Part shown: piece after piece, positions 1-59,828 of the stretch
Numbering within the stretch: position 1 is the first letter of the stretch
Layout: the number at the start of each line of letters is the position of its first letter
IMG/VR virus record: IMGVR_UViG_3300037558_000788
Location: 1-59,828 of that record
Strand: one strand, 5' to 3'
DNA: 59,828 bases
Origin: a virus
Taxonomy: Duplodnaviria; Caudoviricetes
Position numbers and translations under genes: made by a program
Notes under the pieces: generated by a model
What the model saw: only the letters and a program-made list of their open reading frames with translations
Told to the model about the DNA's origin: nothing
Databases searched by the model: none

Positions 1-1440
1 CGTCAGAAGCTGTTACGCTTGTTATATAGTTTTGGCCTTTAACATACTCCGTAGTAGCTAATTTAGTTGTATCGTCACTTAACGTAGGCGTAGGTGCTAA
101 AGGTGTACCTGTAAACGTAGGGCTAGCTAAGTTAGCTTTGAGGTTTAAAAACTGATTTGTTTCAGTCTCTGTATAATAACGACTGTCTAAATCTGTGCTA
201 GAGGCTGTTAGGTAAGTCCCTAAATCACTAATCTGTGACTCCGTAATAGAAAGATCTCCTTGGTGTTGCGTGACACTAGCCTCAGATATGTTATCCGCGT
301 GTATGTCTGTGGAGCCTTGGTCTACCGTCCAGTCAACTATCTGAGAAGCGGCAGGTGTGCCACTTATAGACGAGTAAGGGATCGTGGGTAAGTTATTTAC
401 ATGTATGTCTGTAGAGCCTTGATCTGCCGTCCAGTCTATTATCTGATTACCACTCGGTATCGTAGGCTTCCCACTTAATGACGAGTAAGCTATCGTTTGG
501 CCTTTAACATACTCCGTAGTCGCTATATTAGTGTTGTTGTCACTCAGCGAAGGTGTAGGCGCTGTGGGTATACCCGTAAACGTAGGGCTAGCAAACATCG
601 TAGCCTTACTCTCATTTGTTACGTTACCCAACCCAACGTCAGAAGCTGTTACGCTTGTTATATAGTTTTGGCCTTTAACATACTCCGTAGTAGCTAATTT
701 AGTTGTATCGTCACTTAACGTAGGCGTAGGTGCTAAAGGTGTACCTGTAAAGGTAGGGCTAGCGAACATCGTAGCCTTACTCTCATTTGTTACGTTACCC
801 AACCCAACGTCGCCTTTAACTAAAGTTACAACCCCAGACTTCCCCGCTACCGAAGCAACTAAATTTGTATTGTCAAGAAGGGCAGCGAGGTCTAACGTAA
901 ATGTTGTATTATCGTCACGGGTAAAAGTAACTACACCACTAGTTGCGTTTAATACTCCAGAATCAATTGCTCTAGCGTCCTCGTCTAGATAAGCGGCTAA
1001 CGAAATATTAGTTGCAGCCCCATCCTCAGCAGTGTAAACCAACGACCCGCTAGTCAATGCGAGGCTGGTTAGCGTGTCAGTATTTATATAATTCCCCGTA
1101 TGTATTTCTGTGGACCCTTGGTCTTGCGTCCAGTCTATTATCTGGTTCCCACTAGGTATCGTAGGCTTCCCACTTAAAGAAGAGTAGGCTATCGTTTGTC
1201 CTTTAACATACTCCGTAGTAGCTAATTTAGTTGTATTGTCACTTAGCGTAGGCGTAGGTGCTAAAGGTGTACCTGTAAATTCAGGGCTGGCTATTGGTGC
1301 TTTAGATGTTACCGCTGCGCTTGTAGCTATTAAATAGTTTTGGCCTTTAACATACTCCGTAGTGGCTAATTTAGTTGTATTGTCACTTAGCGTAGGTGTA
1401 GGTGCTAAAGGTGTACCTGTAAATTCAGGGCTAGCAAACA
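1..1440. repeat. Dispersed modular coding repeats within the tail fibre gene
   Basis: 1-115 is identical to 637-751. Further near-copies of the TPLAPTPTLSD..KLATTEYVKGQ unit lie at ~497-595, ~1195-1292 and ~1335-1436. Confidence 0.9.
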
Positions 1441-2212
1441 GAGCTGCTTTATGTTGCGTAACACTGCCCTGAGTAATATTAGTAGCGTGTATGTCTGTAG
1501 GGGCTTCTACCGTCCAGTCTATTATCTGGTTACCAGATAAACCAATGTCGGCTGTCAGTAATGGCCTAGTAGTGATCCCCGTTACACGACCCGACGTATC
1601 AGATGTGAATGTATCTAAGACGTGCGCCCCACTAGTATTAATATTCCTCGCTGTAAACGATGTCGGTAGGACGTATTTGTTGGCGTCCGCAGCTCCAGTA
1701 TACCCTAAATCGGCTAAAGTCAGCGCCCTAGTCGTGATATTAGTTACATGGCCCGCAACATCAGAGGTAAATTCATCTAATACAAACGCTCCACTAGTAT
1801 TAATACTACGGGACGTGTAGGTAGGGTGGACGTATTTGTTGGCTTGAACCGCTATTCCGTCCAGCTTAGTGCCGTCTACAGAGAGATCTCGACCGTCTAC
1901 CGTCCCGCTAACCGTTATAGCGGCAAAGGTAGGGGAGTCCGTAGTATTTAAACTCTGGTTAAACGGATTAGCCGACGAGGATGACCCCGTAGACTGGTCA
2001 ATAGTTAGCAGTATATTGTTGTCCTGAACCGTTATCGACGGGTCAGTCGAGCTGGTAACGGTAAGCAGTGAAGTAGGTGTATCACTAACCGTTAAAGTTA
2101 AATCATCGCTAGAAATGGTTAACGGGGCGCTAGTGCCACTGACAGTCAGACTGTGTGTGGGGGTTTCACTAACGGTTAATCCATACTCATTCTCATTTAC
2201 TGTTAAAGACAT
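1..2212 (-). CDS. Long repetitive tail fibre protein, N-terminal part; runs off the window start and is absent from the ORF track
   Basis: ATG at 2212 overlaps the upstream stop (TAATG). Read by hand, the frame stays open to position 1: MSLTVNENEYG...TVDGRDLSVDGTKLDGI..., with repeated fibre-type motifs ASPxFTGTPLAPTPTLSDxTTKLATTEYVKGQ, GNQIIDWT and DVGLGNVTNESK. Confidence 0.85.
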   Translation of the reverse strand, partial: MSLTVNENEYGLTVSETPTHSLTVSGTSAPLTISSDDLTLTVSDTPTSLLTVTSSTDPSITVQDNNILLTIDQSTGSSSSANPFNQSLNTTDSPTFAAITVSGTVDGRDLSVDGTKLDGIAVQANKYVHPTYTSRSINTSGAFVLDEFTSDVAGHVTNITTRALTLADLGYTGAADANKYVLPTSFTARNINTSGAHVLDTFTSDTSGRVTGITTRPLLTADIGLSGNQIIDWTVEAPTDIHATNITQGSVTQHKAALFASPEFTGTPLAPTPTLSDNTTKLATTEYVKGQNYLIATSAAVTSKAPIASPEFTGTPLAPTPTLSDNTTKLATTEYVKGQTIAYSSLSGKPTIPSGNQIIDWTQDQGSTEIHTGNYINTDTLTSLALTSGSLVYTAEDGAATNISLAAYLDEDARAIDSGVLNATSGVVTFTRDDNTTFTLDLAALLDNTNLVASVAGKSGVVTLVKGDVGLGNVTNESKATMFASPTFTGTPLAPTPTLSDDTTKLATTEYVKGQNYITSVTASDVGLGNVTNESKATMFASPTFTGIPTAPTPSLSDNNTNIATTEYVKGQTIAYSSLSGKPTIPSGNQIIDWTADQGSTDIHVNNLPTIPYSSISGTPAASQIVDWTVDQGSTDIHADNISEASVTQHQGDLSITESQISDLGTYLTASSTDLDSRYYTETETNQFLNLKANLASPTFTGTPLAPTPTLSDDTTKLATTEYVKGQNYITSVTASD

Positions 2213-2559
2213 TAGAAGTCAGTGATGTTGTTTTCTATCTGTAAATCCCCGTAAATTAGGCGGGTTGTGTTCCCACTACTTTCTATACGGAACAAATCCC
2301 ACTTATAGCGGGCGTTTCCATCTAGTTTCAACGTCTCTGCTTTAGGTAGCTTTACTGAAACAGTAGCGGGGCCTGTAGCGGTAGTAATACTTACTGTAAA
2401 CGTCGCGACAAGGGGCTTCCCCGCGTCTCGACGGACTTCTGCTTTAAAAGTGTCGCCCGTTAAATTTACAGCAGCACTTCCAGTGCTTGCTGCTATCGTT
2501 AACGTAAACGAAAAATCTTCGCCGCGACCTACTGTAATGTTATGTTTTGCTGCTGCCAT
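2212..2559 (-). CDS. Small beta-sandwich virion protein (BppU-like fibre adaptor)
   Basis: 115 aa, beta-rich, with GEDFSFTLTI...YKWDL...RLIYGDLQI; translationally coupled to the fibre gene. Confidence 0.6.
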   Translation of the reverse strand: MAAAKHNITVGRGEDFSFTLTIAASTGSAAVNLTGDTFKAEVRRDAGKPLVATFTVSITTATGPATVSVKLPKAETLKLDGNARYKWDLFRIESSGNTTRLIYGDLQIENNITDF

Positions 2560-2664
2560 AGTTCGTCATAGCCTTCTATACGGCGATGAGCGATCCTACC
2601 TTATACAGCCATTTTTGTCCAGCGTGCGGTTACGTAGCCCCGCGACTACGTAACCCTACACACG

Positions 2665-3633
2665 TTAGGAATTACGATAAACCTGTAAAGCAAATTGGTT
2701 GGCTGACATGTCCCCCAAACCACCCTGCTTTTCAAGCATAGACTTCATCTTCTCAAGCTTGCCTTTATCCATACTGGACTTAGAATCAAACTCAGTAGCA
2801 TGGACCGTCTTAAACAGATCAACTGCTTGTTGGGTGTAGTCTTCTTGAGCTTCTTCCCCAAGAACTTCCTCAGCAGCCCGCTCATCTAAAGTATCTAAAA
2901 ACCGTTTGTCTTTTTTCCTAATCTCAGGCTCTACAGGAGAATCGGACGTTTTAGCCGCTTTCTTAGCAGCCCTTCTAGGTTTACCAAGAACTTCCTCAGC
3001 AGCTCGCTCATCCATAGTGTCAAGGAACTCTTCGTCTTCTTCACTAATAGGCTCAGACGAACCGTAAGCAGCTCCACGGAACTTTTCGTCAATCTTAGCA
3101 TCAATATCTCTTTGCTTCTGAGCTGCTGCTTCTCTCGCAACCCCAACGTCGTCACTAAACTCAACAACGTCAGATGTACCGTAAAGACCTTCCCTTTCAA
3201 AATCGACAGGATCGAAACCCCCCATCTCCTCATCAGGCATCGTGTTAAAGGCTTTCTGCTCTCTAATCGCTTGGATTCTGTCTTTAACGGACTCACTTCT
3301 CGCTTCCCTCTCTTCACGACTAGAAGAAGATTGAGGTGCGCTACCATCTATCCTCTCCAAAGCTTGTAGAAATTGATAACTATCTTGTTTTTTTCTGTTC
3401 TCCGTAGGTTCAAGATCTTTAGGTTGAGAAGTAGGACTTGCTGGAGCTACAGGCTCCCCCAACACACCAGCAAGATTAGCTAAGGCTTCTGAGCCGAGCC
3501 TAGCTCCACTGCCTTGAAAAGACATAAAAGCTTTAGCTAAGTCGATTGGCGCTCTCCCCACTGCCGCTGCATCAGCACGTAAAGCCCGCAGAGCTTCTGG
3601 ATCATTTTTTAAATAATCTAATAAATTACTCAT
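2665..3633 (-). CDS. Hypothetical acidic protein downstream of the major capsid gene
   Basis: Start moved to MSNLLDY (3633) because the longer ORF-track start lies inside the terminator. Contains a duplicated FLDT(M/L)DERAAEEVLG motif. Confidence 0.7.
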   Translation of the reverse strand: MSNLLDYLKNDPEALRALRADAAAVGRAPIDLAKAFMSFQGSGARLGSEALANLAGVLGEPVAPASPTSQPKDLEPTENRKKQDSYQFLQALERIDGSAPQSSSSREEREARSESVKDRIQAIREQKAFNTMPDEEMGGFDPVDFEREGLYGTSDVVEFSDDVGVAREAAAQKQRDIDAKIDEKFRGAAYGSSEPISEEDEEFLDTMDERAAEEVLGKPRRAAKKAAKTSDSPVEPEIRKKDKRFLDTLDERAAEEVLGEEAQEDYTQQAVDLFKTVHATEFDSKSSMDKGKLEKMKSMLEKQGGLGDMSANQFALQVYRNS

Positions 3634-3642
3634 AATAAATGT

Positions 3643-3686
3643 AAAAAGAACCCCGCTGCCCGTTTTAAAGACAGGCAACGGGGTTC
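3643..3686 (-). terminator. Rho-independent terminator after the major capsid gene
   Basis: Minus strand reads GAACCCCGTTGCCTGT...ACGGGCAGCGGGGTTC followed by TTTTT. Confidence 0.85.
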
Positions 3687-3706
3687 ATGTTAAGTGTTAG
3701 GCTATA

Positions 3707-5038
3707 TTAAGCACCTGCGGATGCCCCGCGCAGATATACGATTACAAAACCAAACTCGGTCTTGATCGGCTTAGTAGCACTGGCGAGAACTCCACGGAAG
3801 AAACCAATGGTTCCATCAGGGTTGGTGATCTCACTAACGATGTTCTTCCAGTCAAACTTACCACGGTAGTTAACAGGATCGAAGCTGAGTCCGTTAGAAC
3901 CACTCATTGGATTAGGAATGAGGGCTTCACAAACTTCAGGGTGAAGAACGAAAGCGGCTTCGTGAGTCGCGGTCTCATAAGCGGCATTTGGAGTAGCGAC
4001 TCCAGCAGCAACAGTATAAGGCTCGACTCGTGCAAGTTTATCCGTTCCAGAAACGAAGTTATAGCGAGGGGCCATATCGTCGATGAGGTGGTAGAACCCA
4101 CGGAAGGACTTTTCAACACCGAGTGGTGCGATAAGATCACTTACCTTAGAGTTGTTATAGCGAATGTCATCACGGAATTCGGTTTCAGTCTGGAGCGCGT
4201 AGGACGCTTCAGAAGAAAGGACAACCGAAAATACTGGGCGACCGTTCTCACGACCATAAGCATTTGCACCAGCTCCACCACGAACTTGCTTAAAGTAAAC
4301 TTTATCCAAGATTGCATTAGAAATGTTAGCGGTGATGTCACTAGTGCCATCATCAGAAGCTGCATCCACATCAAGATCGGTCAATGTAAGACCTTCTCTA
4401 GCTCCAGTAATAACTGTTCCAGCGGTCTTACAAAGGACGAGGTTGTCGGAAATAAGCTCAAACTCATCACGGTAGCGGTTCTCCCAAGTGTTACGGGTAA
4501 CCTCAGTCATGATGTTCATGATGGCGCGGAGCTGGTCCTGACGATGAGCAGCAAATCGAAGGTCTTCCAAAGAAATCTTAGGAGACTCGATAACAGCACG
4601 CTTCAATGAGTAAGGCTTCAGCTTCTTACCGAACTGAACGTAAGAGCGTCGGTCGGTTCCGGTGGGGTTGTTGTCAGAGGCATCTTGCCCATCACCGCGA
4701 CCACCTTGGAAATCTTCAGCAGTACCTGCTTCTTTTGCAGCGGCTAGGTTTCCAGCAGTTTGATCAGTTCCACCAAACAAGCCGCCGAGATCAGACCAGT
4801 TTACTCCAGCCGATCCAGAACCACCTGCGGCGGTTTTAGTAGCGATAGCACGATCATACACCAAAGTCTGTTGGGTGTATCCTTGACCATCAGGAAAAGC
4901 TCCCTGCTTAGTTAGGTCCAACCAAGGAGAGGTGTGGAGCGTGCGTGAGTAGATGTCCTTGCCGATGCGGTTAGCTTCTTCAGCGAGAATAGTGTTGACA
5001 GATGCGAGGCCCGTAGACCCCAAATTAAATGTAGACAT
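3707..5038 (-). CDS. Major capsid protein
   Basis: 443 aa; order portal-small gene-scaffold-this gene; own upstream promoter and strong downstream terminator. Confidence 0.8.
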   Translation of the reverse strand: MSTFNLGSTGLASVNTILAEEANRIGKDIYSRTLHTSPWLDLTKQGAFPDGQGYTQQTLVYDRAIATKTAAGGSGSAGVNWSDLGGLFGGTDQTAGNLAAAKEAGTAEDFQGGRGDGQDASDNNPTGTDRRSYVQFGKKLKPYSLKRAVIESPKISLEDLRFAAHRQDQLRAIMNIMTEVTRNTWENRYRDEFELISDNLVLCKTAGTVITGAREGLTLTDLDVDAASDDGTSDITANISNAILDKVYFKQVRGGAGANAYGRENGRPVFSVVLSSEASYALQTETEFRDDIRYNNSKVSDLIAPLGVEKSFRGFYHLIDDMAPRYNFVSGTDKLARVEPYTVAAGVATPNAAYETATHEAAFVLHPEVCEALIPNPMSGSNGLSFDPVNYRGKFDWKNIVSEITNPDGTIGFFRGVLASATKPIKTEFGFVIVYLRGASAGA

Positions 5039-5110
5039 TGTAATAAATAAATAAGGGTTTGCGCTTCCAGCCAGCGTGGTCGGAAACTAAAGAGTTTTAG
5101 GGCGAACCTC

Positions 5111-5192
5111 TTAGAACTATACAATGGCTAGAGCAACCTGAGTTTCTATGTGCTTTACCAGTCGTTTAGAACTATTTAAGGCTAGAGCAACC
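5111..5192 (-). repeat. Duplicated ~28-nt motif in the capsid gene leader
   Basis: Plus strand TTAGAACTAT-N(4-5)-GGCTAGAGCAACC at 5111-5138 and 5166-5192. Confidence 0.8.
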
Positions 5193-5206
5193 CAACTGAT
5201 AAGCGC

Positions 5207-5234
5207 ATCTTAACATTGTCTGGCGATCTGTCAA
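5207..5234 (-). promoter_or_regulatory. Sigma70-like promoter for the capsid gene
   Basis: TTGACA-16 nt-TAAGAT with an extended -10 TG. Confidence 0.65.
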
Positions 5235-5239
5235 CGGGG

Positions 5240-6436
5240 TCACACGGCACCCAAAGCAGCCGCTACTCTTTCTTCAAAGGTACCGTTTTCAGGGACGCCG
5301 GAGCTTGCTGCTGATGCTTTAGTCTGACCAGACATCGCTGGCTCCGCATCTTCATACTCAGCAAGACGATCAGTCAACGACTCAACTTCTTTCCTCATCT
5401 CAAGATATTGTCGAACAACCGTCGGGAACACTTGGGCTGAGACCGCATTGTAGGCGTGGTCAACAGGATGGAGGACAGTAGGATCAGTCTCTGATGCCTT
5501 TTGCTGGATGGCTGACATGTCAAGACCTTCGATCCCTTTGAGGAAGGGTAACTTCTGCTGGACTCTTTCGACGACATTTTTAGTGATGTTCTGCCTCAAC
5601 TGGGCGTTTTCAGCGGCTGTGACGGCACTCTGCTGCTCTTCTAGCTGTTTAGCTTCCGCTAACGCAGCGTCCGCGTTCTCATAAAGCTGCTCTCTTCGCT
5701 GTAAGATCGGATCGATGTCTTCCATGATCCGGTAAATCTTTGCCTTATCGCGGTCACTAGCATTAGGTAAAAGCTCAGATAACTGCTCTTCCTGTTCTTG
5801 TGGGTCGTCTAACGACAACACATCAATCAGAGCATCCGAATCTACCTCATACTTGTCAGCGATCTGGTCTGCCTGCTCAACAAGGGCTTCCAACGGCTGT
5901 GATACCGCCTGCTGATACGCTTGGGTCTGCTCTAGATTAGATAGAGCCTGTTGTTGTTCATATTGAGCAAGCCTTTCTTGTAGCTGCTCAACATCCTTAT
6001 TCTCAGCGAGACCCGTCAACTCCTGAATCTTCGACTCATATTCCTTCGATTGCTGGCGTAACTGATCCAACTCAGAACGGTTTGTCTTTAACTCAGTCTT
6101 GAGTTCCTTAAATCGATTAGCCGCTTTAGGGGTCCACTCGTCGCCGATGTCTTCCGTTAAATTTTCAATTGGATCATCTGATTCCTGTTCCTCGTTTCCC
6201 GTATCCTGTTCCTCTTCCGACGATTCCTCAGCCACTGGTTCCGGTTCAGGCTCTGCGGCTGGTGGTTCCTCTGCAACAGGCTCCGGCTCTGCGGGTGCTT
6301 GATCAAGGTTAGCAAACGCTGCTTCTAACGAGGCTTCAAATGAAGTCGGTTCAGCGGCATCAGGTAAAGCATCTACATTAGTTGGTGCTTCTACGGCTTC
6401 GGTGGCCTCTACGGCTGCTTCTACAGGTGCGTCCAT
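5240..6436 (-). CDS. Capsid scaffolding protein
   Basis: 398 aa, very acidic, Pro/Glu-rich N-terminus and coiled coil; directly upstream of the capsid gene. Confidence 0.75.
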   Translation of the reverse strand: MDAPVEAAVEATEAVEAPTNVDALPDAAEPTSFEASLEAAFANLDQAPAEPEPVAEEPPAAEPEPEPVAEESSEEEQDTGNEEQESDDPIENLTEDIGDEWTPKAANRFKELKTELKTNRSELDQLRQQSKEYESKIQELTGLAENKDVEQLQERLAQYEQQQALSNLEQTQAYQQAVSQPLEALVEQADQIADKYEVDSDALIDVLSLDDPQEQEEQLSELLPNASDRDKAKIYRIMEDIDPILQRREQLYENADAALAEAKQLEEQQSAVTAAENAQLRQNITKNVVERVQQKLPFLKGIEGLDMSAIQQKASETDPTVLHPVDHAYNAVSAQVFPTVVRQYLEMRKEVESLTDRLAEYEDAEPAMSGQTKASAASSGVPENGTFEERVAAALGAV

Positions 6437-6717
6437 TCGTCTGGTTGGTTAGTTTTTGTGGTGGAGGGCCGATGAGTCAGCTTCTCCAGATCATTAAAGG
6501 CGTCTCTGTATCCCGCATACCAAGCCAGTTTATGGCTATTAGCTTGCGGGTCTGCGTCCAACGACGTAACCGTTGGGCCAGACGCCTCTTTCAAAATTGC
6601 AATAGCTTGCTGCAAGGCAGGATCATCAATAATCTCCCGCAGCCTTGTAACTGACTTTAAATCGTTGAACCAGTGTTCCAGTTTTATGGGAACTGTGGCT
6701 TTCTTTTTAGCTGGCAT
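6421..6717 (-). CDS. Small protein between portal and scaffold
   Basis: 98 aa, coupled to the portal stop; helical motif WYAGYRDAFNDLEKL. Confidence 0.7.
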   Translation of the reverse strand: MPAKKKATVPIKLEHWFNDLKSVTRLREIIDDPALQQAIAILKEASGPTVTSLDADPQANSHKLAWYAGYRDAFNDLEKLTHRPSTTKTNQPDEWTHL

Positions 6718-8939
6718 TATTCTTGTTCACGAAACCTTAAGGCGGCTTCGGCATCGCGGATCGCTTGCTCTTGGTCGAACTTCTTCTGCTTAATAGCCAT
6801 CTCAAGTTCAGCCTTCTGCTGCGTAATCTGCATATCGACTTGCGCCTTCTGTAGCTTCATATCTACCTCAGACGTTTCAGGTTGTCCACCCTCTTCTTCA
6901 GAAACTTGCTGCTGCTCTCTCTGGAGCTTCTCCAACGCCTTCATGGTGTTGTTGATCGCTTCTTCAGCATACTGTAAAATCTGCTTCGCGTTAGACACTA
7001 CGGCCTCCAATGCGGGGTCTCCAGCGGCGTATTGGGCGGTCTCAGCGATATGCTGGTAAAGTGCCTGTAATGCCGGAAGAACCTGTTGCGGATCTGCTTG
7101 TCCTTCGTTGATAGCCTGAATGAACTGCTGCAACAACGGAACATGTAGCTGCAAGTGCTGGCCGTGCATCTCGCTAGAGACAACCGGAACTGGCTGACCT
7201 TGTTGCAACTGCTGGTTCTCAAGATAAGCAATCTTGGTATCTACCGTTTTCCTATCGTCTTCTTGCGCCGGAACGTAGCGATCCGCGAGGTCGTGACCGA
7301 CACGAGTGCTAACGATGTCACGAGTAAGGTTGCGGCGACCAACGTCGTCGAATTGGCCACTAATTCCTTGAAGCTCGCGAAGCGAGACGAGTCTGTTTGC
7401 GTGCGATCCATTACCAATGGAACGAACTGCTTTGGTCTGTGCGACATCTAATTTCTTAATGAATTCTTTTTCTACGCCCCGCTTCTCACAACGGTCGAAG
7501 AAATCTTTAATCGCCGCATCAGGCCGCTTGACCTGAACAATACGGCGGACCATCTCGCGCATCAGGCGAGTCCAACTTGAGTAGAAGAGGTTTAGCGTTG
7601 AACCACTAATCCGTGTAGCCACATCCATGTCCGCCACAACCTGCATCTGGTTCTTGTATGGCGAAGTCTGGTTTGGTCCATACGGCGACATTGTGTCGGT
7701 GTTTAAGGAAAGCTGCTGAGAAAGATCCTGTAAAGCTGGCTGGACCGCCGTGCCTAAGTTAGGGATAGCCTTCTCAACGATTTTTACGTTAGGTGACATC
7801 ACTGCGTAAGCACCGTAGAACGTAAAGCTAAGTTCATCCAACGAACGTTGGTTCTCTGGCTGGATCATCACCGACGACGCTAACATCGCGCCATCAATCT
7901 GCTGGCAACGAAGTCTGTTACTTGTCTGGACATGGGAGAAAATCCGCTGGCCGAGTCCTCTGATCGAATGATAAGTGCCATTACTACCAACTCCATATGT
8001 GAAGAAGATATACGCCTGCTCAGGTGTATCGTAGCGACTGACCTTCTTGTAGAGGAAATCTTTAGGACTAGACTCAGCGGATATGTAATGACTCACGCTA
8101 CCGTCAATCTCCCGCACCCAGTAGTGCAGCACGTCAACGGTAGGGTTTTGGATGCCTGTGTAGAGATCGTTGTTCTTGATCTCTGCCTGCAACGCTTCGT
8201 AATCAGAATATGTATTACCAGACGTGTAAGCGCGGCCCGAAGTCTTGACGTTCTCCATCATGACTCGTTTGACCTCCGCTACGTTCCAGCCGACTGCCTT
8301 AGCCGCTTTCTCATTCTTAATAAAGTGGTATAACTCATGTAATTGATACTGGCGGCGACCAACGGCAATATCGATTGCATTCTCTGACGCTTGCGACTGA
8401 CGCGGAATCAAGATGTCTGCAAAACCACCGATACGGAACTTCCAGTCTTCCGGTGAGTCGAAGTAGGCAATGCCAACTCCGTGCTTAATAAATTGTGTGC
8501 AAAGGCGGAGGTAACTACTATGAAACTCTGGCCAGCGGCGGAACAAGTTTGTAAGCTCTTCCGCTACGATGTCCTCCTTTGGCCCTACTTCGCTTCTCTC
8601 GCCCGTTGTGGCTTTCACCTCTACTAGCTTCTCTAAAGACGTGTAGAGGTCAACGTAGGCCGAAAGAGAAATGTCCAGCAAACGCTGCGCTTCCCCGAAG
8701 TTCAAGTTGGTCTTGAGTCCCTGACCACTAGCCGCTAGCTGTGATTGGCTGTAAGGCGCAACGCCGTCAAACATACTGTCGATCCGAGAACGGTTAACAG
8801 CAGACTTCTCATCAGCGCGGAGCAAGGTTGCAAAGATACCTATAGCAGCTTTTACATCCTTGAGACGTGTTTCAACAGGCTTACCCTTCTCATCAAGGCT
8901 CCCTAAGTCGAGGCCGTCTAAGTCAATTAAGTTTGACAT
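6717..8939 (-). CDS. Portal protein (head-tail connector)
   Basis: ~740 aa, podovirus-portal size, Gln-rich coiled-coil C-terminus, upstream of scaffold and capsid genes. Start taken as MSNLIDL. Confidence 0.8.
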   Translation of the reverse strand: MSNLIDLDGLDLGSLDEKGKPVETRLKDVKAAIGIFATLLRADEKSAVNRSRIDSMFDGVAPYSQSQLAASGQGLKTNLNFGEAQRLLDISLSAYVDLYTSLEKLVEVKATTGERSEVGPKEDIVAEELTNLFRRWPEFHSSYLRLCTQFIKHGVGIAYFDSPEDWKFRIGGFADILIPRQSQASENAIDIAVGRRQYQLHELYHFIKNEKAAKAVGWNVAEVKRVMMENVKTSGRAYTSGNTYSDYEALQAEIKNNDLYTGIQNPTVDVLHYWVREIDGSVSHYISAESSPKDFLYKKVSRYDTPEQAYIFFTYGVGSNGTYHSIRGLGQRIFSHVQTSNRLRCQQIDGAMLASSVMIQPENQRSLDELSFTFYGAYAVMSPNVKIVEKAIPNLGTAVQPALQDLSQQLSLNTDTMSPYGPNQTSPYKNQMQVVADMDVATRISGSTLNLFYSSWTRLMREMVRRIVQVKRPDAAIKDFFDRCEKRGVEKEFIKKLDVAQTKAVRSIGNGSHANRLVSLRELQGISGQFDDVGRRNLTRDIVSTRVGHDLADRYVPAQEDDRKTVDTKIAYLENQQLQQGQPVPVVSSEMHGQHLQLHVPLLQQFIQAINEGQADPQQVLPALQALYQHIAETAQYAAGDPALEAVVSNAKQILQYAEEAINNTMKALEKLQREQQQVSEEEGGQPETSEVDMKLQKAQVDMQITQQKAELEMAIKQKKFDQEQAIRDAEAALRFREQE

Positions 8940-8947
8940 ACTTGGCG

Positions 8948-8975
8948 AGTATATTGAATTGACAGTCAATGTCAA
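8948..8975 (-). promoter_or_regulatory. Sigma70-like promoter for the portal operon
   Basis: TTGACA-16 nt-TATACT, ending 8 nt before the ATG at 8939. Confidence 0.65.
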
Positions 8976-9412
8976 TCATTTGGGTAAGCCTCTTCCATGA
9001 TCTTCCCCATGCGGACCCAATGAGCGCGACCGTCTTCAGTCCGAAGGCGTGCATACTCTTTCTCCCCGAAGTCTTTGGTGTGGACTAGAAACGGGTTCCC
9101 TCTATACCGCTTGCCCGTATTCCGGTATTTCCAGACTGCCCCGTAAGGCGTTACCTTGTAATCGGGATAATCAGATATTACGACGAACTCCTCGTCCGGT
9201 AGGTCGTAGCGGACTACAGACAACTTGTTGTGGTTTACCTTCCTACTCACACCCTCATCATCAGTAATAAAAGAGTGGTATTTTAAATCTCTCCAGTATC
9301 GCTTCAGCTTCTTGTCGGTTTTTAAGTTATAGACATACCCATCGTCGGTCAGGGCGTAATGCGAAGCCCCTGCAATGGGTTCCCAATTTTCGGGTATTTT
9401 GTGTTCGGTCAT
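8972..9412 (-). CDS. Protein with two tandem NUMOD4-like motifs and no evident HNH domain
   Basis: WEPIAGASHYALTDDGYV and FVVISDYPDYKVTPYGAV resemble NUMOD4 (W..I.GY..Y.VS..G.V). Confidence 0.6.
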   Translation of the reverse strand: MTEHKIPENWEPIAGASHYALTDDGYVYNLKTDKKLKRYWRDLKYHSFITDDEGVSRKVNHNKLSVVRYDLPDEEFVVISDYPDYKVTPYGAVWKYRNTGKRYRGNPFLVHTKDFGEKEYARLRTEDGRAHWVRMGKIMEEAYPND

Positions 9413-9427
9413 CTCTGGGTGCGTTAA

Positions 9428-9503
9428 AAAAAACTTTTCTCTCCGGCTCTTAGTACTATATAATATTTTATATAGTACTAAAGGTCTAGAAGAAAAGTTT
9501 TTT
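9428..9503. repeat. 76-bp self-palindromic element, copy A; inverted partner at 27473-27548
   Basis: AAAAAACTTTTCT...TTAGTACTATATAA-TATT-TTATATAGTACTAA...AGAAAAGTTTTTT. Confidence 0.95.
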
Positions 9504-9762
9504 ATTGGGGTTTAAGTGCCGCTTTTCTAGCACTGCGTTTAGCCATGATTTTACCTTTATTCTTGCGGTAATACTCTTTGTTGTAGTTACTTACACGTTT
9601 TTTGAACTCCCCATACTCCTCTGGTTCAAGGACTTTGCTTATCTCTAATTTCCGAGAGTAGCTGTATTTCGTCCTCCGATAATACTCATTTTGATAACCG
9701 AGTCGCTTTTCCCGATTCTCTAAATAGTATTCCTTTTTCTTTTTTGGGTCGTATTGGGCCAT
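9502..9762 (-). CDS. Small basic Lys/Tyr-rich helical protein, putative DNA-binding
   Basis: 86 aa with repeated KEYY..N motifs; preceded by its own promoter. Confidence 0.7.
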   Translation of the reverse strand: MAQYDPKKKKEYYLENREKRLGYQNEYYRRTKYSYSRKLEISKVLEPEEYGEFKKRVSNYNKEYYRKNKGKIMAKRSARKAALKPQ

Positions 9763-9767
9763 AGCCG

Positions 9768-9796
9768 ACCTTACCCGATAGCCAGACCCCCGTCAA
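9768..9796 (-). promoter_or_regulatory. Sigma70-like promoter in leaderless geometry
   Basis: TTGACG-17 nt-TAAGGT, ending 5 nt before the ATG at 9762. Confidence 0.6.
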
Positions 9797-9869
9797 TTTT
9801 TTTCTAAACATACATATATGTACACACTCACGCGCAAAAAAAAGCCGGACCCCACCCGTGGCGTGTCTA

Positions 9870-10030
9870 CGAACCCTGAATCCCGAACCCCGAGCCATGA
9901 ATCAAACGCCACAAATAAATTATTCAGGGTTCAGGATACGGTATGCAGGATTCGGAAGACTGACCTTCCGAGAAGATGTTGGTGGTCATCAACTACCATC
10001 CAATTTATCCCGTATCCTGTATCCTGTATC
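9870..10030. repeat. Degenerate heptamer repeats (GAACCCT/GTATCCT type) in both orientations
   Basis: gaaccctgaatcccgaaccccgagcc; ttcagggttcaggatacgg; tatcccgtatcctgtatcctgtatc. Confidence 0.6.
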
Positions 10031-10149
10031 TTTACCGTAAGGACAGATTAGTTAAGGGAGGTTAACTAACGGATGTGGCTCTGTATCCCTTATAGAATCA
10101 AGGATTATTGAAAAAGTATTAGTTTTATGTTGTTAAAGTTTATCGTTTG

Positions 10150-10584
10150 TTTACGTTGTGGAAGTCACCGCAAGGAGGCACCCATTCAATCCCAAGCAAC
10201 GTTCGCAGTGATTAATGGTTGAAGGATAGGTCGGTCAACAACCTTCTAGATCTCAAGAAGATCTTACCTGAACGCCCAGTGATGGGGCAGCATTTTGAAT
10301 TGCCAGCAAGTCACTGCCAGCGGGAACGGCGATTGAATCCCCGTTTCGACAATGTGATTACCGTAGTATGCAGCTTACCAGCAGCCTTCTCGATCAGCTC
10401 AGATAGGAGCGATGAGATCTAGCGATGTAAGAGTAAGAGGGATACTACCACACCAACCCAGCACGCGATCAGCTCAGAAGGAGCGATCAGCTCTGGCTCT
10501 GGTAGTGAATCACAAGTGAAAAGCTAGTGCCACCTTTTGGTGGCCATAGCTCACAGCTACCAGTCATCTGGTGGTTGTGAGCTA
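10150..10584 (+). ncRNA. Candidate structured non-coding RNA or long leader
   Basis: No convincing ORF; many nested inverted repeats; follows an AT-rich promoter-like stretch (TGTTAAAGT near 10131-10139). Confidence 0.4.
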
Positions 10585-10787
10585 TGGAATACGAAGAATA
10601 CAACTACGCTATTGCGAATGAAGATGGACTCTATTATCGAGGCACAGCCTACGGTGACAAAAGAGATTGGACTACTGAAACAAGAGGATGGTGTGATGGG
10701 GCTTATACTTACAGCCTTAATGGTGCTTGGAGAAAGATATGCGCCTTTCCAAAGATGTTTGATAAGTGTGAAGTCATCCGCCTATAG
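10584..10787 (+). CDS. Hypothetical early protein
   Basis: 67 aa; first of a run of small plus-strand ORFs. Confidence 0.6.
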   Translation: MEYEEYNYAIANEDGLYYRGTAYGDKRDWTTETRGWCDGAYTYSLNGAWRKICAFPKMFDKCEVIRL

Positions 10788-10796
10788 TTAAACGCT

Positions 10797-10991
10797 ATGA
10801 CTAAGAATATGACTAAACAAGACTGGATGTATAAAGTCCTAGAGTTGAAACTCGAAATCGCGAAGGCGGATGATGCCATCAACGATCTGAGATCGTACCT
10901 TCTCAGCGATAAATTCCACAAAGACCCAACGGTTCAAGTCAGCGATGTCCTTCGCTACCTTGAAAACGTTAGGCTTTATCCTGAACCCTGA
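10797..10991 (+). CDS. Hypothetical early protein
   Basis: 64 aa, helical, closely follows the previous ORF. Confidence 0.65.
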   Translation: MTKNMTKQDWMYKVLELKLEIAKADDAINDLRSYLLSDKFHKDPTVQVSDVLRYLENVRLYPEP

Positions 10992-11146
10992 ACCAACCCA
11001 TGAAATCAAAAAACAAAAGGCGTAATTTTTACGCAAAATCAATGGCGAGCTGCAAAACTAGCGACACTAGTCTCGTTCGCGAACACCGAACGGGCGTGTC
11101 GAAGCACGCGAAAGGTAGGTTTTCACCCACGAAACGTAAGCGAAAA

Positions 11147-11188
11147 CCCTGAACCCTGAACCCTGAACCCTGAACCCTGAACCCTGAA
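11147..11188. repeat. Perfect tandem heptamer (CCCTGAA)x6
   Basis: Read directly; intergenic, upstream of the DUF932-like gene. Confidence 0.95.
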
Positions 11189-11278
11189 CCGTGCGCCTTG
11201 TATCACGCAAGGCGCATCATTCAGAGGTCACAATGAACCACTGAAACCAAACAATAAAACAATAGAAAGAAAATAGCT

Positions 11279-12322
11279 ATGCACAACATTACTAAGATTG
11301 ATACTGTCCTCTGCCCTGAAGGTTCTAAATACAGAACATGGCATGGGTTAGAGCAGACTACCCCACTACCCATCACCGAACGGGTAGCTGAGGATTACGA
11401 GTTGCTGCCACACGTATCGAAGCAGCACATGTACGTTGACGGTCTAGAAAAGGAGGTTGAGAACTTCAAAGCTCTGACCACCATCGACAAGACTGGTCAG
11501 AAGGTCACGCTCGACGTGGTCACTGACAGATACAGCATTATTCAGAATCGCCAAGTCTTCAAGACAATGTCAGAATCCTTCAAGGGAACTGGTCTTGAAT
11601 ACACGCTCTCGTGCATCGGCACGTTGGGTGGCCTTAAGAAGTTCTTCATCTCAGTTGCAGTAGGTGACGACGATGGAGGTTTCATGGTAAACGATGACAA
11701 GTTTTACGGGAACGTGAACTTCATCACCAGCCATGATGGTGGCTCGTTTCACGCTCACGATTCACTTACAAGGATCGTGTGCCAGAACACGCTTAGGTCT
11801 TCTTTATCCGGTCAGAAGAATGTCGATTTCAAGATCAGACATAAAGGCGACACACAAGCGAAATGTGAGGATCTCTCACGCTACCTTAAGAACGTGTTCA
11901 CCGCTCGTGAAGTCTTCATCGAGAAGATGGGTAGGCTCGCCGACCATAAGGTGAATGGTGAAGACATCCGACAAGTCGTTGGTGGCTACTTCGTCATGGA
12001 AGCCTTCAAGCGTGGCGAGAAGTTAGATGAGGGATTCAAAACCCGCTCTCTTAACATGATCGACGGGATCACAGACCTTGCTATAAATGGCCAAGGCAAT
12101 CGTGGTCAGTCACTATATGATACGTTGAACGGTGCTACTGAATTCTGGACATCGGGAGATGGAGTCGGACAGTCTGCTACGGCAGGTAAGAAAGCTTACA
12201 GTTCCGAATTCGGAACAGCAGCAGCTAACAAAGAACGGTTTGCGGAATACCTGACCAGCGGATTGTTCCAGTCAACTGATCTGGAAGCAAACACACAGCG
12301 TATCCTCGCTCTATCTCATTAA
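11279..12322 (+). CDS. DUF932/DUF945-family phage protein
   Basis: WHGL, V...YSIIQN, SHDG...RIVCQNTL, IRH and YDTLNGATE motifs. Confidence 0.8.
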   Translation: MHNITKIDTVLCPEGSKYRTWHGLEQTTPLPITERVAEDYELLPHVSKQHMYVDGLEKEVENFKALTTIDKTGQKVTLDVVTDRYSIIQNRQVFKTMSESFKGTGLEYTLSCIGTLGGLKKFFISVAVGDDDGGFMVNDDKFYGNVNFITSHDGGSFHAHDSLTRIVCQNTLRSSLSGQKNVDFKIRHKGDTQAKCEDLSRYLKNVFTAREVFIEKMGRLADHKVNGEDIRQVVGGYFVMEAFKRGEKLDEGFKTRSLNMIDGITDLAINGQGNRGQSLYDTLNGATEFWTSGDGVGQSATAGKKAYSSEFGTAAANKERFAEYLTSGLFQSTDLEANTQRILALSH

Positions 12323-12396
12323 TTCCCACCCTGCGTCTCGCCTAACGGCGGGGCGTAGTCGGGAGTGAATGTCCACTCCACTAAACATTAAAAGAT

Positions 12397-12525
12397 ATGG
12401 TTAAAACTAATACACTAATATGGACCGCGATCTGGTTTGTTCCAGCCGTCGCGACTCTTCACTACGTCGGGATCGATACCATCGTACGTGCTGTCATTCA
12501 AACCCTGTTCAACATTCTAGGATGA
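12397..12525 (+). CDS. Small hydrophobic protein (42 aa; not in the ORF track)
   Basis: MVKTNTLIWTAIWFVPAVATLHYVG...; ATGA overlap with the next gene. Confidence 0.55.
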   Translation: MVKTNTLIWTAIWFVPAVATLHYVGIDTIVRAVIQTLFNILG

Positions 12526-12818
12526 GTGGTAAGCCGATGGCGTTAAGTAAGGAGCCGATGGAGATCACCATTGAGGTGACTCCACACCCACCGTTTGAAG
12601 GGACGACCACCTACCGTGCGCTTGCGTGGGTAGGCGATCAGTACTCAACCACCCTCTACTCTCAGAGCGAAGGGTTCTGTCAGGAGTGGTGCGCTGACGA
12701 AGCAGCGAAGAAATTGTCAAAAATGATGCGTTGGCAGTACCCGAAAGCTGTTTTTAAGACTAAGCTCACCAAGAAGGTCGAGACTAAGTTCTCGTCAATG
12801 CTCAAATCAGCGATATGA
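12522..12818 (+). CDS. Hypothetical early protein
   Basis: Start MSGKPMAL chosen from the ATGA coupling; also coupled to the next ORF. Confidence 0.6.
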   Translation: MSGKPMALSKEPMEITIEVTPHPPFEGTTTYRALAWVGDQYSTTLYSQSEGFCQEWCADEAAKKLSKMMRWQYPKAVFKTKLTKKVETKFSSMLKSAI

Positions 12819-13114
12819 AATACGAAAGACAACCTAATAAGCCCGACTGGTATCGTTCCGACGATACCAAACTTTATCGCGCCGCAACGTCAGGCTCGTC
12901 ACCGTTCAATGAATGGTATGAGTTTGACGATAGAGCGGAAGCCGTCGAGCATTTCGCGGACCAGACCGAAACCGACCAATTTTGTTGGATCGGCGGAGAG
13001 ATCTTCCACCTCGAAGACCTCGAATACGATGAGGTGATCGAAGGTTTCGTCAGGATTAAAGGTGTGAAACCCGCCGACCTCGATGAGGTAGTTCAATCCG
13101 TTAGTAGATTCTAA
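12815..13114 (+). CDS. Hypothetical acidic early protein
   Basis: 99 aa; ATGA overlap. Confidence 0.7.
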   Translation: MKYERQPNKPDWYRSDDTKLYRAATSGSSPFNEWYEFDDRAEAVEHFADQTETDQFCWIGGEIFHLEDLEYDEVIEGFVRIKGVKPADLDEVVQSVSRF

Positions 13115-13129
13115 AAACCAACCTGAACT

Positions 13130-13345
13130 ATGAAAAAAACAATAAGCCGAACCGCCCAGATTCATGGGCGGGGATCGCAACCCTACCGTTGGGTTTCCCG
13201 ACTCACAGTGGAAGAAAAAGACGCCGTGAGGAGAGGGGAACTAGTCCTCATTCGTGATCACCACCCCCTGTCGGGATGTGATTACAAAAAGGTCGTTTAT
13301 CATAAACGATCTAAAAGATTTGGCCACCGCAACTACAACCCATGA
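13130..13345 (+). CDS. Hypothetical basic early protein
   Basis: 71 aa within the operon. Confidence 0.65.
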   Translation: MKKTISRTAQIHGRGSQPYRWVSRLTVEEKDAVRRGELVLIRDHHPLSGCDYKKVVYHKRSKRFGHRNYNP

Positions 13346-13497
13346 TTCTAGATATGGACTATTTACAAATCATCGGCCTGATCCTCACGGCCCCGTTAGC
13401 TCTTATCGTAATTACTGCGAACATGGTTAAGACTGAATCGCGCCGCCTCCGCAAGATGCGGGAGCGTGCCGACCAAAAGAAAAGGAGGCGGGCATGA
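13342..13497 (+). CDS. Small membrane protein (51 aa; not in the ORF track)
   Basis: One hydrophobic helix (IIGLILTAPLALIVITA) and a basic tail; ATGA overlaps at both ends. Confidence 0.6.
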   Translation: MILDMDYLQIIGLILTAPLALIVITANMVKTESRRLRKMRERADQKKRRRA

Positions 13498-13928
13498 TTA
13501 TCTTGCACCAAGATCCTTGCGTATCAGCTCGCGAGCTTTGCGATAAAGACCTACGAAAAACCCTTAAACAAGCTGGAGATCTCGCGTTTAAAGCCCTTGA
13601 GAATCGCTCAGATGAAAGCGACCCTACCCTCCTGTGGGTGTGTCGCTATCCTGCTAACTTAAAATGGACCATAGAATACGCTCAATTTTGCGCGGCAGAA
13701 TCTTACTATCGATTCGGTCGCAAGCGAGCGAGAGTATCCTATCCTGTCCTTCAACTACCCGACATATCTGCGGGATCGGTTGAGGGCTTACCTAGTAAGC
13801 CTGAATACTGGAGGGACCACTACAAAAAAGTGGTGGCTCCCAAATCGGTCTGGCCAAACTTGCTATGGTCAAAGCGATACCCACCGGATTGGTTGTCGCG
13901 AATCATATTTCCGAACGCGATTCATTGA
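13494..13928 (+). CDS. Divergent pyrimidine-dimer DNA glycosylase-like (DenV family) protein
   Basis: N-terminal DP..SA..LCDK...K, central P...WV....N..W...Y..RFG, and C-terminal W.KR.PPDW resemble this family. Confidence 0.55.
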   Translation: MIILHQDPCVSARELCDKDLRKTLKQAGDLAFKALENRSDESDPTLLWVCRYPANLKWTIEYAQFCAAESYYRFGRKRARVSYPVLQLPDISAGSVEGLPSKPEYWRDHYKKVVAPKSVWPNLLWSKRYPPDWLSRIIFPNAIH

Positions 13929-13943
13929 AGACATAGCACCGAA

Positions 13944-13977
13944 GGAGGTGGGGATCTCTCCCCACCTCCTTTTTTTG
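13944..13977 (+). terminator. Rho-independent terminator ending the early region
   Basis: GGAGGTGGGGA-loop-TCCCCACCTCC followed by eight T. Confidence 0.9.
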
Positions 13978-14005
13978 TGCCTAGACTTAAACCAATCGAA
14001 CCTAA

Positions 14006-14040
14006 TAAGTGGGAAATTCTTATCTGTTTTTTCCCACTTA
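14006..14040. terminator. Second hairpin at the convergent boundary, possible minus-strand terminator
   Basis: TAAGTGGGAAA...TTTCCCACTTA inverted repeat just downstream of the giant gene. Confidence 0.45.
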
Positions 14041-14071
14041 AATACTATCATCTCATTATCCAAGCGAAAAC

Positions 14072-17000
14072 CTATTCCGGTTCAGTGACGGGGCGCACTG
14101 GGATGTATCGATTTTGAGTCTGCATATAGTTTACAACTTGCTTGGCTCGTTCGATGCCGTAGTCCTTGTTTTGAGGCTTGAGTAAAGTCTCGATGATATT
14201 GAGGGTTGGCGGCTTGTCCATGTAACCGTAAGTCAGTAACTGCATACGCTTCTTACCCACGTTGAGATCCTTCATAGTCTTGCCGATCTTAGCAGAATCG
14301 ATACCTAGAGAATTGTAGCCTCTAGTTATCCGCATGAGTTCGTAGTTCATCTTACGGCGAGCTTCGATATTGTCATCGATGATCTGACGAACCGTTTCTT
14401 CTGTCATCGGAACATTACGTCGAAGCTGACCAAGCTCACTCTTCACGTTAGCGAATCGTTTGTTATGGTCCAAGAGATACCTCTCATACTGTCGCTGTAG
14501 ATCAACCTCGTGGAAACGAGCAGGAGCAACTCCTTTGGAAAGCTCACCCATCATTCCAGAGAGTGATTGAGTCTCGAGTCCTTTTACGAAGTCCTTACCA
14601 ATGCGAGGCGCGTATGCTTCTCCAGCTATGAACTCAAAGAGCTTGTAAGCAACATCGATTGGATCATCTACTCCTTTGTTCCAAATAGGTTTGCCAGTGG
14701 ATTGGTTAGTGTTGTTAGCTGCGTTGATCGCGGTTCCGGCTAAGATCTGAGTATCTAAGAACTGATCTTTAACATACCCTAAAGCGAAAGCGGCCCCCGC
14801 CTCACTGTATTCTCCGGCCCTGATCTTTTCCATAGAGCGGAGAATCGGATCGACGGTTCCTGCAAAAGGATTCAGGTAAGTGGCATCGAATGAAGTCAGC
14901 TTACCACCTAACGTGAAGTAATAGAATGTATGCCCGCGATAATATTCTGGAATACCTGCTCGCATGGCCTCGTCCTCGTGTTCATCGTCTCCTATTCCTG
15001 TCATCGCTGCTGCGATCATGGGGACCGCAGAAGAAAGACCAGCTAACACGAACGTCATTGAAGACATCCGAAGGATTCCCCTCTGACGCATGACCGGATC
15101 TCCACTACGGAATTCCTCTAAACCTAGCTTATAAGTGTTGAAAGGAATACGGAACATCTCAGCCTTGAATCGGAGGAACGGCGCAAACATCAATCCAAGT
15201 GGAGACTTGGTTATGTCTGTGATGAGCGGAGGTGCTTGGCTGTAAGACTGTGCCGTCATGAGAACTTTCCTCGCGGCTTCACGCTTACGCTGCATCGGAG
15301 ACATCTGGCCGAACTTGCCTTCAGGATTCTGTGCCGCAGCCCTCTCAATATACCCCAACTCATGTTGATAATACACTGCTTTGTAAGCAGCATCTAGAGC
15401 GGCGGACAGGTCTTGAGCTTTCTTCTCGATAGCAGCTAGAACTTTCTTAGGCTTGTTAAGCTTTGACTTTTCCATCAGCCCTTCAAGCTCTTTCTGGATA
15501 CCGTCGGGATTCTGTTTTCCGTTGAGGAGATCTCTCATGACCCCTGCACGAAGTTCGTCTCCCATAACTCCAAGACCAATCATCTCAGTAACAACCGGAT
15601 CGATCTCACCGTCTTTCCCGAACAGAGCTTTGAAGGATGCCCCGCCCATGCTAGTGAACATCTGGTCATACCTGAAGAAGCCTTGTGAGGTTCCGAAGAT
15701 GAAGTTACCGAGGGCGTTACGGAAATAGAAACCAACGCTACCTAACGTCTTAGCAGCCATCGCTTTACCACTAAGTTTAGAGGCTAAAGTAAACGCTCCG
15801 TTAACTAAACGTTCTGAAGTTCCAGCGTATTCTTGAATATAGGTATTGTTAAGAGTTTGCTGCAAAGCTTCTTTAAACTCTGGGTGAACATACATATCAG
15901 TCATCGGGTCGTTAGCCCCATCTGTCTGACCCATTCTAACTGACTCCCAACCTGCATACTTCTTGCGGCTCTCATCTGTAGCAAACTTAGTTTCAGCACT
16001 GATGAGTAGACCTTCTTTCTCCCCCGCATAAAATTTAAGTTGCTCAAGGAAAGACTTCTGAGCTGCAATATTAGCAACAGTAGAATAGGTCCGTAAGATT
16101 AAGTCTGTTCCGGTTTCTGCTCCATACTCTCCAAGAAGATCTCTGATTGGTTTAGGTAGGTCAGATCTCTTCTTGAAGTTATCAACCATCATCTTAAAGC
16201 CTGATGGCGACTGACCTTTGGTTTTAGCCTTTGAATCGTATTGTGATAAGAACGCATCCAGAGTCTGTTGCCCGTAAGAGTAGTGGGGGTTCTGGAGATT
16301 CAGCTTATCAAGTTCACGCCTAGCAAGTTGCTTGGCTTCTTGATAGGTCATCGGCTTCTTATTCTCGTCAGCATCCTTTTTAATTTTGTCAGCAGTGTCA
16401 CTAATGAACTGTCCCTCAAAGAACTCCATCGCAGCTTCTCTAACGTCAGCATAACTAGCATCCTCTTTAACCATCTCAAGATAGTTTGAGTCAGTGAACA
16501 TACGATAAGCCCTAGTTAGGTAGACCTCTCCAGTTCTGGAAACCTTTATAGAAACATCATCATTGAGTCCCATCTCAACCAGCTTTTTCTGGATTGGTAT
16601 GATGTGGTTCTGACGAATCTCAATAATGAATGAAGCGAGATCTGGTGATGCCGCAGCGAGGTCTCGCAATGCTTTGTTTCTTTCTTCCTCAGCAATCTTT
16701 ACTGCCTCGTCATACGCCTTACCAATGATATTGTTCTTACCTTCTTTTGCAGCTTCACGTTCTGCTTTTGCTTCGTCAGTTGTAATCACACCCGAAGACC
16801 TACGTGAGGCTATTTCGTCAAGCTTCTCGTCATACGCCTTGTCGATAAGACCAAGACGTTCTTCAGAAACAAGTGAGTCGGATCGGTATCCTTGTGCTTT
16901 GGCAATAAGATCCATTGGGGCGTTATCATAACTTCCATAAGTCTCTACGATCAGACGGTCCATCTTCCTCTTGAACTTAGTCATATTATCTTCTGCCGCC

Positions 17001-20000
17001 TTGCGGTAGAATGATCTGTTCTCAATTAAGCGTCGGTAAGGTTCACTGATCTCACCTGCCACTAACTTGTTCAACCAATTCAGTAGCCTGTTCTCTGGAC
17101 CTTTAGCGCCTATCTCAAGCATCGGCATCTCAAGTAGATCAACAACTGGGTTGAGATTAAGATCAGATTGAAGAGGGTTAGGATCTGAAGGCGCAGCGAA
17201 CTGTAACGGTAAAGAGTTACTCTCAGCGGCTTCATTCGGCTCAACAAACTTCAAGCTAGTATTAGAAACTCCACTAGATGGTGGGAAATAGCTATCAAGC
17301 TTGCTCTGAGGAACAGGTTGGTCTGTATCAATATCGTGAGATACTTCGTCCCACTTGTAAGACTTACTGAGAACATTAATCTTAGGTGTAACACCTTTCT
17401 CTTTACTTACGATAGTGAATGGGTAGCTCTCATGCTCAGGTGCAGGGACCGCTTCCACCTCACCGTCAATTTCTAAGACGGCATAAATGTTTCCAGTCTT
17501 CCTGTCCAATTGCTGGAAAGTCTTGATGAAAGGTTCAGTGAACATATCACCCAACCCCTGTAAGATAGCTGGTCTACTAAGTTTACGGTCTCTAAGAGTT
17601 TTTGAAACGTAGTCGTTACTACCTGCTAAGATCGAAGCAATTCGGAAAGCTTGGATTTGTTTAGTCTCTTCTTTTTTCTGGTCCTCCTCCGACATCAATT
17701 TAATCTTATCTTTCGATGGAGAACTGAGAGTGTCTGATACACCAAGAGCTAACCTCGACACGAAATCTTTTCGGACAGGGAAGACGGAGTCGTCTGGCCC
17801 AAGAAGCTCCCGAAGGTTTCTGATATTCTGGTCGAGACCGTCTTTGATTTTAAGACGCCTAGATAATTTCTTTACAGCTCCACTATTCGTTGTGTGTTCA
17901 GCTTCATTAGCGGCTTCAACAAGTATCTTGTTAAGGGTAGCTTTATTTAAACCATAAAAACGTGGGTTATCTGTGAGCTTTCGGAAGAAGTTTATAGATC
18001 CTACAGCCATCGTTGTCGATGAGAACATCTTAGTAACATCAGCAGATGTCAAAGCCATCAAGATCTTACCATTGTTCTTGGCAGAAATCTGATTAAGAGC
18101 GGCCTCCATCTCCTTAGCTTTAGATCTAGTCGAAGCCCAGAAGTAACCTTGATCAGAAAACTGGACAGGGTAATAAACACCACCCTTACCTGTTACGATT
18201 GTGTCTCCATCTAGTGTCACTTCCCCAGCGAATGCTGTGTCTGGCTGGTGTAACAGCACGCTTAGTCCTGCAAACTGTCTAATATCCTGACTAACTTTAA
18301 TCACTCCAGCTTCACGTAGCTGGTTAAATTTCTCTTGCTCTCTAAGATAGACATGTTCAATAGCTCCTTCAGGTGCTGCTCTTAGGATCTCATCATCTAT
18401 ATTTTTATCTTCAGGGCTAGCGTAGAATGCGAAGTTCGCGTCAGGATTATTAACATCAAAAGATTTTATGTTTGGCTGGCGGACGAACCCTGATTGGATA
18501 GCCCGCATCTCGTTGATCATCTTATTCAGAGCCACACCACCAGCACCCCCTAATTGCGTACGATTGGCAGCAAATCGGCGGATAGCTGCTGCAAAGTATC
18601 TTTTCAGGATTGCAAGTAAGGAAGGATTGCTCTTCCAAAAACGAGTGTCCTCTTCAGTGGTGTAACCACGAGTCGCTTTCTGAAGATACATTCTAAGTTT
18701 TTCTTCAGCGAGAATTCGTTTGGTTTGGAGAACGACTTCTGGGTCTTCAGATTTTAAACCGTCGTGGAATTCTTTGGCGAATGACTCATCCTTAGTGTTG
18801 GATGTATACTCTGCGAGGATGTCAAGGTAGTCAGTATCACTTAAACTTTCTACGTATGCGTCAACCTCAGCTTGTGTCAGTCCATTGAAGCTCGCGGTGT
18901 GTGCAAGCTCTTCATTGATCGACACACCAATTATACCCCTTGCCGCTAGATAACTATTGTTCTTAACTTTAGCAGCTAGCACGATTGGGTTAATAAAGAT
19001 TGTGGATTCATCCTTACTAACAGCGGCGAGGCTGCCACCCATACCCTCAATCTTTGTCTTGATAATTATTGAAGGCGGAATAAGAGAGCGAATAAAATCT
19101 TTAACGCTCTGCGCGTCAGACTGCTGGTCAGGGGATAAGCGATCAAAGAAGTCTTCTGGGAATGCCTCGGGCTGAACTTCTATAGGTGCTTCCTCCTCTA
19201 CCTGAACGTCTTCTTCTACAGGCGCACTAAACAGCGCGTCGTTAACAACAGAAGATCCTAATGCTTTCGCGTTAGTAGTTGTTGATCTGCGTGTATTCTT
19301 CCCTAGATCCAAAACATCTTTGAAGGACTTAACATATTGATTGAGTTCGTTGGTGTTCACACCACGGAACATAGAGACCATTGAGTTAAGCGTGCGATCA
19401 AACACCTTAGTGCGAGGACCAGTTAACGTCTTAACGTAACTCTGGAAATCAGGAGACAAGAAGAAATGAGCTACAAACTCGTCAAGGTTAACGAGTCCAA
19501 CCTGAATAACTGGATTACGTTTCCCTGTCGCAGATACTTGCCTATCGTAGGCTTCGTTTACCTTATTAAATAAAGTGACTAGCCTTTTCTTCGCAGCTTT
19601 CTGCGTTGTGTTCAACGGTCTTCCTGTCTCTGCAATCGTATCAGAGACAACAGCATGTGCGTATTCTTCAAGTAAAGTGTTTACAAGACCGCGACCATTG
19701 CCAGTTGCTTTGTTAATGAAAACAATATGATCTCCATGAATAGATTTAACGTATTTACCAGCAATGTTGGTATCGCCTTGCCCGACCACAAACTTAACAT
19801 TCTTGATGAACGCTTGATCCTCTAACAACAGTTTGGCAAATAACTTATGGTTCGGGTTTTTATCTGACTCCGCGATCTTTCCAAGAGCAGACACAACACT
19901 GTCTGAGTTTCCACTTTCCAATCCAAGGTCTGCAATAACAACGTCGTTCGCTTGCGCGATGCCACGTCTCTGAGCTTCCGATAACAGAGAAACAGAAAGG

Positions 20001-23000
20001 CGAGTTCGGAGTGCGCCATCAAGGGCGACCATAGTATTTAATGCTTCAGTCGAGTCTATAGTATCTCCCGTAATCTCAGCAAACAATGACTGGAACTCTT
20101 CAACGGCGGGTTTGTTTATTTGACTGACTCCTCTAGGACGACCAGCAAATCGTGAAACGATAAGGGCGTTTCTAAGATCAATACCTCTGGAAGATCCAGA
20201 CTCTAATCCCGATACAAAACTATTAACTGACTTACGGACCCGACCGTTACTGGAAACCATCCATGACGACATGACCCCAAAAAGATCTTTGGGGCTGAGG
20301 CTTTTGACGACTTCCGCCACCTCGTTTGAACCATCAAACACATTGTTCAAAACGAACTCATCAACAGATCGACGTAGGGTCTGGTCTTTATTGATAGCAT
20401 CGATAGCATTATCAATAGAACTAGACATTACGTTAGCGATCACTTCAGGCTCTGCAAGTGTGCCGTCTGGCTCTCTCCCAAAATTACTGAAGTAATCATC
20501 AGACCTTCTGGAATCGGTATCGAGGTCTCCGTCTTGTGGTAATGTCAATGCAGCTACGTCTCTATACTTTCGGGATACGTAGTCTTTTTGAGCCTTAAAG
20601 TTATCCGCAGCTTTAGATAAAACCGATGTAAATGTTGGAGGCGCAGTCCCACTCAGTGCGGGGTTGTTCTCAACATTCTGCTCTATGAACACTTCAAGAA
20701 TCTTGCTGCTGCTGTATTCTCCTGCCTTGTCAATAGTGACTAAGGGTAGGAGTCGGCTAGCGGCTGCATCTACTTTGAGATCCATCCGGTTTAGAAGTTT
20801 ACCAACTTTATCGGTAGGGTCTTGAAGAATGTCCTGCTTCAACTCAAACATTCTTGCGTTGAATATAAATTGCCGGCGAGCAGCGTCCATAGCTTGTTTC
20901 TGAGCATCCGAGTCGGAAGGGTCGGTGAGAGGCTCCATACGAGAATGAGCTTCGACGTTTCTCTCCTCCCCAGTCTTATCCAATTCCTTACTAAATGAGG
21001 TTATGAATCTTTTGATTTCTGTTACGCTACTGAAGTCTTCCTCCGTAGTTGCGCCGTTCTCAATGTCAAACTTCTTAACTCCAGTAGGGAGATCAACTGC
21101 TTTAAATGGGATACTACCCAGTATAGTAGTCTTTGCGTTATTGTAGTAATACTTAGGTGGGGCTTCAACAGGAGTAACTTTAGATTCAAGAGCTGCTCCG
21201 TCCGCCGTAAGCCCTACGACATCCTTCACATAATTATTCTCATCGAGAAGAATCGAAGGGTTAACATTAGGAAATCCTTTTGGAACAAAGACAGGGACTT
21301 TGGCCCGAAGCATCTCAGCCACAACAACAGGATCGTTACCGAACTGACCGATGCCATACTCATCAACAAACCCAGTAACTTTACCAGTCTCGGTCTTTCC
21401 TGTCTGTGGGTTGAAGTGTGTTCGCACGGACACACTCTCAAAGCTTGACCCTGACACAGGTTTCTTTACTGCAACCGTAGGGTAAATTGTGTATACTGAA
21501 GAAGCGACGTAATCACTAAGAGCAAGTGGGTCAACATCTTCAGGAATCGGGATACCGTGCGTGTCAGAAGTAGTTAAATTAACTGGGTAACCTAGACTCG
21601 CTGATTCAACAACCTTCTTCTGGACAAAGGGGGCTAGATCTTCTTTTACAGGAACGTCGTCAAACTCAAGTGTGTTACTAGACTTTCGCCTAGCGTAACT
21701 CTTGGAGCTTGTGAAATCACCACTTCGGTAATCCGCGTTGTGGGTCGTGACTTTCTGGCTTAGTGTCTCTAAAACATTCTCAGAGTTTGGTCCTACTTTT
21801 ACAGTAGCGAGAGTGCGTTGGAGGTCAGTGAAATCAATATCGACTCCCGCTTGAGCTTCTTTTCCTTGTTCTAATGACAGAGGGGAACCTTTGTCTGCAA
21901 CGACTCCAATGTGTTCTGTGTTAAGGACAGAAGCTTCTACGAATTGTGCTGAAAACTTTTTAGCTTTCTTATTCTTTACGTTACCAAATTGGAAGTTTAC
22001 TTCAGCTCTACTGACATCTGCGACTCTCTCTAAGAGAGTTGCACCTGCGGTAGTTTGCGATCCTGATACAGAATCTTGGGCTAAGTCTTCTGCTGATTCC
22101 AGCTTAATCTCGACTGGAGCTTTAGGTTGGGTCTTGTCTGTAAGTTCAGCTATCCTGTTATCTAGATCTGCCAGTAATGCTTGCTTGGTAGCAAGCTGTT
22201 CTTCATCTCTAACTTCAGCATTCTCTAATTCTTCTAGTGCTTGCGCCTCCGCAATCCTTTCTTGCTCCACTTCACTCAGCGCAGCTTGATCATTAAGTAT
22301 TGTTTGATCCTCTTCTGTTGTCTCTGTCGGTAAAGGAGGAGGTTGGATCTTGGTTCTTTTCCGCTCTCCAATCTGTCTTAGGACTTCATTGGCAGTTGTC
22401 GGACTCCCATTCTTTGTTAAGTTGTCTGCAACATCTTGGTAGAATTGACCTCTAAGACGTACGCTCTGGTCGGCTACGTCCATTGGGGTAACTTTGAGTT
22501 TTCTTGCAGCCGCTTGAACTGTTGGGACTCCCGCACCTAAGATACCACCAACCATAGCGGCGTGCATAGTCTGCTGCCACCTCTCAAGAATAGGTGTGTC
22601 TTTGTTAAGAGCTACATCTTCAACGAACGAGGATACAAGCTGGTCAAGACCTTCTTCTAGACCTTCGTCAACAGCGTTCTTTGCGATTTTACCGCTAGTG
22701 CGTAAGAACTGTGCGCTGTGCTTTTTAAGAGAATCTGCTAAGACAGTCTTCATTGCTCCTGACATAGCTTTATTAGTAATAGCTCCAGTGTTAGCAACAG
22801 CTTCTAAAACTTCTTTAGCTTCTTTGAAGCTCATACCTTTTAATAAGGCGTCTTCAACACCGCCCCTACCGATTGCACTAAACGCAGAGGTGATTAAACC
22901 AGTTACAGCACCCGTAGTCATAGCAAAACCTAAGGCTCTGTCGTGGATGTCTTCTTCGGGAAGGTCGGGGTTGCTTTCTTTAAGTTGGGTGTAAAGCGTC

Positions 23001-24940
23001 CCGTAACTCATGGCAGTAGAACGAGATGCTGCGGGGACAAATGTTCCTACAGCTAAACCCATTTTTCTCGCGACTACACTATTGTAAGCTTCCAAGGCTT
23101 CAATAGTCTTTTCTCTTGCCGCTGTTCCTGCTCCTGATTCTGCTACTTCTTTTATAAGATCCAGTTTAACAGCCCTGTCAGCTACCTTTTTTAAGGCTAC
23201 GTCACCAGTAGCTCTAAGCATATTACTGGTCATACCCTTAACCATACCCCTAGCGGTTAACTTAGCTCCTGACTTAGCAGTTAAGTATGCCACACCACCA
23301 GCTCCTGCGGTAGCTGTAGAAAGTAAAAAGGTAGCACCAATATCAACAATCATTGGGGCCACGGCTTCCATGACATCTTGTCCGACGCCGTACTCAGCAC
23401 CAAACATAGCGGCAACTTGCCGACGATTAGCTTGCTGCTTACTCATCTCAACAAGACCTTCCTTACCCCAATCAGAGCCAAATACTGTAGGGGCTAAATA
23501 AACTAGGCTTGATACGGCGTCCCATACAGAAGCGGCGATGCCTTTAGCTCTAGCAGCCACTTCGCTAAATACTTCTTCATTAGCGGTGAACTCTTTAAGA
23601 ATAGTGGCGTCTCCTTTACCTTCCTGACGGCCAGTCAAGAGAGCTTCGGACCACTCATCAGCGTAACTAGAATCTTCAAGAACTTTATTGTAATTACCGA
23701 ATTGATCAGCAAGAATCTCGTCCTGAGCCTCTACGAATCTTTTCTTAGTCTCTTCAGATAATTCAGGGTGAGCTGCTAAGGTCTTTGCAAAAAGCTCATC
23801 ATTAACAAAAACTGCGGGGTTGATTTGTGGCCCCAGCTTTGTGTTCCTCAAATTCTGCCCTGCTTCTGTTGCGTCTTGCCTGAGTGCGAATGAACCCCCA
23901 GCAAAACCGGAGCTTACCACTAAAGCTTCATAAGCGTCACGAACATCTGAAGGCTTATAATTAGCACCACTGTTGTTCAACTGCTCTGTGATATACTCAA
24001 CAGCCGAATCAAAACTACTATGGCTAGCCAACCACACTCTTTTTCGCCGAGCATCTACTTCATCGTCAGCAACTCCTATACCAGCTAACAGATCTGACAC
24101 ACCTTTACCTATTGACTTACTTACAGACTCTGCCGCTGAGTCATCTTCACGAGCTAGTTGACGTGCGTGTCCAGCGATATGCTCAGAAACAAAGGCATCA
24201 TCCTGAGATAACTCTTCAATACTCTTTGAGATCTCACTCAGTTTCTTGAACTGGTAAACAGACACACCAGTATCTGGAATAGGGCGAAGTTGAGATTCGA
24301 TTTCTGAAACATTCTCATACGAAACATCCCCAAGCTGTGAAGCCTTAACTGCTTTCGCAAGAGACATCTCACTGGCGGTATCACTAATCAAAAGCTTTTG
24401 ATTACCGTCTTCATCCATCACATAAGCAAAAGGAAGTTGATTTGTGTTAATGAGATCTTCTTTGGTCTCATTAAAACGCCTTTCGACAATCTCTTCAGCT
24501 TGAAACATCAAGGAAGCAACTTTCCCCTTATACTCTTCCGTTACGTCTTCTTGCTCTGAGATAACTTCCTCACCAGCCATGTAATCCAATATCACCTGAC
24601 GATCAGGATCATCACCTGAAAGACTAGAGAAGACGACGTTCATCTTACTCTGCGTATCAGCTCCTTTGGGAGCAAGAGTCTTCTCTATAGTATCCTCATC
24701 CATCCCCGAAATCGTGGACAGACCTTGACGCAGCCCCATCTGAATTTCGGCTTCAGACTTAGCGTCGTAGGAATCCCCTAAAGATCCACGCATAAAGTCC
24801 GCGTAGCTTAGAAAGCTTTGAGGATCGTCATCAGCTACATCGTTTTGAGTAGACCATTCAGAGAATGATTTAATTTGTTTCGGGGCTTCAGTCTCTTCAA
24901 AGAGACTCTTTTCAAATTCGGTAATAGGCAAATCAGGCAT
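14072..24940 (-). CDS. Giant internal virion/ejection protein (polyvalent-protein-like), 3622 aa
   Basis: Last and largest of three co-oriented helical ORFs; Gly/Ala-rich hydrophobic segments; two zincin-like motifs, LLEEYAHA and INEELAHT. Confidence 0.7.
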   Translation of the reverse strand: MPDLPITEFEKSLFEETEAPKQIKSFSEWSTQNDVADDDPQSFLSYADFMRGSLGDSYDAKSEAEIQMGLRQGLSTISGMDEDTIEKTLAPKGADTQSKMNVVFSSLSGDDPDRQVILDYMAGEEVISEQEDVTEEYKGKVASLMFQAEEIVERRFNETKEDLINTNQLPFAYVMDEDGNQKLLISDTASEMSLAKAVKASQLGDVSYENVSEIESQLRPIPDTGVSVYQFKKLSEISKSIEELSQDDAFVSEHIAGHARQLAREDDSAAESVSKSIGKGVSDLLAGIGVADDEVDARRKRVWLASHSSFDSAVEYITEQLNNSGANYKPSDVRDAYEALVVSSGFAGGSFALRQDATEAGQNLRNTKLGPQINPAVFVNDELFAKTLAAHPELSEETKKRFVEAQDEILADQFGNYNKVLEDSSYADEWSEALLTGRQEGKGDATILKEFTANEEVFSEVAARAKGIAASVWDAVSSLVYLAPTVFGSDWGKEGLVEMSKQQANRRQVAAMFGAEYGVGQDVMEAVAPMIVDIGATFLLSTATAGAGGVAYLTAKSGAKLTARGMVKGMTSNMLRATGDVALKKVADRAVKLDLIKEVAESGAGTAAREKTIEALEAYNSVVARKMGLAVGTFVPAASRSTAMSYGTLYTQLKESNPDLPEEDIHDRALGFAMTTGAVTGLITSAFSAIGRGGVEDALLKGMSFKEAKEVLEAVANTGAITNKAMSGAMKTVLADSLKKHSAQFLRTSGKIAKNAVDEGLEEGLDQLVSSFVEDVALNKDTPILERWQQTMHAAMVGGILGAGVPTVQAAARKLKVTPMDVADQSVRLRGQFYQDVADNLTKNGSPTTANEVLRQIGERKRTKIQPPPLPTETTEEDQTILNDQAALSEVEQERIAEAQALEELENAEVRDEEQLATKQALLADLDNRIAELTDKTQPKAPVEIKLESAEDLAQDSVSGSQTTAGATLLERVADVSRAEVNFQFGNVKNKKAKKFSAQFVEASVLNTEHIGVVADKGSPLSLEQGKEAQAGVDIDFTDLQRTLATVKVGPNSENVLETLSQKVTTHNADYRSGDFTSSKSYARRKSSNTLEFDDVPVKEDLAPFVQKKVVESASLGYPVNLTTSDTHGIPIPEDVDPLALSDYVASSVYTIYPTVAVKKPVSGSSFESVSVRTHFNPQTGKTETGKVTGFVDEYGIGQFGNDPVVVAEMLRAKVPVFVPKGFPNVNPSILLDENNYVKDVVGLTADGAALESKVTPVEAPPKYYYNNAKTTILGSIPFKAVDLPTGVKKFDIENGATTEEDFSSVTEIKRFITSFSKELDKTGEERNVEAHSRMEPLTDPSDSDAQKQAMDAARRQFIFNARMFELKQDILQDPTDKVGKLLNRMDLKVDAAASRLLPLVTIDKAGEYSSSKILEVFIEQNVENNPALSGTAPPTFTSVLSKAADNFKAQKDYVSRKYRDVAALTLPQDGDLDTDSRRSDDYFSNFGREPDGTLAEPEVIANVMSSSIDNAIDAINKDQTLRRSVDEFVLNNVFDGSNEVAEVVKSLSPKDLFGVMSSWMVSSNGRVRKSVNSFVSGLESGSSRGIDLRNALIVSRFAGRPRGVSQINKPAVEEFQSLFAEITGDTIDSTEALNTMVALDGALRTRLSVSLLSEAQRRGIAQANDVVIADLGLESGNSDSVVSALGKIAESDKNPNHKLFAKLLLEDQAFIKNVKFVVGQGDTNIAGKYVKSIHGDHIVFINKATGNGRGLVNTLLEEYAHAVVSDTIAETGRPLNTTQKAAKKRLVTLFNKVNEAYDRQVSATGKRNPVIQVGLVNLDEFVAHFFLSPDFQSYVKTLTGPRTKVFDRTLNSMVSMFRGVNTNELNQYVKSFKDVLDLGKNTRRSTTTNAKALGSSVVNDALFSAPVEEDVQVEEEAPIEVQPEAFPEDFFDRLSPDQQSDAQSVKDFIRSLIPPSIIIKTKIEGMGGSLAAVSKDESTIFINPIVLAAKVKNNSYLAARGIIGVSINEELAHTASFNGLTQAEVDAYVESLSDTDYLDILAEYTSNTKDESFAKEFHDGLKSEDPEVVLQTKRILAEEKLRMYLQKATRGYTTEEDTRFWKSNPSLLAILKRYFAAAIRRFAANRTQLGGAGGVALNKMINEMRAIQSGFVRQPNIKSFDVNNPDANFAFYASPEDKNIDDEILRAAPEGAIEHVYLREQEKFNQLREAGVIKVSQDIRQFAGLSVLLHQPDTAFAGEVTLDGDTIVTGKGGVYYPVQFSDQGYFWASTRSKAKEMEAALNQISAKNNGKILMALTSADVTKMFSSTTMAVGSINFFRKLTDNPRFYGLNKATLNKILVEAANEAEHTTNSGAVKKLSRRLKIKDGLDQNIRNLRELLGPDDSVFPVRKDFVSRLALGVSDTLSSPSKDKIKLMSEEDQKKEETKQIQAFRIASILAGSNDYVSKTLRDRKLSRPAILQGLGDMFTEPFIKTFQQLDRKTGNIYAVLEIDGEVEAVPAPEHESYPFTIVSKEKGVTPKINVLSKSYKWDEVSHDIDTDQPVPQSKLDSYFPPSSGVSNTSLKFVEPNEAAESNSLPLQFAAPSDPNPLQSDLNLNPVVDLLEMPMLEIGAKGPENRLLNWLNKLVAGEISEPYRRLIENRSFYRKAAEDNMTKFKRKMDRLIVETYGSYDNAPMDLIAKAQGYRSDSLVSEERLGLIDKAYDEKLDEIASRRSSGVITTDEAKAEREAAKEGKNNIIGKAYDEAVKIAEEERNKALRDLAAASPDLASFIIEIRQNHIIPIQKKLVEMGLNDDVSIKVSRTGEVYLTRAYRMFTDSNYLEMVKEDASYADVREAAMEFFEGQFISDTADKIKKDADENKKPMTYQEAKQLARRELDKLNLQNPHYSYGQQTLDAFLSQYDSKAKTKGQSPSGFKMMVDNFKKRSDLPKPIRDLLGEYGAETGTDLILRTYSTVANIAAQKSFLEQLKFYAGEKEGLLISAETKFATDESRKKYAGWESVRMGQTDGANDPMTDMYVHPEFKEALQQTLNNTYIQEYAGTSERLVNGAFTLASKLSGKAMAAKTLGSVGFYFRNALGNFIFGTSQGFFRYDQMFTSMGGASFKALFGKDGEIDPVVTEMIGLGVMGDELRAGVMRDLLNGKQNPDGIQKELEGLMEKSKLNKPKKVLAAIEKKAQDLSAALDAAYKAVYYQHELGYIERAAAQNPEGKFGQMSPMQRKREAARKVLMTAQSYSQAPPLITDITKSPLGLMFAPFLRFKAEMFRIPFNTYKLGLEEFRSGDPVMRQRGILRMSSMTFVLAGLSSAVPMIAAAMTGIGDDEHEDEAMRAGIPEYYRGHTFYYFTLGGKLTSFDATYLNPFAGTVDPILRSMEKIRAGEYSEAGAAFALGYVKDQFLDTQILAGTAINAANNTNQSTGKPIWNKGVDDPIDVAYKLFEFIAGEAYAPRIGKDFVKGLETQSLSGMMGELSKGVAPARFHEVDLQRQYERYLLDHNKRFANVKSELGQLRRNVPMTEETVRQIIDDNIEARRKMNYELMRITRGYNSLGIDSAKIGKTMKDLNVGKKRMQLLTYGYMDKPPTLNIIETLLKPQNKDYGIERAKQVVNYMQTQNRYIPVRPVTEPE

Positions 24941-24981
24941 AGCTGAAGAGGTTTGGGATGTAGTTGATGATAGTAGTTAGA

Positions 24982-26013
24982 TTATCGAGCAGAGTCAGGA
25001 ATAAATTTACTGGAAAGACTAGGTTTTTGTTCTGTTGCCCTAGATGCTAAAACAGGGTTGGCCATAGAAGAAGCTCTCCTTAAAACAGCACGGTATAGAT
25101 CTTTATCGGGGAAATTAGCTCGACTTAAAGAGCCGCTTGACTCAATCCGCATCCGATCTTGTGGTGGGAGTAGTTGTAAATAGCTCGTTTCTAACTGGGT
25201 GCGCTCTCTATCGCCGAATGTAAGTTCTTGAATACTAATCTTATCAGCAGAATTCATAGCTTCAATCCCTGCTGCTGACAAAGTTCCTCCGGCAGTCAAG
25301 TCACTAGCAACCTCAGCAGGAGACATGTCGATGACATTTTTAAGGATAGACTCAGCCTCACTTTGTTGAGCCTTTAGGTATTCTTTCTGCTGCTCAAATT
25401 GGAAATCAGAAAGCTCTTTTTGTGTTTTAGCAAAACCTTTTTGTTTAGCTGCTTTCGCTATTTCCAAAGATATTTCATCTGAAGAGGATATATACCCATC
25501 AAGATTAGCTAGCTGCGCTATTTTCTCAGGAGAAACTCCTGAGACTGCTGCTTGATAAATTTTACCTGCGTCACGTTCACGCATCTTACTCTGGTTATCA
25601 ATGGAGCGAGTAGCCGAATTAAATAAGTTGGTAACCAAAGGGGAGAATTGTGATACAGACGCATACTTTAGCTGTAACTGTGCTAAATCTCGCTGCTGTG
25701 AGAAATTATCTTTAGATGGGTCATTAGAAATATTCGATATGCTCTCGATTACGTCTGGAATCTTTTCTAGTGCCTCATTTTCACGACGCGCTGTTTTACG
25801 CGCTCTACGTAGCTGAAACTTCTGTTGTTTAAAAGCTAACTCTTGTTGCTGCAAAGCCATTGACTGCTGCTGCATCTTCATTGTCTGCATTTGCATAGGC
25901 ATCAAAACCTCTTGGCGATACTTCATAGCAGCATCAAAACTCCTTTCTCCAGCAAGCATAGGAAAATACTGCTGGCGGAGCGGTGCGATGTCTTGGTTGT
26001 AATCGATAGCCAT
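24982..26013 (-). CDS. Putative internal virion protein
   Basis: 343 aa, Gln-rich and helical; precedes the giant gene. Confidence 0.55.
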   Translation of the reverse strand: MAIDYNQDIAPLRQQYFPMLAGERSFDAAMKYRQEVLMPMQMQTMKMQQQSMALQQQELAFKQQKFQLRRARKTARRENEALEKIPDVIESISNISNDPSKDNFSQQRDLAQLQLKYASVSQFSPLVTNLFNSATRSIDNQSKMRERDAGKIYQAAVSGVSPEKIAQLANLDGYISSSDEISLEIAKAAKQKGFAKTQKELSDFQFEQQKEYLKAQQSEAESILKNVIDMSPAEVASDLTAGGTLSAAGIEAMNSADKISIQELTFGDRERTQLETSYLQLLPPQDRMRIESSGSLSRANFPDKDLYRAVLRRASSMANPVLASRATEQKPSLSSKFIPDSAR

Positions 26014-26031
26014 TTTAATCTTAAAGGTTTA

Positions 26032-27114
26032 TTATAGTTTCACTCTTTCAGGAAAGTTGGGGTTCGACCGTCGGTCTCCCTTCCTGTTAACACCAAACCG
26101 TTTTTTGTTTGGTGTTTTATCTAAAGGAGATTCATATTTCTCCACCATTTTTGGCTGTTGAATCGAGTCGTTTGATTTTGGCTTCCCCACCCCCATCGCG
26201 TCAAACATGTTTTTTGAACCAGCCATTAGTTTATCTTGTTTCTGAGCTTCTCGACTTGTTAAAATTTTCTGGAACATTCTCTGCCCGCGACCAGCAGGAG
26301 TATCAATAGCAGGTTCTCCCATACGGACCATCTCGCCAGCTAAACGCATACGAGCTGCTCCTTCTCTATCCCCATCACGAGCGAGGCTACGAGCGGCTCT
26401 ACGAAACTTACCACTAGCAGGCCCAATAGAACGAGAAGGTTTTAGAAGGGACGACCCACTACCTAATTCGTAGTTAGGGTCTTGCATAGCAGCTAAAGCA
26501 TCTAGTCCAGACCCAAACTCTTTTTTGAACATGACATTCTGAGTAGCTTCTTCTGGAGACGAAGCTAGATCTGTCGCAGGTTGGCCTGTCGCAGGTTGGC
26601 CTGTCGCAGGTTGGCCTGTCGCAGGTTGGCCTGTCGCAGGTTGGTCAAACAGCCCTGTCCCTTTTTTAGGTTTTTTAAAAGAGAACGTAGAACCACGCTC
26701 GCGGATACCTTCTTTCTCCATGAAAGAACTGAACTGATCTTCAGAAACTCCGGCCTTCGTTGCTCTTTGTCGTGCTTCTTTAAGGAGATCAGCGGTCAAA
26801 GCACCTCGTTTCGATAAGTCTCCGAGACCGGAAGCAATACCTCTGCGAGCAGCTAACTGGTCGTTAGCTTTTGGGGCGGGGCCAACCTCAGGTGTATCGG
26901 GCTTTGCGGACCCACCTGCTAAATCGTAGGTTTCAGGATCGACTGTAGAACCATAGCCAGCGGTAGTCCCAGCCATGTCTCTCATATCAGGTTCTATATC
27001 AGAGTCTGTTGCAGGTGTTTTAATACCTCTTTTAGCAAGACGTTCAGCCCTCTCAGAAGTTGGGTCTTTTCGTTGTTTTTCTTTAAGAAATTGAAAGTAA
27101 TCTTTTTTAGCCAT
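26032..27114 (-). CDS. Putative internal virion protein with (QPATG)x5
   Basis: Low-complexity Gly/Ala/Lys-rich ORF; start taken as MAKKDY. Confidence 0.55.
   Translation of the reverse strand: MAKKDYFQFLKEKQRKDPTSERAERLAKRGIKTPATDSDIEPDMRDMAGTTAGYGSTVDPETYDLAGGSAKPDTPEVGPAPKANDQLAARRGIASGLGDLSKRGALTADLLKEARQRATKAGVSEDQFSSFMEKEGIRERGSTFSFKKPKKGTGLFDQPATGQPATGQPATGQPATGQPATDLASSPEEATQNVMFKKEFGSGLDALAAMQDPNYELGSGSSLLKPSRSIGPASGKFRRAARSLARDGDREGAARMRLAGEMVRMGEPAIDTPAGRGQRMFQKILTSREAQKQDKLMAGSKNMFDAMGVGKPKSNDSIQQPKMVEKYESPLDKTPNKKRFGVNRKGDRRSNPNFPERVKL
26571..26644. repeat. 15-bp tandem repeat x5 encoding QPATG
   Basis: CTGTCGCAGGTTGGC units. Confidence 0.95.
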
Positions 27115-27116
27115 GA

Positions 27117-27410
27117 TCACCAAAGTTTTTTACACGCCCAATAGCGTGCTGTTGTTTTATCTTTTGCTGTTTTGCAATTGTGTCTGGCTCTGAAGTTTGC
27201 CCGACGCTTAGGGTTCTTGTGTTTTGTGAAATCACTGTAATCTCGGTGGCCGTAGCCGACCTTTTTAATTTTATCGCCTTCTTTACCTAATACGACGAAT
27301 TTCTTCTTCGATCCTTTAGGGGCGCGTTTAGGCTTATTAAAGCCAGCGAACGTCTCGCCGTGGTATTGGATACGGCCAGATGGGAGCCGCTTGAATCTTT
27401 TATTCGCCAC
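27117..27410 (-). CDS. DUF5754-like small basic protein
   Basis: KKVGYG..DYSDFTKHKNPKRRANFRARH...ARYWA motif; GTG start 7 nt after the -10 box. Confidence 0.7.
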   Translation of the reverse strand: MANKRFKRLPSGRIQYHGETFAGFNKPKRAPKGSKKKFVVLGKEGDKIKKVGYGHRDYSDFTKHKNPKRRANFRARHNCKTAKDKTTARYWACKKLW

Positions 27411-27417
27411 GCGGCAT

Positions 27418-27446
27418 AATCTACCAGAATACAACGAAACTGTCAA
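27418..27446 (-). promoter_or_regulatory. Sigma70-like promoter for the internal-protein operon, leaderless geometry
   Basis: TTGACA-17 nt-TAGATT with an extended -10 TG. Confidence 0.7.
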
Positions 27447-27472
27447 CGGAAGGGAATTTCGGATATGCGACT

Positions 27473-27548
27473 AAAAAACTTTTATCCTAGACCTTTAGTA
27501 CTATATAAAATATTATATAGTACTAAGAGCCGGAGAGAAAAGTTTTTT
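27473..27548. repeat. 76-bp self-palindromic element, copy B; inverted relative to 9428-9503
   Basis: Reverse complement matches copy A at 74/76 positions. Confidence 0.95.
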
Positions 27549-29337
27549 AGCTTAGTAAGCTGGTATCGGGATTGTTGAGTGCGCCACTAAGAGTTTTAAT
27601 CGTAACCTGTTTCCTGTATCCCGAACCCTTTTCGTCTTTCGGTGGGTCAATAGCCACGAGTCCTAGACGTTGACGAGCGCAATCGAGCGCAAGGAATGCG
27701 GCGTCCGCTAAGTCAGGACTACGACCGAACCGAGCCTTGAACTCCGGTTTCGATTCGATTTTCACTCTGAGCGTGCCTGTTCCTTTAGTCATATCGTAGT
27801 TTCTGGCGCACATTTCCTTAGCTAAATCAGAACCCACTCCGTAGATCTGTTGTGTCCGAAGCAGTTCTTTGCCGACGAACCAGAGTTCTGACACACGATT
27901 TGTGTAAAGTTCTGCTCCGGTAAGTTGGCTATTCATGCTGACTCTCTTGTCGGAAGCTTTTCCGCCAAAGGTAACGCGCATGAACGAACTCTCCCATTCG
28001 CCAGCCAGAACGTCGCAGAAGGGCGCACCTGCTCCGGTCGAGTCGAGAGCCACATTGTTAGCAGAGATATCCCTACGTTTGCAGTGATCGATAATTTGGT
28101 GGACAATCTGGTAGGTGCGGGGAACCGCCTTGTTTGTGGCGTCGTCATTGAGATGTATAGCTTCTCCTAACTTGCAGACGTATTGGCCGTTTCGAGCGTA
28201 GCCGACTTCTGCTGTATACATAATGGTTCTGTCACCGCCGTTAGTGAACGCCGGATCGATTCCGGCAACGACGGTCGGCTTGTCTGCCCAATCGACCTCG
28301 CCCATCGCCCCACCTTTGATAAGCTCTGCTTCTGAGTAGATTCCGGTTGTTTCGTCGGAGTCGAAGAATACGGCGCGAACCATTCGCATGTATCCTCTGG
28401 ATTCCGGCCCCAATAACGCCCTATCCTCTGCCAGCTTCTCGGCTGTCGGCAGCCAAGGAAACTTAACTTCTCCTAGCGTAATATTAGGACTGCGCTCCCC
28501 ATCGAGTCGGAGGTAGTGGCCTTTCCATTTCGTGGTCCACCTGTCAGCGGTCTGCGTGTCTATGGACTCCCAGCCTTTCTTAGGCTCTGACCACACGCCG
28601 AAAGCATCGAAGCGGCTGTTTGGGTTAGACATTCCGATCATCTGGAAGAATGGGTTCTTAGATAGGTTAGTCAGGCCAGCCTGCAAGATACTTTCAGAAA
28701 GTTCTGAAAGTTCATCACCAATCATAATTACCCGCTTTTGCTTAATCCCGATGAATTTGCCGATTGCCTCTCGTGTCTTCGACTTCTCCGCCGCAATCAG
28801 AGATAATCCGGCCCGTTCGATAAGCGTGCCGTTCTCATCTACATAAGCGGCGTTGCCGATTGAATCCCGTATCTTGATTGGCGCACCATCGATCACCGAT
28901 AACAAAGACATAACTGAACCCCATATCCTTTTTCGTGCTTCCCGTAACGTAGTTGAGGTCATCAGGACCAGTGTATCGCGTGGCTGGCAGAGCCATTGGA
29001 CGATCCCCCATGCCGCCATCGTGTGTGACTTACCGGATGAAGCAGAGCCACCAATCGCTAGATACTTATGTTTGATGGCTGACCGAATCATTTGCTCTGC
29101 CCAAAGATGGCGAACCATCATAGGTTCTGGTAGCTCTTCCCTATTCCAAAGTTCGTCGCAGACTCGCCAGAAGTAAAACTCTTTGGCCTTGTCGTTGGGG
29201 TGATGAGCGAAGCCGTATAATAGAGAGGTCAGTAGACTTGTCGGTGGGATTATCAGTCCCCCTACGTCCATCTGCTTAGATTGTGGGTCGATGCGTGGCT
29301 CTAGAACGCGCTTGCGCTTGTCTGCTTCTGAGGGCAT
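27547..29337 (-). CDS. terL: Terminase large subunit
   Basis: Walker A GSASSGKS, Walker B IMIGDE, motif III MSNP, nuclease motifs AGIDPA..GGD, LDSTGAG and SPDLADA. Start taken as MPSEADK. Confidence 0.92.
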   Translation of the reverse strand: MPSEADKRKRVLEPRIDPQSKQMDVGGLIIPPTSLLTSLLYGFAHHPNDKAKEFYFWRVCDELWNREELPEPMMVRHLWAEQMIRSAIKHKYLAIGGSASSGKSHTMAAWGIVQWLCQPRDTLVLMTSTTLREARKRIWGSVMSLLSVIDGAPIKIRDSIGNAAYVDENGTLIERAGLSLIAAEKSKTREAIGKFIGIKQKRVIMIGDELSELSESILQAGLTNLSKNPFFQMIGMSNPNSRFDAFGVWSEPKKGWESIDTQTADRWTTKWKGHYLRLDGERSPNITLGEVKFPWLPTAEKLAEDRALLGPESRGYMRMVRAVFFDSDETTGIYSEAELIKGGAMGEVDWADKPTVVAGIDPAFTNGGDRTIMYTAEVGYARNGQYVCKLGEAIHLNDDATNKAVPRTYQIVHQIIDHCKRRDISANNVALDSTGAGAPFCDVLAGEWESSFMRVTFGGKASDKRVSMNSQLTGAELYTNRVSELWFVGKELLRTQQIYGVGSDLAKEMCARNYDMTKGTGTLRVKIESKPEFKARFGRSPDLADAAFLALDCARQRLGLVAIDPPKDEKGSGYRKQVTIKTLSGALNNPDTSLLS

Positions 29338-29340
29338 AAT
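29312..29340 (+). promoter_or_regulatory. Candidate promoter for the replication operon, embedded in the terL 5' end
   Basis: TTGCGC-17 nt-CATAAT, ending 7 nt before the ATG at 29348. Confidence 0.5.
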
Positions 29341-29347
29341 TAAATCG

Positions 29348-29989
29348 ATGTCTGAAAAACCTGTAAGAGAGTGCGAGGCTGAAGCCTTGCGCCTTAACAA
29401 AGAAGGTTACAGTAATAGTGCGATTGGTCAACACATTGGGGTCCACCGCAATACAATACGTAAGTGGTTAAAGAAACACGGAGTTGCCGCAAAGATGAAC
29501 GGGGACGTGGTAGAGGGTAAGGTTCTCGACAACCTGATACACAATACGGACATCAAAGAAGAACACCTGAAGCCCGACGTAGACAAGGATCAGCTCAAAG
29601 AGGATGTTGAAGAACACTTCAATGAGACGATGAGTTCAGCTATTGTCGAAGAGCGGTTCCGTGCATCTAAACAAGAGGACGTTACCCTCAACGAGATAGC
29701 GGAAGCGCAGAACTCTCCGGCTGATAAATATCAGCACTACATCGCAGCAGCCGGAATTAAGTTGTTGCGGGACTCTATAAAGACTTTACGTGGGCCGAGA
29801 ACGATTCGTGAGATGTCAGAACTCGATCAGCTCATTAGGCGTAACTTAGGTCTTAACGCCAAGACTGGAGGGGGGGCTAGCAAGATGCAGATTGATATTT
29901 CTATCCTGAATAACTCTAAAGCAGACAAAGGCGGAGGCGCAATCAAACAGAAAAAAACGATTGACGCGGATACCGGAAACGAGATTTAA
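29348..29989 (+). CDS. HTH protein, possible terminase small subunit or regulator
   Basis: N-terminal HTH YSNSAIGQHIGVHRNTIRKWLKK; helical body; adjacent and divergent to terL. Confidence 0.65.
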   Translation: MSEKPVRECEAEALRLNKEGYSNSAIGQHIGVHRNTIRKWLKKHGVAAKMNGDVVEGKVLDNLIHNTDIKEEHLKPDVDKDQLKEDVEEHFNETMSSAIVEERFRASKQEDVTLNEIAEAQNSPADKYQHYIAAAGIKLLRDSIKTLRGPRTIREMSELDQLIRRNLGLNAKTGGGASKMQIDISILNNSKADKGGGAIKQKKTIDADTGNEI

Positions 29990-29999
29990 TAGCATTACA

Positions 30000-30230
30000 A
30001 TGTTCCAAGATCGTGAACCAGAGGTTGGTCCCAAATTCATTACCCGAATTGATGAAGGAGCGGATTTCCGTTTCCCTGTCGATACCGCTGACGGTCTTTG
30101 GTACCGCGTGAAGCCATCAACGGCCCGCGAAGTATTATACTTGCAGTCTCTGCCGAAAGGAATCAGGATTCTCGTTCCTGCTGAAGGCGATGGCCTACTA
30201 GTCAGAGGAGACTCTATACCCGTAAAATAA
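30000..30230 (+). CDS. Hypothetical protein
   Basis: Start MFQDREP; TAATG coupling to the next gene. Confidence 0.6.
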   Translation: MFQDREPEVGPKFITRIDEGADFRFPVDTADGLWYRVKPSTAREVLYLQSLPKGIRILVPAEGDGLLVRGDSIPVK

Positions 30231-30610
30231 TGAAACCCGAAACCCTATTCCGTCTTCACGAAGAGACGTGTAAGAAAACGCTCAACATTATGCGGGCAAA
30301 GAACAGCGACTACTGCGGTGGTGCTGGAACCGTAGATGCTCTTGCGAACTTCAAGTCTGCTAAATCACTTGGCCTCCATCCGGTTACCGGACTCCTGTTA
30401 AGGATGCAGGATAAACTGATGCGGATTAAGTCGTTCGTTAACGACGGTGAGTTAAAGGTAGCAGGTGAGTCAGTAGATGACGCCTGTGAAGATCTCGTGA
30501 ACTATTCGATTCTCGCGAAAGCCTTACTCTCTGAGGAGCGTGAGTGTGGCACTTGCAGCAATCCGGTATCTGGTGGTGAATGCGACAATTTGTATTGTCC
30601 TGAGAAATGA
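30230..30610 (+). CDS. DUF1599-like (nucleotide modification associated domain 1) protein, putative NTP pyrophosphohydrolase
   Basis: KNSDY, ANF, RMQDKLMR and ESVDD...DLVNY motifs; C-terminal Cys4. Confidence 0.7.
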   Translation: MKPETLFRLHEETCKKTLNIMRAKNSDYCGGAGTVDALANFKSAKSLGLHPVTGLLLRMQDKLMRIKSFVNDGELKVAGESVDDACEDLVNYSILAKALLSEERECGTCSNPVSGGECDNLYCPEK

Positions 30611-31095
30611 TCGTCGGCATCGACAACGGATTAGATGGCGGACTTTGTGCAATATCTAAATTTGATGGTAGCCTCATTGATAAGATTAGGATGCCGACTC
30701 TTCAGATGTCGAAGAAGAAAGAAATCGATATCCGTAAAGTTCATCAGTGGATAATGGACTTGAATACGCCTTTTATTTTTGCGGTAGAAGAACCGCTTGC
30801 ACACGCGAAGAGCAGCCAAGCTGTGCGGTCAATGGCGATCTCATTCGGTAAGTTAGTCGGGATGGCTGAGTCCCATGATTACGAAAACATAATGCGCGTG
30901 TCCGTTCACAAGTGGCAGAAGGTCATGTTGGGCAGAGTTCCTAAAGGTAGGACTAAAGAAGTTGCCTTGGAACTAGCAAACCAGTTAGAGCCATCGGAGA
31001 ACTGGCTAGCTAATAAAAGATGCCGAACTCCTCATGACGGTATGATCGACGCCTACCTTATCGCTCGATATATTTGGGGTAGTAGAAAAAGTTGA
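30607..31095 (+). CDS. ruvC: RuvC-like Holliday junction resolvase
   Basis: IVGIDNG..G, AVEE, SFG, V..WQK and HDG..DA.LIA. Confidence 0.85.
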   Translation: MIVGIDNGLDGGLCAISKFDGSLIDKIRMPTLQMSKKKEIDIRKVHQWIMDLNTPFIFAVEEPLAHAKSSQAVRSMAISFGKLVGMAESHDYENIMRVSVHKWQKVMLGRVPKGRTKEVALELANQLEPSENWLANKRCRTPHDGMIDAYLIARYIWGSRKS

Positions 31096-31150
31096 ACTTT
31101 TTCTGGACATAGCTAGTCGTTTCAATTATTTGTCTGTGTATAGACAATAA

Positions 31151-32443
31151 ATGAAGACATTATATCCAAAGCAGCGAGAGGCTTTTGACTTCTTTCTAGC
31201 AAAACATAGATTAGATTTGAACTCACTCGACACTAGCCATGTCGGGACTGGTAAGACGGTGGTAGCCGCCCATCTAGCTAAGACCTTAAATAGACCTGTT
31301 GCAGTCCTCTGCCCTAAATCAGTTATCCCGTCATGGGAGCGTGAACTCAAGGAGACTGGAATCGAGCCACTGTTCGTTCTCAACTACGAGAAGATCCGAA
31401 CTGGTAAAACAGAGTGGATGTCGAAGCGGGGCAAGAAGATCATGACGTGGCACTTGCCAGAAGACACACTAGTGCTAGTCGATGAGGTCCATAAGTGTAA
31501 AGGGCCGTATACACAGAACGCTCAGCTTCTCGTGTCTCTCGTTACACAAGGCTATTCAATTCATGCGATGTCCGCTACTGCTGCGGAAGACCCAACTGAG
31601 ATGAGGCCAATCGGATACGCATTAGGGTTACATAATCTTAACAAAGCATCAGATGGTCTCAAGAGTTGGTTCAGTTGGATGATGCAATACGGCTGTTTAC
31701 AAAACCAGTGGAACGCATGGGAGCTGCGCCGTAAAACCAAACTCAGTGATCTCAATAAGGTTATGTATGGGAAGAATGTTAAGCGTCTCACAGTGGATGA
31801 CTTTCCTGACTCGTTCAAAGAGAACCGAGTTTTTATTGAGCCGATAGCTTTTGGTTCCGCTACTAAGATCGCTAAGGCTTATAAAGATCTTGGCATCACT
31901 CCAGAGATCATCACTAGTCTTCTAGAGAACGGAACTGTCGAAGACAGTGATTGGGTTCTCGTTAATTTGTTACGCGCTCGCCAGCTAGCGGAGTCGCTCA
32001 AAGCTAAAGACATGGCTGATATGGCTAAGGATTTCGTAGAGCAAGGTCATAGCGTTGTATTGTTTGTAAATTTCACAGATACTGTAGATACCCTCTGTGA
32101 ACTACTAGAATGTAAGTGCATTAAAGGAGGACAGAAAGTCGAGGACAGGCAGGACATCATCGATGCTTTTCAAAGGGACGAAGAACACGTCCTAGTTATT
32201 AATACTGCGGCTGGTGGAACCGGAATCTCTCTACACGACATCAACGGAGACCGCCAACGGATCTCGTTGATCTCGCCTACCTTTAACGTCAAGGATCACC
32301 TACAAGCGTTAGGGCGCATCCACCGCAACGGAGCAAAGAGTGATGCCATCCAGAAGATTCTGGTTGCAAGCGATTCGATAGAAGAACATGTTATGCGTGT
32401 TGTTGAGCAGAAGTCTGAAAACCTAAATACTCTACACCAATGA
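31151..32443 (+). CDS. Superfamily 2 helicase
   Basis: Q motif LYPKQ, GTGKT, DEVH, SAT, GGTGISL and QALGRIHR. Confidence 0.9.
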   Translation: MKTLYPKQREAFDFFLAKHRLDLNSLDTSHVGTGKTVVAAHLAKTLNRPVAVLCPKSVIPSWERELKETGIEPLFVLNYEKIRTGKTEWMSKRGKKIMTWHLPEDTLVLVDEVHKCKGPYTQNAQLLVSLVTQGYSIHAMSATAAEDPTEMRPIGYALGLHNLNKASDGLKSWFSWMMQYGCLQNQWNAWELRRKTKLSDLNKVMYGKNVKRLTVDDFPDSFKENRVFIEPIAFGSATKIAKAYKDLGITPEIITSLLENGTVEDSDWVLVNLLRARQLAESLKAKDMADMAKDFVEQGHSVVLFVNFTDTVDTLCELLECKCIKGGQKVEDRQDIIDAFQRDEEHVLVINTAAGGTGISLHDINGDRQRISLISPTFNVKDHLQALGRIHRNGAKSDAIQKILVASDSIEEHVMRVVEQKSENLNTLHQ

Positions 32444-32598
32444 AAACAGAAAAATACCTAACCCCCAAAGAACAGATGGAAGTTAAGTTGCTTCGTCACG
32501 AGATCGATATGCTTAGTAAAGCGATTAGTCGGATTGTTAGTAGGCGGGACGAACTAACGAAGAAAGTCGAGGACATCGTAAGCCAGATAGAAAAATAA
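32440..32598 (+). CDS. Small coiled-coil protein (52 aa; not in the ORF track)
   Basis: MKTEKYLTPKEQMEVKLLRHEIDML...; ATGA overlap with the helicase. Confidence 0.6.
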   Translation: MKTEKYLTPKEQMEVKLLRHEIDMLSKAISRIVSRRDELTKKVEDIVSQIEK

Positions 32599-32600
32599 TC

Positions 32601-32921
32601 ATGACACAATTAAAAAATATTGCGGTGTCCGTAGCACACCTGTTGGAAGCGGGTATCACCCAAACAGAGCGTCTTTCAATGCTCGCGTATATCGCATCTA
32701 AGGACGGAGTCGATACGGGAGAAGTTGGTAAAGCCTTTAAGTCTTCTCGCGCTAAAATTTATGGGGCGATGACCGCGTTGCAAAAAATAAACCTGACCCG
32801 ACAAGAACTCAGAGTCGAAATGGAAGATGGCGTCAAAAATAAAGTCGGTTACTGGCACGCCACTCCTTACGCTAAGGACGTATTGAGTAACTTCTATAGC
32901 TCACTTCAAATTAACCACTAA
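32601..32921 (+). CDS. Winged-helix DNA-binding protein
   Basis: ITQTE...LAYI....GV...EVGKAF..SR..IY....L, a MarR/TrmB-like pattern. Confidence 0.6.
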   Translation: MTQLKNIAVSVAHLLEAGITQTERLSMLAYIASKDGVDTGEVGKAFKSSRAKIYGAMTALQKINLTRQELRVEMEDGVKNKVGYWHATPYAKDVLSNFYSSLQINH

Positions 32922-32933
32922 AACTGAAATATA

Positions 32934-33170
32934 ATGAAAATAACGGGATACGCAAATATAGATAGCGGAGCTGAGACTGCCGGATTAAGGGCATTTAAAA
33001 GAAACGCTGATTGGGAGTCCGCCATAAAAAATTGGGAGGCTCAAAAGAAAAATAGCTTGTGGATTAAAGCGGCTCTTAAATCTTTCCGACGCTTTGGGGG
33101 CGTTGTCCCCGATAAAGAACTCGATCGCCGAGCTGTTAAAAAGAAATTAACGATGTGCGACTTCTTATAA
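32934..33170 (+). CDS. Hypothetical protein
   Basis: 78 aa within the operon. Confidence 0.55.
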   Translation: MKITGYANIDSGAETAGLRAFKRNADWESAIKNWEAQKKNSLWIKAALKSFRRFGGVVPDKELDRRAVKKKLTMCDFL

Positions 33171-33338
33171 AAACTCTAAACAAAAAAATGAAACACGTTA
33201 ATACATTAAGAAAATACGCAGGTCACACTAGGTCATCTAATGACCGAATTACATCCTCTGAAGCCAAACACCTCTATACAGGTAAGTATGCTAAAGGAAA
33301 CCAAACAAACAAAAAGAAACGTAGAAAAAAGTAAAATT

Positions 33339-33551
33339 ATGAAAACACAAAATAACGATACTCCAATGGCATTCGACGACGGAGGTATGACCTTGAAAGC
33401 TTATTTCGCTGGTCAGGCTTTAGCCGGAATACTAGCCCGAAATAACGGCTTCATTCTCTCAGATGAGGTTCATCGAGAAGATGTAGCTAGCACAGTATGG
33501 TTGATAGCAGACGCTATGATCGAAGACCGTTACGCTACCTCCGACATTTAG
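33339..33551 (+). CDS. Conserved small phage protein (GMTLRDYFAGQAL-type)
   Basis: GMTLKAYFAGQALAG...A.....IADAMI; start taken as MKTQNN. Confidence 0.7.
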   Translation: MKTQNNDTPMAFDDGGMTLKAYFAGQALAGILARNNGFILSDEVHREDVASTVWLIADAMIEDRYATSDI

Positions 33552-33552
33552 T

Positions 33553-34650
33553 ATGAGTAACCAACCGGACCATCAAAGCAGGGGCCACGCGGAGTTCTCG
33601 CCATCTAGCCTGAAGTATGTAGCCGCTTGTGCGGGGTATCAGGGCCGTGATGGCACTTCGGCTGCTGCCGAGATGGGGACCAGAATTCACGAGGCTCTAG
33701 AAGTCTTCGATCCTTCTGCCCTGCACACCGAACAAGAGCATGAGATCTACGAAGAGATCGTAGAGATGGAGCAGGACTTCATGGCTAACTTCGGCGAGGT
33801 CTCAGAGGAATTAAACGAGATCCAAGTTGAGGTTGCCCTAGACGGAACCGAGACATGGGGAACCTGTGACCGATTTCTAATCCTTAAAGGCGATGACCGA
33901 GCCGTCATGGCCGACTACAAAACCGGAATCAGTATCATCGATCCGCCCGATAAGAACTGGCAAGCTAAGGCTTATACGACTGGAGCCTTCCAGAAGTATC
34001 CAAACATTCAAGAGATCGTCTTCGCGTTCTACGTGCCGCAACATAATGCGACCCTTCATCACACGTTTACGCGAGGCGATCTCCCTACTCTGGTCGAAGA
34101 CCTTAGCCGTGTTATTACGGCAGGTGAAAAGATTCGACCGAAGTGGCAGTCTGGCACGCCAGAACTAGAGGAATGCACCCCAACTCAATATTGCCGATTC
34201 TGTAGACACGAAGATATTTGTCCCTCGTTAGGTGGACTCGTTATTAGCGTCGCTAAAAAACTAGACACCACGTTACCGGACATCGATCCTACTGACGTAG
34301 ATAATCCGGCTAGACTCTCTGAGCTATTCAACATCGCGAAGATTGTTGAGAACTGGTCAGCGTCCATTAAACGTAAAACACTCGACGCCCTTAAAGACGG
34401 CGAGCAGCTTGATGGACTTAAACTACGCTCGATGGGGAGGACTCGAAAGATTTCTGACAATGCTACTTTTGTAAAAATTGCAAAAAAACATGGAATAGAT
34501 CTCGACACGTTACTCGACCAAGTTAACATCCCGCTCGCCAAGGTTGCCAAAAAAGCGGGAGCCGATAGCAAACAACCTTTCCTCGACGAATGCGAAGATG
34601 CAGGAATCGTAGAAACATCCGACGAGCGACACTGTGTCGCGACTCAATAA
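33553..34650 (+). CDS. DUF2800/Cas4-like PD-(D/E)XK nuclease
   Basis: HAEFSPSS...C, GT.IH, WGTCD, DYKTG, QAKAY and CRFC.....C. Confidence 0.85.
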   Translation: MSNQPDHQSRGHAEFSPSSLKYVAACAGYQGRDGTSAAAEMGTRIHEALEVFDPSALHTEQEHEIYEEIVEMEQDFMANFGEVSEELNEIQVEVALDGTETWGTCDRFLILKGDDRAVMADYKTGISIIDPPDKNWQAKAYTTGAFQKYPNIQEIVFAFYVPQHNATLHHTFTRGDLPTLVEDLSRVITAGEKIRPKWQSGTPELEECTPTQYCRFCRHEDICPSLGGLVISVAKKLDTTLPDIDPTDVDNPARLSELFNIAKIVENWSASIKRKTLDALKDGEQLDGLKLRSMGRTRKISDNATFVKIAKKHGIDLDTLLDQVNIPLAKVAKKAGADSKQPFLDECEDAGIVETSDERHCVATQ

Positions 34651-34674
34651 ACCAAACCAACAATAATTGATATT

Positions 34675-35331
34675 ATGGCTAACACCAAAAAACAAGAAGT
34701 CGTTGCTGCCGAGATCAACACTGGTCTTTCCACCAACGTAAGCGGAATTGAAATCGACGTAGAAGACATCGAGATTCCACGTATTAATGTCTGTCAAAAG
34801 ATGTCTCAGTCTGACGCTCCAGTCGGGTCGATCCTCTTCGACAAGACATATGAGATTGCCCCACCAGAGACTCCAGTTAAGACAATTACTGTCGCTGCCC
34901 AGAAGGGCTGGCGGGAGAACATCCCCTTCGATGAAGAGGATATTCCCCGCATTGCTTGGTCTAAATCTGAATCTGAGGCTATCGCAGCAGAATCAGAATG
35001 GGGTATGACTGAGTTTGCGGAGATCACTCTCCTCATGCGCCAGCCTGAAGGGAGTGGGAATGACGAAGCATTTCAGTTGCCTATCGGCGATCACAACTAC
35101 GCATTAGGAAAGATCAACGTAGGTAAGAACGCGTATCGTTCAACCTACAAGCGTCTTGCAACGTTCGCCGCTCTTCAGTCTGGAATTCCTATTCATAGCA
35201 AAGTATGGAACTTCGTGTCTGAAGAACTTAGTAAAGGTAAATACACTTGGTTTAATCCGTCGCTTAGTGTGACTAAGGAAGAAGCTAACGCAGATGTCAC
35301 CGCCTTTGTTAAAAACTTTCTCGGAGCTTAG
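34675..35331 (+). CDS. Putative single-stranded DNA-binding/annealing protein
   Basis: DIEIPRI...QKMS N-terminal motif; position between nuclease and polymerase. Confidence 0.55.
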   Translation: MANTKKQEVVAAEINTGLSTNVSGIEIDVEDIEIPRINVCQKMSQSDAPVGSILFDKTYEIAPPETPVKTITVAAQKGWRENIPFDEEDIPRIAWSKSESEAIAAESEWGMTEFAEITLLMRQPEGSGNDEAFQLPIGDHNYALGKINVGKNAYRSTYKRLATFAALQSGIPIHSKVWNFVSEELSKGKYTWFNPSLSVTKEEANADVTAFVKNFLGA

Positions 35332-35333
35332 TT

Positions 35334-35525
35334 ATGACTGACGAAGAGAAAGAACAAAAAACCCGCGATCTCCTTCTCGAAGAGATCACGATGCTCGACG
35401 GCATGATCGCTGAAGTCGAGGATCAGCTCTCCCAAGTCGGAGCCAACTTGAGAAAGTTGAGGGTAGTTCGGGAAGCACTCCAGCATGTTACTGGTGAGCA
35501 GACTGAATTAGATTTGGACTCGTAA
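35334..35525 (+). CDS. Small coiled-coil protein
   Basis: 63 aa with a heptad pattern. Confidence 0.65.
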   Translation: MTDEEKEQKTRDLLLEEITMLDGMIAEVEDQLSQVGANLRKLRVVREALQHVTGEQTELDLDS

Positions 35526-35543
35526 TACTAGTAGTTAGAAAGC

Positions 35544-35592
35544 AAGCCCGCCGCAGAGTTTTCCAATTTTTTCTTTGCGGTGGGCTTTTTCT
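35544..35592 (+). terminator. Terminator-like hairpin before the DNA polymerase gene
   Basis: AAGCCCGCCGCAGAG...CTTTGCGGTGGGCTT followed by TTTCT. Confidence 0.7.
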
Positions 35593-35610
35593 GCTCACAA
35601 ATAAACTTAT

Positions 35611-37368
35611 ATGATTACATACGCATTAGATTTTGAAACCTACTACGACAAGCATTGCTCGATACGGAAGCTCGGCCCCTTAGGGTATTTTTCCCATTAC
35701 GACTTCGATGCTTATATGGTGAGCGTCGTTGGTGATGATGGATACGAATGGGTTGGCCACCCTGAAAATTTTGACTGGCCAATGCTTAACGGCAATATTG
35801 TCCTGTCCCATAACGCATCATTTGATGAAACGCTTTACCTCTACGGCATCAACTATGGTTGGTGGCCTAAAGTAGAACCCGCCGAATGGCACTGCACTGC
35901 TGACATGGCTGCTGCTGTGGGTTTGCCACGATCATTGAAGAACTCAACTGCGGAAGCTTTCGACTTAGAGATCTCCAAATCTACCCGTGATAACATGTCA
36001 GGTAAGACGTGGACTGGTATGACTAAGGAGTTCCAGAAGGAAGTAGAAGAATACGCCATCAAGGACTCTGTTCTCTGCCTCCGTCTGTGGAAGGCTTATG
36101 AGGCCAAATGGTCTCAGTTTGAGCGAGACATCAGCGTCACTAACCGACGTATCGTCCAGAGAGGAATCCCGATTGATGTGGGTGCTTTACGTAAAGCGAA
36201 AGAGACAATCAATGAACTCATTTTTGAAACTGAAAAGGCGATTCCTTGGGCCGACGAAAAGCCCCTACTTAGCCGTAAAGCATTTGACGAGCATTGTATC
36301 GAGTTAGGCATTGAACCGCCTGCTTCTCTCGCTAAGACTGATGTTGATGCCCAGAGATGGATACTCGCACACGGCCACAAATACAAATGGATTGAGGCCG
36401 TAACGAACTGGCGTCGCATTAACACGATCAAGAAAAAACTCGAAAGTTTCGACCACGCTACCATGCCAGACAACCGATACTACGGGGGCATCATGTATTT
36501 TGGTGGACACACCGGACGCTTTAGTGGAAGCGGTGGGAACCTCAACCTCCAGAACTTGCCTAGAGAAGGTATGTTCGGAGTCAATATGCGTAATTTGATT
36601 ACTGCTCCTGAAGGTAAGAAGCTAGTCGTTGTTGACCTCTCACAAATCGAAGTCCGCACTCTATGCTGGTTATCTGGCGACCGAGACACGATGGATGCTA
36701 TCGAAGCATCCGATGACATTTACGAAGCGTTCGCAATCCAATTCGGCCTGTGGTCTGAAGATAAAGGAGTCCTGAAGAAGGAAGATGCCAAGCTGAGGCA
36801 CAAAGTAAAGGCTCTCGTATTAGGCTGCGGCTACGGTGCAGGTGCTAAACGGTTTGCTGAGATGTATGATATGCCTCTGCAAGAAGCTCAAGACGCTGTC
36901 AATCTTTACCGGAGGAAGATCGCGAAGGTTCCCCGCTACTGGAAGAAACTGGACAAAGAAGTCGATAAAGCGTATAATGCTGGTCGCCTGTCTCTGACAC
37001 TCCCGTCAGGAAGGTCGCTTAACTACGGAAATCTTCGCAAGACTCTGGCTCAAGGACGAGTTCAGTTTGTCTCCAGTATTAACCGAAATGGTCAGAAACG
37101 CATCATGAAACTATGGGGTGGAGTCCTCGCTGAGAATCTCTCGCAGGCTTTGGCCAGAGATATTTTTAGTTTCATGATGTTAGAGATCGACAAGGCAGGC
37201 ATAAATATTATCTTCCACGTTCATGATGAAGTAATCTGCGAGTGTGATGAAGATAAAGCTGAAGAAACCCTACAAAAAATTACCCAAATTATGTCCACTC
37301 CTCCTGAGTGGATTAGCGATATTCCTCTGGATGCAGAGGGAGAAATTCTAACCCAATACCAAAAATAA
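35611..37368 (+). CDS. polA: DNA polymerase, family A, with 3'-5' exonuclease
   Basis: Exo I DFET, Exo II HNASFD, Exo III YAIKD; TGRFS, NLQNLP, motif A DLSQIEVR, motif B R..VK...LG..YG and motif C HVHDE. Confidence 0.95.
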   Translation: MITYALDFETYYDKHCSIRKLGPLGYFSHYDFDAYMVSVVGDDGYEWVGHPENFDWPMLNGNIVLSHNASFDETLYLYGINYGWWPKVEPAEWHCTADMAAAVGLPRSLKNSTAEAFDLEISKSTRDNMSGKTWTGMTKEFQKEVEEYAIKDSVLCLRLWKAYEAKWSQFERDISVTNRRIVQRGIPIDVGALRKAKETINELIFETEKAIPWADEKPLLSRKAFDEHCIELGIEPPASLAKTDVDAQRWILAHGHKYKWIEAVTNWRRINTIKKKLESFDHATMPDNRYYGGIMYFGGHTGRFSGSGGNLNLQNLPREGMFGVNMRNLITAPEGKKLVVVDLSQIEVRTLCWLSGDRDTMDAIEASDDIYEAFAIQFGLWSEDKGVLKKEDAKLRHKVKALVLGCGYGAGAKRFAEMYDMPLQEAQDAVNLYRRKIAKVPRYWKKLDKEVDKAYNAGRLSLTLPSGRSLNYGNLRKTLAQGRVQFVSSINRNGQKRIMKLWGGVLAENLSQALARDIFSFMMLEIDKAGINIIFHVHDEVICECDEDKAEETLQKITQIMSTPPEWISDIPLDAEGEILTQYQK

Positions 37369-39563
37369 TGACCTACAGATATTTGCGTAACCTACGCGAC
37401 AGTAAAGCCCAGAAAGCTAATGCCCTCAATAACCTGAAGCTAGCTAAACCAAACTTTAAGAATAAAGCAGACTACCGAGAATGGTGTAGCAATAGTAATA
37501 CTGATCATGTATTCTATTCTTGTGTCGAAGGGCGTGCGCCTTCTAAAAGAGTCAGCAACGACAACCCTGTCCACAAGATTCACGGAGTAGTAGCCGATTA
37601 CGATGCGCCCGTTGATTGGAAATCTTTTCAGAATAAACTAGCGAATGCCTGTGCCTCTATTCCGACTCCTACATGGGCCAGCCGAACCCAAAGTGGTTAC
37701 CTACGACTGGTTTGGGAATTTGAAGCTGTTATACCAATCGATCCATCTATGTATGACTCGTTTATGGGCTACATAAACAAGGCTTTGAAGATGGATAAGT
37801 TGTTCGCTGGATTTGATAAGACTTCGCTAAAACCTAATCAATATTTTGAGTTAGGTGAAGATTGGATTAAAACCGGAAACGAGACCCCAACAGGCATAGT
37901 CCACGCCTGCCTATCGAAAGCTGTATCTTCTAAGCCGCCAGAGTCTTCTGACACATCAATTCCTTTAGATGTGGTTTGTTCTGAAGTCGAATCCCGATTC
38001 CCGAATCGGTGGTTCGGTGAATTTGAAGTAGGAGCCAGAGGACCACTGTTCTGGATTGATGACGGTATTGACCGTGATGGTTGTCAGATTGTAGAAGATG
38101 GTATCGTCTGTTATTCAGACAGAGCTGGCAAAGGATTCATGAGTTGGTCAGAAATCTTTGGTAGTTCATTCGTCAAAGACTATGAGACCAAGAAGCTGGC
38201 TAACCTCCTCGACGAATACTGGTTTAATGGTAAGACCTTCTTCAAGCTTCTGTATGGTAACGCTGTTTCAATACCGAAGGAACAACTTCTTCTTGAGCTG
38301 CGTCAGGCGGGCTTCTCTGTCAGAGTAAGAAGAGGGAGAGCAATCAGTGAAGTAGAAGAAGCTCTTCTGACAGTCAGTAACAACAACCGGATTGACGAGA
38401 TCGCTCCTGTCGTGTTCTCAAAAGAACGCATTGTATCATATAACGCTAGCCGGATTCTTAACTGCTCTAACCTAGTTCCGGTTGACCCTGACTCCGACGG
38501 CGACCCGTCAAAGTGGCCGTTCCTCCATCATTGGTTGAATCAGCTATTTGTGGATAGCTCAAAGAACTCGGCCTTAGATTATTTTTACTCGTGGATGCAG
38601 CGTTTCTACACTGCGGTTTTGGATAGGGTTCCCTTACAGGGACAAGCTCTGCTGCTGGTCGGGCCGACAGGTCGCGGCAAGTCGCTATTGTCGAACAAAA
38701 TTATCAGCGGTCTCGTAGGGGGTTTCTCTGATGCGTCTGATTATCTGTCAGGTCAGACGAAGTTTAACAAAGACTTAGGTCGTGTCGCCTCATGGGTTAT
38801 TGACGATACGACCTCAGCAGCTAGCTTCCAAGACCAGAGACGTGCGACTGAACTGCTCAAGCGTGCGGTAGCCAATCCTAGAGTCGAGTATATGGCTAAG
38901 TATGCGGACGCCATGTCGATTCCTTGGACAGGGCGAGTTATCTTGTCTCTGAACATGGACGCCAACTCGTTGTCAGTGATTCCTTCTCTGGATACCAGTA
39001 ATCGAGATAAGCTCATGGCCTTGTTGATCAGCGATAAGTCTACCAATAGTTTTCCTGATAACGCGCAGCTTGAGGCTACCATCGAACAAGAGCTACCGCA
39101 CTTCGGTAGGTTCCTACTCGACTGGGAGGTTCCCCAAGGAGTAAAGGATGTTGGTCGGTTCGGAGTTAAGTCATACATCGAACCTACCATCGCAGACGCC
39201 GCGTATGATAACAGCAGCCGTAGCTCGATTGCAGAGTTGGTTGAATTCTTCGCCAAGCGTTGCCGTGAAGTTTACCCTGACTTAGATATATGGAGCGGGA
39301 CTCTTACTGAGTTTCAGGTGACCCTCCACGAGTTAAACAACGGACGTGACGTAGGTTCTTCCCGTAATTTGGAGTTCTGTCGAAGAGGGATGATAACTCT
39401 TGAAGAAGCAAGTCGGGTCAATAACAAGATCCGTCCTGTTATTTCTCAAGGACAAGGTGGGGGTAAATTGTGGAGCATTGACCTGAGTGAGATTTACGAT
39501 ATAGGTTATAAAGCGGATGACAAACGAAGATCTTCAGATCAGGAGGCAGGAACTTTGCGGTGA
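37368..39563 (+). CDS. Primase-helicase (Prim-Pol N-terminus plus SF3/D5-like ATPase)
   Basis: VADYD acidic motif and T.SG; Walker A GPTGRGKS; FN motif, Walker B VIDD, and KY. Confidence 0.85.
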   Translation: MTYRYLRNLRDSKAQKANALNNLKLAKPNFKNKADYREWCSNSNTDHVFYSCVEGRAPSKRVSNDNPVHKIHGVVADYDAPVDWKSFQNKLANACASIPTPTWASRTQSGYLRLVWEFEAVIPIDPSMYDSFMGYINKALKMDKLFAGFDKTSLKPNQYFELGEDWIKTGNETPTGIVHACLSKAVSSKPPESSDTSIPLDVVCSEVESRFPNRWFGEFEVGARGPLFWIDDGIDRDGCQIVEDGIVCYSDRAGKGFMSWSEIFGSSFVKDYETKKLANLLDEYWFNGKTFFKLLYGNAVSIPKEQLLLELRQAGFSVRVRRGRAISEVEEALLTVSNNNRIDEIAPVVFSKERIVSYNASRILNCSNLVPVDPDSDGDPSKWPFLHHWLNQLFVDSSKNSALDYFYSWMQRFYTAVLDRVPLQGQALLLVGPTGRGKSLLSNKIISGLVGGFSDASDYLSGQTKFNKDLGRVASWVIDDTTSAASFQDQRRATELLKRAVANPRVEYMAKYADAMSIPWTGRVILSLNMDANSLSVIPSLDTSNRDKLMALLISDKSTNSFPDNAQLEATIEQELPHFGRFLLDWEVPQGVKDVGRFGVKSYIEPTIADAAYDNSSRSSIAELVEFFAKRCREVYPDLDIWSGTLTEFQVTLHELNNGRDVGSSRNLEFCRRGMITLEEASRVNNKIRPVISQGQGGGKLWSIDLSEIYDIGYKADDKRRSSDQEAGTLR

Positions 39564-39744
39564 GTTTTGGATGGAACTTCGGCAGATTCTAGAACAAATT
39601 GGAGGTGACCCATCTGTTATAGATGCTTACTTAGATGCCCCTCTCAGTGAGTTTGTAGATTTCGTAGCTCCGAATGGTATAAGGCCCGTCTATAGAAAGG
39701 CGGGCCACATCCACCATAATTGCCTACCTCCGGAGGAGAAGTGA
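39517..39744 (+). CDS. Hypothetical protein
   Basis: 75 aa; last gene of the replication block. Confidence 0.6.
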   Translation: MTNEDLQIRRQELCGEFWMELRQILEQIGGDPSVIDAYLDAPLSEFVDFVAPNGIRPVYRKAGHIHHNCLPPEEK

Positions 39745-40242
39745 CTCGAACGCATCAGGCCGACGAGTTCTCTTAATCTCGATGTTGTAGCCGTCAGCTT
39801 TAAAACGAAATCCGTCTGCGTCACGCTCGCCTCTCTCGTTGAATCGTTTCTTGTGTATAATAGACTTCTTAGGGGACCAGCCACAGAGCCATACCTTCCG
39901 TAGACCTTTGTGAACGCGCATAAAGAAGTATACGTCGGCTTCAAACTTACTAAACTTAGTCCTGACAACAGAAGCATTGTAGTTTAGTTTAGGTGGGGTG
40001 TTGCAACTCTTAGCCTTAACGTCAACCTTAAGACCTTTATATTCGTAATCGTGGGTGTAGGACTTGTCCCCTACGTAGTCGAACTGCTTAAAGGTTTTCT
40101 CAAAAGCGACTTCACCTAAGAAGCCAGTCATGTTTCCTTTTCCATTAGTGAACGATGTCCTGAGATTGCCTAAAGCGTCGGACCTTCGGCACGCCTCAGC
40201 GACATCTTCTGGTGTAGGTATGTAGAGTATGAATCGACTCAA
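39724..40242 (-). CDS. Putative PD-(D/E)XK endonuclease
   Basis: G.LGE.AF, HD...KGLKVDVK, D.YFF and VWLCGW. Confidence 0.6.
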   Translation of the reverse strand: MSRFILYIPTPEDVAEACRRSDALGNLRTSFTNGKGNMTGFLGEVAFEKTFKQFDYVGDKSYTHDYEYKGLKVDVKAKSCNTPPKLNYNASVVRTKFSKFEADVYFFMRVHKGLRKVWLCGWSPKKSIIHKKRFNERGERDADGFRFKADGYNIEIKRTRRPDAFESLLLRR

Positions 40243-40253
40243 AATTTATTTGG

Positions 40254-41477
40254 TTAAGCATCAAACTCAAGTTTGATTGCTCTAGATGTCCCAGCTAACC
40301 CTAAATAAACGTTGCTACCTTTAACTAAGGCTGCCGTCGAGTATCCGGTTCCAAGGCTCATTATGCCAGAACCTTCTTTAGCTGTGGGTTTCCCATCCAT
40401 GAAGTCATGCTCGTAATCTTTCCACTGAAACTCAAGCGTGGTTGGGTTAATCCGAAAACATTTCGTATCTGCCCAGAAAGCACTATACAACCAACCATCA
40501 GGCCCAAGATAACCTTGAAAATTTTTGTTCTTATTAGCAACCGAGAGGTAATCTTCGGGTAGTTTAAACTCTTGATAGGTATCGTCTTCACAGTTGATTA
40601 CGAGAAACATTTTACCTTGGCGTGGTAAACAGAATATTTTATTCACTGCCTCAACATAAGTAGCGCCTACATACTTTACCGAGAATCCAGACACTCCCGA
40701 CGTAACGGGCGGGCCATCTAAGTATTTAAAAACTCCGTCTTTATCGATCTTAGCAACACTTGTTCCCAACGCTGGGGGCATGTATACCTCTTTTTTCTTA
40801 TCAGTAGCCGCTCCCCAAATGTGGTTAAACATTGTAAACCTATTTGGTTTAGGTGGGGTAAATGAAGATACTTGTTTTGTCTTAGTATCATAGGTAAACA
40901 TCTGTAGCGTCTTGGTGTAAGACGGCATATAGATGATTCCGTTGTTGCCTTCTGCTCCTGATCTTACTTGAGGACTCATCCTGAATTTCTTTTCTAGAGA
41001 AATCAGTCCAATTTTTCTGTTTAGTTTTGCTATTGCACTTGCGTAAGCTGGTAGAAAGTAAGTGTATCCGTCGGATGCTTCGACATTACCAATGAATCCC
41101 CTGTATCCCGAAGCCTGTCTCTCGATTCGATCAGCCGCAGTATCGGTTTTAATATGCACGTCTGACTTATAGCCCAATGAATGGATTGTGCCGTCATCGC
41201 CAAGAGCCATCGTGCGCGTCTTAGTTAAGTTTCCTTTGAACTCGCCTTCTAGATACTTAAAGCGAGGCCAAGGTGTAGAGCTAAAACTAGAACTAGAACT
41301 AGAACTAGAACTAGAGCTAGAGCTAGAGCTAGAGCTAGAGCTAGAACTAGAACTAGAACTAGAACTAGAGCTAGAGCTAGAGCTAGAGCTAGAGCTAGAG
41401 CTAGAACTTTGTTCCCTAAGATTTTTTAAAATCTCTTGGAGAAGTTTAATTATTTTTTCTAACGTCTGATAGATCAT
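40254..41477 (-). CDS. Beta-propeller protein with N-terminal helix and poly-Ser linker
   Basis: Repeated blades (ASDGYTYFLP, NNGIIYMP, GPDGWLYS); run of ~41 Ser. Confidence 0.75.
   Translation of the reverse strand: MIYQTLEKIIKLLQEILKNLREQSSSSSSSSSSSSSSSSSSSSSSSSSSSSSSSSSSSSSSSSSFSSTPWPRFKYLEGEFKGNLTKTRTMALGDDGTIHSLGYKSDVHIKTDTAADRIERQASGYRGFIGNVEASDGYTYFLPAYASAIAKLNRKIGLISLEKKFRMSPQVRSGAEGNNGIIYMPSYTKTLQMFTYDTKTKQVSSFTPPKPNRFTMFNHIWGAATDKKKEVYMPPALGTSVAKIDKDGVFKYLDGPPVTSGVSGFSVKYVGATYVEAVNKIFCLPRQGKMFLVINCEDDTYQEFKLPEDYLSVANKNKNFQGYLGPDGWLYSAFWADTKCFRINPTTLEFQWKDYEHDFMDGKPTAKEGSGIMSLGTGYSTAALVKGSNVYLGLAGTSRAIKLEFDA
41278..41408. repeat. Hexamer tandem array (CTAGAA/CTAGAG)n encoding poly-Ser
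   Basis: Read directly; alternating TCT-AGY codons on the minus strand. Confidence 0.95.
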
Positions 41478-41749
41478 TTCTTACGTGCCTTTTTAAGGGT
41501 GCTGCTTTTACTCCGGTAGCGTGCAGTTTTATCTGCGATCTTCTTAGGCTGCTTAACAAACTGTTTACCGGCCTTCATACCCTTACGTTTCTTGCGACTG
41601 GTTTGGGCATACTCTTCGTCGGTTAAAGCTTCACGCGCAGCCTTCGGCAAATACCGCTCACCTGTCTTCAGTGAAGGCTTACCAGACTTGGTTCCCCATT
41701 TCTTTCCTGTCCAGTTGTCGAGAGATCTCTGTGAAGCTTTCTTAGGCAT
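41474..41749 (-). CDS. Small basic protein (DUF5872 C-terminal-like)
   Basis: SQRSL..WT..KW.TKSGK......ERYLP..A...L...EYA.T. Confidence 0.7.
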   Translation of the reverse strand: MPKKASQRSLDNWTGKKWGTKSGKPSLKTGERYLPKAAREALTDEEYAQTSRKKRKGMKAGKQFVKQPKKIADKTARYRSKSSTLKKARKK

Positions 41750-41937
41750 TAGTAACCGGAGCGTTTGCGGATGATTTTTTTAGCCTTCTTCTTAGTAGAA
41801 GACTTAGTCGATGGTTTACTTGCTGGCTTTGCGTGTCCGTATCCTTTTTTCTTCATAGCTAAATGTTGTTCGTAAGTGTTGGCTTTATAAGCCTTTCCAG
41901 ACTTATCATACATCATGTGTGGTTTAAATTGTTTCAT
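41749..41937 (-). CDS. Small basic protein
   Basis: Start MKQFKPHMMY from TAATG coupling. Confidence 0.65.
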   Translation of the reverse strand: MKQFKPHMMYDKSGKAYKANTYEQHLAMKKKGYGHAKPASKPSTKSSTKKKAKKIIRKRSGY

Positions 41938-42116
41938 TAGTCTCTGTATCCTCCTCCGTTTTTCTTGTATCGTGCTGCTAGTAGTTGTGCTTTGCGGGCT
42001 GACCATTGTCCGGCTCTGCCGCCTTTTGTTCCTGCTTTGATCGAATTAAATAAACGCTTCCTCATTGTAGGCTTCGTGTAGTTGCCCGCCTCGTTGACTT
42101 TTGATTTATTTTTCAT
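41937..42116 (-). CDS. Small basic protein (DUF5872 N-terminal-like; 59 aa; not in the ORF track)
   Basis: MKNKSKVNEAGNYTKPTMRKRLFNSIKAGTKGGRAGQWSARKAQLLAARYKKNGGGYRD. Confidence 0.75.
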   Translation of the reverse strand: MKNKSKVNEAGNYTKPTMRKRLFNSIKAGTKGGRAGQWSARKAQLLAARYKKNGGGYRD

Positions 42117-42400
42117 TTTAAGCGTTTAAGGATTCGTTCGTAAGCCGGAAAGAAAACTTCGTCGATGCAACGGATACAGGCTTCTTCCTGAAAGCTCTCG
42201 CAAAACGAGATGCCAGAGATATGGAAAGCGGCGTGTAACATTTCATGACGTAAAGTTGGTATTATTTCGTTTTCTGGTAGTTTCTTGTGTAACTGGATTA
42301 TTCGTTTTTCGTGTAAATACTGTCCGTAGCAATCTTCTAAATCAGCCTTTTGGATCTTGATCCGCTGACCAGCGATCATGACTGATTTTAGCGATTTCAC
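42113..42400 (-). CDS. Small zincin-like metallopeptidase
   Basis: TLRHEMLHA (HExxH) and a downstream EE. Confidence 0.7.
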   Translation of the reverse strand: MKSLKSVMIAGQRIKIQKADLEDCYGQYLHEKRIIQLHKKLPENEIIPTLRHEMLHAAFHISGISFCESFQEEACIRCIDEVFFPAYERILKRLK

Positions 42401-42612
42401 TTTTTAGATCTGTTCCTTGATTTACTGAGTAACCTTAAATTTTTACGTGAGTTGTTTTTTGGATTTCCATCTTTGTGGTCAACGTCTTTACCTTTGACCC
42501 GCTTGCCTAAAATCTTCTTCATCTTTCGGCGTGCGCCATTACGGCTAGCCCGATTCTTTTTCTGTTCCGGTTTACCTTGGTAGTTGTCGTATTCTTTTCG
42601 GTAGTTTCTCAT
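42397..42612 (-). CDS. Small HNH endonuclease
   Basis: DVDHKDGNPKNNSRKNLR......NR. Confidence 0.8.
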   Translation of the reverse strand: MRNYRKEYDNYQGKPEQKKNRASRNGARRKMKKILGKRVKGKDVDHKDGNPKNNSRKNLRLLSKSRNRSKK

Positions 42613-43262
42613 GCGTTGTTAAAGTATTCGACAATCGCTTGTGCGTATACGTCGGCTAGTAGTGAGTGCTTTGCGTCAAAGAGAATCCATTCCTTCGGGG
42701 AACTGCCGAAGAAAGGCTCACATATTACGGCAGGTGGTGGGACGCTCCGCAAGAATCCAGCCCCACGACCGTCAGACTCAATTGCTTTTACGCCCCTATT
42801 TTTTTGCACCTTAAAGGTTTCAGATTGGGCTTTACTAAAACACTCGGCTAAACGTCGTCCGTTATTACTCGTATGATAGTAGAGGTATTCGTAGCCTTCT
42901 GCTTCAGAGCTTGAGTAACTGTTAAAGTGCAGCTCAATCGCTATATCACACTTCTCTTTCGCTACGCTTTGTGTGACCCAATCTATCGCGCGGCTGTATC
43001 TCTCAGACGGGTAGTCGTCAAATACAACCGATTGAATGCCTTGATGACGTAGGCGAGTCTGTAACAAGTCCGCGACTACTTTGTTGTAGCACCACTCGTT
43101 TACGCCCCCTACAGAGTTTGCGCCTTTATCTCCGATCCGGCTGTGTCCGACACAAATAGCGACCTTCTTGAGCTTCTTGACCTTTTTACGTCGTAAAGCT
43201 TTAGCCACTCTGTAAGCGGCTACTAATTCTAAAATCTTGTCGAGTATTTCGCTTGGCTTCAT
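42609..43262 (-). CDS. Endolysin, N-acetylmuramoyl-L-alanine amidase (Amidase_3)
   Basis: VGH, NE, IELHFNS, GYE and ICEPFF Zn-amidase motifs. Confidence 0.9.
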   Translation of the reverse strand: MKPSEILDKILELVAAYRVAKALRRKKVKKLKKVAICVGHSRIGDKGANSVGGVNEWCYNKVVADLLQTRLRHQGIQSVVFDDYPSERYSRAIDWVTQSVAKEKCDIAIELHFNSYSSSEAEGYEYLYYHTSNNGRRLAECFSKAQSETFKVQKNRGVKAIESDGRGAGFLRSVPPPAVICEPFFGSSPKEWILFDAKHSLLADVYAQAIVEYFNNA

Positions 43263-43495
43263 TTACCAATAATAATAGCGCGGCGGTAGCTGTAGTCACT
43301 GTGGAACTTCTGACCACTGCCGACGAAGGTGCCTTCCTTAAACCGATACTCAGCCCCGTTAATTAAGGTCACTGTTGGTGGATCGTAGAGCGCACTTCTG
43401 TTCAAAGCGGAGGCGTCGCGATAGCCTCTCGATACGCAGCTTGGCAGCAGGAGAGCCGTCAGCAGCGAGATCGTCGATTTCGTCTTCCAGTTCAT
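43259..43495 (-). CDS. Lipoprotein, candidate o-spanin
   Basis: Signal peptide with lipobox-like LLLPSC; overlaps the upstream ORF in another frame. Confidence 0.6.
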   Translation of the reverse strand: MNWKTKSTISLLTALLLPSCVSRGYRDASALNRSALYDPPTVTLINGAEYRFKEGTFVGSGQKFHSDYSYRRAIIIGK

Positions 43496-43568
43496 AAATG
43501 TTTCGCCTTCTTTTCCAGTTAAGCATAGCTACGTATGCTTTGATCAACTCCGTGATCAGTTTAATCAC
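43359..43568 (-). CDS. Candidate i-spanin-like protein
   Basis: N-terminal amphipathic helix followed by charged helices; Rz/Rz1-like overlap. Confidence 0.45.
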   Translation of the reverse strand: MIKLITELIKAYVAMLNWKRRRNIYELEDEIDDLAADGSPAAKLRIERLSRRLRFEQKCALRSTNSDLN

Positions 43569-43744
43569 TTGTCCTTAGCTTTAAAAATGTTAAGCGCCGC
43601 CCAGTCCACCAGTTTGTAGACCTTCCCAATTATGGTGTCGTCCTTCGGTGTAGGGGTAAGGGCAGCGATAGCGGACGCGGCTGCAATGACGGCGGTTACA
43701 ACCCCGAAGAGTTGCTCTTTGTTTTCTAAGATGTAACTAATCAT
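43565..43744 (-). CDS. Holin-like membrane protein (59 aa; not in the ORF track)
   Basis: MISYILENKEQLFGVVTAVIAAASAIAALTPTPKDD...ALNI. Confidence 0.7.
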   Translation of the reverse strand: MISYILENKEQLFGVVTAVIAAASAIAALTPTPKDDTIIGKVYKLVDWAALNIFKAKDK

Positions 43745-43920
43745 TTCTTGCGGTTTTTAAATTTTTCAACTGCCGTTATAGCAGAGAGGACGGCGATTAT
43801 CAAGCCGAGAAAAGTCGAGAGCAGTTGGATACCCATATCCAGATTCTCTGGTAAGGTTGACATGAAAGCGATGGCGGAACCAACGATGCCGGATATAGGG
43901 TGTGTGATGTGGTGAAACAT
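43741..43920 (-). CDS. Second small membrane protein, holin/antiholin candidate (59 aa; not in the ORF track)
   Basis: MFHHITHPISGIVGSAIAF...LLSTFLGLIIAVLSAITAV..KNRKK; two hydrophobic segments and a basic tail. Confidence 0.65.
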   Translation of the reverse strand: MFHHITHPISGIVGSAIAFMSTLPENLDMGIQLLSTFLGLIIAVLSAITAVEKFKNRKK

Positions 43921-44252
43921 TACATTTCAGTAGGTGCGGGTTTAATTGATAAGAAGGTAGGCTCAGTAAGTTCTTCAACTGTTCCGGCGTTAAGTGGGCC
44001 TTCTAACATCTGGTCGTCAGCTTCAGTGAACCGCCAGCAGTCGATGGCTATAAGTTTACCGGAGCCATCTGTAGCTTCGGCAAGGTTCTCGACAGGAGGC
44101 AACCCAGTTAACGTGTTCGGATTCGGGTAACCACGAGACTGATCCACGCCAGCTACGAGAGCGGTGTAGACATCGGGTTGGACGACATAATAACGAAACC
44201 CAGTGTCAGCGCGGGATTGCTCAATGTCTGTAAGTGGTTCTTGGTCTTCCAT
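43920..44252 (-). CDS. Acidic hypothetical protein, tail-associated
   Basis: 110 aa, TAATG-coupled. Confidence 0.7.
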   Translation of the reverse strand: MEDQEPLTDIEQSRADTGFRYYVVQPDVYTALVAGVDQSRGYPNPNTLTGLPPVENLAEATDGSGKLIAIDCWRFTEADDQMLEGPLNAGTVEELTEPTFLSIKPAPTEM

Positions 44253-44578
44253 TAGTCTATCAGTTCTAGTTCGTCGAGAAGCTCAAGGTCTTCTTCGACA
44301 GGCGGCTCCCAGCGTAGTCGTTGTAGATAAGTCTCAAGGTTGATTTCCTCAATACCCTCTAGGTCAAAGTTATCAGACTCAAGGATGCCAGACTTCTTAA
44401 CACAATAGAGTCGGTCACTAGATGTCTCAGGGTCGAGAAAAGTGTTATCCCAAAGTGCCAACCACCGTTCAGTTCCGTTGTCGTCTGGGAGTGACCTTGC
44501 GGTGTTACCAGCGGTCGTGAGTGTCTCGTAGGAAGCTTCGTTGCTGAACCTAAAGAAGCGATGAGTTTCGTCTGTCAT
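44252..44578 (-). CDS. Acidic hypothetical protein, tail-associated
   Basis: 108 aa, coupled; weakly similar to the downstream neighbour. Confidence 0.7.
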   Translation of the reverse strand: MTDETHRFFRFSNEASYETLTTAGNTARSLPDDNGTERWLALWDNTFLDPETSSDRLYCVKKSGILESDNFDLEGIEEINLETYLQRLRWEPPVEEDLELLDELELID

Positions 44579-44580
44579 AC

Positions 44581-47118
44581 TTAAAGTGTTACGTTGTTGA
44601 CTATAATGCTCCAGCCCTTGGCCTTGAGTGATGTTACTGCGGAGTTCGTCGCGGCACTGAGTGAACCAGTGGCTGTATTGTAATCAATATCAATTCCGCT
44701 GTCCCCTAGTGGATTCCCTGTGGATGTTCCATCGTCTGTCCCATGCTGATTACTTGCATCTATGCTCGTCAGGATGGCCTCGACCGAATTTGCGGTGAGC
44801 GAAGTGCAGCCGTCCCATGTGTTGTTAAAGACTCCGTTCACGATGCTTGACGGATTCCAATCAGTAAACAAAGCAGGAAAATCTTCAAGGTTTGCACAGC
44901 TTTGCCACGATGAGCTAAAATATTGACTTGCGTTTAAATTTGCTGCTCCAAACGATGTCAGGTTTTGACAGAAATACCATGCTGCAAAGAAATCGCGTCC
45001 ATTCAAAGTTGATTGAATTGCAGGAAACGAAGTCAAACCGCTTTGCCGCCATGTGTTTGCAAAGTTGATTCCTTTACTTAAATCAATGTCAGCAGGAAAA
45101 CTAGTAAGGCCACTGTCTTGCCATGCGCTCGTAAAGTTCACATTCTGTGCGCTCGTGCCGAGCTTTGCGCCCGCCGGAAATGACGTTAGGGCGGTTGTGC
45201 CTTGCCATGCGGACGAGAAGCTATTTCCGTTAGGGGCATTGATAGCATCAAAATTATTTATCGAATCAGCGTCTCTCCAAGCCCTTAAAAAATTCGTTAC
45301 ATTGGTGAAATTTAAATGCTTAAACTCAACAATGTCGTAACGGTTCCGCCAAAAGTCCTGAACAGAAGTTACTGATGGTGCGTCAGCCGCACCTCTATCA
45401 ATTAACAGTCTACGCGATTGCTCAATGTCCGCTCCTGTTGCTGAATCTGGGAGAAGAATTACCCCGTAGAGCTGTCCAATTTGTCGTGCCGAAAAACCGT
45501 AGTTACCCAAAAGGTTTAACTCAGTGACCGCATCGGAATCCACGCGATACACAAAGGTGCCTAGTGACGTTCCTACGACCTGCCAGCCAGCTTGGGTTGT
45601 CGATGGAATATCTAGGTGGTCGCTGTTGTCTGCGAAGGTAACAACATAGCCGTCAGACACTGGTTGGTCGTTAGCGGTCGATTGGGTGGCAAGCTTGTCG
45701 GTATCGCCATTATCACTGCCAACGATACGCCCGTTCCAAGCCGATGAGCCTGATGAAATCGCTCCGATTGGTGCAGACTGGGAATTGTAGAAATAGTAGC
45801 CTTGTGAGTCAATGAGACTAAAGACGTTGTTCCTATTATTAATATAATTACGAACTGAGTCAGCTTGGGCGTCGGTGATGGTCGCAGGGAAGAGCCCGAG
45901 GAATTGGAGATCAATGGCGGCTGCTCTATCAAAGCTAATACGATTACCAACAGTAAACTCATCTGACGATATTGCTAGAGTGGTGGTTGGTTCAAATTTG
46001 TTTGCGCCGTTGACTTTACTAATTAGCCCGCCGCTTTTCGCTTTTGCCTCATAAACTATGTCGCCCCTTGCGTCGTCATACATATCAACGTGCGCCCATC
46101 TATAAGCACCAGCACCGTACGAAGCAAGCCACGGTGAGCCGCCGTATTTTAAACCATAAATAAAACCAGTTGAAGCGACATCAGCCGCCCCGTTTGCATT
46201 GACACTGAAAACTCTACTGTCATTGCCACCACCAGTCCCAAGGACACTGAACGCTGCGAACATATAGCCGCCGTTGATGTTGTTTGCAAAGAGACCACGA
46301 AGACCATCGTTAACACCATCGAACCGCAAGACACTCTTCTTGATAACCGTGGCTGGGTCGTTGCCGGACTGGTTGATTGTTACCGGACCACCGACACTTG
46401 CTTGAAACTTGGTGTCACCGTGCCTAATGCTCGTTGACCCGTTGAAATCACAATCGAAGACGACCGCTGAGTTGACCGTGAGCTTGGCCTTTTGAATCGC
46501 GTAGTTGCCTTCGTGGGTAATAGTGGCCTGTTGGTTTAACTGAAGGTTGTGGGTTATTGACCCTGATTGGCTGTTTGGAGTCGCCGTGTATTCCCTAACG
46601 CCGTTAATATCAGCATAGATTTCAGTGCCATTGTATCCATACTTAACATTGAAAGATGTCCCTAAATTAACTGAATTAGAAACATAAAGTGATGTCGGGT
46701 TCCCCTTACTAAACACGCGGAATTGACTGTCTGCTCTAAAGATTAACCCAAAGCCCGAGGCCCAAACCCCACCACCCATAGGCAAAACATAAGCACCCCA
46801 TTGAGTAATCACCATGTCTAGCTCACCTTCCCAAGTCTCGTTGGAGCCAATGGTAACACTCGGACCTTCAGCGTAGTTTCCAACAACGTCAGGGATGTAA
46901 AGATAACCACCAAGGTTACCCGCTGGATTCTTGATGAGCGGCAACGCTTTAGGCTGGTTTAGGGCGGTTGTCTGCTTGGCGTCACCGCCTTTGTTTCCTC
47001 GGTTGGCGAGGTTAGCCAGAATCGGCACGGAGTCCAAGAAATCAGCGGTCGTCAGGGCTTCTGCTAGAACGTCACCAGATGTCGCGCTGGAAGTCAGTGT
47101 GGATAGATTGAGTGCCAT
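44581..47118 (-). CDS. Multidomain virion/receptor-binding protein with lectin-like domains and BspA/DUF285-like repeats
   Basis: LRFDGVND LamG-type motif; repeated F..AW....LTSFP units in the C-terminal third. Confidence 0.65.
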   Translation of the reverse strand: MALNLSTLTSSATSGDVLAEALTTADFLDSVPILANLANRGNKGGDAKQTTALNQPKALPLIKNPAGNLGGYLYIPDVVGNYAEGPSVTIGSNETWEGELDMVITQWGAYVLPMGGGVWASGFGLIFRADSQFRVFSKGNPTSLYVSNSVNLGTSFNVKYGYNGTEIYADINGVREYTATPNSQSGSITHNLQLNQQATITHEGNYAIQKAKLTVNSAVVFDCDFNGSTSIRHGDTKFQASVGGPVTINQSGNDPATVIKKSVLRFDGVNDGLRGLFANNINGGYMFAAFSVLGTGGGNDSRVFSVNANGAADVASTGFIYGLKYGGSPWLASYGAGAYRWAHVDMYDDARGDIVYEAKAKSGGLISKVNGANKFEPTTTLAISSDEFTVGNRISFDRAAAIDLQFLGLFPATITDAQADSVRNYINNRNNVFSLIDSQGYYFYNSQSAPIGAISSGSSAWNGRIVGSDNGDTDKLATQSTANDQPVSDGYVVTFADNSDHLDIPSTTQAGWQVVGTSLGTFVYRVDSDAVTELNLLGNYGFSARQIGQLYGVILLPDSATGADIEQSRRLLIDRGAADAPSVTSVQDFWRNRYDIVEFKHLNFTNVTNFLRAWRDADSINNFDAINAPNGNSFSSAWQGTTALTSFPAGAKLGTSAQNVNFTSAWQDSGLTSFPADIDLSKGINFANTWRQSGLTSFPAIQSTLNGRDFFAAWYFCQNLTSFGAANLNASQYFSSSWQSCANLEDFPALFTDWNPSSIVNGVFNNTWDGCTSLTANSVEAILTSIDASNQHGTDDGTSTGNPLGDSGIDIDYNTATGSLSAATNSAVTSLKAKGWSIIVNNVTL

Positions 47119-47127
47119 TGTAAGTTT

Positions 47128-48915
47128 CTATAAATTTTCGGACGAATAGGGCCAAAAAATCAGACGCTTGATGTGGCCGTTGAGTTGTTTTCCTCCACTT
47201 GTGTCAGAGCCAATGTGCAGCTTGCTTGCCGTAAGAAAGTTGCCGGTGTGTGGGAATGGAGCAGTTTGACCGCTCATGGTGGCGGCCGAACCGTCTTGGG
47301 AACCGTTCATAGTGTTAGAGTCAAAGCTTAAAGCTGTTCTTAAAAGAGTCCCCGCTGCTAAACGACCGTAATTTAACACATTGGTCCCGTCCCAACTAAG
47401 GAGCGGCGATGCAGAACCTAAATTTTTGTAAGCGAAACGATGACTATCGTATTCACCATAGATAAGTGAGTTAGCACCATCAGCATCGTTGAATTGATAC
47501 TCAGCGTAAAACGTTCCTTCTGAGCCATTAAAGAAGCTACTAAATGCACTGCCGGAAATCACAAGCTCGTCAGCGGCTCGCGTTCTTGCTGCGGCGTCAC
47601 CGCCTGATGTCGGTATTAGGGACGTGGCGACACTTCCGGCCTCTAGCTGTGCGCCCCAGATGTATAAGCCATCAGTTCCATTTCCTGCAAAGGTTTCTAA
47701 TCGACCGTCATTATCTTGTTCCGCAATAGTAAGGCGAACTTTATTTATAGCCGCTGAATTAAAGGTAACACTACAACGGAACCAATCATTTCCCACAGGT
47801 TCAATCTTAGGAGTGTAAACTGCGTATGACCCCACCGTTCCGCTTGTTAAATTGAAATTGGCGTAGGACGAAGCGTTTACAGCGTCCGTTAGTTGAATTA
47901 CGTCATATTCACCTTTCTTAGCAAACAAACTAAACGCTAAATCGCCGCTTTGAGTCTGGGCTTTGTTTATTCCCTGTCGTTGAACAGAATTACTAGACAC
48001 CATTTTTGAGCCGTCTTGACTACCTGACGGGCTGATTATAACATCGCTCTGAATAGTTGCGTTTTCACCAGTCCACTGGCTAAAGTCTTCACTGTAAGTA
48101 ACCAAGTTTGTTGCCGACGGCTCCACCAGAATCATCGGCACTCGTGGGCCAAAGGTTGCCCCTGTGATAAACTTCGGGCTTCCCGTTGTGTTCGCCACGA
48201 AGGTTGTCGCGGTCGTGCCTTCTTCGACTTGGGGCATTGCGATTTCTACTTGGTCGCCTACTGAACTATTACTTGCCCCAAAGGAAATACCAAATCTTGT
48301 CCAGTAGTCAGAAGGAGAAGTAAATGTAAATTCAATTTTTTGCCAGTCGTCGGTCAAACTGATTGATGTTGACTCAGAAGAGGTGGAACGAAAATTATCG
48401 ATATAAACATCAGGATTCCCCGAAACTCGTCGTATAAAAAAACTACCAGTGTAAACGGTGTCGTAATTATACGTTCCTGCGTCTAGAAAATAGTAATATT
48501 TTGCACTACTTGTTGAGTTGACTGTAATTATAGCACTAGGCTCAGAAAGATAACCGTTCCCGCTCTGTTTTGAAACATCGTTTGCCGTCCACCCACTAGA
48601 GAAGTCCGTATAGCCAACCCGCTGAAACACCGTCGGAGTCAACTCGGCTCCCTGTGTCTGGTCAACGCGCACCGTGTTGGGACTGGCTGACGCTATGTTA
48701 CCGTTGGCATCGGTGAACGTGGCGGTGCCTGCGCGGGTCGCTGTGATAACGTCGAGCGTCGATGGGACCGACGGATCTAAGTCCAGTGTGAACGCCTCAA
48801 GCGTGCCTTTCATCGACGTTTCTGAGTCGAATAAGAGATACGGGTCCAAGGATAAGGGGTTGAAGGGGATTACCCCACCCTTAGTAATACCTAAGCCGAG
48901 ACCGAGACGTGACAT
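47128..48915 (-). CDS. Head-fibre/spike-like protein with carbohydrate-binding-like domains
   Basis: TRAGTATF.D..G, EPSATNL..YSEDFS, IWGAQLEAG..ATS.IPT....TRAAD and LNGHIKRL. Confidence 0.7.
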   Translation of the reverse strand: MSRLGLGLGITKGGVIPFNPLSLDPYLLFDSETSMKGTLEAFTLDLDPSVPSTLDVITATRAGTATFTDANGNIASASPNTVRVDQTQGAELTPTVFQRVGYTDFSSGWTANDVSKQSGNGYLSEPSAIITVNSTSSAKYYYFLDAGTYNYDTVYTGSFFIRRVSGNPDVYIDNFRSTSSESTSISLTDDWQKIEFTFTSPSDYWTRFGISFGASNSSVGDQVEIAMPQVEEGTTATTFVANTTGSPKFITGATFGPRVPMILVEPSATNLVTYSEDFSQWTGENATIQSDVIISPSGSQDGSKMVSSNSVQRQGINKAQTQSGDLAFSLFAKKGEYDVIQLTDAVNASSYANFNLTSGTVGSYAVYTPKIEPVGNDWFRCSVTFNSAAINKVRLTIAEQDNDGRLETFAGNGTDGLYIWGAQLEAGSVATSLIPTSGGDAAARTRAADELVISGSAFSSFFNGSEGTFYAEYQFNDADGANSLIYGEYDSHRFAYKNLGSASPLLSWDGTNVLNYGRLAAGTLLRTALSFDSNTMNGSQDGSAATMSGQTAPFPHTGNFLTASKLHIGSDTSGGKQLNGHIKRLIFWPYSSENL

Positions 48916-48920
48916 GCCGA

Positions 48921-49169
48921 TTATACTTGTTTGTATGCGAGAACCTTACCTGAACTCAGAGTGAAGGCAGTAATTTGACCGTAGATAACCGTCCCCGCAG
49001 GAATGGAAAATCCGGTTAACGCTCCTTCTAACTCAGGCCAAGTCAGAGCTGAGAACGTAGCATCCTCAAGGATCTGCAAAGCGCAGAACTCGCCAGTAGT
49101 GGCGGAGGTGTCTGTAACGATCTTAGCCCCACGTTGTCCGAAGGTCTGTTTGTCGATGTTGTTAGTCAT
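48921..49169 (-). CDS. Small beta-rich virion protein
   Basis: 82 aa; IPAG..IYG......L.SG..LAY. Confidence 0.7.
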   Translation of the reverse strand: MTNNIDKQTFGQRGAKIVTDTSATTGEFCALQILEDATFSALTWPELEGALTGFSIPAGTVIYGQITAFTLSSGKVLAYKQV

Positions 49170-49230
49170 GAATTAAATAATGTTTGGGTTGTTTAACTGT
49201 GAGTTTTAGTTCGTGAAATGTTGAAACATT

Positions 49231-51432
49231 TTAAATTATATTGAGAATAGCAGACCCTGATCCTGATGGGTCTAAAGAAAGTCGGGGCTTGGCGGCTCCT
49301 CTGGCGGCGTCTAGCTCCTCGTCCAGAAGCTTTTGACAGATCGTCCAGTGGTATTGAGCGCGTTCTAAATCAGCGTTGTCCTCCGCTAACATCCCTAAAA
49401 GGCCGTGTTTAATAGCGTTTAGGTTGCCTAGATAGATTAGATCGTCTTGAACAAGGACAGGCTCCCACGCCCGCTTGAGTAGAAGCTTAATGTTCTTAAC
49501 CTCAGCGGACGGATTACTAAACCGGAATCGACGGTAGCGGGCTACACCGTCGCCTTTGACTACGGCTAGTGTTGTGGTTGAGGCGGTGGTTGAAGAAGTG
49601 CTTGAGGGGAACCCCATCTTCATGACGTAATTTGCTCTCTGAGGAGCCATGTAGATTGAGTTGCCCTCAGTTATACCGTAAGAATACCAAGAATGAGTAG
49701 AAATGTTGGTTTTAGCACCTGATCCAGCAAGATCTGAAGAGATCTCTTTATACCCTATTTGATCTGTTTCTGGGTCTATCCAAAAGATATAAGGTATCTC
49801 ATAAGGGACTGAGTAGACAAGACCGTCTGGGCCTAATACGGATGAGAAAGATTTATGCTTGTAAACGTCTACCCCACTGTATGTTGCTTTATAAATCCGT
49901 AAAGCAGACGGGAGGGGGATCTCAACCGCTGAATCATCAGAAGTATCGATCTTAAGGATCGCGTTACCGTGCCTTGGGAAACAATAAATACATCCGGTTG
50001 ATGGGATGAATGTCCCGCCGGAATATTTATTGAAATAGGCAGCATGAAGTATAAGGTTGCTGTTAGTTATGGCAAAGACCTCTGATCCCGTAATATAAGG
50101 CTCATTGCCTGTCAGAAGATCGTTACCTAACACAACCCCGTCGTTTGATGGGTTAACGATAGCTATACGATCTGCTCCGTATGGTGTAAGGTAGATTTTA
50201 CCGTTTGCTGCTTTCGTAGCCCCAAAGAAAGAGTCATATATCCACTTTTTATCGTTAGGTAATTCCGTTTGCCAGTGGTTTGCCGAGTTACTTGTATTAT
50301 TAGGAGAACTATTACGAACGTCATACATCCCCCCAGTTCGGGAAGGGGAAAATGAAATTAGCGTTTGTGCCGATGTAGTGAAGTTAAACTTAGAGATGAA
50401 AGGATCGGAGTAATTACCTACATTCCTAGAGTAAATACTACCATATATATGGCCATTAGCTTCAGCTCCTCCTCGTATGTTCGTGTGGGTTAGATTGCCA
50501 GAAGAGGGTAGATAATTAATAGAAGGTGTATCCGTTACTTCTAAGTAATTTGTATTCCCACTGGGGTGGGCATATATTTTACCATTACTAGCAGTTAAAG
50601 AATCTACATACTTTTGGGTACTACCACCCGCTACGGTAGATTGTCCTGTCGTCGAGGTTGTATCATTTGACGGGTCGATAATTAGGACTTCATCTTCTTG
50701 ATAAGGAGTAGCGTAAAGCTTATTACCAGCTTTCGCGATACCGCGCCACTTTAAATTAGTAGCTCCAGTGTCGCTGGGGGCTACTAAATCACTACCAATC
50801 AACTCAAAAGTAAATTGTGAGCCACTACTTACGCTACACGCTACAGCCGAGACCTTAACTTCTTCGGAAACGTCAGCAAAACTAACAGACTTGATACTGA
50901 CAACTTTTTCGGTAAAAGTAGACAAAGAGGCCGTCCCATTTAGGTCAAACGTGTGGCTCTCAACATCGTCCTCACCGACCGCAAAATCAGTTTCTTCTCC
51001 GTAAACGACTGTGACCGAACCAGTAGTAGGTAAAGTCGTTTTTGGCGCGATTGGCTCGACTGTGATATAGTAGATATCAGTAGCTGCTTTATGAGTTAAA
51101 TCCTCTTTAGCCTCGTGGAAACCATCGTCCACAACACCGAAAATAGGTGCTGGGCCTGATTTTGCGTAGCCCCCGATCCGGTAGTCATGCCACTGAGAGC
51201 GGGCCTGAACCGGAGAATCCTGTAGCATAGCCCCTAAAAGGCTCTCGGAATGCTCTGGCAACGCGAAATAATCGTTCGTAGTATCAATAGACCAGTCGTA
51301 GAGTAGATCCTTCCACATCCCCATCCCATACAGGCGGGGCATGACTAGATTCAGCTTGGCTACAAGATCTTCGTCAGGCCGGACGTATTCAGACAAGGCT
51401 TTAGTTACGGCCTTTACGGTCAAAGCTGGCAT
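49231..51432 (-). CDS. Putative head-tail adaptor/tail tubular protein with an inserted beta-propeller
   Basis: Adaptor-like N-terminus (LNLVMPRL...W) and helical C-terminus (AIKHG...A..HW.....L..E) flank ~400 aa of propeller blades. Confidence 0.55.
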   Translation of the reverse strand: MPALTVKAVTKALSEYVRPDEDLVAKLNLVMPRLYGMGMWKDLLYDWSIDTTNDYFALPEHSESLLGAMLQDSPVQARSQWHDYRIGGYAKSGPAPIFGVVDDGFHEAKEDLTHKAATDIYYITVEPIAPKTTLPTTGSVTVVYGEETDFAVGEDDVESHTFDLNGTASLSTFTEKVVSIKSVSFADVSEEVKVSAVACSVSSGSQFTFELIGSDLVAPSDTGATNLKWRGIAKAGNKLYATPYQEDEVLIIDPSNDTTSTTGQSTVAGGSTQKYVDSLTASNGKIYAHPSGNTNYLEVTDTPSINYLPSSGNLTHTNIRGGAEANGHIYGSIYSRNVGNYSDPFISKFNFTTSAQTLISFSPSRTGGMYDVRNSSPNNTSNSANHWQTELPNDKKWIYDSFFGATKAANGKIYLTPYGADRIAIVNPSNDGVVLGNDLLTGNEPYITGSEVFAITNSNLILHAAYFNKYSGGTFIPSTGCIYCFPRHGNAILKIDTSDDSAVEIPLPSALRIYKATYSGVDVYKHKSFSSVLGPDGLVYSVPYEIPYIFWIDPETDQIGYKEISSDLAGSGAKTNISTHSWYSYGITEGNSIYMAPQRANYVMKMGFPSSTSSTTASTTTLAVVKGDGVARYRRFRFSNPSAEVKNIKLLLKRAWEPVLVQDDLIYLGNLNAIKHGLLGMLAEDNADLERAQYHWTICQKLLDEELDAARGAAKPRLSLDPSGSGSAILNII

Positions 51433-51438
51433 GCGATA

Positions 51439-51467
51439 ACTTTACAATTAGGGTAACACAAAGTCAA
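51439..51467 (-). promoter_or_regulatory. Sigma70-like promoter in leaderless geometry
   Basis: TTGACT-17 nt-TAAAGT, ending 6 nt before the ATG at 51432. Confidence 0.65.
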
Positions 51468-51522
51468 TCACTGAGAAATAGGATATTTCGCGGCTTTCCA
51501 TAGCAGTTCATTGACTAAATAC

Positions 51523-52095
51523 TTAGGGGTAAATGATTTTCTTCCCGAGGCTAATCGGATTATTCCATTCGTTATCACTACTCTCTCGGTCGCCTACCTG
51601 CCAAAAGTTATAGCCGGAGACGAAGATGCTCTGGATATACCCTTGTCCGGCTGTCCAGTGGATTCGATGGTCAACTGACAACTGCACCATGTTGACAGGC
51701 GACACTATATCCAAGTGAAGGTGGAGGAGGATAGCCGCTGACTCCGGTGTTACCACGTATGCGTGTGTGTCTCGGCTTTCACTGAAGAACATGACCTGAT
51801 CACCTTTCGTTGCATCTACGAGAGGCTGAAGTCCCGAAGTCGTTACCTGTTCCTCACACTGGACATCGTCCTCAAAAATTAGAACATTCTGCTGAAGTCT
51901 TACTGCTTCGAGCCAGCACTTGGCGTGGGAAGCGCGGCAACACATATCGCCAAGGCATTCATAATAGTCAGAGACTACAGCATTATCCGCCTTATCAACA
52001 CAGAGATACTCGTAATCGAGATGCTTGCCCACGCCTTCCTCAAACTGTTTCTTGCGGTCGAGTCGAGACTCTCGGTGTATGCAAATAATCCTCAT
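51523..52095 (-). CDS. Glycosyltransferase family 25-like protein (divergent)
   Basis: ICI......DR, C..SH...W, LIFEDD, HAYVVT...A..L and VD. Confidence 0.75.
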   Translation of the reverse strand: MRIICIHRESRLDRKKQFEEGVGKHLDYEYLCVDKADNAVVSDYYECLGDMCCRASHAKCWLEAVRLQQNVLIFEDDVQCEEQVTTSGLQPLVDATKGDQVMFFSESRDTHAYVVTPESAAILLHLHLDIVSPVNMVQLSVDHRIHWTAGQGYIQSIFVSGYNFWQVGDRESSDNEWNNPISLGKKIIYP

Positions 52096-52147
52096 CGTCT
52101 AAATATCTTTATAAAAGTGGCGGTCATTTGTCCACTCTCCATTTTAA

Positions 52148-52819
52148 CTACCAAAAATTTATTTCGTGTGTCTTCCCGTTGATGTTAGATGCACCAGCTC
52201 GCTGGCCTACGACCCACTCTTTTGGGCAATAAACGGGCCAATCCTTGCGTCGGTGGGCTAATTCAAGCTGGTGGTCGATGTGCTTGTTCGTGTTACGGTA
52301 GTCCGTCGCATATGATATATGGCGGTAAAACGACGTGAAAGTAGACTGATTAACGGCGTAGGCGTGCGTCCTGTTTACAGAATTACCAACAATCACATTA
52401 GGGGACTCGGTTTTAGTCGGATCACGGCGATGTTGACCGCCTAAATAAATCTGCCCCCAATCCTCCGGCACGTCTTCCATTAACTCATTGATCTTCTCTA
52501 AAGAGTCTTCCTTAAATATCACGTCGTCTTCTAATACCAATACGTTGTTCAAAGACATATTGTAGCGGTCATCTCTAGTATGGATGACATCCTCCAGAAT
52601 CCTTTGGTGTGAACGCAAACACCCCCACGCTCCTCTGCCAGAACCCCAGTCAGCCGGACAGGTTGTCCAGTCGCCTATAATAGCAGGATAATAGTGGACC
52701 TTGTCGTTGTCCGCCATTCTAGTCTCTTCAAGATGCTTCTTCGTCTCTTCAAGACGATCCGGTCTATGGGCGCAGTTGATCACGTAAACGCGGTCAAACC
52801 AGTCAGTTAGGTTCTTCAT
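52148..52819 (-). CDS. Glycosyltransferase family 25
   Basis: YVIN...RPDR, GC..SH, LVLEDD, W..IYLG, THAYAV and ID. Confidence 0.88.
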   Translation of the reverse strand: MKNLTDWFDRVYVINCAHRPDRLEETKKHLEETRMADNDKVHYYPAIIGDWTTCPADWGSGRGAWGCLRSHQRILEDVIHTRDDRYNMSLNNVLVLEDDVIFKEDSLEKINELMEDVPEDWGQIYLGGQHRRDPTKTESPNVIVGNSVNRTHAYAVNQSTFTSFYRHISYATDYRNTNKHIDHQLELAHRRKDWPVYCPKEWVVGQRAGASNINGKTHEINFW

Positions 52820-53310
52820 GGGTTTCCGTCTCCTTCAGATACTGAGGATGAACTTTTTGATGATCCTGAAGAGCTAGAGCTAGAGTCTGAAGAGCTAGAG
52901 GCTGAAGAACTAGAACTAGAGGCTGAAGAGCTAGAGGCTGAAGAACTAGAACTAGAGGCTGATGCAGAGCTAGAACTAGAGGATGATGCAGAGCTAGAAC
53001 TAGCAGGACTACAAGGGGAATCATGAACGGTAACCTCTATGGTTACAGTAGATGAAGTAGACGAAGACGAAGAAGAATTACTGCTTGTATAGGTTCCCGA
53101 AGCATCATTTTCACTGGAACCTCCCTCCCATTGCTGGAAAAACACATCGAGTATTATCCATTCCGAACTACCGTTCCAATAAAGGGTATAAGACGCAGCA
53201 GCAGTATAGTATTGAACGCTGTCGTCCCAATACAAGTCAATGGGGTCTCCACTCACCCCATCGTCAGTGACGACAAGCCGCGCCCTACACTTTCCGTTTG
53301 GTGCCGCCAT
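52816..53310 (-). CDS. Small protein with a long Ser-rich tail
   Basis: 164 aa; beta-rich N-terminus followed by Ser/Ala runs; ATGA overlap with the GT25 gene. Confidence 0.7.
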   Translation of the reverse strand: MAAPNGKCRARLVVTDDGVSGDPIDLYWDDSVQYYTAAASYTLYWNGSSEWIILDVFFQQWEGGSSENDASGTYTSSNSSSSSSTSSTVTIEVTVHDSPCSPASSSSASSSSSSSASASSSSSSASSSSASSSSSSASSSSDSSSSSSGSSKSSSSVSEGDGNP

Positions 53311-54363
53311 TTATTCTCTTGGGTAAGCTGAGTTAATAAAGTTCTCGTTAGCTATGAACTGCTCTTTACTACGCTCAGGCATATCAAACCCTCTAAAGCC
53401 TTTACGGGTTCCGGTCAGTTTCAAAGTTACTTTAGAAGGCCGTAAAAAAGATAAAGGCCACGCCGAAAGAATCACGTTGTTCTTCTCAACTACCGCACCA
53501 ACTGATCCAGCCTTGTCGCCGGATATTCCTGTAACAGCCATCGAGTCCGGTTCACACACTGCCAAGAACCTGTCATCGATTCGGGCTACTGTATTGGCTC
53601 CTTCTAACGGCACATCCCTCATCACGAACTCAAAGAGAACCTCATTGGATTCCATCGTGAACAACGCACCGTATCCTTTGTCGTGCCAGTCCATAGGCAC
53701 AATAGCGGTAGACTTATCTGATCCTGAAGTAGAAGTAGAAGAAGAGGAAGTAGAAGAATCTTCCTGAACACCAAAAGCTGTTAACCAGTAAACGTCAGTG
53801 GATATGTTTTGGTCTAGGTTTTCTATCTCATAACCAACGTCTTCCGAAGCTCCTACCCCTTTAGGGGCTACATAACCAATCTTAACGTAGAACTTACCGC
53901 CGTTGTCATTAGGTAAATTTTGTTGTGGGGGAGGATCGCCATTCCCATCATCCCCTCTAATATCACATAAAGTTACTCCGCCCGACGAATTAGTTTCCCA
54001 ATACAGGTAAACATTCCCACGAAAGTCTAGTGTGTAGAACTTGTATCGGTTCTCAGAAGCAGCAAGGTTAGACGGAATGACGATTTGCGGATTAGATACA
54101 CCAGTCTGAGATACTAACCCATCCGTATTAAACACCATCCGATTGATCTGATGGACCAGAACACCGAAGTAGATGTGGATCTTATCGTCAGGAGCAGGCC
54201 GCAAGGCAAACGGATACGGCTTGTAAGCTGGATCTTCAGGACTTACACTCCCAGTCGTTGTGTCGTAGTTGTCATCAAAATCACCCGTAAAGTCACGCGG
54301 ACCTTCAGGCGCACCCTCTAACGGTATCGGTAGAGGAATATCAGAACTGTCTTCGGGCTTCAT
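53311..54363 (-). CDS. Tail-associated protein with Ser/Thr linker and chaperone-like C-terminal domain
   Basis: SSTSSSSTSTSG linker followed by K..IV.....ALF..ES.EV.FE; start MKPED from ATGA coupling. Confidence 0.55.
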   Translation of the reverse strand: MKPEDSSDIPLPIPLEGAPEGPRDFTGDFDDNYDTTTGSVSPEDPAYKPYPFALRPAPDDKIHIYFGVLVHQINRMVFNTDGLVSQTGVSNPQIVIPSNLAASENRYKFYTLDFRGNVYLYWETNSSGGVTLCDIRGDDGNGDPPPQQNLPNDNGGKFYVKIGYVAPKGVGASEDVGYEIENLDQNISTDVYWLTAFGVQEDSSTSSSSTSTSGSDKSTAIVPMDWHDKGYGALFTMESNEVLFEFVMRDVPLEGANTVARIDDRFLAVCEPDSMAVTGISGDKAGSVGAVVEKNNVILSAWPLSFLRPSKVTLKLTGTRKGFRGFDMPERSKEQFIANENFINSAYPRE

Positions 54364-56588
54364 GATGGAGGATAAACAGTTACTGTCTCCATGAGCCAAC
54401 CGCCCCTAAATGGTTTAACTTCTGAAGATATGATGTGCGGCTCCCATGTCGTTACGTTGGTTGCGTTCTTGTTATAGACCGCACCTGTGTTATTCCAAGT
54501 CTCGTCACTATTAATACTTACAGTAAAGTTAACAGCCTCATGCAACGTGGGCGGGATCGACAAGGTAAATAATGGGTTCTGTATAGAGATCGGCTCTGGT
54601 GCTGGCTTCTCACCTGCCTCTAAACCAACTGGTTGAGTCGTAGACCAACTAATGTCAACTACTGCTTTACACGGCCCTCTGAAAGAGCCTTTTGAGTAGA
54701 GAACTCTAGGATAAGTTCTAGCACCACCGGACCTCAAGTTCCATACATCAAACTGAACGTCTTGTAAAATGGGTGGGAAAGCGTAGTTAACTACGGTCTC
54801 GTAACTAAGCCTCGCGCACTCTCCTACAGGGTATGCTGCTTCCTCGGGCCTGTAACTAGTATAACCAAAACTCAAATCAATAGGAGAAAGCTGGTAGCTA
54901 TCGCTGAAGTAATCCGCGATGTTTGTATCGGCTGCTGCTACTGCGGCATACTCAACGTCAACATCTTTTATTAGTTCGTTAGCGTCTCTAAAATGTGAGG
55001 GAGCGCCGAGAAATTCAACGGAAGAAGACGTTTGAGAAGTACTTCCTTTAAACGTCCCTAATAAAACACATTCACCACCTAAAACCATCACTACAGGGCT
55101 TCCTGAGTCTAGATTAGTACTTTCTTTCCAACTAGAATAAGTTGAGCTGGGAGGAGATATTTCTAGTGTTGCGGAAGTTGTTGCCGCGTAGACCTCGATC
55201 TCTGGATTTTCGTAATTAAAATCTTGAAATTTAACTTCAGATAACTGAGCTATATTTGCCTTTTTCTCTCTATCCGTATTGAAAATTAAAACTTCTGGAG
55301 AACCGTATGTCCATGTCGTAGGAGTAGGGTTGCTGTTAAAGTTTGATGGGTTAAAGAATTGATAGCTATCTTTTGGAAGAACTTTGATAGGCTCGACCGA
55401 CTTCGGTAGATCCCTATTAAGTAACGCGACCCCCATATCATTTCCTGCGTGCAGTTTAACACGAATTACAGTGCGTTCGTAAACTATATTGTTTCGGTCT
55501 ACAAAAAAGACGACATCTTTTGCTGATAGGGGGGATTGCTTAGAAAAATAGACATGTCTTGGAGTGACTAACACTCCGCCGCGTTTATCGCTCTCAGTAT
55601 CGTTATAGACTATAGGGTTTCCTGAAGCCCCTGTCCCACTCTGATACCGGCGTAACCTAGCCACAAAGCCAGTAATCCCAGTAAGGTCGTGCGCCCAACA
55701 ACTTGAGTTTCTCACTGCTACGTAACCTACAAGATTGCTCCCTGACATATTGGCAGTGATCGAAGTAAAGAAAGTTCGGTCTGATGACGCACTATGCCCG
55801 CTAATTGCACTAGCTATAGAAGCACTCGCTTCATCTTGTAGTTTTAACCGTCCGTCTTCGCCCGAAGTTGGACACTTAACAACCTCCTGCTCAGTAACGG
55901 CAAACCAGTTATCAGACAACTGCTGAACAGTGCGGATCGTGCCGGAGTGCATGCCCCAGTAGGCGTTGTCAGAATTTAAGTCCTCAATCTCGTCTGATGC
56001 TCCGGTTGGAGTCTCTCCTCGATAATAAAGGGTCTGCTTAGTCTCGTTCGTCGTCTTGAAGAACTCATCAAAGTCTAAACGGGACAACGGAACCTTCTTC
56101 ACGTAGACCCGTTGCTCAACAACATACAGGCCGTTTAGAATCTTGTCGTTTAGAGGAATCTGCTTACGCTCCGCCAGAACGTGTGTGCCACTGAACTTGC
56201 CTGTTGGAGTATCAGGCATCGTCGCCCCCATTGCGGGAACGGTAGAACTAAACTCACTACGGCGGATTACGTAATCACGCGAAACAGCGTCAAACTTAGT
56301 GCCGCCAATATCAGCCTCACTATAGGACCAGTTGTCGTTATCTTGCTCTAGCTGGTCAGCCGCGTAGTAGTAACGGTAGTAACGGTTTTGTCTTTGATCG
56401 TCCGCCGCTTCGACGTGAACCAGTCGGTGGTTTGGCCACTTTTTGTAGTCGGGGTGGCTAGACCCGTATTTAGGAACATCAGACCCAACCCTCTCCGCAT
56501 CAACGGTTTCAAAGAAAAGGATGTCGTTAACATTCGGTGTAGGAAATGTAACGACTGACTGTCGTTGCGGGGAGGGATTAAGGGCCAT
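54360..56588 (-). CDS. Putative tail structural protein with an internal trypsin-like domain
   Basis: 742 aa; internal GGVLVTPRHV, DMGVALL and DSGSP..........LLG motifs. Confidence 0.6.
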   Translation of the reverse strand: MALNPSPQRQSVVTFPTPNVNDILFFETVDAERVGSDVPKYGSSHPDYKKWPNHRLVHVEAADDQRQNRYYRYYYAADQLEQDNDNWSYSEADIGGTKFDAVSRDYVIRRSEFSSTVPAMGATMPDTPTGKFSGTHVLAERKQIPLNDKILNGLYVVEQRVYVKKVPLSRLDFDEFFKTTNETKQTLYYRGETPTGASDEIEDLNSDNAYWGMHSGTIRTVQQLSDNWFAVTEQEVVKCPTSGEDGRLKLQDEASASIASAISGHSASSDRTFFTSITANMSGSNLVGYVAVRNSSCWAHDLTGITGFVARLRRYQSGTGASGNPIVYNDTESDKRGGVLVTPRHVYFSKQSPLSAKDVVFFVDRNNIVYERTVIRVKLHAGNDMGVALLNRDLPKSVEPIKVLPKDSYQFFNPSNFNSNPTPTTWTYGSPEVLIFNTDREKKANIAQLSEVKFQDFNYENPEIEVYAATTSATLEISPPSSTYSSWKESTNLDSGSPVVMVLGGECVLLGTFKGSTSQTSSSVEFLGAPSHFRDANELIKDVDVEYAAVAAADTNIADYFSDSYQLSPIDLSFGYTSYRPEEAAYPVGECARLSYETVVNYAFPPILQDVQFDVWNLRSGGARTYPRVLYSKGSFRGPCKAVVDISWSTTQPVGLEAGEKPAPEPISIQNPLFTLSIPPTLHEAVNFTVSINSDETWNNTGAVYNKNATNVTTWEPHIISSEVKPFRGGWLMETVTVYPPS

Positions 56589-56602
56589 GATGTGATTAGG
56601 TT

Positions 56603-56800
56603 TTAGGCTTCTCCGCCTTCACCCTCACCTTCTTCAGCAGCTTCTTCTTGCAGAGAGGCTCCAGCTTCTTGGAGCTTCTTTGTAAGGTGAACAGCGGCTT
56701 CAGCTACTTGAAGACCTGCGGCTTTCGTCGCGAGGTCGATCAACTTGATGAGTGCGTTGGCTTCGTTAGCGTTTAATGTAAGTTCAATATTTTCGTCCAT
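56603..56800 (-). CDS. Small helical protein
   Basis: MDENIELTLNANEANALIKLIDLATKAAGL; follows the fibre-associated genes. Confidence 0.7.
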   Translation of the reverse strand: MDENIELTLNANEANALIKLIDLATKAAGLQVAEAAVHLTKKLQEAGASLQEEAAEEGEGEGGEA

Positions 56801-56817
56801 ACGGACGAAGGTTTGCA

Positions 56818-57258
<441 letters not shown>

Positions 57259-57296
57259 AGTTTTGTTTGGTTTGGTTAAAAAAATTGTTTAATATA

Positions 57297-59828
57297 TCAC
57301 CCGTTGAACCAGTTGGAACCATCGGAGTATACGGGGCAGAAGTTACTTCCCCCACCAGAAACTCCACTTCCGTGAGACGCTTGCAGACTGTAGTAGCTGT
57401 CACTCACGAAGGCCCGTTGACCAGCAGGAGACGCTGAAGGTAGCGCAGATACGGTGTAGACTTTGTGGGCAATGGTCCCGTTGACATCTAACTTGGCGGC
57501 GGGAGTCGATTTCCCTATGCCGACTGAACCGCTTCCGGCTCCGTCAATATAAAAGGCGTTCGCCTCAAGGTTTGATTCAATTCTGAAGTTAACATCTGCT
57601 CCATTTTCATTAATAACGATCTGATCGTGCGTTGATTCCTGAAGAGTCAACATCTTCACATTACCCGCGTAGAAGTTAATCTGGTCAGTGGTTAACTGCA
57701 TGTAGGTGTTAGAGTCACCACTATGGGTTATCTTTTCGCCTACATTTATGTTTCCTGCAAAGGTTGCGTTACCATTAACCTCTAGTTTTTCTGCTGGACT
57801 AGTCGTTCCTATACCAACGTTGCCCGCAGAAGTAATCCGCATTCTTTCACTACCAGCATTTGTAGTGAAAGTTAAAAACCCTCCTGTAGAACCACCTCCT
57901 CTGTAGAATGTTACAGCAGCGTTCTCTGTGGTATTATAATATAATCCATGTTTAAAAGCGTAAGCGTTACTCCCGTTACTTGTGCCGTTGTTATAAGTAG
58001 TTAGCCTAAATGCAGTTTCACTACCATTTATTAAGCTCATCCAAGCAGCGCCAGATGTAACAGAAACATCTAACTTAGCACTAGGACTAGTTGTTCCTAT
58101 ACCAACGTTACCACCACTTAGGATGGTCATTTTCGTAGAATTATTCGCAACAATAGCTACCGATTGATTATCTAGAGTCCCAAATTGCCCAGTGCCACTG
58201 GAGTCAGTTAAATATTTACCAAGATTGTTTCGTATTCTACCATTTGCAACATCAAACGTAATAGCCGTCGTTACCCCATTTTTGAAATTTAAAACACCAT
58301 TACCCCAAGAACTTCCTATTTGTATATCCGCAGTAGTTCCTGTAAAGTATAGTTGGTTAGTCAATCCTACAGTACCACTAACATGCAACTTGTAGGCTGG
58401 ACTAGCTGTTCCTATACCAACGTTACCGTCGTTTCTGATACGCATTGACTCTACAAGATCGGTAGAACCAAATTGAGAATGTTGCGTAAAGAAAGCTAAT
58501 CCAATTTCGTTAGGGTCGGTGTCAGTCTGAATAGCTACAATCGAAGCGGCTTGAAGCTGTGCTTCGTTAGTAGAGCCAAAAGTAATAGATCCAGCATAAG
58601 CTCCTACTGCGGAACTCATAGTTTGATTACCTATATGAAGATCAGAAGTAGCGTCTAAATAACCAAGTGAATAAGATTTACTGCCTTTTATATGCAATTT
58701 AGCAATAGGACTCGTTGTTCCTATACCAACTTTGCCAGAGGAGTCGATACGTATACCTTCTGTCTTAGCTCCATTGTATTCAGTTGTCCCAATACTGGCA
58801 TAGGGAACTGACCCTACTCTACCTCCTTCAAGGTATATACCTCTATCGTTTGAGGTTCCTATTCGTAAAATTGCACCGCTGCCATCAGCATCGCTTGCAC
58901 CCTCAAGCCTTGCGACTTCAGAAATAGAACCTGATGAGCCAGTGTTTCTGACATGCAGTCTTGTCGCTGTTGTATCATAAGCATAAGGACTCGTTGTTCC
59001 TATACCAACGTTACCAGAAGAATTAATGCGAACTTTTTCAGTATTAGTTCCATTTGTAATAGTTTGTAATACTAAAGATCCGTCTTCTGTTGCGTTAGTA
59101 TTATCATCTATGATTACTCCAATTCTCGCATAATCTTTAACTGCAGAAGCTGAATTGATACCTGCTATATTAATTATTCCTGCAATACCACCCTCTGTAT
59201 TCTGCGGTCTTAATACTCTTAATTGATCAGCGAAAGATGCATTAGAAATTTCTAAGGCATTGCTAGGGCTTGTTGTCCCTATGCCGACATCGCCATTAGC
59301 AGCAATACGCATAGATGTAGAACTACCAGAAATAAAGTCTAATGGATGAGCCGTGGTATTAGCGTTCCCTGTCCTTGAATAAATCTTATTAGAATTCCCA
59401 TCGGGAGAAATCAACAAACCCCCAGAAGGGGATGTGGAGTTATCTATAGCGAACTGCCCTATAATGTGAAGAGGTCTATCAGGACTCGTTGTTCCTATAC
59501 CAACGTTACCAGCACCAGTGATCCGCATCCTTTCGGTGGCCGCTCCAGTCCCGCTCGTTTGTGGGCAGAAGTAAATATCTCTAGCAGAAGCAGAACCTGT
59601 ATTAGATCCTTGGATAAAGATTTTTATATTATTGTCCCAAGCTGCGATATTAGTCTGTCCATCATAAACAAACTTAGAGTTCCAGTTCATGTCGGCCCCA
59701 CCCATTTGGACTTGACCATCATAAAGAGATATTTGAGTCCCGCCATCTACAGCAAAGTCTGCCTTGCCTCCGTTATCATGAGCGCCATTTACTAGAACCT
59801 TGCCAGAAGAATTAATACGCATTCTTTC
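57297..59828 (-). CDS. Tail fibre protein, C-terminal part; 5' truncated at the window end
   Basis: Repeated MRI...GNVGIGTTSP...L.V modules. The frame is open beyond 59822 (ERMRINSSG). C-terminus YTVSALP...RAFVSD...PVYSDGSNW. Confidence 0.9.
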   Translation of the reverse strand, partial: ERMRINSSGKVLVNGAHDNGGKADFAVDGGTQISLYDGQVQMGGADMNWNSKFVYDGQTNIAAWDNNIKIFIQGSNTGSASARDIYFCPQTSGTGAATERMRITGAGNVGIGTTSPDRPLHIIGQFAIDNSTSPSGGLLISPDGNSNKIYSRTGNANTTAHPLDFISGSSTSMRIAANGDVGIGTTSPSNALEISNASFADQLRVLRPQNTEGGIAGIINIAGINSASAVKDYARIGVIIDDNTNATEDGSLVLQTITNGTNTEKVRINSSGNVGIGTTSPYAYDTTATRLHVRNTGSSGSISEVARLEGASDADGSGAILRIGTSNDRGIYLEGGRVGSVPYASIGTTEYNGAKTEGIRIDSSGKVGIGTTSPIAKLHIKGSKSYSLGYLDATSDLHIGNQTMSSAVGAYAGSITFGSTNEAQLQAASIVAIQTDTDPNEIGLAFFTQHSQFGSTDLVESMRIRNDGNVGIGTASPAYKLHVSGTVGLTNQLYFTGTTADIQIGSSWGNGVLNFKNGVTTAITFDVANGRIRNNLGKYLTDSSGTGQFGTLDNQSVAIVANNSTKMTILSGGNVGIGTTSPSAKLDVSVTSGAAWMSLINGSETAFRLTTYNNGTSNGSNAYAFKHGLYYNTTENAAVTFYRGGGSTGGFLTFTTNAGSERMRITSAGNVGIGTTSPAEKLEVNGNATFAGNINVGEKITHSGDSNTYMQLTTDQINFYAGNVKMLTLQESTHDQIVINENGADVNFRIESNLEANAFYIDGAGSGSVGIGKSTPAAKLDVNGTIAHKVYTVSALPSASPAGQRAFVSDSYYSLQASHGSGVSGGGSNFCPVYSDGSNWFNG

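What the first reader, a model, noticed from the sequence alone, without database searches (positions are those of the whole stretch)
9428..27548. Paired 76-bp palindromic elements in inverted orientation around an 18-kb segment: possible genome inversion switch or dual origin
Seen: 9428-9503 and the reverse complement of 27473-27548 are 74/76 identical. Each has a perfect core TTAGTACTATAT-AATATTTT-ATATAGTACTAA (12-bp arms around an asymmetric 8-bp spacer) plus outer AAAAAACTTTT/AAAAGTTTTTT arms. Both overlap the stop codon of a minus-strand gene. They bound the block (early genes plus internal virion genes) that separates terL from the portal cluster. Known: arm-spacer-arm architecture is that of tyrosine-recombinase sites (loxP, FRT, dif), and inverted sites drive flip-flop isomerisation as in the 2-micron plasmid. 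No recombinase gene was recognised here. Inference: invertible genome isomers made by a host or unrecognised recombinase or by homologous recombination, or twin cruciform origins or packaging signals. Near identity suggests selection or gene conversion.
Basis: partly seen in the sequence, partly recalled or inferred. Interest (0 to 1): 0.85.

Follow-up and report, generated by a model that had tools for sequence, protein, structure and literature searches.

The report
Conserved palindromes marking phage operon boundaries
The two near-identical 77-base palindromes are real, but they look like a conserved boundary element between gene blocks in an uncultured marine phage family, probably a transcription stop signal that a neighbouring DNA-binding protein also recognises, and not a switch that flips the 18-kb segment.

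Summary
9428-9504 and 27472-27548 are a 77-nt inverted pair, 97% alike, and each is itself a quasi-palindrome.

The window is a whole 59.8-kb phage contig. All 73 related IMG/VR loci with enough sequence carry the same kind of element just after terL. It has A-run/CTTTTC outer arms, about 9 unpaired bases, a lineage-specific upper stem, then the mirror image.

- **Copies.** Each of 10 genomes has 2-3 copies. They differ at 0-4 of 44 core bases within a genome and at 2-27 between genomes.
- **No inversion seen.** The 18-23-kb block has one orientation in 10 of 10 genomes.
- **Orientation not conserved.** The two copies are inverted in 6 genomes, direct in 7 and ambiguous in 1.
- **No recombinase found**.

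The ancestral copy sits just upstream of a gene labelled HNH. Its product is really a nuclease-less tandem NUMOD4-like DNA-binding protein. The terL copy is followed by a sigma-70-like promoter in 57 of 58 unique sets.

Best reading: a terminator-like operon-boundary hairpin that also serves as this protein's binding site. An inversion switch is not supported. No read-level or RNA test was possible.

The parts
9428..9504 (.). Palindromic element, copy 1 ('pal1'). Outer arms 9428-9440 / 9491-9503, unpaired segments 9441-9449 / 9482-9490, inner arms 9450-9463 / 9468-9481, centre 9464-9467.
   Evidence: (I1, I3)
27472..27548 (.). Palindromic element, copy 2 ('pal2'), the reverse complement of copy 1 with 2 differences. 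Inner arms 27495-27508 / 27513-27526.
   Evidence: (I1, I2)
8972..9412 (-). 146-aa protein that starts 15 nt after pal1. It is a tandem pair of NUMOD4-like beta-sheet DNA-binding modules with no HNH nuclease part. The N-terminal half is variable and the C-terminal half conserved.
   Evidence: PHROG 'HNH' hits cover only the N-terminal parts of the profiles. No Pfam hit. AF2 model pLDDT 91.5. Residues 73-145 match I-HmuI residues 1-66 at Z 9.1, rmsd 2.2 A, 64 aligned, next Z 3.4. Atlas cluster with NUMOD4 in 10% of members. Domain identities.
9502..9762 (-). 86-aa ORF whose TAA stop lies in the A/T run of pal1. It is conserved at 51-87% identity in 9 of 9 relatives.
27547..29400 (-). Large terminase subunit gene. 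Its TAA stop lies in the A-run of pal2.
   Evidence: (phrog_2, E 1.8e-15)
27418..27446 (-). Sigma-70-like promoter, TTGACA-17-TAGATT with a TG extension, 26 nt after pal2. It faces the DUF5754 / 363-aa / 343-aa / 3622-aa operon.
   Evidence: A TTGAC follows the element in 57 of 58 unique relatives.
27117..27446 (-). First gene after pal2, a DUF5754 protein (phrog_7595). It is found directly after the element on the same strand in 52 of 59 loci.
9460..9488 (-). Weak promoter-like match inside pal1, TAGACC-17-TATTAT, 9 of 12, pointing at the NUMOD4-like gene. The same hexamer pair in pal2 points antisense into terL.
   Evidence: This is inference only.
8948..8975 (-). Strong sigma-70-like promoter, TTGACA-16-TATACT, 11 of 12, at the stop of the NUMOD4-like gene, in front of the 752-aa gene.
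13941..13972 (+). Canonical G+C-rich intrinsic terminator at the convergent junction inside the block. It serves as a contrast to the palindromes.

Best explanation
The two palindromes are copies of a family-wide operon-boundary element.

**How it works.** Each copy starts at, or within 45 nt of, the stop codon of the upstream gene. It can fold into a two-helix hairpin: an A/U-rich lower stem that ends in a U-run on either strand, an internal loop of about 9 x 9 nt, and a 14-17-bp upper stem. This is the layout of a bidirectional intrinsic terminator, and a new promoter or gene follows it.

**Probable protein partner.** The inner arms also look like the recognition boxes of the nuclease-less tandem NUMOD4-like DNA-binding protein encoded directly downstream of the ancestral copy (8972-9412). 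That protein would bind the element, autoregulate its own gene, and co-regulate or insulate the neighbouring virion operons.

**Why the copies match.** All copies in one genome must fit one protein, and/or they convert each other. That would explain why they are near-identical within a genome and very different between genomes.

**Why they are inverted here.** The orientation of the terL copy is free and flips in situ. The inverted arrangement in this window is therefore incidental, not a device for inverting the 18-kb block.

**Shown:** anatomy, conservation, positions, concerted evolution, variable orientation, and the fold of the neighbouring protein.
**Inferred:** termination, protein binding and regulation.
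For: **The element itself**
- It lies after terL in 73 of 73 loci with enough downstream sequence. In 71 of these, at least 24 of 38 arm positions are complementary.
- The consensus fold has a lower stem, an internal loop and an upper stem. 21 of 24 pairs show compensatory double changes across 39 sequences.
- The hairpin is stable on both strands and ends in A6-8 / T6-8 runs.
- The stop codon of the upstream gene lies in the A-run at both window copies.
- A TTGAC box follows the terL copy in 57 of 58 unique sets, and 48 of these also have a -10-like hexamer at 16-18 nt (for the window). Distant clades also place TTGAC promoters between the element and the NUMOD4-like gene.

**Link to the protein**
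- The NUMOD4-like gene lies between the element and the 752-aa gene in 53 of 62 loci anchored on that gene. 40 of the 53 have an element scoring at least 24 of 36.
- Clades with terL at 67-77% identity (G015, G017, G019) keep only this copy.
- The protein's N-terminal half diverges much faster than its C-terminal half (for example G005: 56% against 79%). Each N-half cluster has its own inner-arm box.
- G005 has the closest backbone (giant protein 98%, terL 96%), yet its protein is only 67-68% identical and 24 of 44 core bases differ at both copies.
- Isolated extra half-sites matching the genome's own arm lie in the 70-nt flanks of 27 of 97 unique sets. Controls using another locus's arms gave 0-12, mean about 4.

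**Orientation**
- RNA stability shows no consistent strand bias. At pal1 the sense strand is more stable in 14, the antisense in 18, and 3 are alike, of 35 unique elements. At pal2 the figures are 34, 15 and 4 of 53.
Against: **Against termination**
- No RNA data exist, so termination is unproven.
- The stem base next to the U-run is G+C-poor (CUUUUCU/AGAAAAG). The terminator scan did not flag either copy, although it did flag the canonical terminator at 13941-13972.
- In this clade the NUMOD4-like gene starts 12-35 nt after the element with no room for a promoter. A strong terminator there would silence a conserved gene unless read-through or the weak internal promoter-like site supplies transcripts.

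**Against protein binding**
- DNA binding by the protein is inferred from fold alone.
- Covariation between protein and arms is confounded by physical linkage, since the N-half coding DNA is within 100 nt of pal1, and by shared ancestry.
- The outer arms stay AAAAACTTT in clades where the C-terminal half is only 23-26% identical. They change to AAAAAGTC where it is 46% identical. A simple 'C-domain reads the outer arm' model therefore fails.
- Within one N-half cluster the distal upper stem still varies yet stays palindromic. This favours a folded structure, or a hairpin-templated mutation process, over protein read-out of every base.
- L001 and L006 (terL 98% identical) have a degenerate upper stem.
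Confidence: 0.45

Rival explanations
1. A plain bidirectional intrinsic terminator. The copies are kept alike only by gene conversion between short repeats, and the neighbouring NUMOD4-like gene is unrelated to it.
For: - Hairpin with A-run and U-run at stop codons, followed by promoters.
- Compensatory changes in 21 of 24 pairs.
- In a distant clade (L277 / G019) the element is a near-perfect 33-bp G+C-containing stem ending in T6.
- The core flips in situ between near-identical flanks, as conversion from the other copy would produce.
Against: - Ordinary terminators have no reason to keep a fixed internal loop of about 9 nt, lineage-specific boxes, or isolated extra half-sites.
- They have no reason to keep a conserved position directly in front of one particular DNA-binding gene over a wide family.
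- The stem base is G+C-poor.
Confidence: 0.2
2. A DNA site for the NUMOD4-like protein that acts in packaging (a pac-like signal) or replication (twin origins with an A+T-rich meltable centre flanked by inverted boxes), not in transcription.
For: - One copy abuts terL. The other abuts the gene in front of the putative portal, where a small terminase gene would usually lie.
- The palindromic centre is A+T-rich with flanking A/T runs.
- A lineage-specific protein-site pair is typical of initiator/origin or terminase/pac pairs.
- Contigs assemble as circles: the end overlaps of 32 and 123 bp are assembly-type. This is compatible with headful packaging.
Against: - Copy number varies from 1 to 3, there are tandem pairs, and orientation varies. 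This is odd for a pac site or an origin.
- A separate HTH_23 / Terminase_5-like protein next to terL is a better small-terminase candidate.
- An iteron-like heptamer array at about 9870-11200 is a better origin candidate.
- The protein is encoded in the structural block, not the replication block.
Confidence: 0.12
3. A recombination hotspot or selfish palindromic cassette. The element, with or without the adjacent gene, spreads and is swapped between co-infecting phages, and it marks the borders of the hypervariable block.
For: - The core is replaced between flanks that stay near-identical. L195 has terL 100% identical over 499 aa but another upper stem. The window core is flipped relative to L195, L003 and L002.
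- Extra copies occur at new sites in G004, G006 and G016.
- The block between the copies is the most variable part of the genome, with the giant protein at 28-63% identity in 8 of 9 relatives.
Against: - A pattern scan of IMG/VR found full elements only in this phage family: 26 of the first 77 loci examined, all on family contigs. The exact core was found nowhere else.
- The positions are conserved, not scattered.
- There are no target duplications, and no transposase or nuclease gene was found.
Confidence: 0.08
4. An RNase III-type processing or mRNA-stabilising hairpin, like the inter-genic R sites of phage T7, which I recall as two helices around an internal loop.
For: A two-helix hairpin with a conserved internal loop at co-directional gene junctions.
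Against: - The element works in either orientation relative to transcription, and there is no strand bias.
- This reading does not explain the extra half-sites or the link to the DNA-binding gene.
Confidence: 0.07
5. The inverted pair drives flip-flop inversion of the 18-kb block, by a recombinase or by homologous recombination.
For: - A 77-nt inverted pair, 97% alike, is present in this genome.
- The phage encodes a PD-(D/E)XK exonuclease and a RuvC-like resolvase, so homologous exchange is possible.
Against: - One block orientation in 10 of 10 genomes and in 52 of 59 loci; the other 7 gave no hit.
- The copies are direct in 7 genomes and inverted in 6.
- Clades with a single copy exist.
- Many relatives have no asymmetric core.
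- No tyrosine or serine recombinase was found.
Confidence: 0.03

Closest known systems
Bidirectional Rho-independent terminators of bacteria and phages (recalled general knowledge)
   Same: A hairpin flanked by an A-run and a T-run, placed right after a stop codon and before the next promoter. It works in either orientation.
   Different: The hairpin is much longer (about 64 nt) and has two helices with a conserved 9 x 9 internal loop. The stem base is A/U-rich. The inner stem is lineage-specific and kept identical among the 2-3 copies of a genome. A generic scan does not recognise it.
Phage phi29 regulator p4 and its inverted-repeat sites (CTTTTT-N15-AAAATG, recalled from memory, not checked in a call)
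   Same: A small phage DNA-binding protein that recognises inverted repeats containing T/A runs, placed between transcription units that use host RNA polymerase.
   Different: The protein fold is different (tandem NUMOD4-like beta-sheet modules). The site is much longer and composite. Binding and regulation are not shown here.
Lambda N with nutL/nutR (recalled)
   Same: A few copies per genome of a hairpin element that are identical within a phage and differ between related phages. One copy lies just upstream of the gene for the protein thought to recognise it, and the other lies after another gene's stop.
   Different: nut sites act as RNA in a fixed orientation. Here orientation is free, there is no strand bias, and the partner has a DNA-binding fold.
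[quoted passage not shown]
   Same: Residues 73-145 of the neighbouring protein superpose on I-HmuI residues 1-66 at Z 9.1, rmsd 2.2 A. An atlas cluster has NUMOD4 in 10% of its members.
   Different: There are two such modules in tandem and no HNH catalytic part. The model is all-beta plus one C-terminal helix, and there is no Pfam HNH hit. The gene is conserved at one position rather than patchy like a homing gene.
Inverted recombination sites: loxP, FRT / 2-micron, hix
   Same: Two inverted, near-identical sites with an arm-centre-arm layout in this one genome.
   Different: Orientation is not conserved, no recombinase was found, the centre is often symmetric, and the block is never seen inverted.
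Herpes simplex oriS / SPP1 oriL-oriR type paired origins (recalled)
   Same: An A+T-rich palindromic centre flanked by inverted protein boxes, with more than one copy per genome.
   Different: There is no evidence of initiation here. The partner gene lies in the structural block, and copy number and orientation vary.

Membership tests
Site-specific inversion switch (inverted recombinase sites) | The two sites are kept in inverted orientation. | tested here: not met
   Inverted in 6 genomes (G000, G001, G003, G005, G007, G008). Direct in 7 (G002, G004, G006, G016, G018 and the contigs of L002/L243 and L011/L234). G009 is ambiguous.
Site-specific inversion switch (inverted recombinase sites) | Both orientations of the intervening segment occur. 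| tested here: not met
   One orientation in 10 of 10 assembled genomes and in 52 of 59 loci; the other 7 gave no hit. Minor isomers in reads could not be tested.
Site-specific inversion switch (inverted recombinase sites) | A tyrosine or serine recombinase is encoded or available. | tested here: inconclusive
   No recombinase family was found in Pfam scans of 28 of the 29 ORFs of 150 aa or more. Many ORFs have no family at all, and host enzymes cannot be excluded.
Site-specific inversion switch (inverted recombinase sites) | An asymmetric 6-8-bp crossover core between the binding arms. | tested here: not met
   The window has a 4-nt centre. In relatives the centre is 0-7 nt, and it is often a perfect palindrome with no centre.
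Bidirectional intrinsic terminator | A stable hairpin followed directly by a U-run on both strands. | tested here: met
   -29 to -37 kcal/mol, z -6.8 to -8.9. A6-8 / T6-8 runs in the window and relatives.
Bidirectional intrinsic terminator | A G+C-rich stem base next to the U-run. | tested here: not met
   The lower stem is CUUUUCU/AGAAAAG with 2 G-C pairs. The consensus scan did not flag either copy.
Bidirectional intrinsic terminator | Placed at the end of a transcription unit, before the next promoter. | tested here: met
   It overlaps stop codons. A TTGAC promoter follows in 57 of 58 unique sets.
Bidirectional intrinsic terminator | RNA 3' ends form at the U-run. | not testable with these tools
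Operator of a phage-encoded DNA-binding regulator | A cognate DNA-binding protein is encoded beside the site. | tested here: met
   The tandem NUMOD4-like gene lies directly after the element in 53 of 62 loci. Its fold matches the I-HmuI DNA-binding domain at Z 9.1.
Operator of a phage-encoded DNA-binding regulator | Site and protein change together. | tested here: inconclusive
   Each N-half cluster has its own inner box, and the G005 case is discordant with the backbone. The result is confounded by linkage and ancestry.
Operator of a phage-encoded DNA-binding regulator | The protein binds the site. | not testable with these tools
   This needs a gel-shift or footprinting experiment.
HNH homing endonuclease (the PHROG label of 8972-9412) | An HNH beta-beta-alpha-metal catalytic motif. 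| tested here: not met
   PHROG matches cover only the N-terminal parts of the profiles. There is no Pfam HNH hit at E up to 0.1. The model matches only residues 1-66 of I-HmuI. That these residues are the DNA-binding domain is recalled from the I-HmuI structure paper.
Mobile palindromic element (MITE / REP-like) | Many copies at varied sites, also outside one phage family. | tested here: not met
   There are 1-3 copies at conserved sites. The exact core is found nowhere else in IMG/VR. The looser pattern finds full elements only on contigs of this family.
Known RNA families (Rfam 15) | A match at the gathering score. | tested here: not met
   No match in the window. There are only sub-threshold generic long-hairpin (miRNA precursor) matches of 27 bits or less.

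The most novel reading that the evidence does not exclude
The composite palindrome and the nuclease-less tandem NUMOD4 protein form a previously undescribed, fast co-evolving protein-DNA specificity pair in an abundant uncultured marine phage family.

The protein would read lineage-specific boxes at the base of a hairpin- or cruciform-forming element placed at 1-3 operon borders. It would act as a programmable roadblock or insulator, or alternatively as the lineage's packaging or replication identity signal.

The element core itself would flip and convert in situ by a hairpin-templated route. That is a 55-bp flip-flop, not an 18-kb one.
Probability: 0.2. Interest if true: 0.7.

Novelty: new variant of a known kind. 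Interest (0 to 1): 0.45.

Why it matters
- **It corrects an attractive but wrong reading.** A striking inverted pair around 18 kb is not a genome switch.
- **It defines a cis element for a widespread phage family.** The family is uncultured and marine. The stretch occurs in 20 DNA runs from 14 studies, of which one may be the source sample. 182 IMG/VR stretches carry related terL. None of the family's regulation is known.
- **It re-labels a gene.** A gene that databases would call an HNH endonuclease is a nuclease-free tandem DNA-binding protein.
- **It may give a compact model system.** If the protein-site pairing is real, it offers a natural set of orthogonal protein/operator pairs and a model for how phage regulatory specificity diverges.
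- **It documents concerted evolution and in-situ flipping of a quasi-palindrome.** This bears on how palindromes survive in phage genomes that encode junction resolvases.

Tried and rejected
**Read-level test of inversion.** The look-up of sequencing runs listed only DNA runs kept as Logan contigs, and no RNA holder was listed.

**Cultured relatives.** blastn of both junction regions against 50,697 phage records gave no match. tblastn of terL gave only 23% identity to Arthrobacter phages.

**N4-like idea** (giant virion RNA polymerase using hairpin promoters). The 3622-aa protein has no Pfam, PHROG or PDB sequence match. The idea has no support, but it is not excluded.

**Hairpin-telomere / protelomerase idea.** Rejected, because the two flanks of each element are different unique sequences and the unpaired segments are not mirror images.

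**Portal identity of 6717-8975.**
- No PHROG, Pfam or PDB sequence hit.
- The AF2 model is poor, pLDDT 56.7.
- The VIA search gave only helical-bundle matches and two weak portal/tail rows: Z 7.3-7.5 at rmsd 10-33 A.
- It remains unverified.

**Foldseek** of the NUMOD4-like model against PDB found no match at E 0.001 or better. The VIA wide search found I-HmuI.

**Box-like repeats in the leader of the 443-aa gene** (TTAGAACTAT x2). They are conserved in 10 of 10 genomes regardless of each genome's palindrome type, so they are a separate motif.

**Helical phasing between the element and the downstream -35 box.** Distances cluster at about 56, 65, 75, 84 and 102 nt. The period is about 9 nt and the lineages are not independent, so the result is inconclusive.

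**Covariance model R1** was too insensitive for distant clades: 2 of 5 genomes at E 1 or better. I used each genome's own element as the probe instead.

**GC skew** follows gene strand and says nothing about an origin.

**Literature.** Three searches and passages of PMC6316719 turned up nothing on this element or on nuclease-less tandem NUMOD4 proteins. I saw only search listings and abstracts, apart from those passages. Supplements are closed.

Full report
**1. The observation.**
The window is an entire 59,828-bp virus contig. The repeat finder reports arms 9428-9504 and 27472-27548, 77 nt, 97% complementary, 17,967 nt apart. No other inverted pair in the window is longer than 35 nt. Read directly, the two copies differ at two bases.

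Each copy is a quasi-palindrome of five kinds of part:
- outer arms AAAAAACTTTTCT / AGAAAAGTTTTTT
- two 9-nt segments that are not mirror images, CTCCGGCTC and AGGTCTAGA
- 14-bp inner arms TTAGTACTATATAA / TTATATAGTACTAA
- a 4-nt centre, TATT

The rest of the description is right, including the overlap with the stop codons of minus-strand ORFs 9502-9762 and 27547-29400. As RNA either strand folds at -29 to -37 kcal/mol, z -6.8 to -8.9.

**2. Context.**
- A long minus-strand block runs from 9412 leftwards across the contig ends to 39690. It holds tail, amidase and other virion-type genes.
- A plus-strand replication block lies at 29291-39563: HTH protein, RuvC-like resolvase, helicase, PD-(D/E)XK exonuclease, family A polymerase and a primase-like protein.
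- On the minus strand lies terL (29400-27547), then pal2, then a sigma-70-like promoter (27446-27418). After that come a DUF5754 gene, 363-aa and 343-aa genes and a 3622-aa gene with no known family.
- Small plus-strand genes at 10219-13928 end at a canonical terminator, 13941-13972.
- Two small minus-strand ORFs (9898-9502) are followed by pal1, then a 146-aa gene (9412-8972), then a strong promoter (8975-8948) and a 752-aa gene.
- Pfam found no recombinase in 28 of the 29 ORFs of 150 aa or more. The 29th is RuvC-like by PHROG.

**3. Relatives.**
No cultured relative was found. IMG/VR holds 182 stretches encoding terL relatives, and the best 80 were fetched (81-98% identity). Seven of these have too little sequence after terL. 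All other 73 carry an element of the same build 0-45 nt after the terL stop, and 71 have at least 24 of 38 arm positions complementary.

A 39-sequence alignment gives a consensus of lower stem, internal loop of about 9 nt on each side, and upper stem. 21 of 24 pairs show compensatory double changes. The outer arms and the base of the upper stem (TTRGT...ACYAA) are conserved. The rest of the upper stem is lineage-specific.

**4. Copies per genome.**
Ten genomes were compared: the window and G001-G009.
- Every genome has a copy after terL and one or two copies (tandem, 119 bp apart) between the 86-aa ORF homologue and the 146-aa gene.
- G004 and G006 have a third copy in front of the DUF932 gene.
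- Core mismatches (44 nt) are 0-4 within genomes (21 pairs) and 2-27 between genomes (36 pairs).
- The window's closest backbone relative, G005, differs at 24 of 44.
- L195 encodes a terL 100% identical over 499 aa, yet it has a different upper stem.

This is concerted evolution.

**5. The inversion hypothesis.**
- Gene order and relative strands around and inside the block are the same in 10 of 10 genomes.
- In 52 of 59 terL loci with at least 600 nt after the element, the DUF5754 gene follows on the same strand. The other 7 gave no hit.
- The relative orientation of the two copies is judged from the non-mirror segments. It is inverted in 6 genomes, direct in 7 and ambiguous in 1 (and for two contigs).
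- Three genomes of a more distant clade have only one copy.
- Between near-identical flanks, the core of the terL copy is flipped in the window relative to L195, L003 and L002.

What flips in evolution is therefore the roughly 55-bp core, not the 18-kb block.

**6. The neighbouring gene.**
PHROG labels 8972-9412 'HNH endonuclease', but only through the N-terminal parts of the profiles. Pfam finds nothing. The sequence shows two repeats of a motif that I recognise from memory as NUMOD4-like.

An AF2 model built on 32 homologues (pLDDT 91.5) is all-beta with one C-terminal helix. Residues 73-145 superpose on residues 1-66 of I-HmuI at Z 9.1, rmsd 2.2 A, with the next hit at Z 3.4. I recall these residues as that enzyme's DNA-binding domain. 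Foldseek found nothing.

The gene lies between the element and the 752-aa gene in 53 of 62 loci anchored on that gene. These include clades where the protein is only 22-40% identical, and 40 of the 53 have an element scoring at least 24 of 36.

The N-terminal half diverges much faster than the C-terminal half. Each N-half cluster has its own inner-arm box. Isolated half-sites matching a genome's own arm occur in the flanks of 27 of 97 unique sets, against 0-12 (mean about 4) with the arms of other loci. In some lineages they lie just before the gene's start codon.

**7. Transcription context.**
A TTGAC box follows the terL copy in 57 of 58 unique sets, and 48 of these have a -10-like hexamer. 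Distant clades also have TTGAC promoters after the other copy. In the window's clade the 146-aa gene starts 12-35 nt after the element. Only a weak promoter-like match inside the palindrome points at it.

RNA stability shows no consistent strand preference. At pal1 the sense strand is more stable in 14, the antisense in 18, and 3 are alike, of 35. At pal2 the figures are 34, 15 and 4 of 53, and the lineages are not independent. Rfam has no family for the element.

**8. Reading.**
- **Terminator features.** The A-run / hairpin / U-run build, the position at stop codons and the following promoters fit a bidirectional terminator at operon borders.
- **Protein-site features.** The fixed internal loop, the lineage-specific boxes, the extra half-sites, the within-genome identity and the constant partnership with a tandem DNA-binding protein fit a protein recognition site.

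I take the element to be both, with confidence 0.45. Termination and binding are inferences. The anatomy, conservation, concerted evolution and lack of inversion are shown. The rivals are a plain terminator with gene conversion, a pac or origin site, a recombination hotspot, an RNase III site and the inversion switch. They are scored in their own sections.

**9. Novelty.**
The kind of element is known: a terminator or operator at an operon border. The variant is new. It is a composite two-helix palindrome kept identical within genomes, flipping in situ, and tied to a nuclease-less tandem NUMOD4 protein in an uncultured marine phage family. Three literature searches found no description of it.

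Noticed in passing
window 9870-10030 and 10957-11197: Arrays of a heptamer-like unit (CCTGAAC / GGTTCAGG, five tandem ACCCTGA units at 11146-11190) sit in and next to the divergent region between the small minus-strand ORFs and the plus-strand early genes. They look like iterons, so this may be an origin or regulatory region. Similar CCCGAA motifs precede the promoter after pal2 in relatives.
   Followed up: no
window 5105-5195 (minus strand leader of gene 3707-5038): Two direct repeats, GGTTGCTCTAGCC-N5-6-TAGTTCTAA, lie 55 nt apart downstream of a TTGACA-17-TAAGAT promoter. They are conserved in 10 of 10 genomes and do not covary with the palindrome type. This is probably a conserved leader motif of a highly expressed late gene.
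   Followed up: partly
window 14072-24940 (minus): A 3622-aa ORF has no Pfam, PHROG or PDB sequence match. It is only 28-63% identical in 8 of 9 relatives but 98% identical in G005.
   Followed up: partly
window 1-2212 and 57297-59828: A minus-strand gene runs off both contig ends (737 + 843 aa) and holds internal 85-130-nt repeats (D4-D7). The ends do not overlap. The contig is probably a circle broken inside a repetitive tail-fibre-like gene.
   Followed up: partly
window 29291-29989 (plus): A 232-aa protein divergent from terL has a homeodomain-like HTH (HTH_23, E 3e-7) and a weak Terminase_5 match. It is a candidate small terminase subunit on the opposite strand. Its ORF overlaps the annotated terL start.
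   Followed up: no
window 41253-41428, 52866-53015, 56835-56978, 26560-26644: In-frame hexanucleotide and 15-nt tandem repeats lie inside structural genes: GA(A/G)CTA, CTGGCT and CTGTCGCAGGTTGGC units.
   Followed up: no
window 51523-52819 (minus): Two adjacent genes match glycosyltransferase family 25 inside the virion gene block.
   Followed up: no
L001 11852-11927 and L006 1816-1893: Two close relatives (terL 98% identical) keep the outer arms, but their upper stem is no longer palindromic, at 23 and 21 of 38. This may be a hybrid or decaying element.
   Followed up: no
L287-L289 (loci anchored on the 752-aa gene homologue, 40-41% identity): In this distant group a 577-aa ORF, possibly terL, lies directly upstream of the homologue. 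There is no NUMOD4-like gene and no palindrome. The block and the elements may be an insertion into an ancestral terL-portal pair.
   Followed up: no
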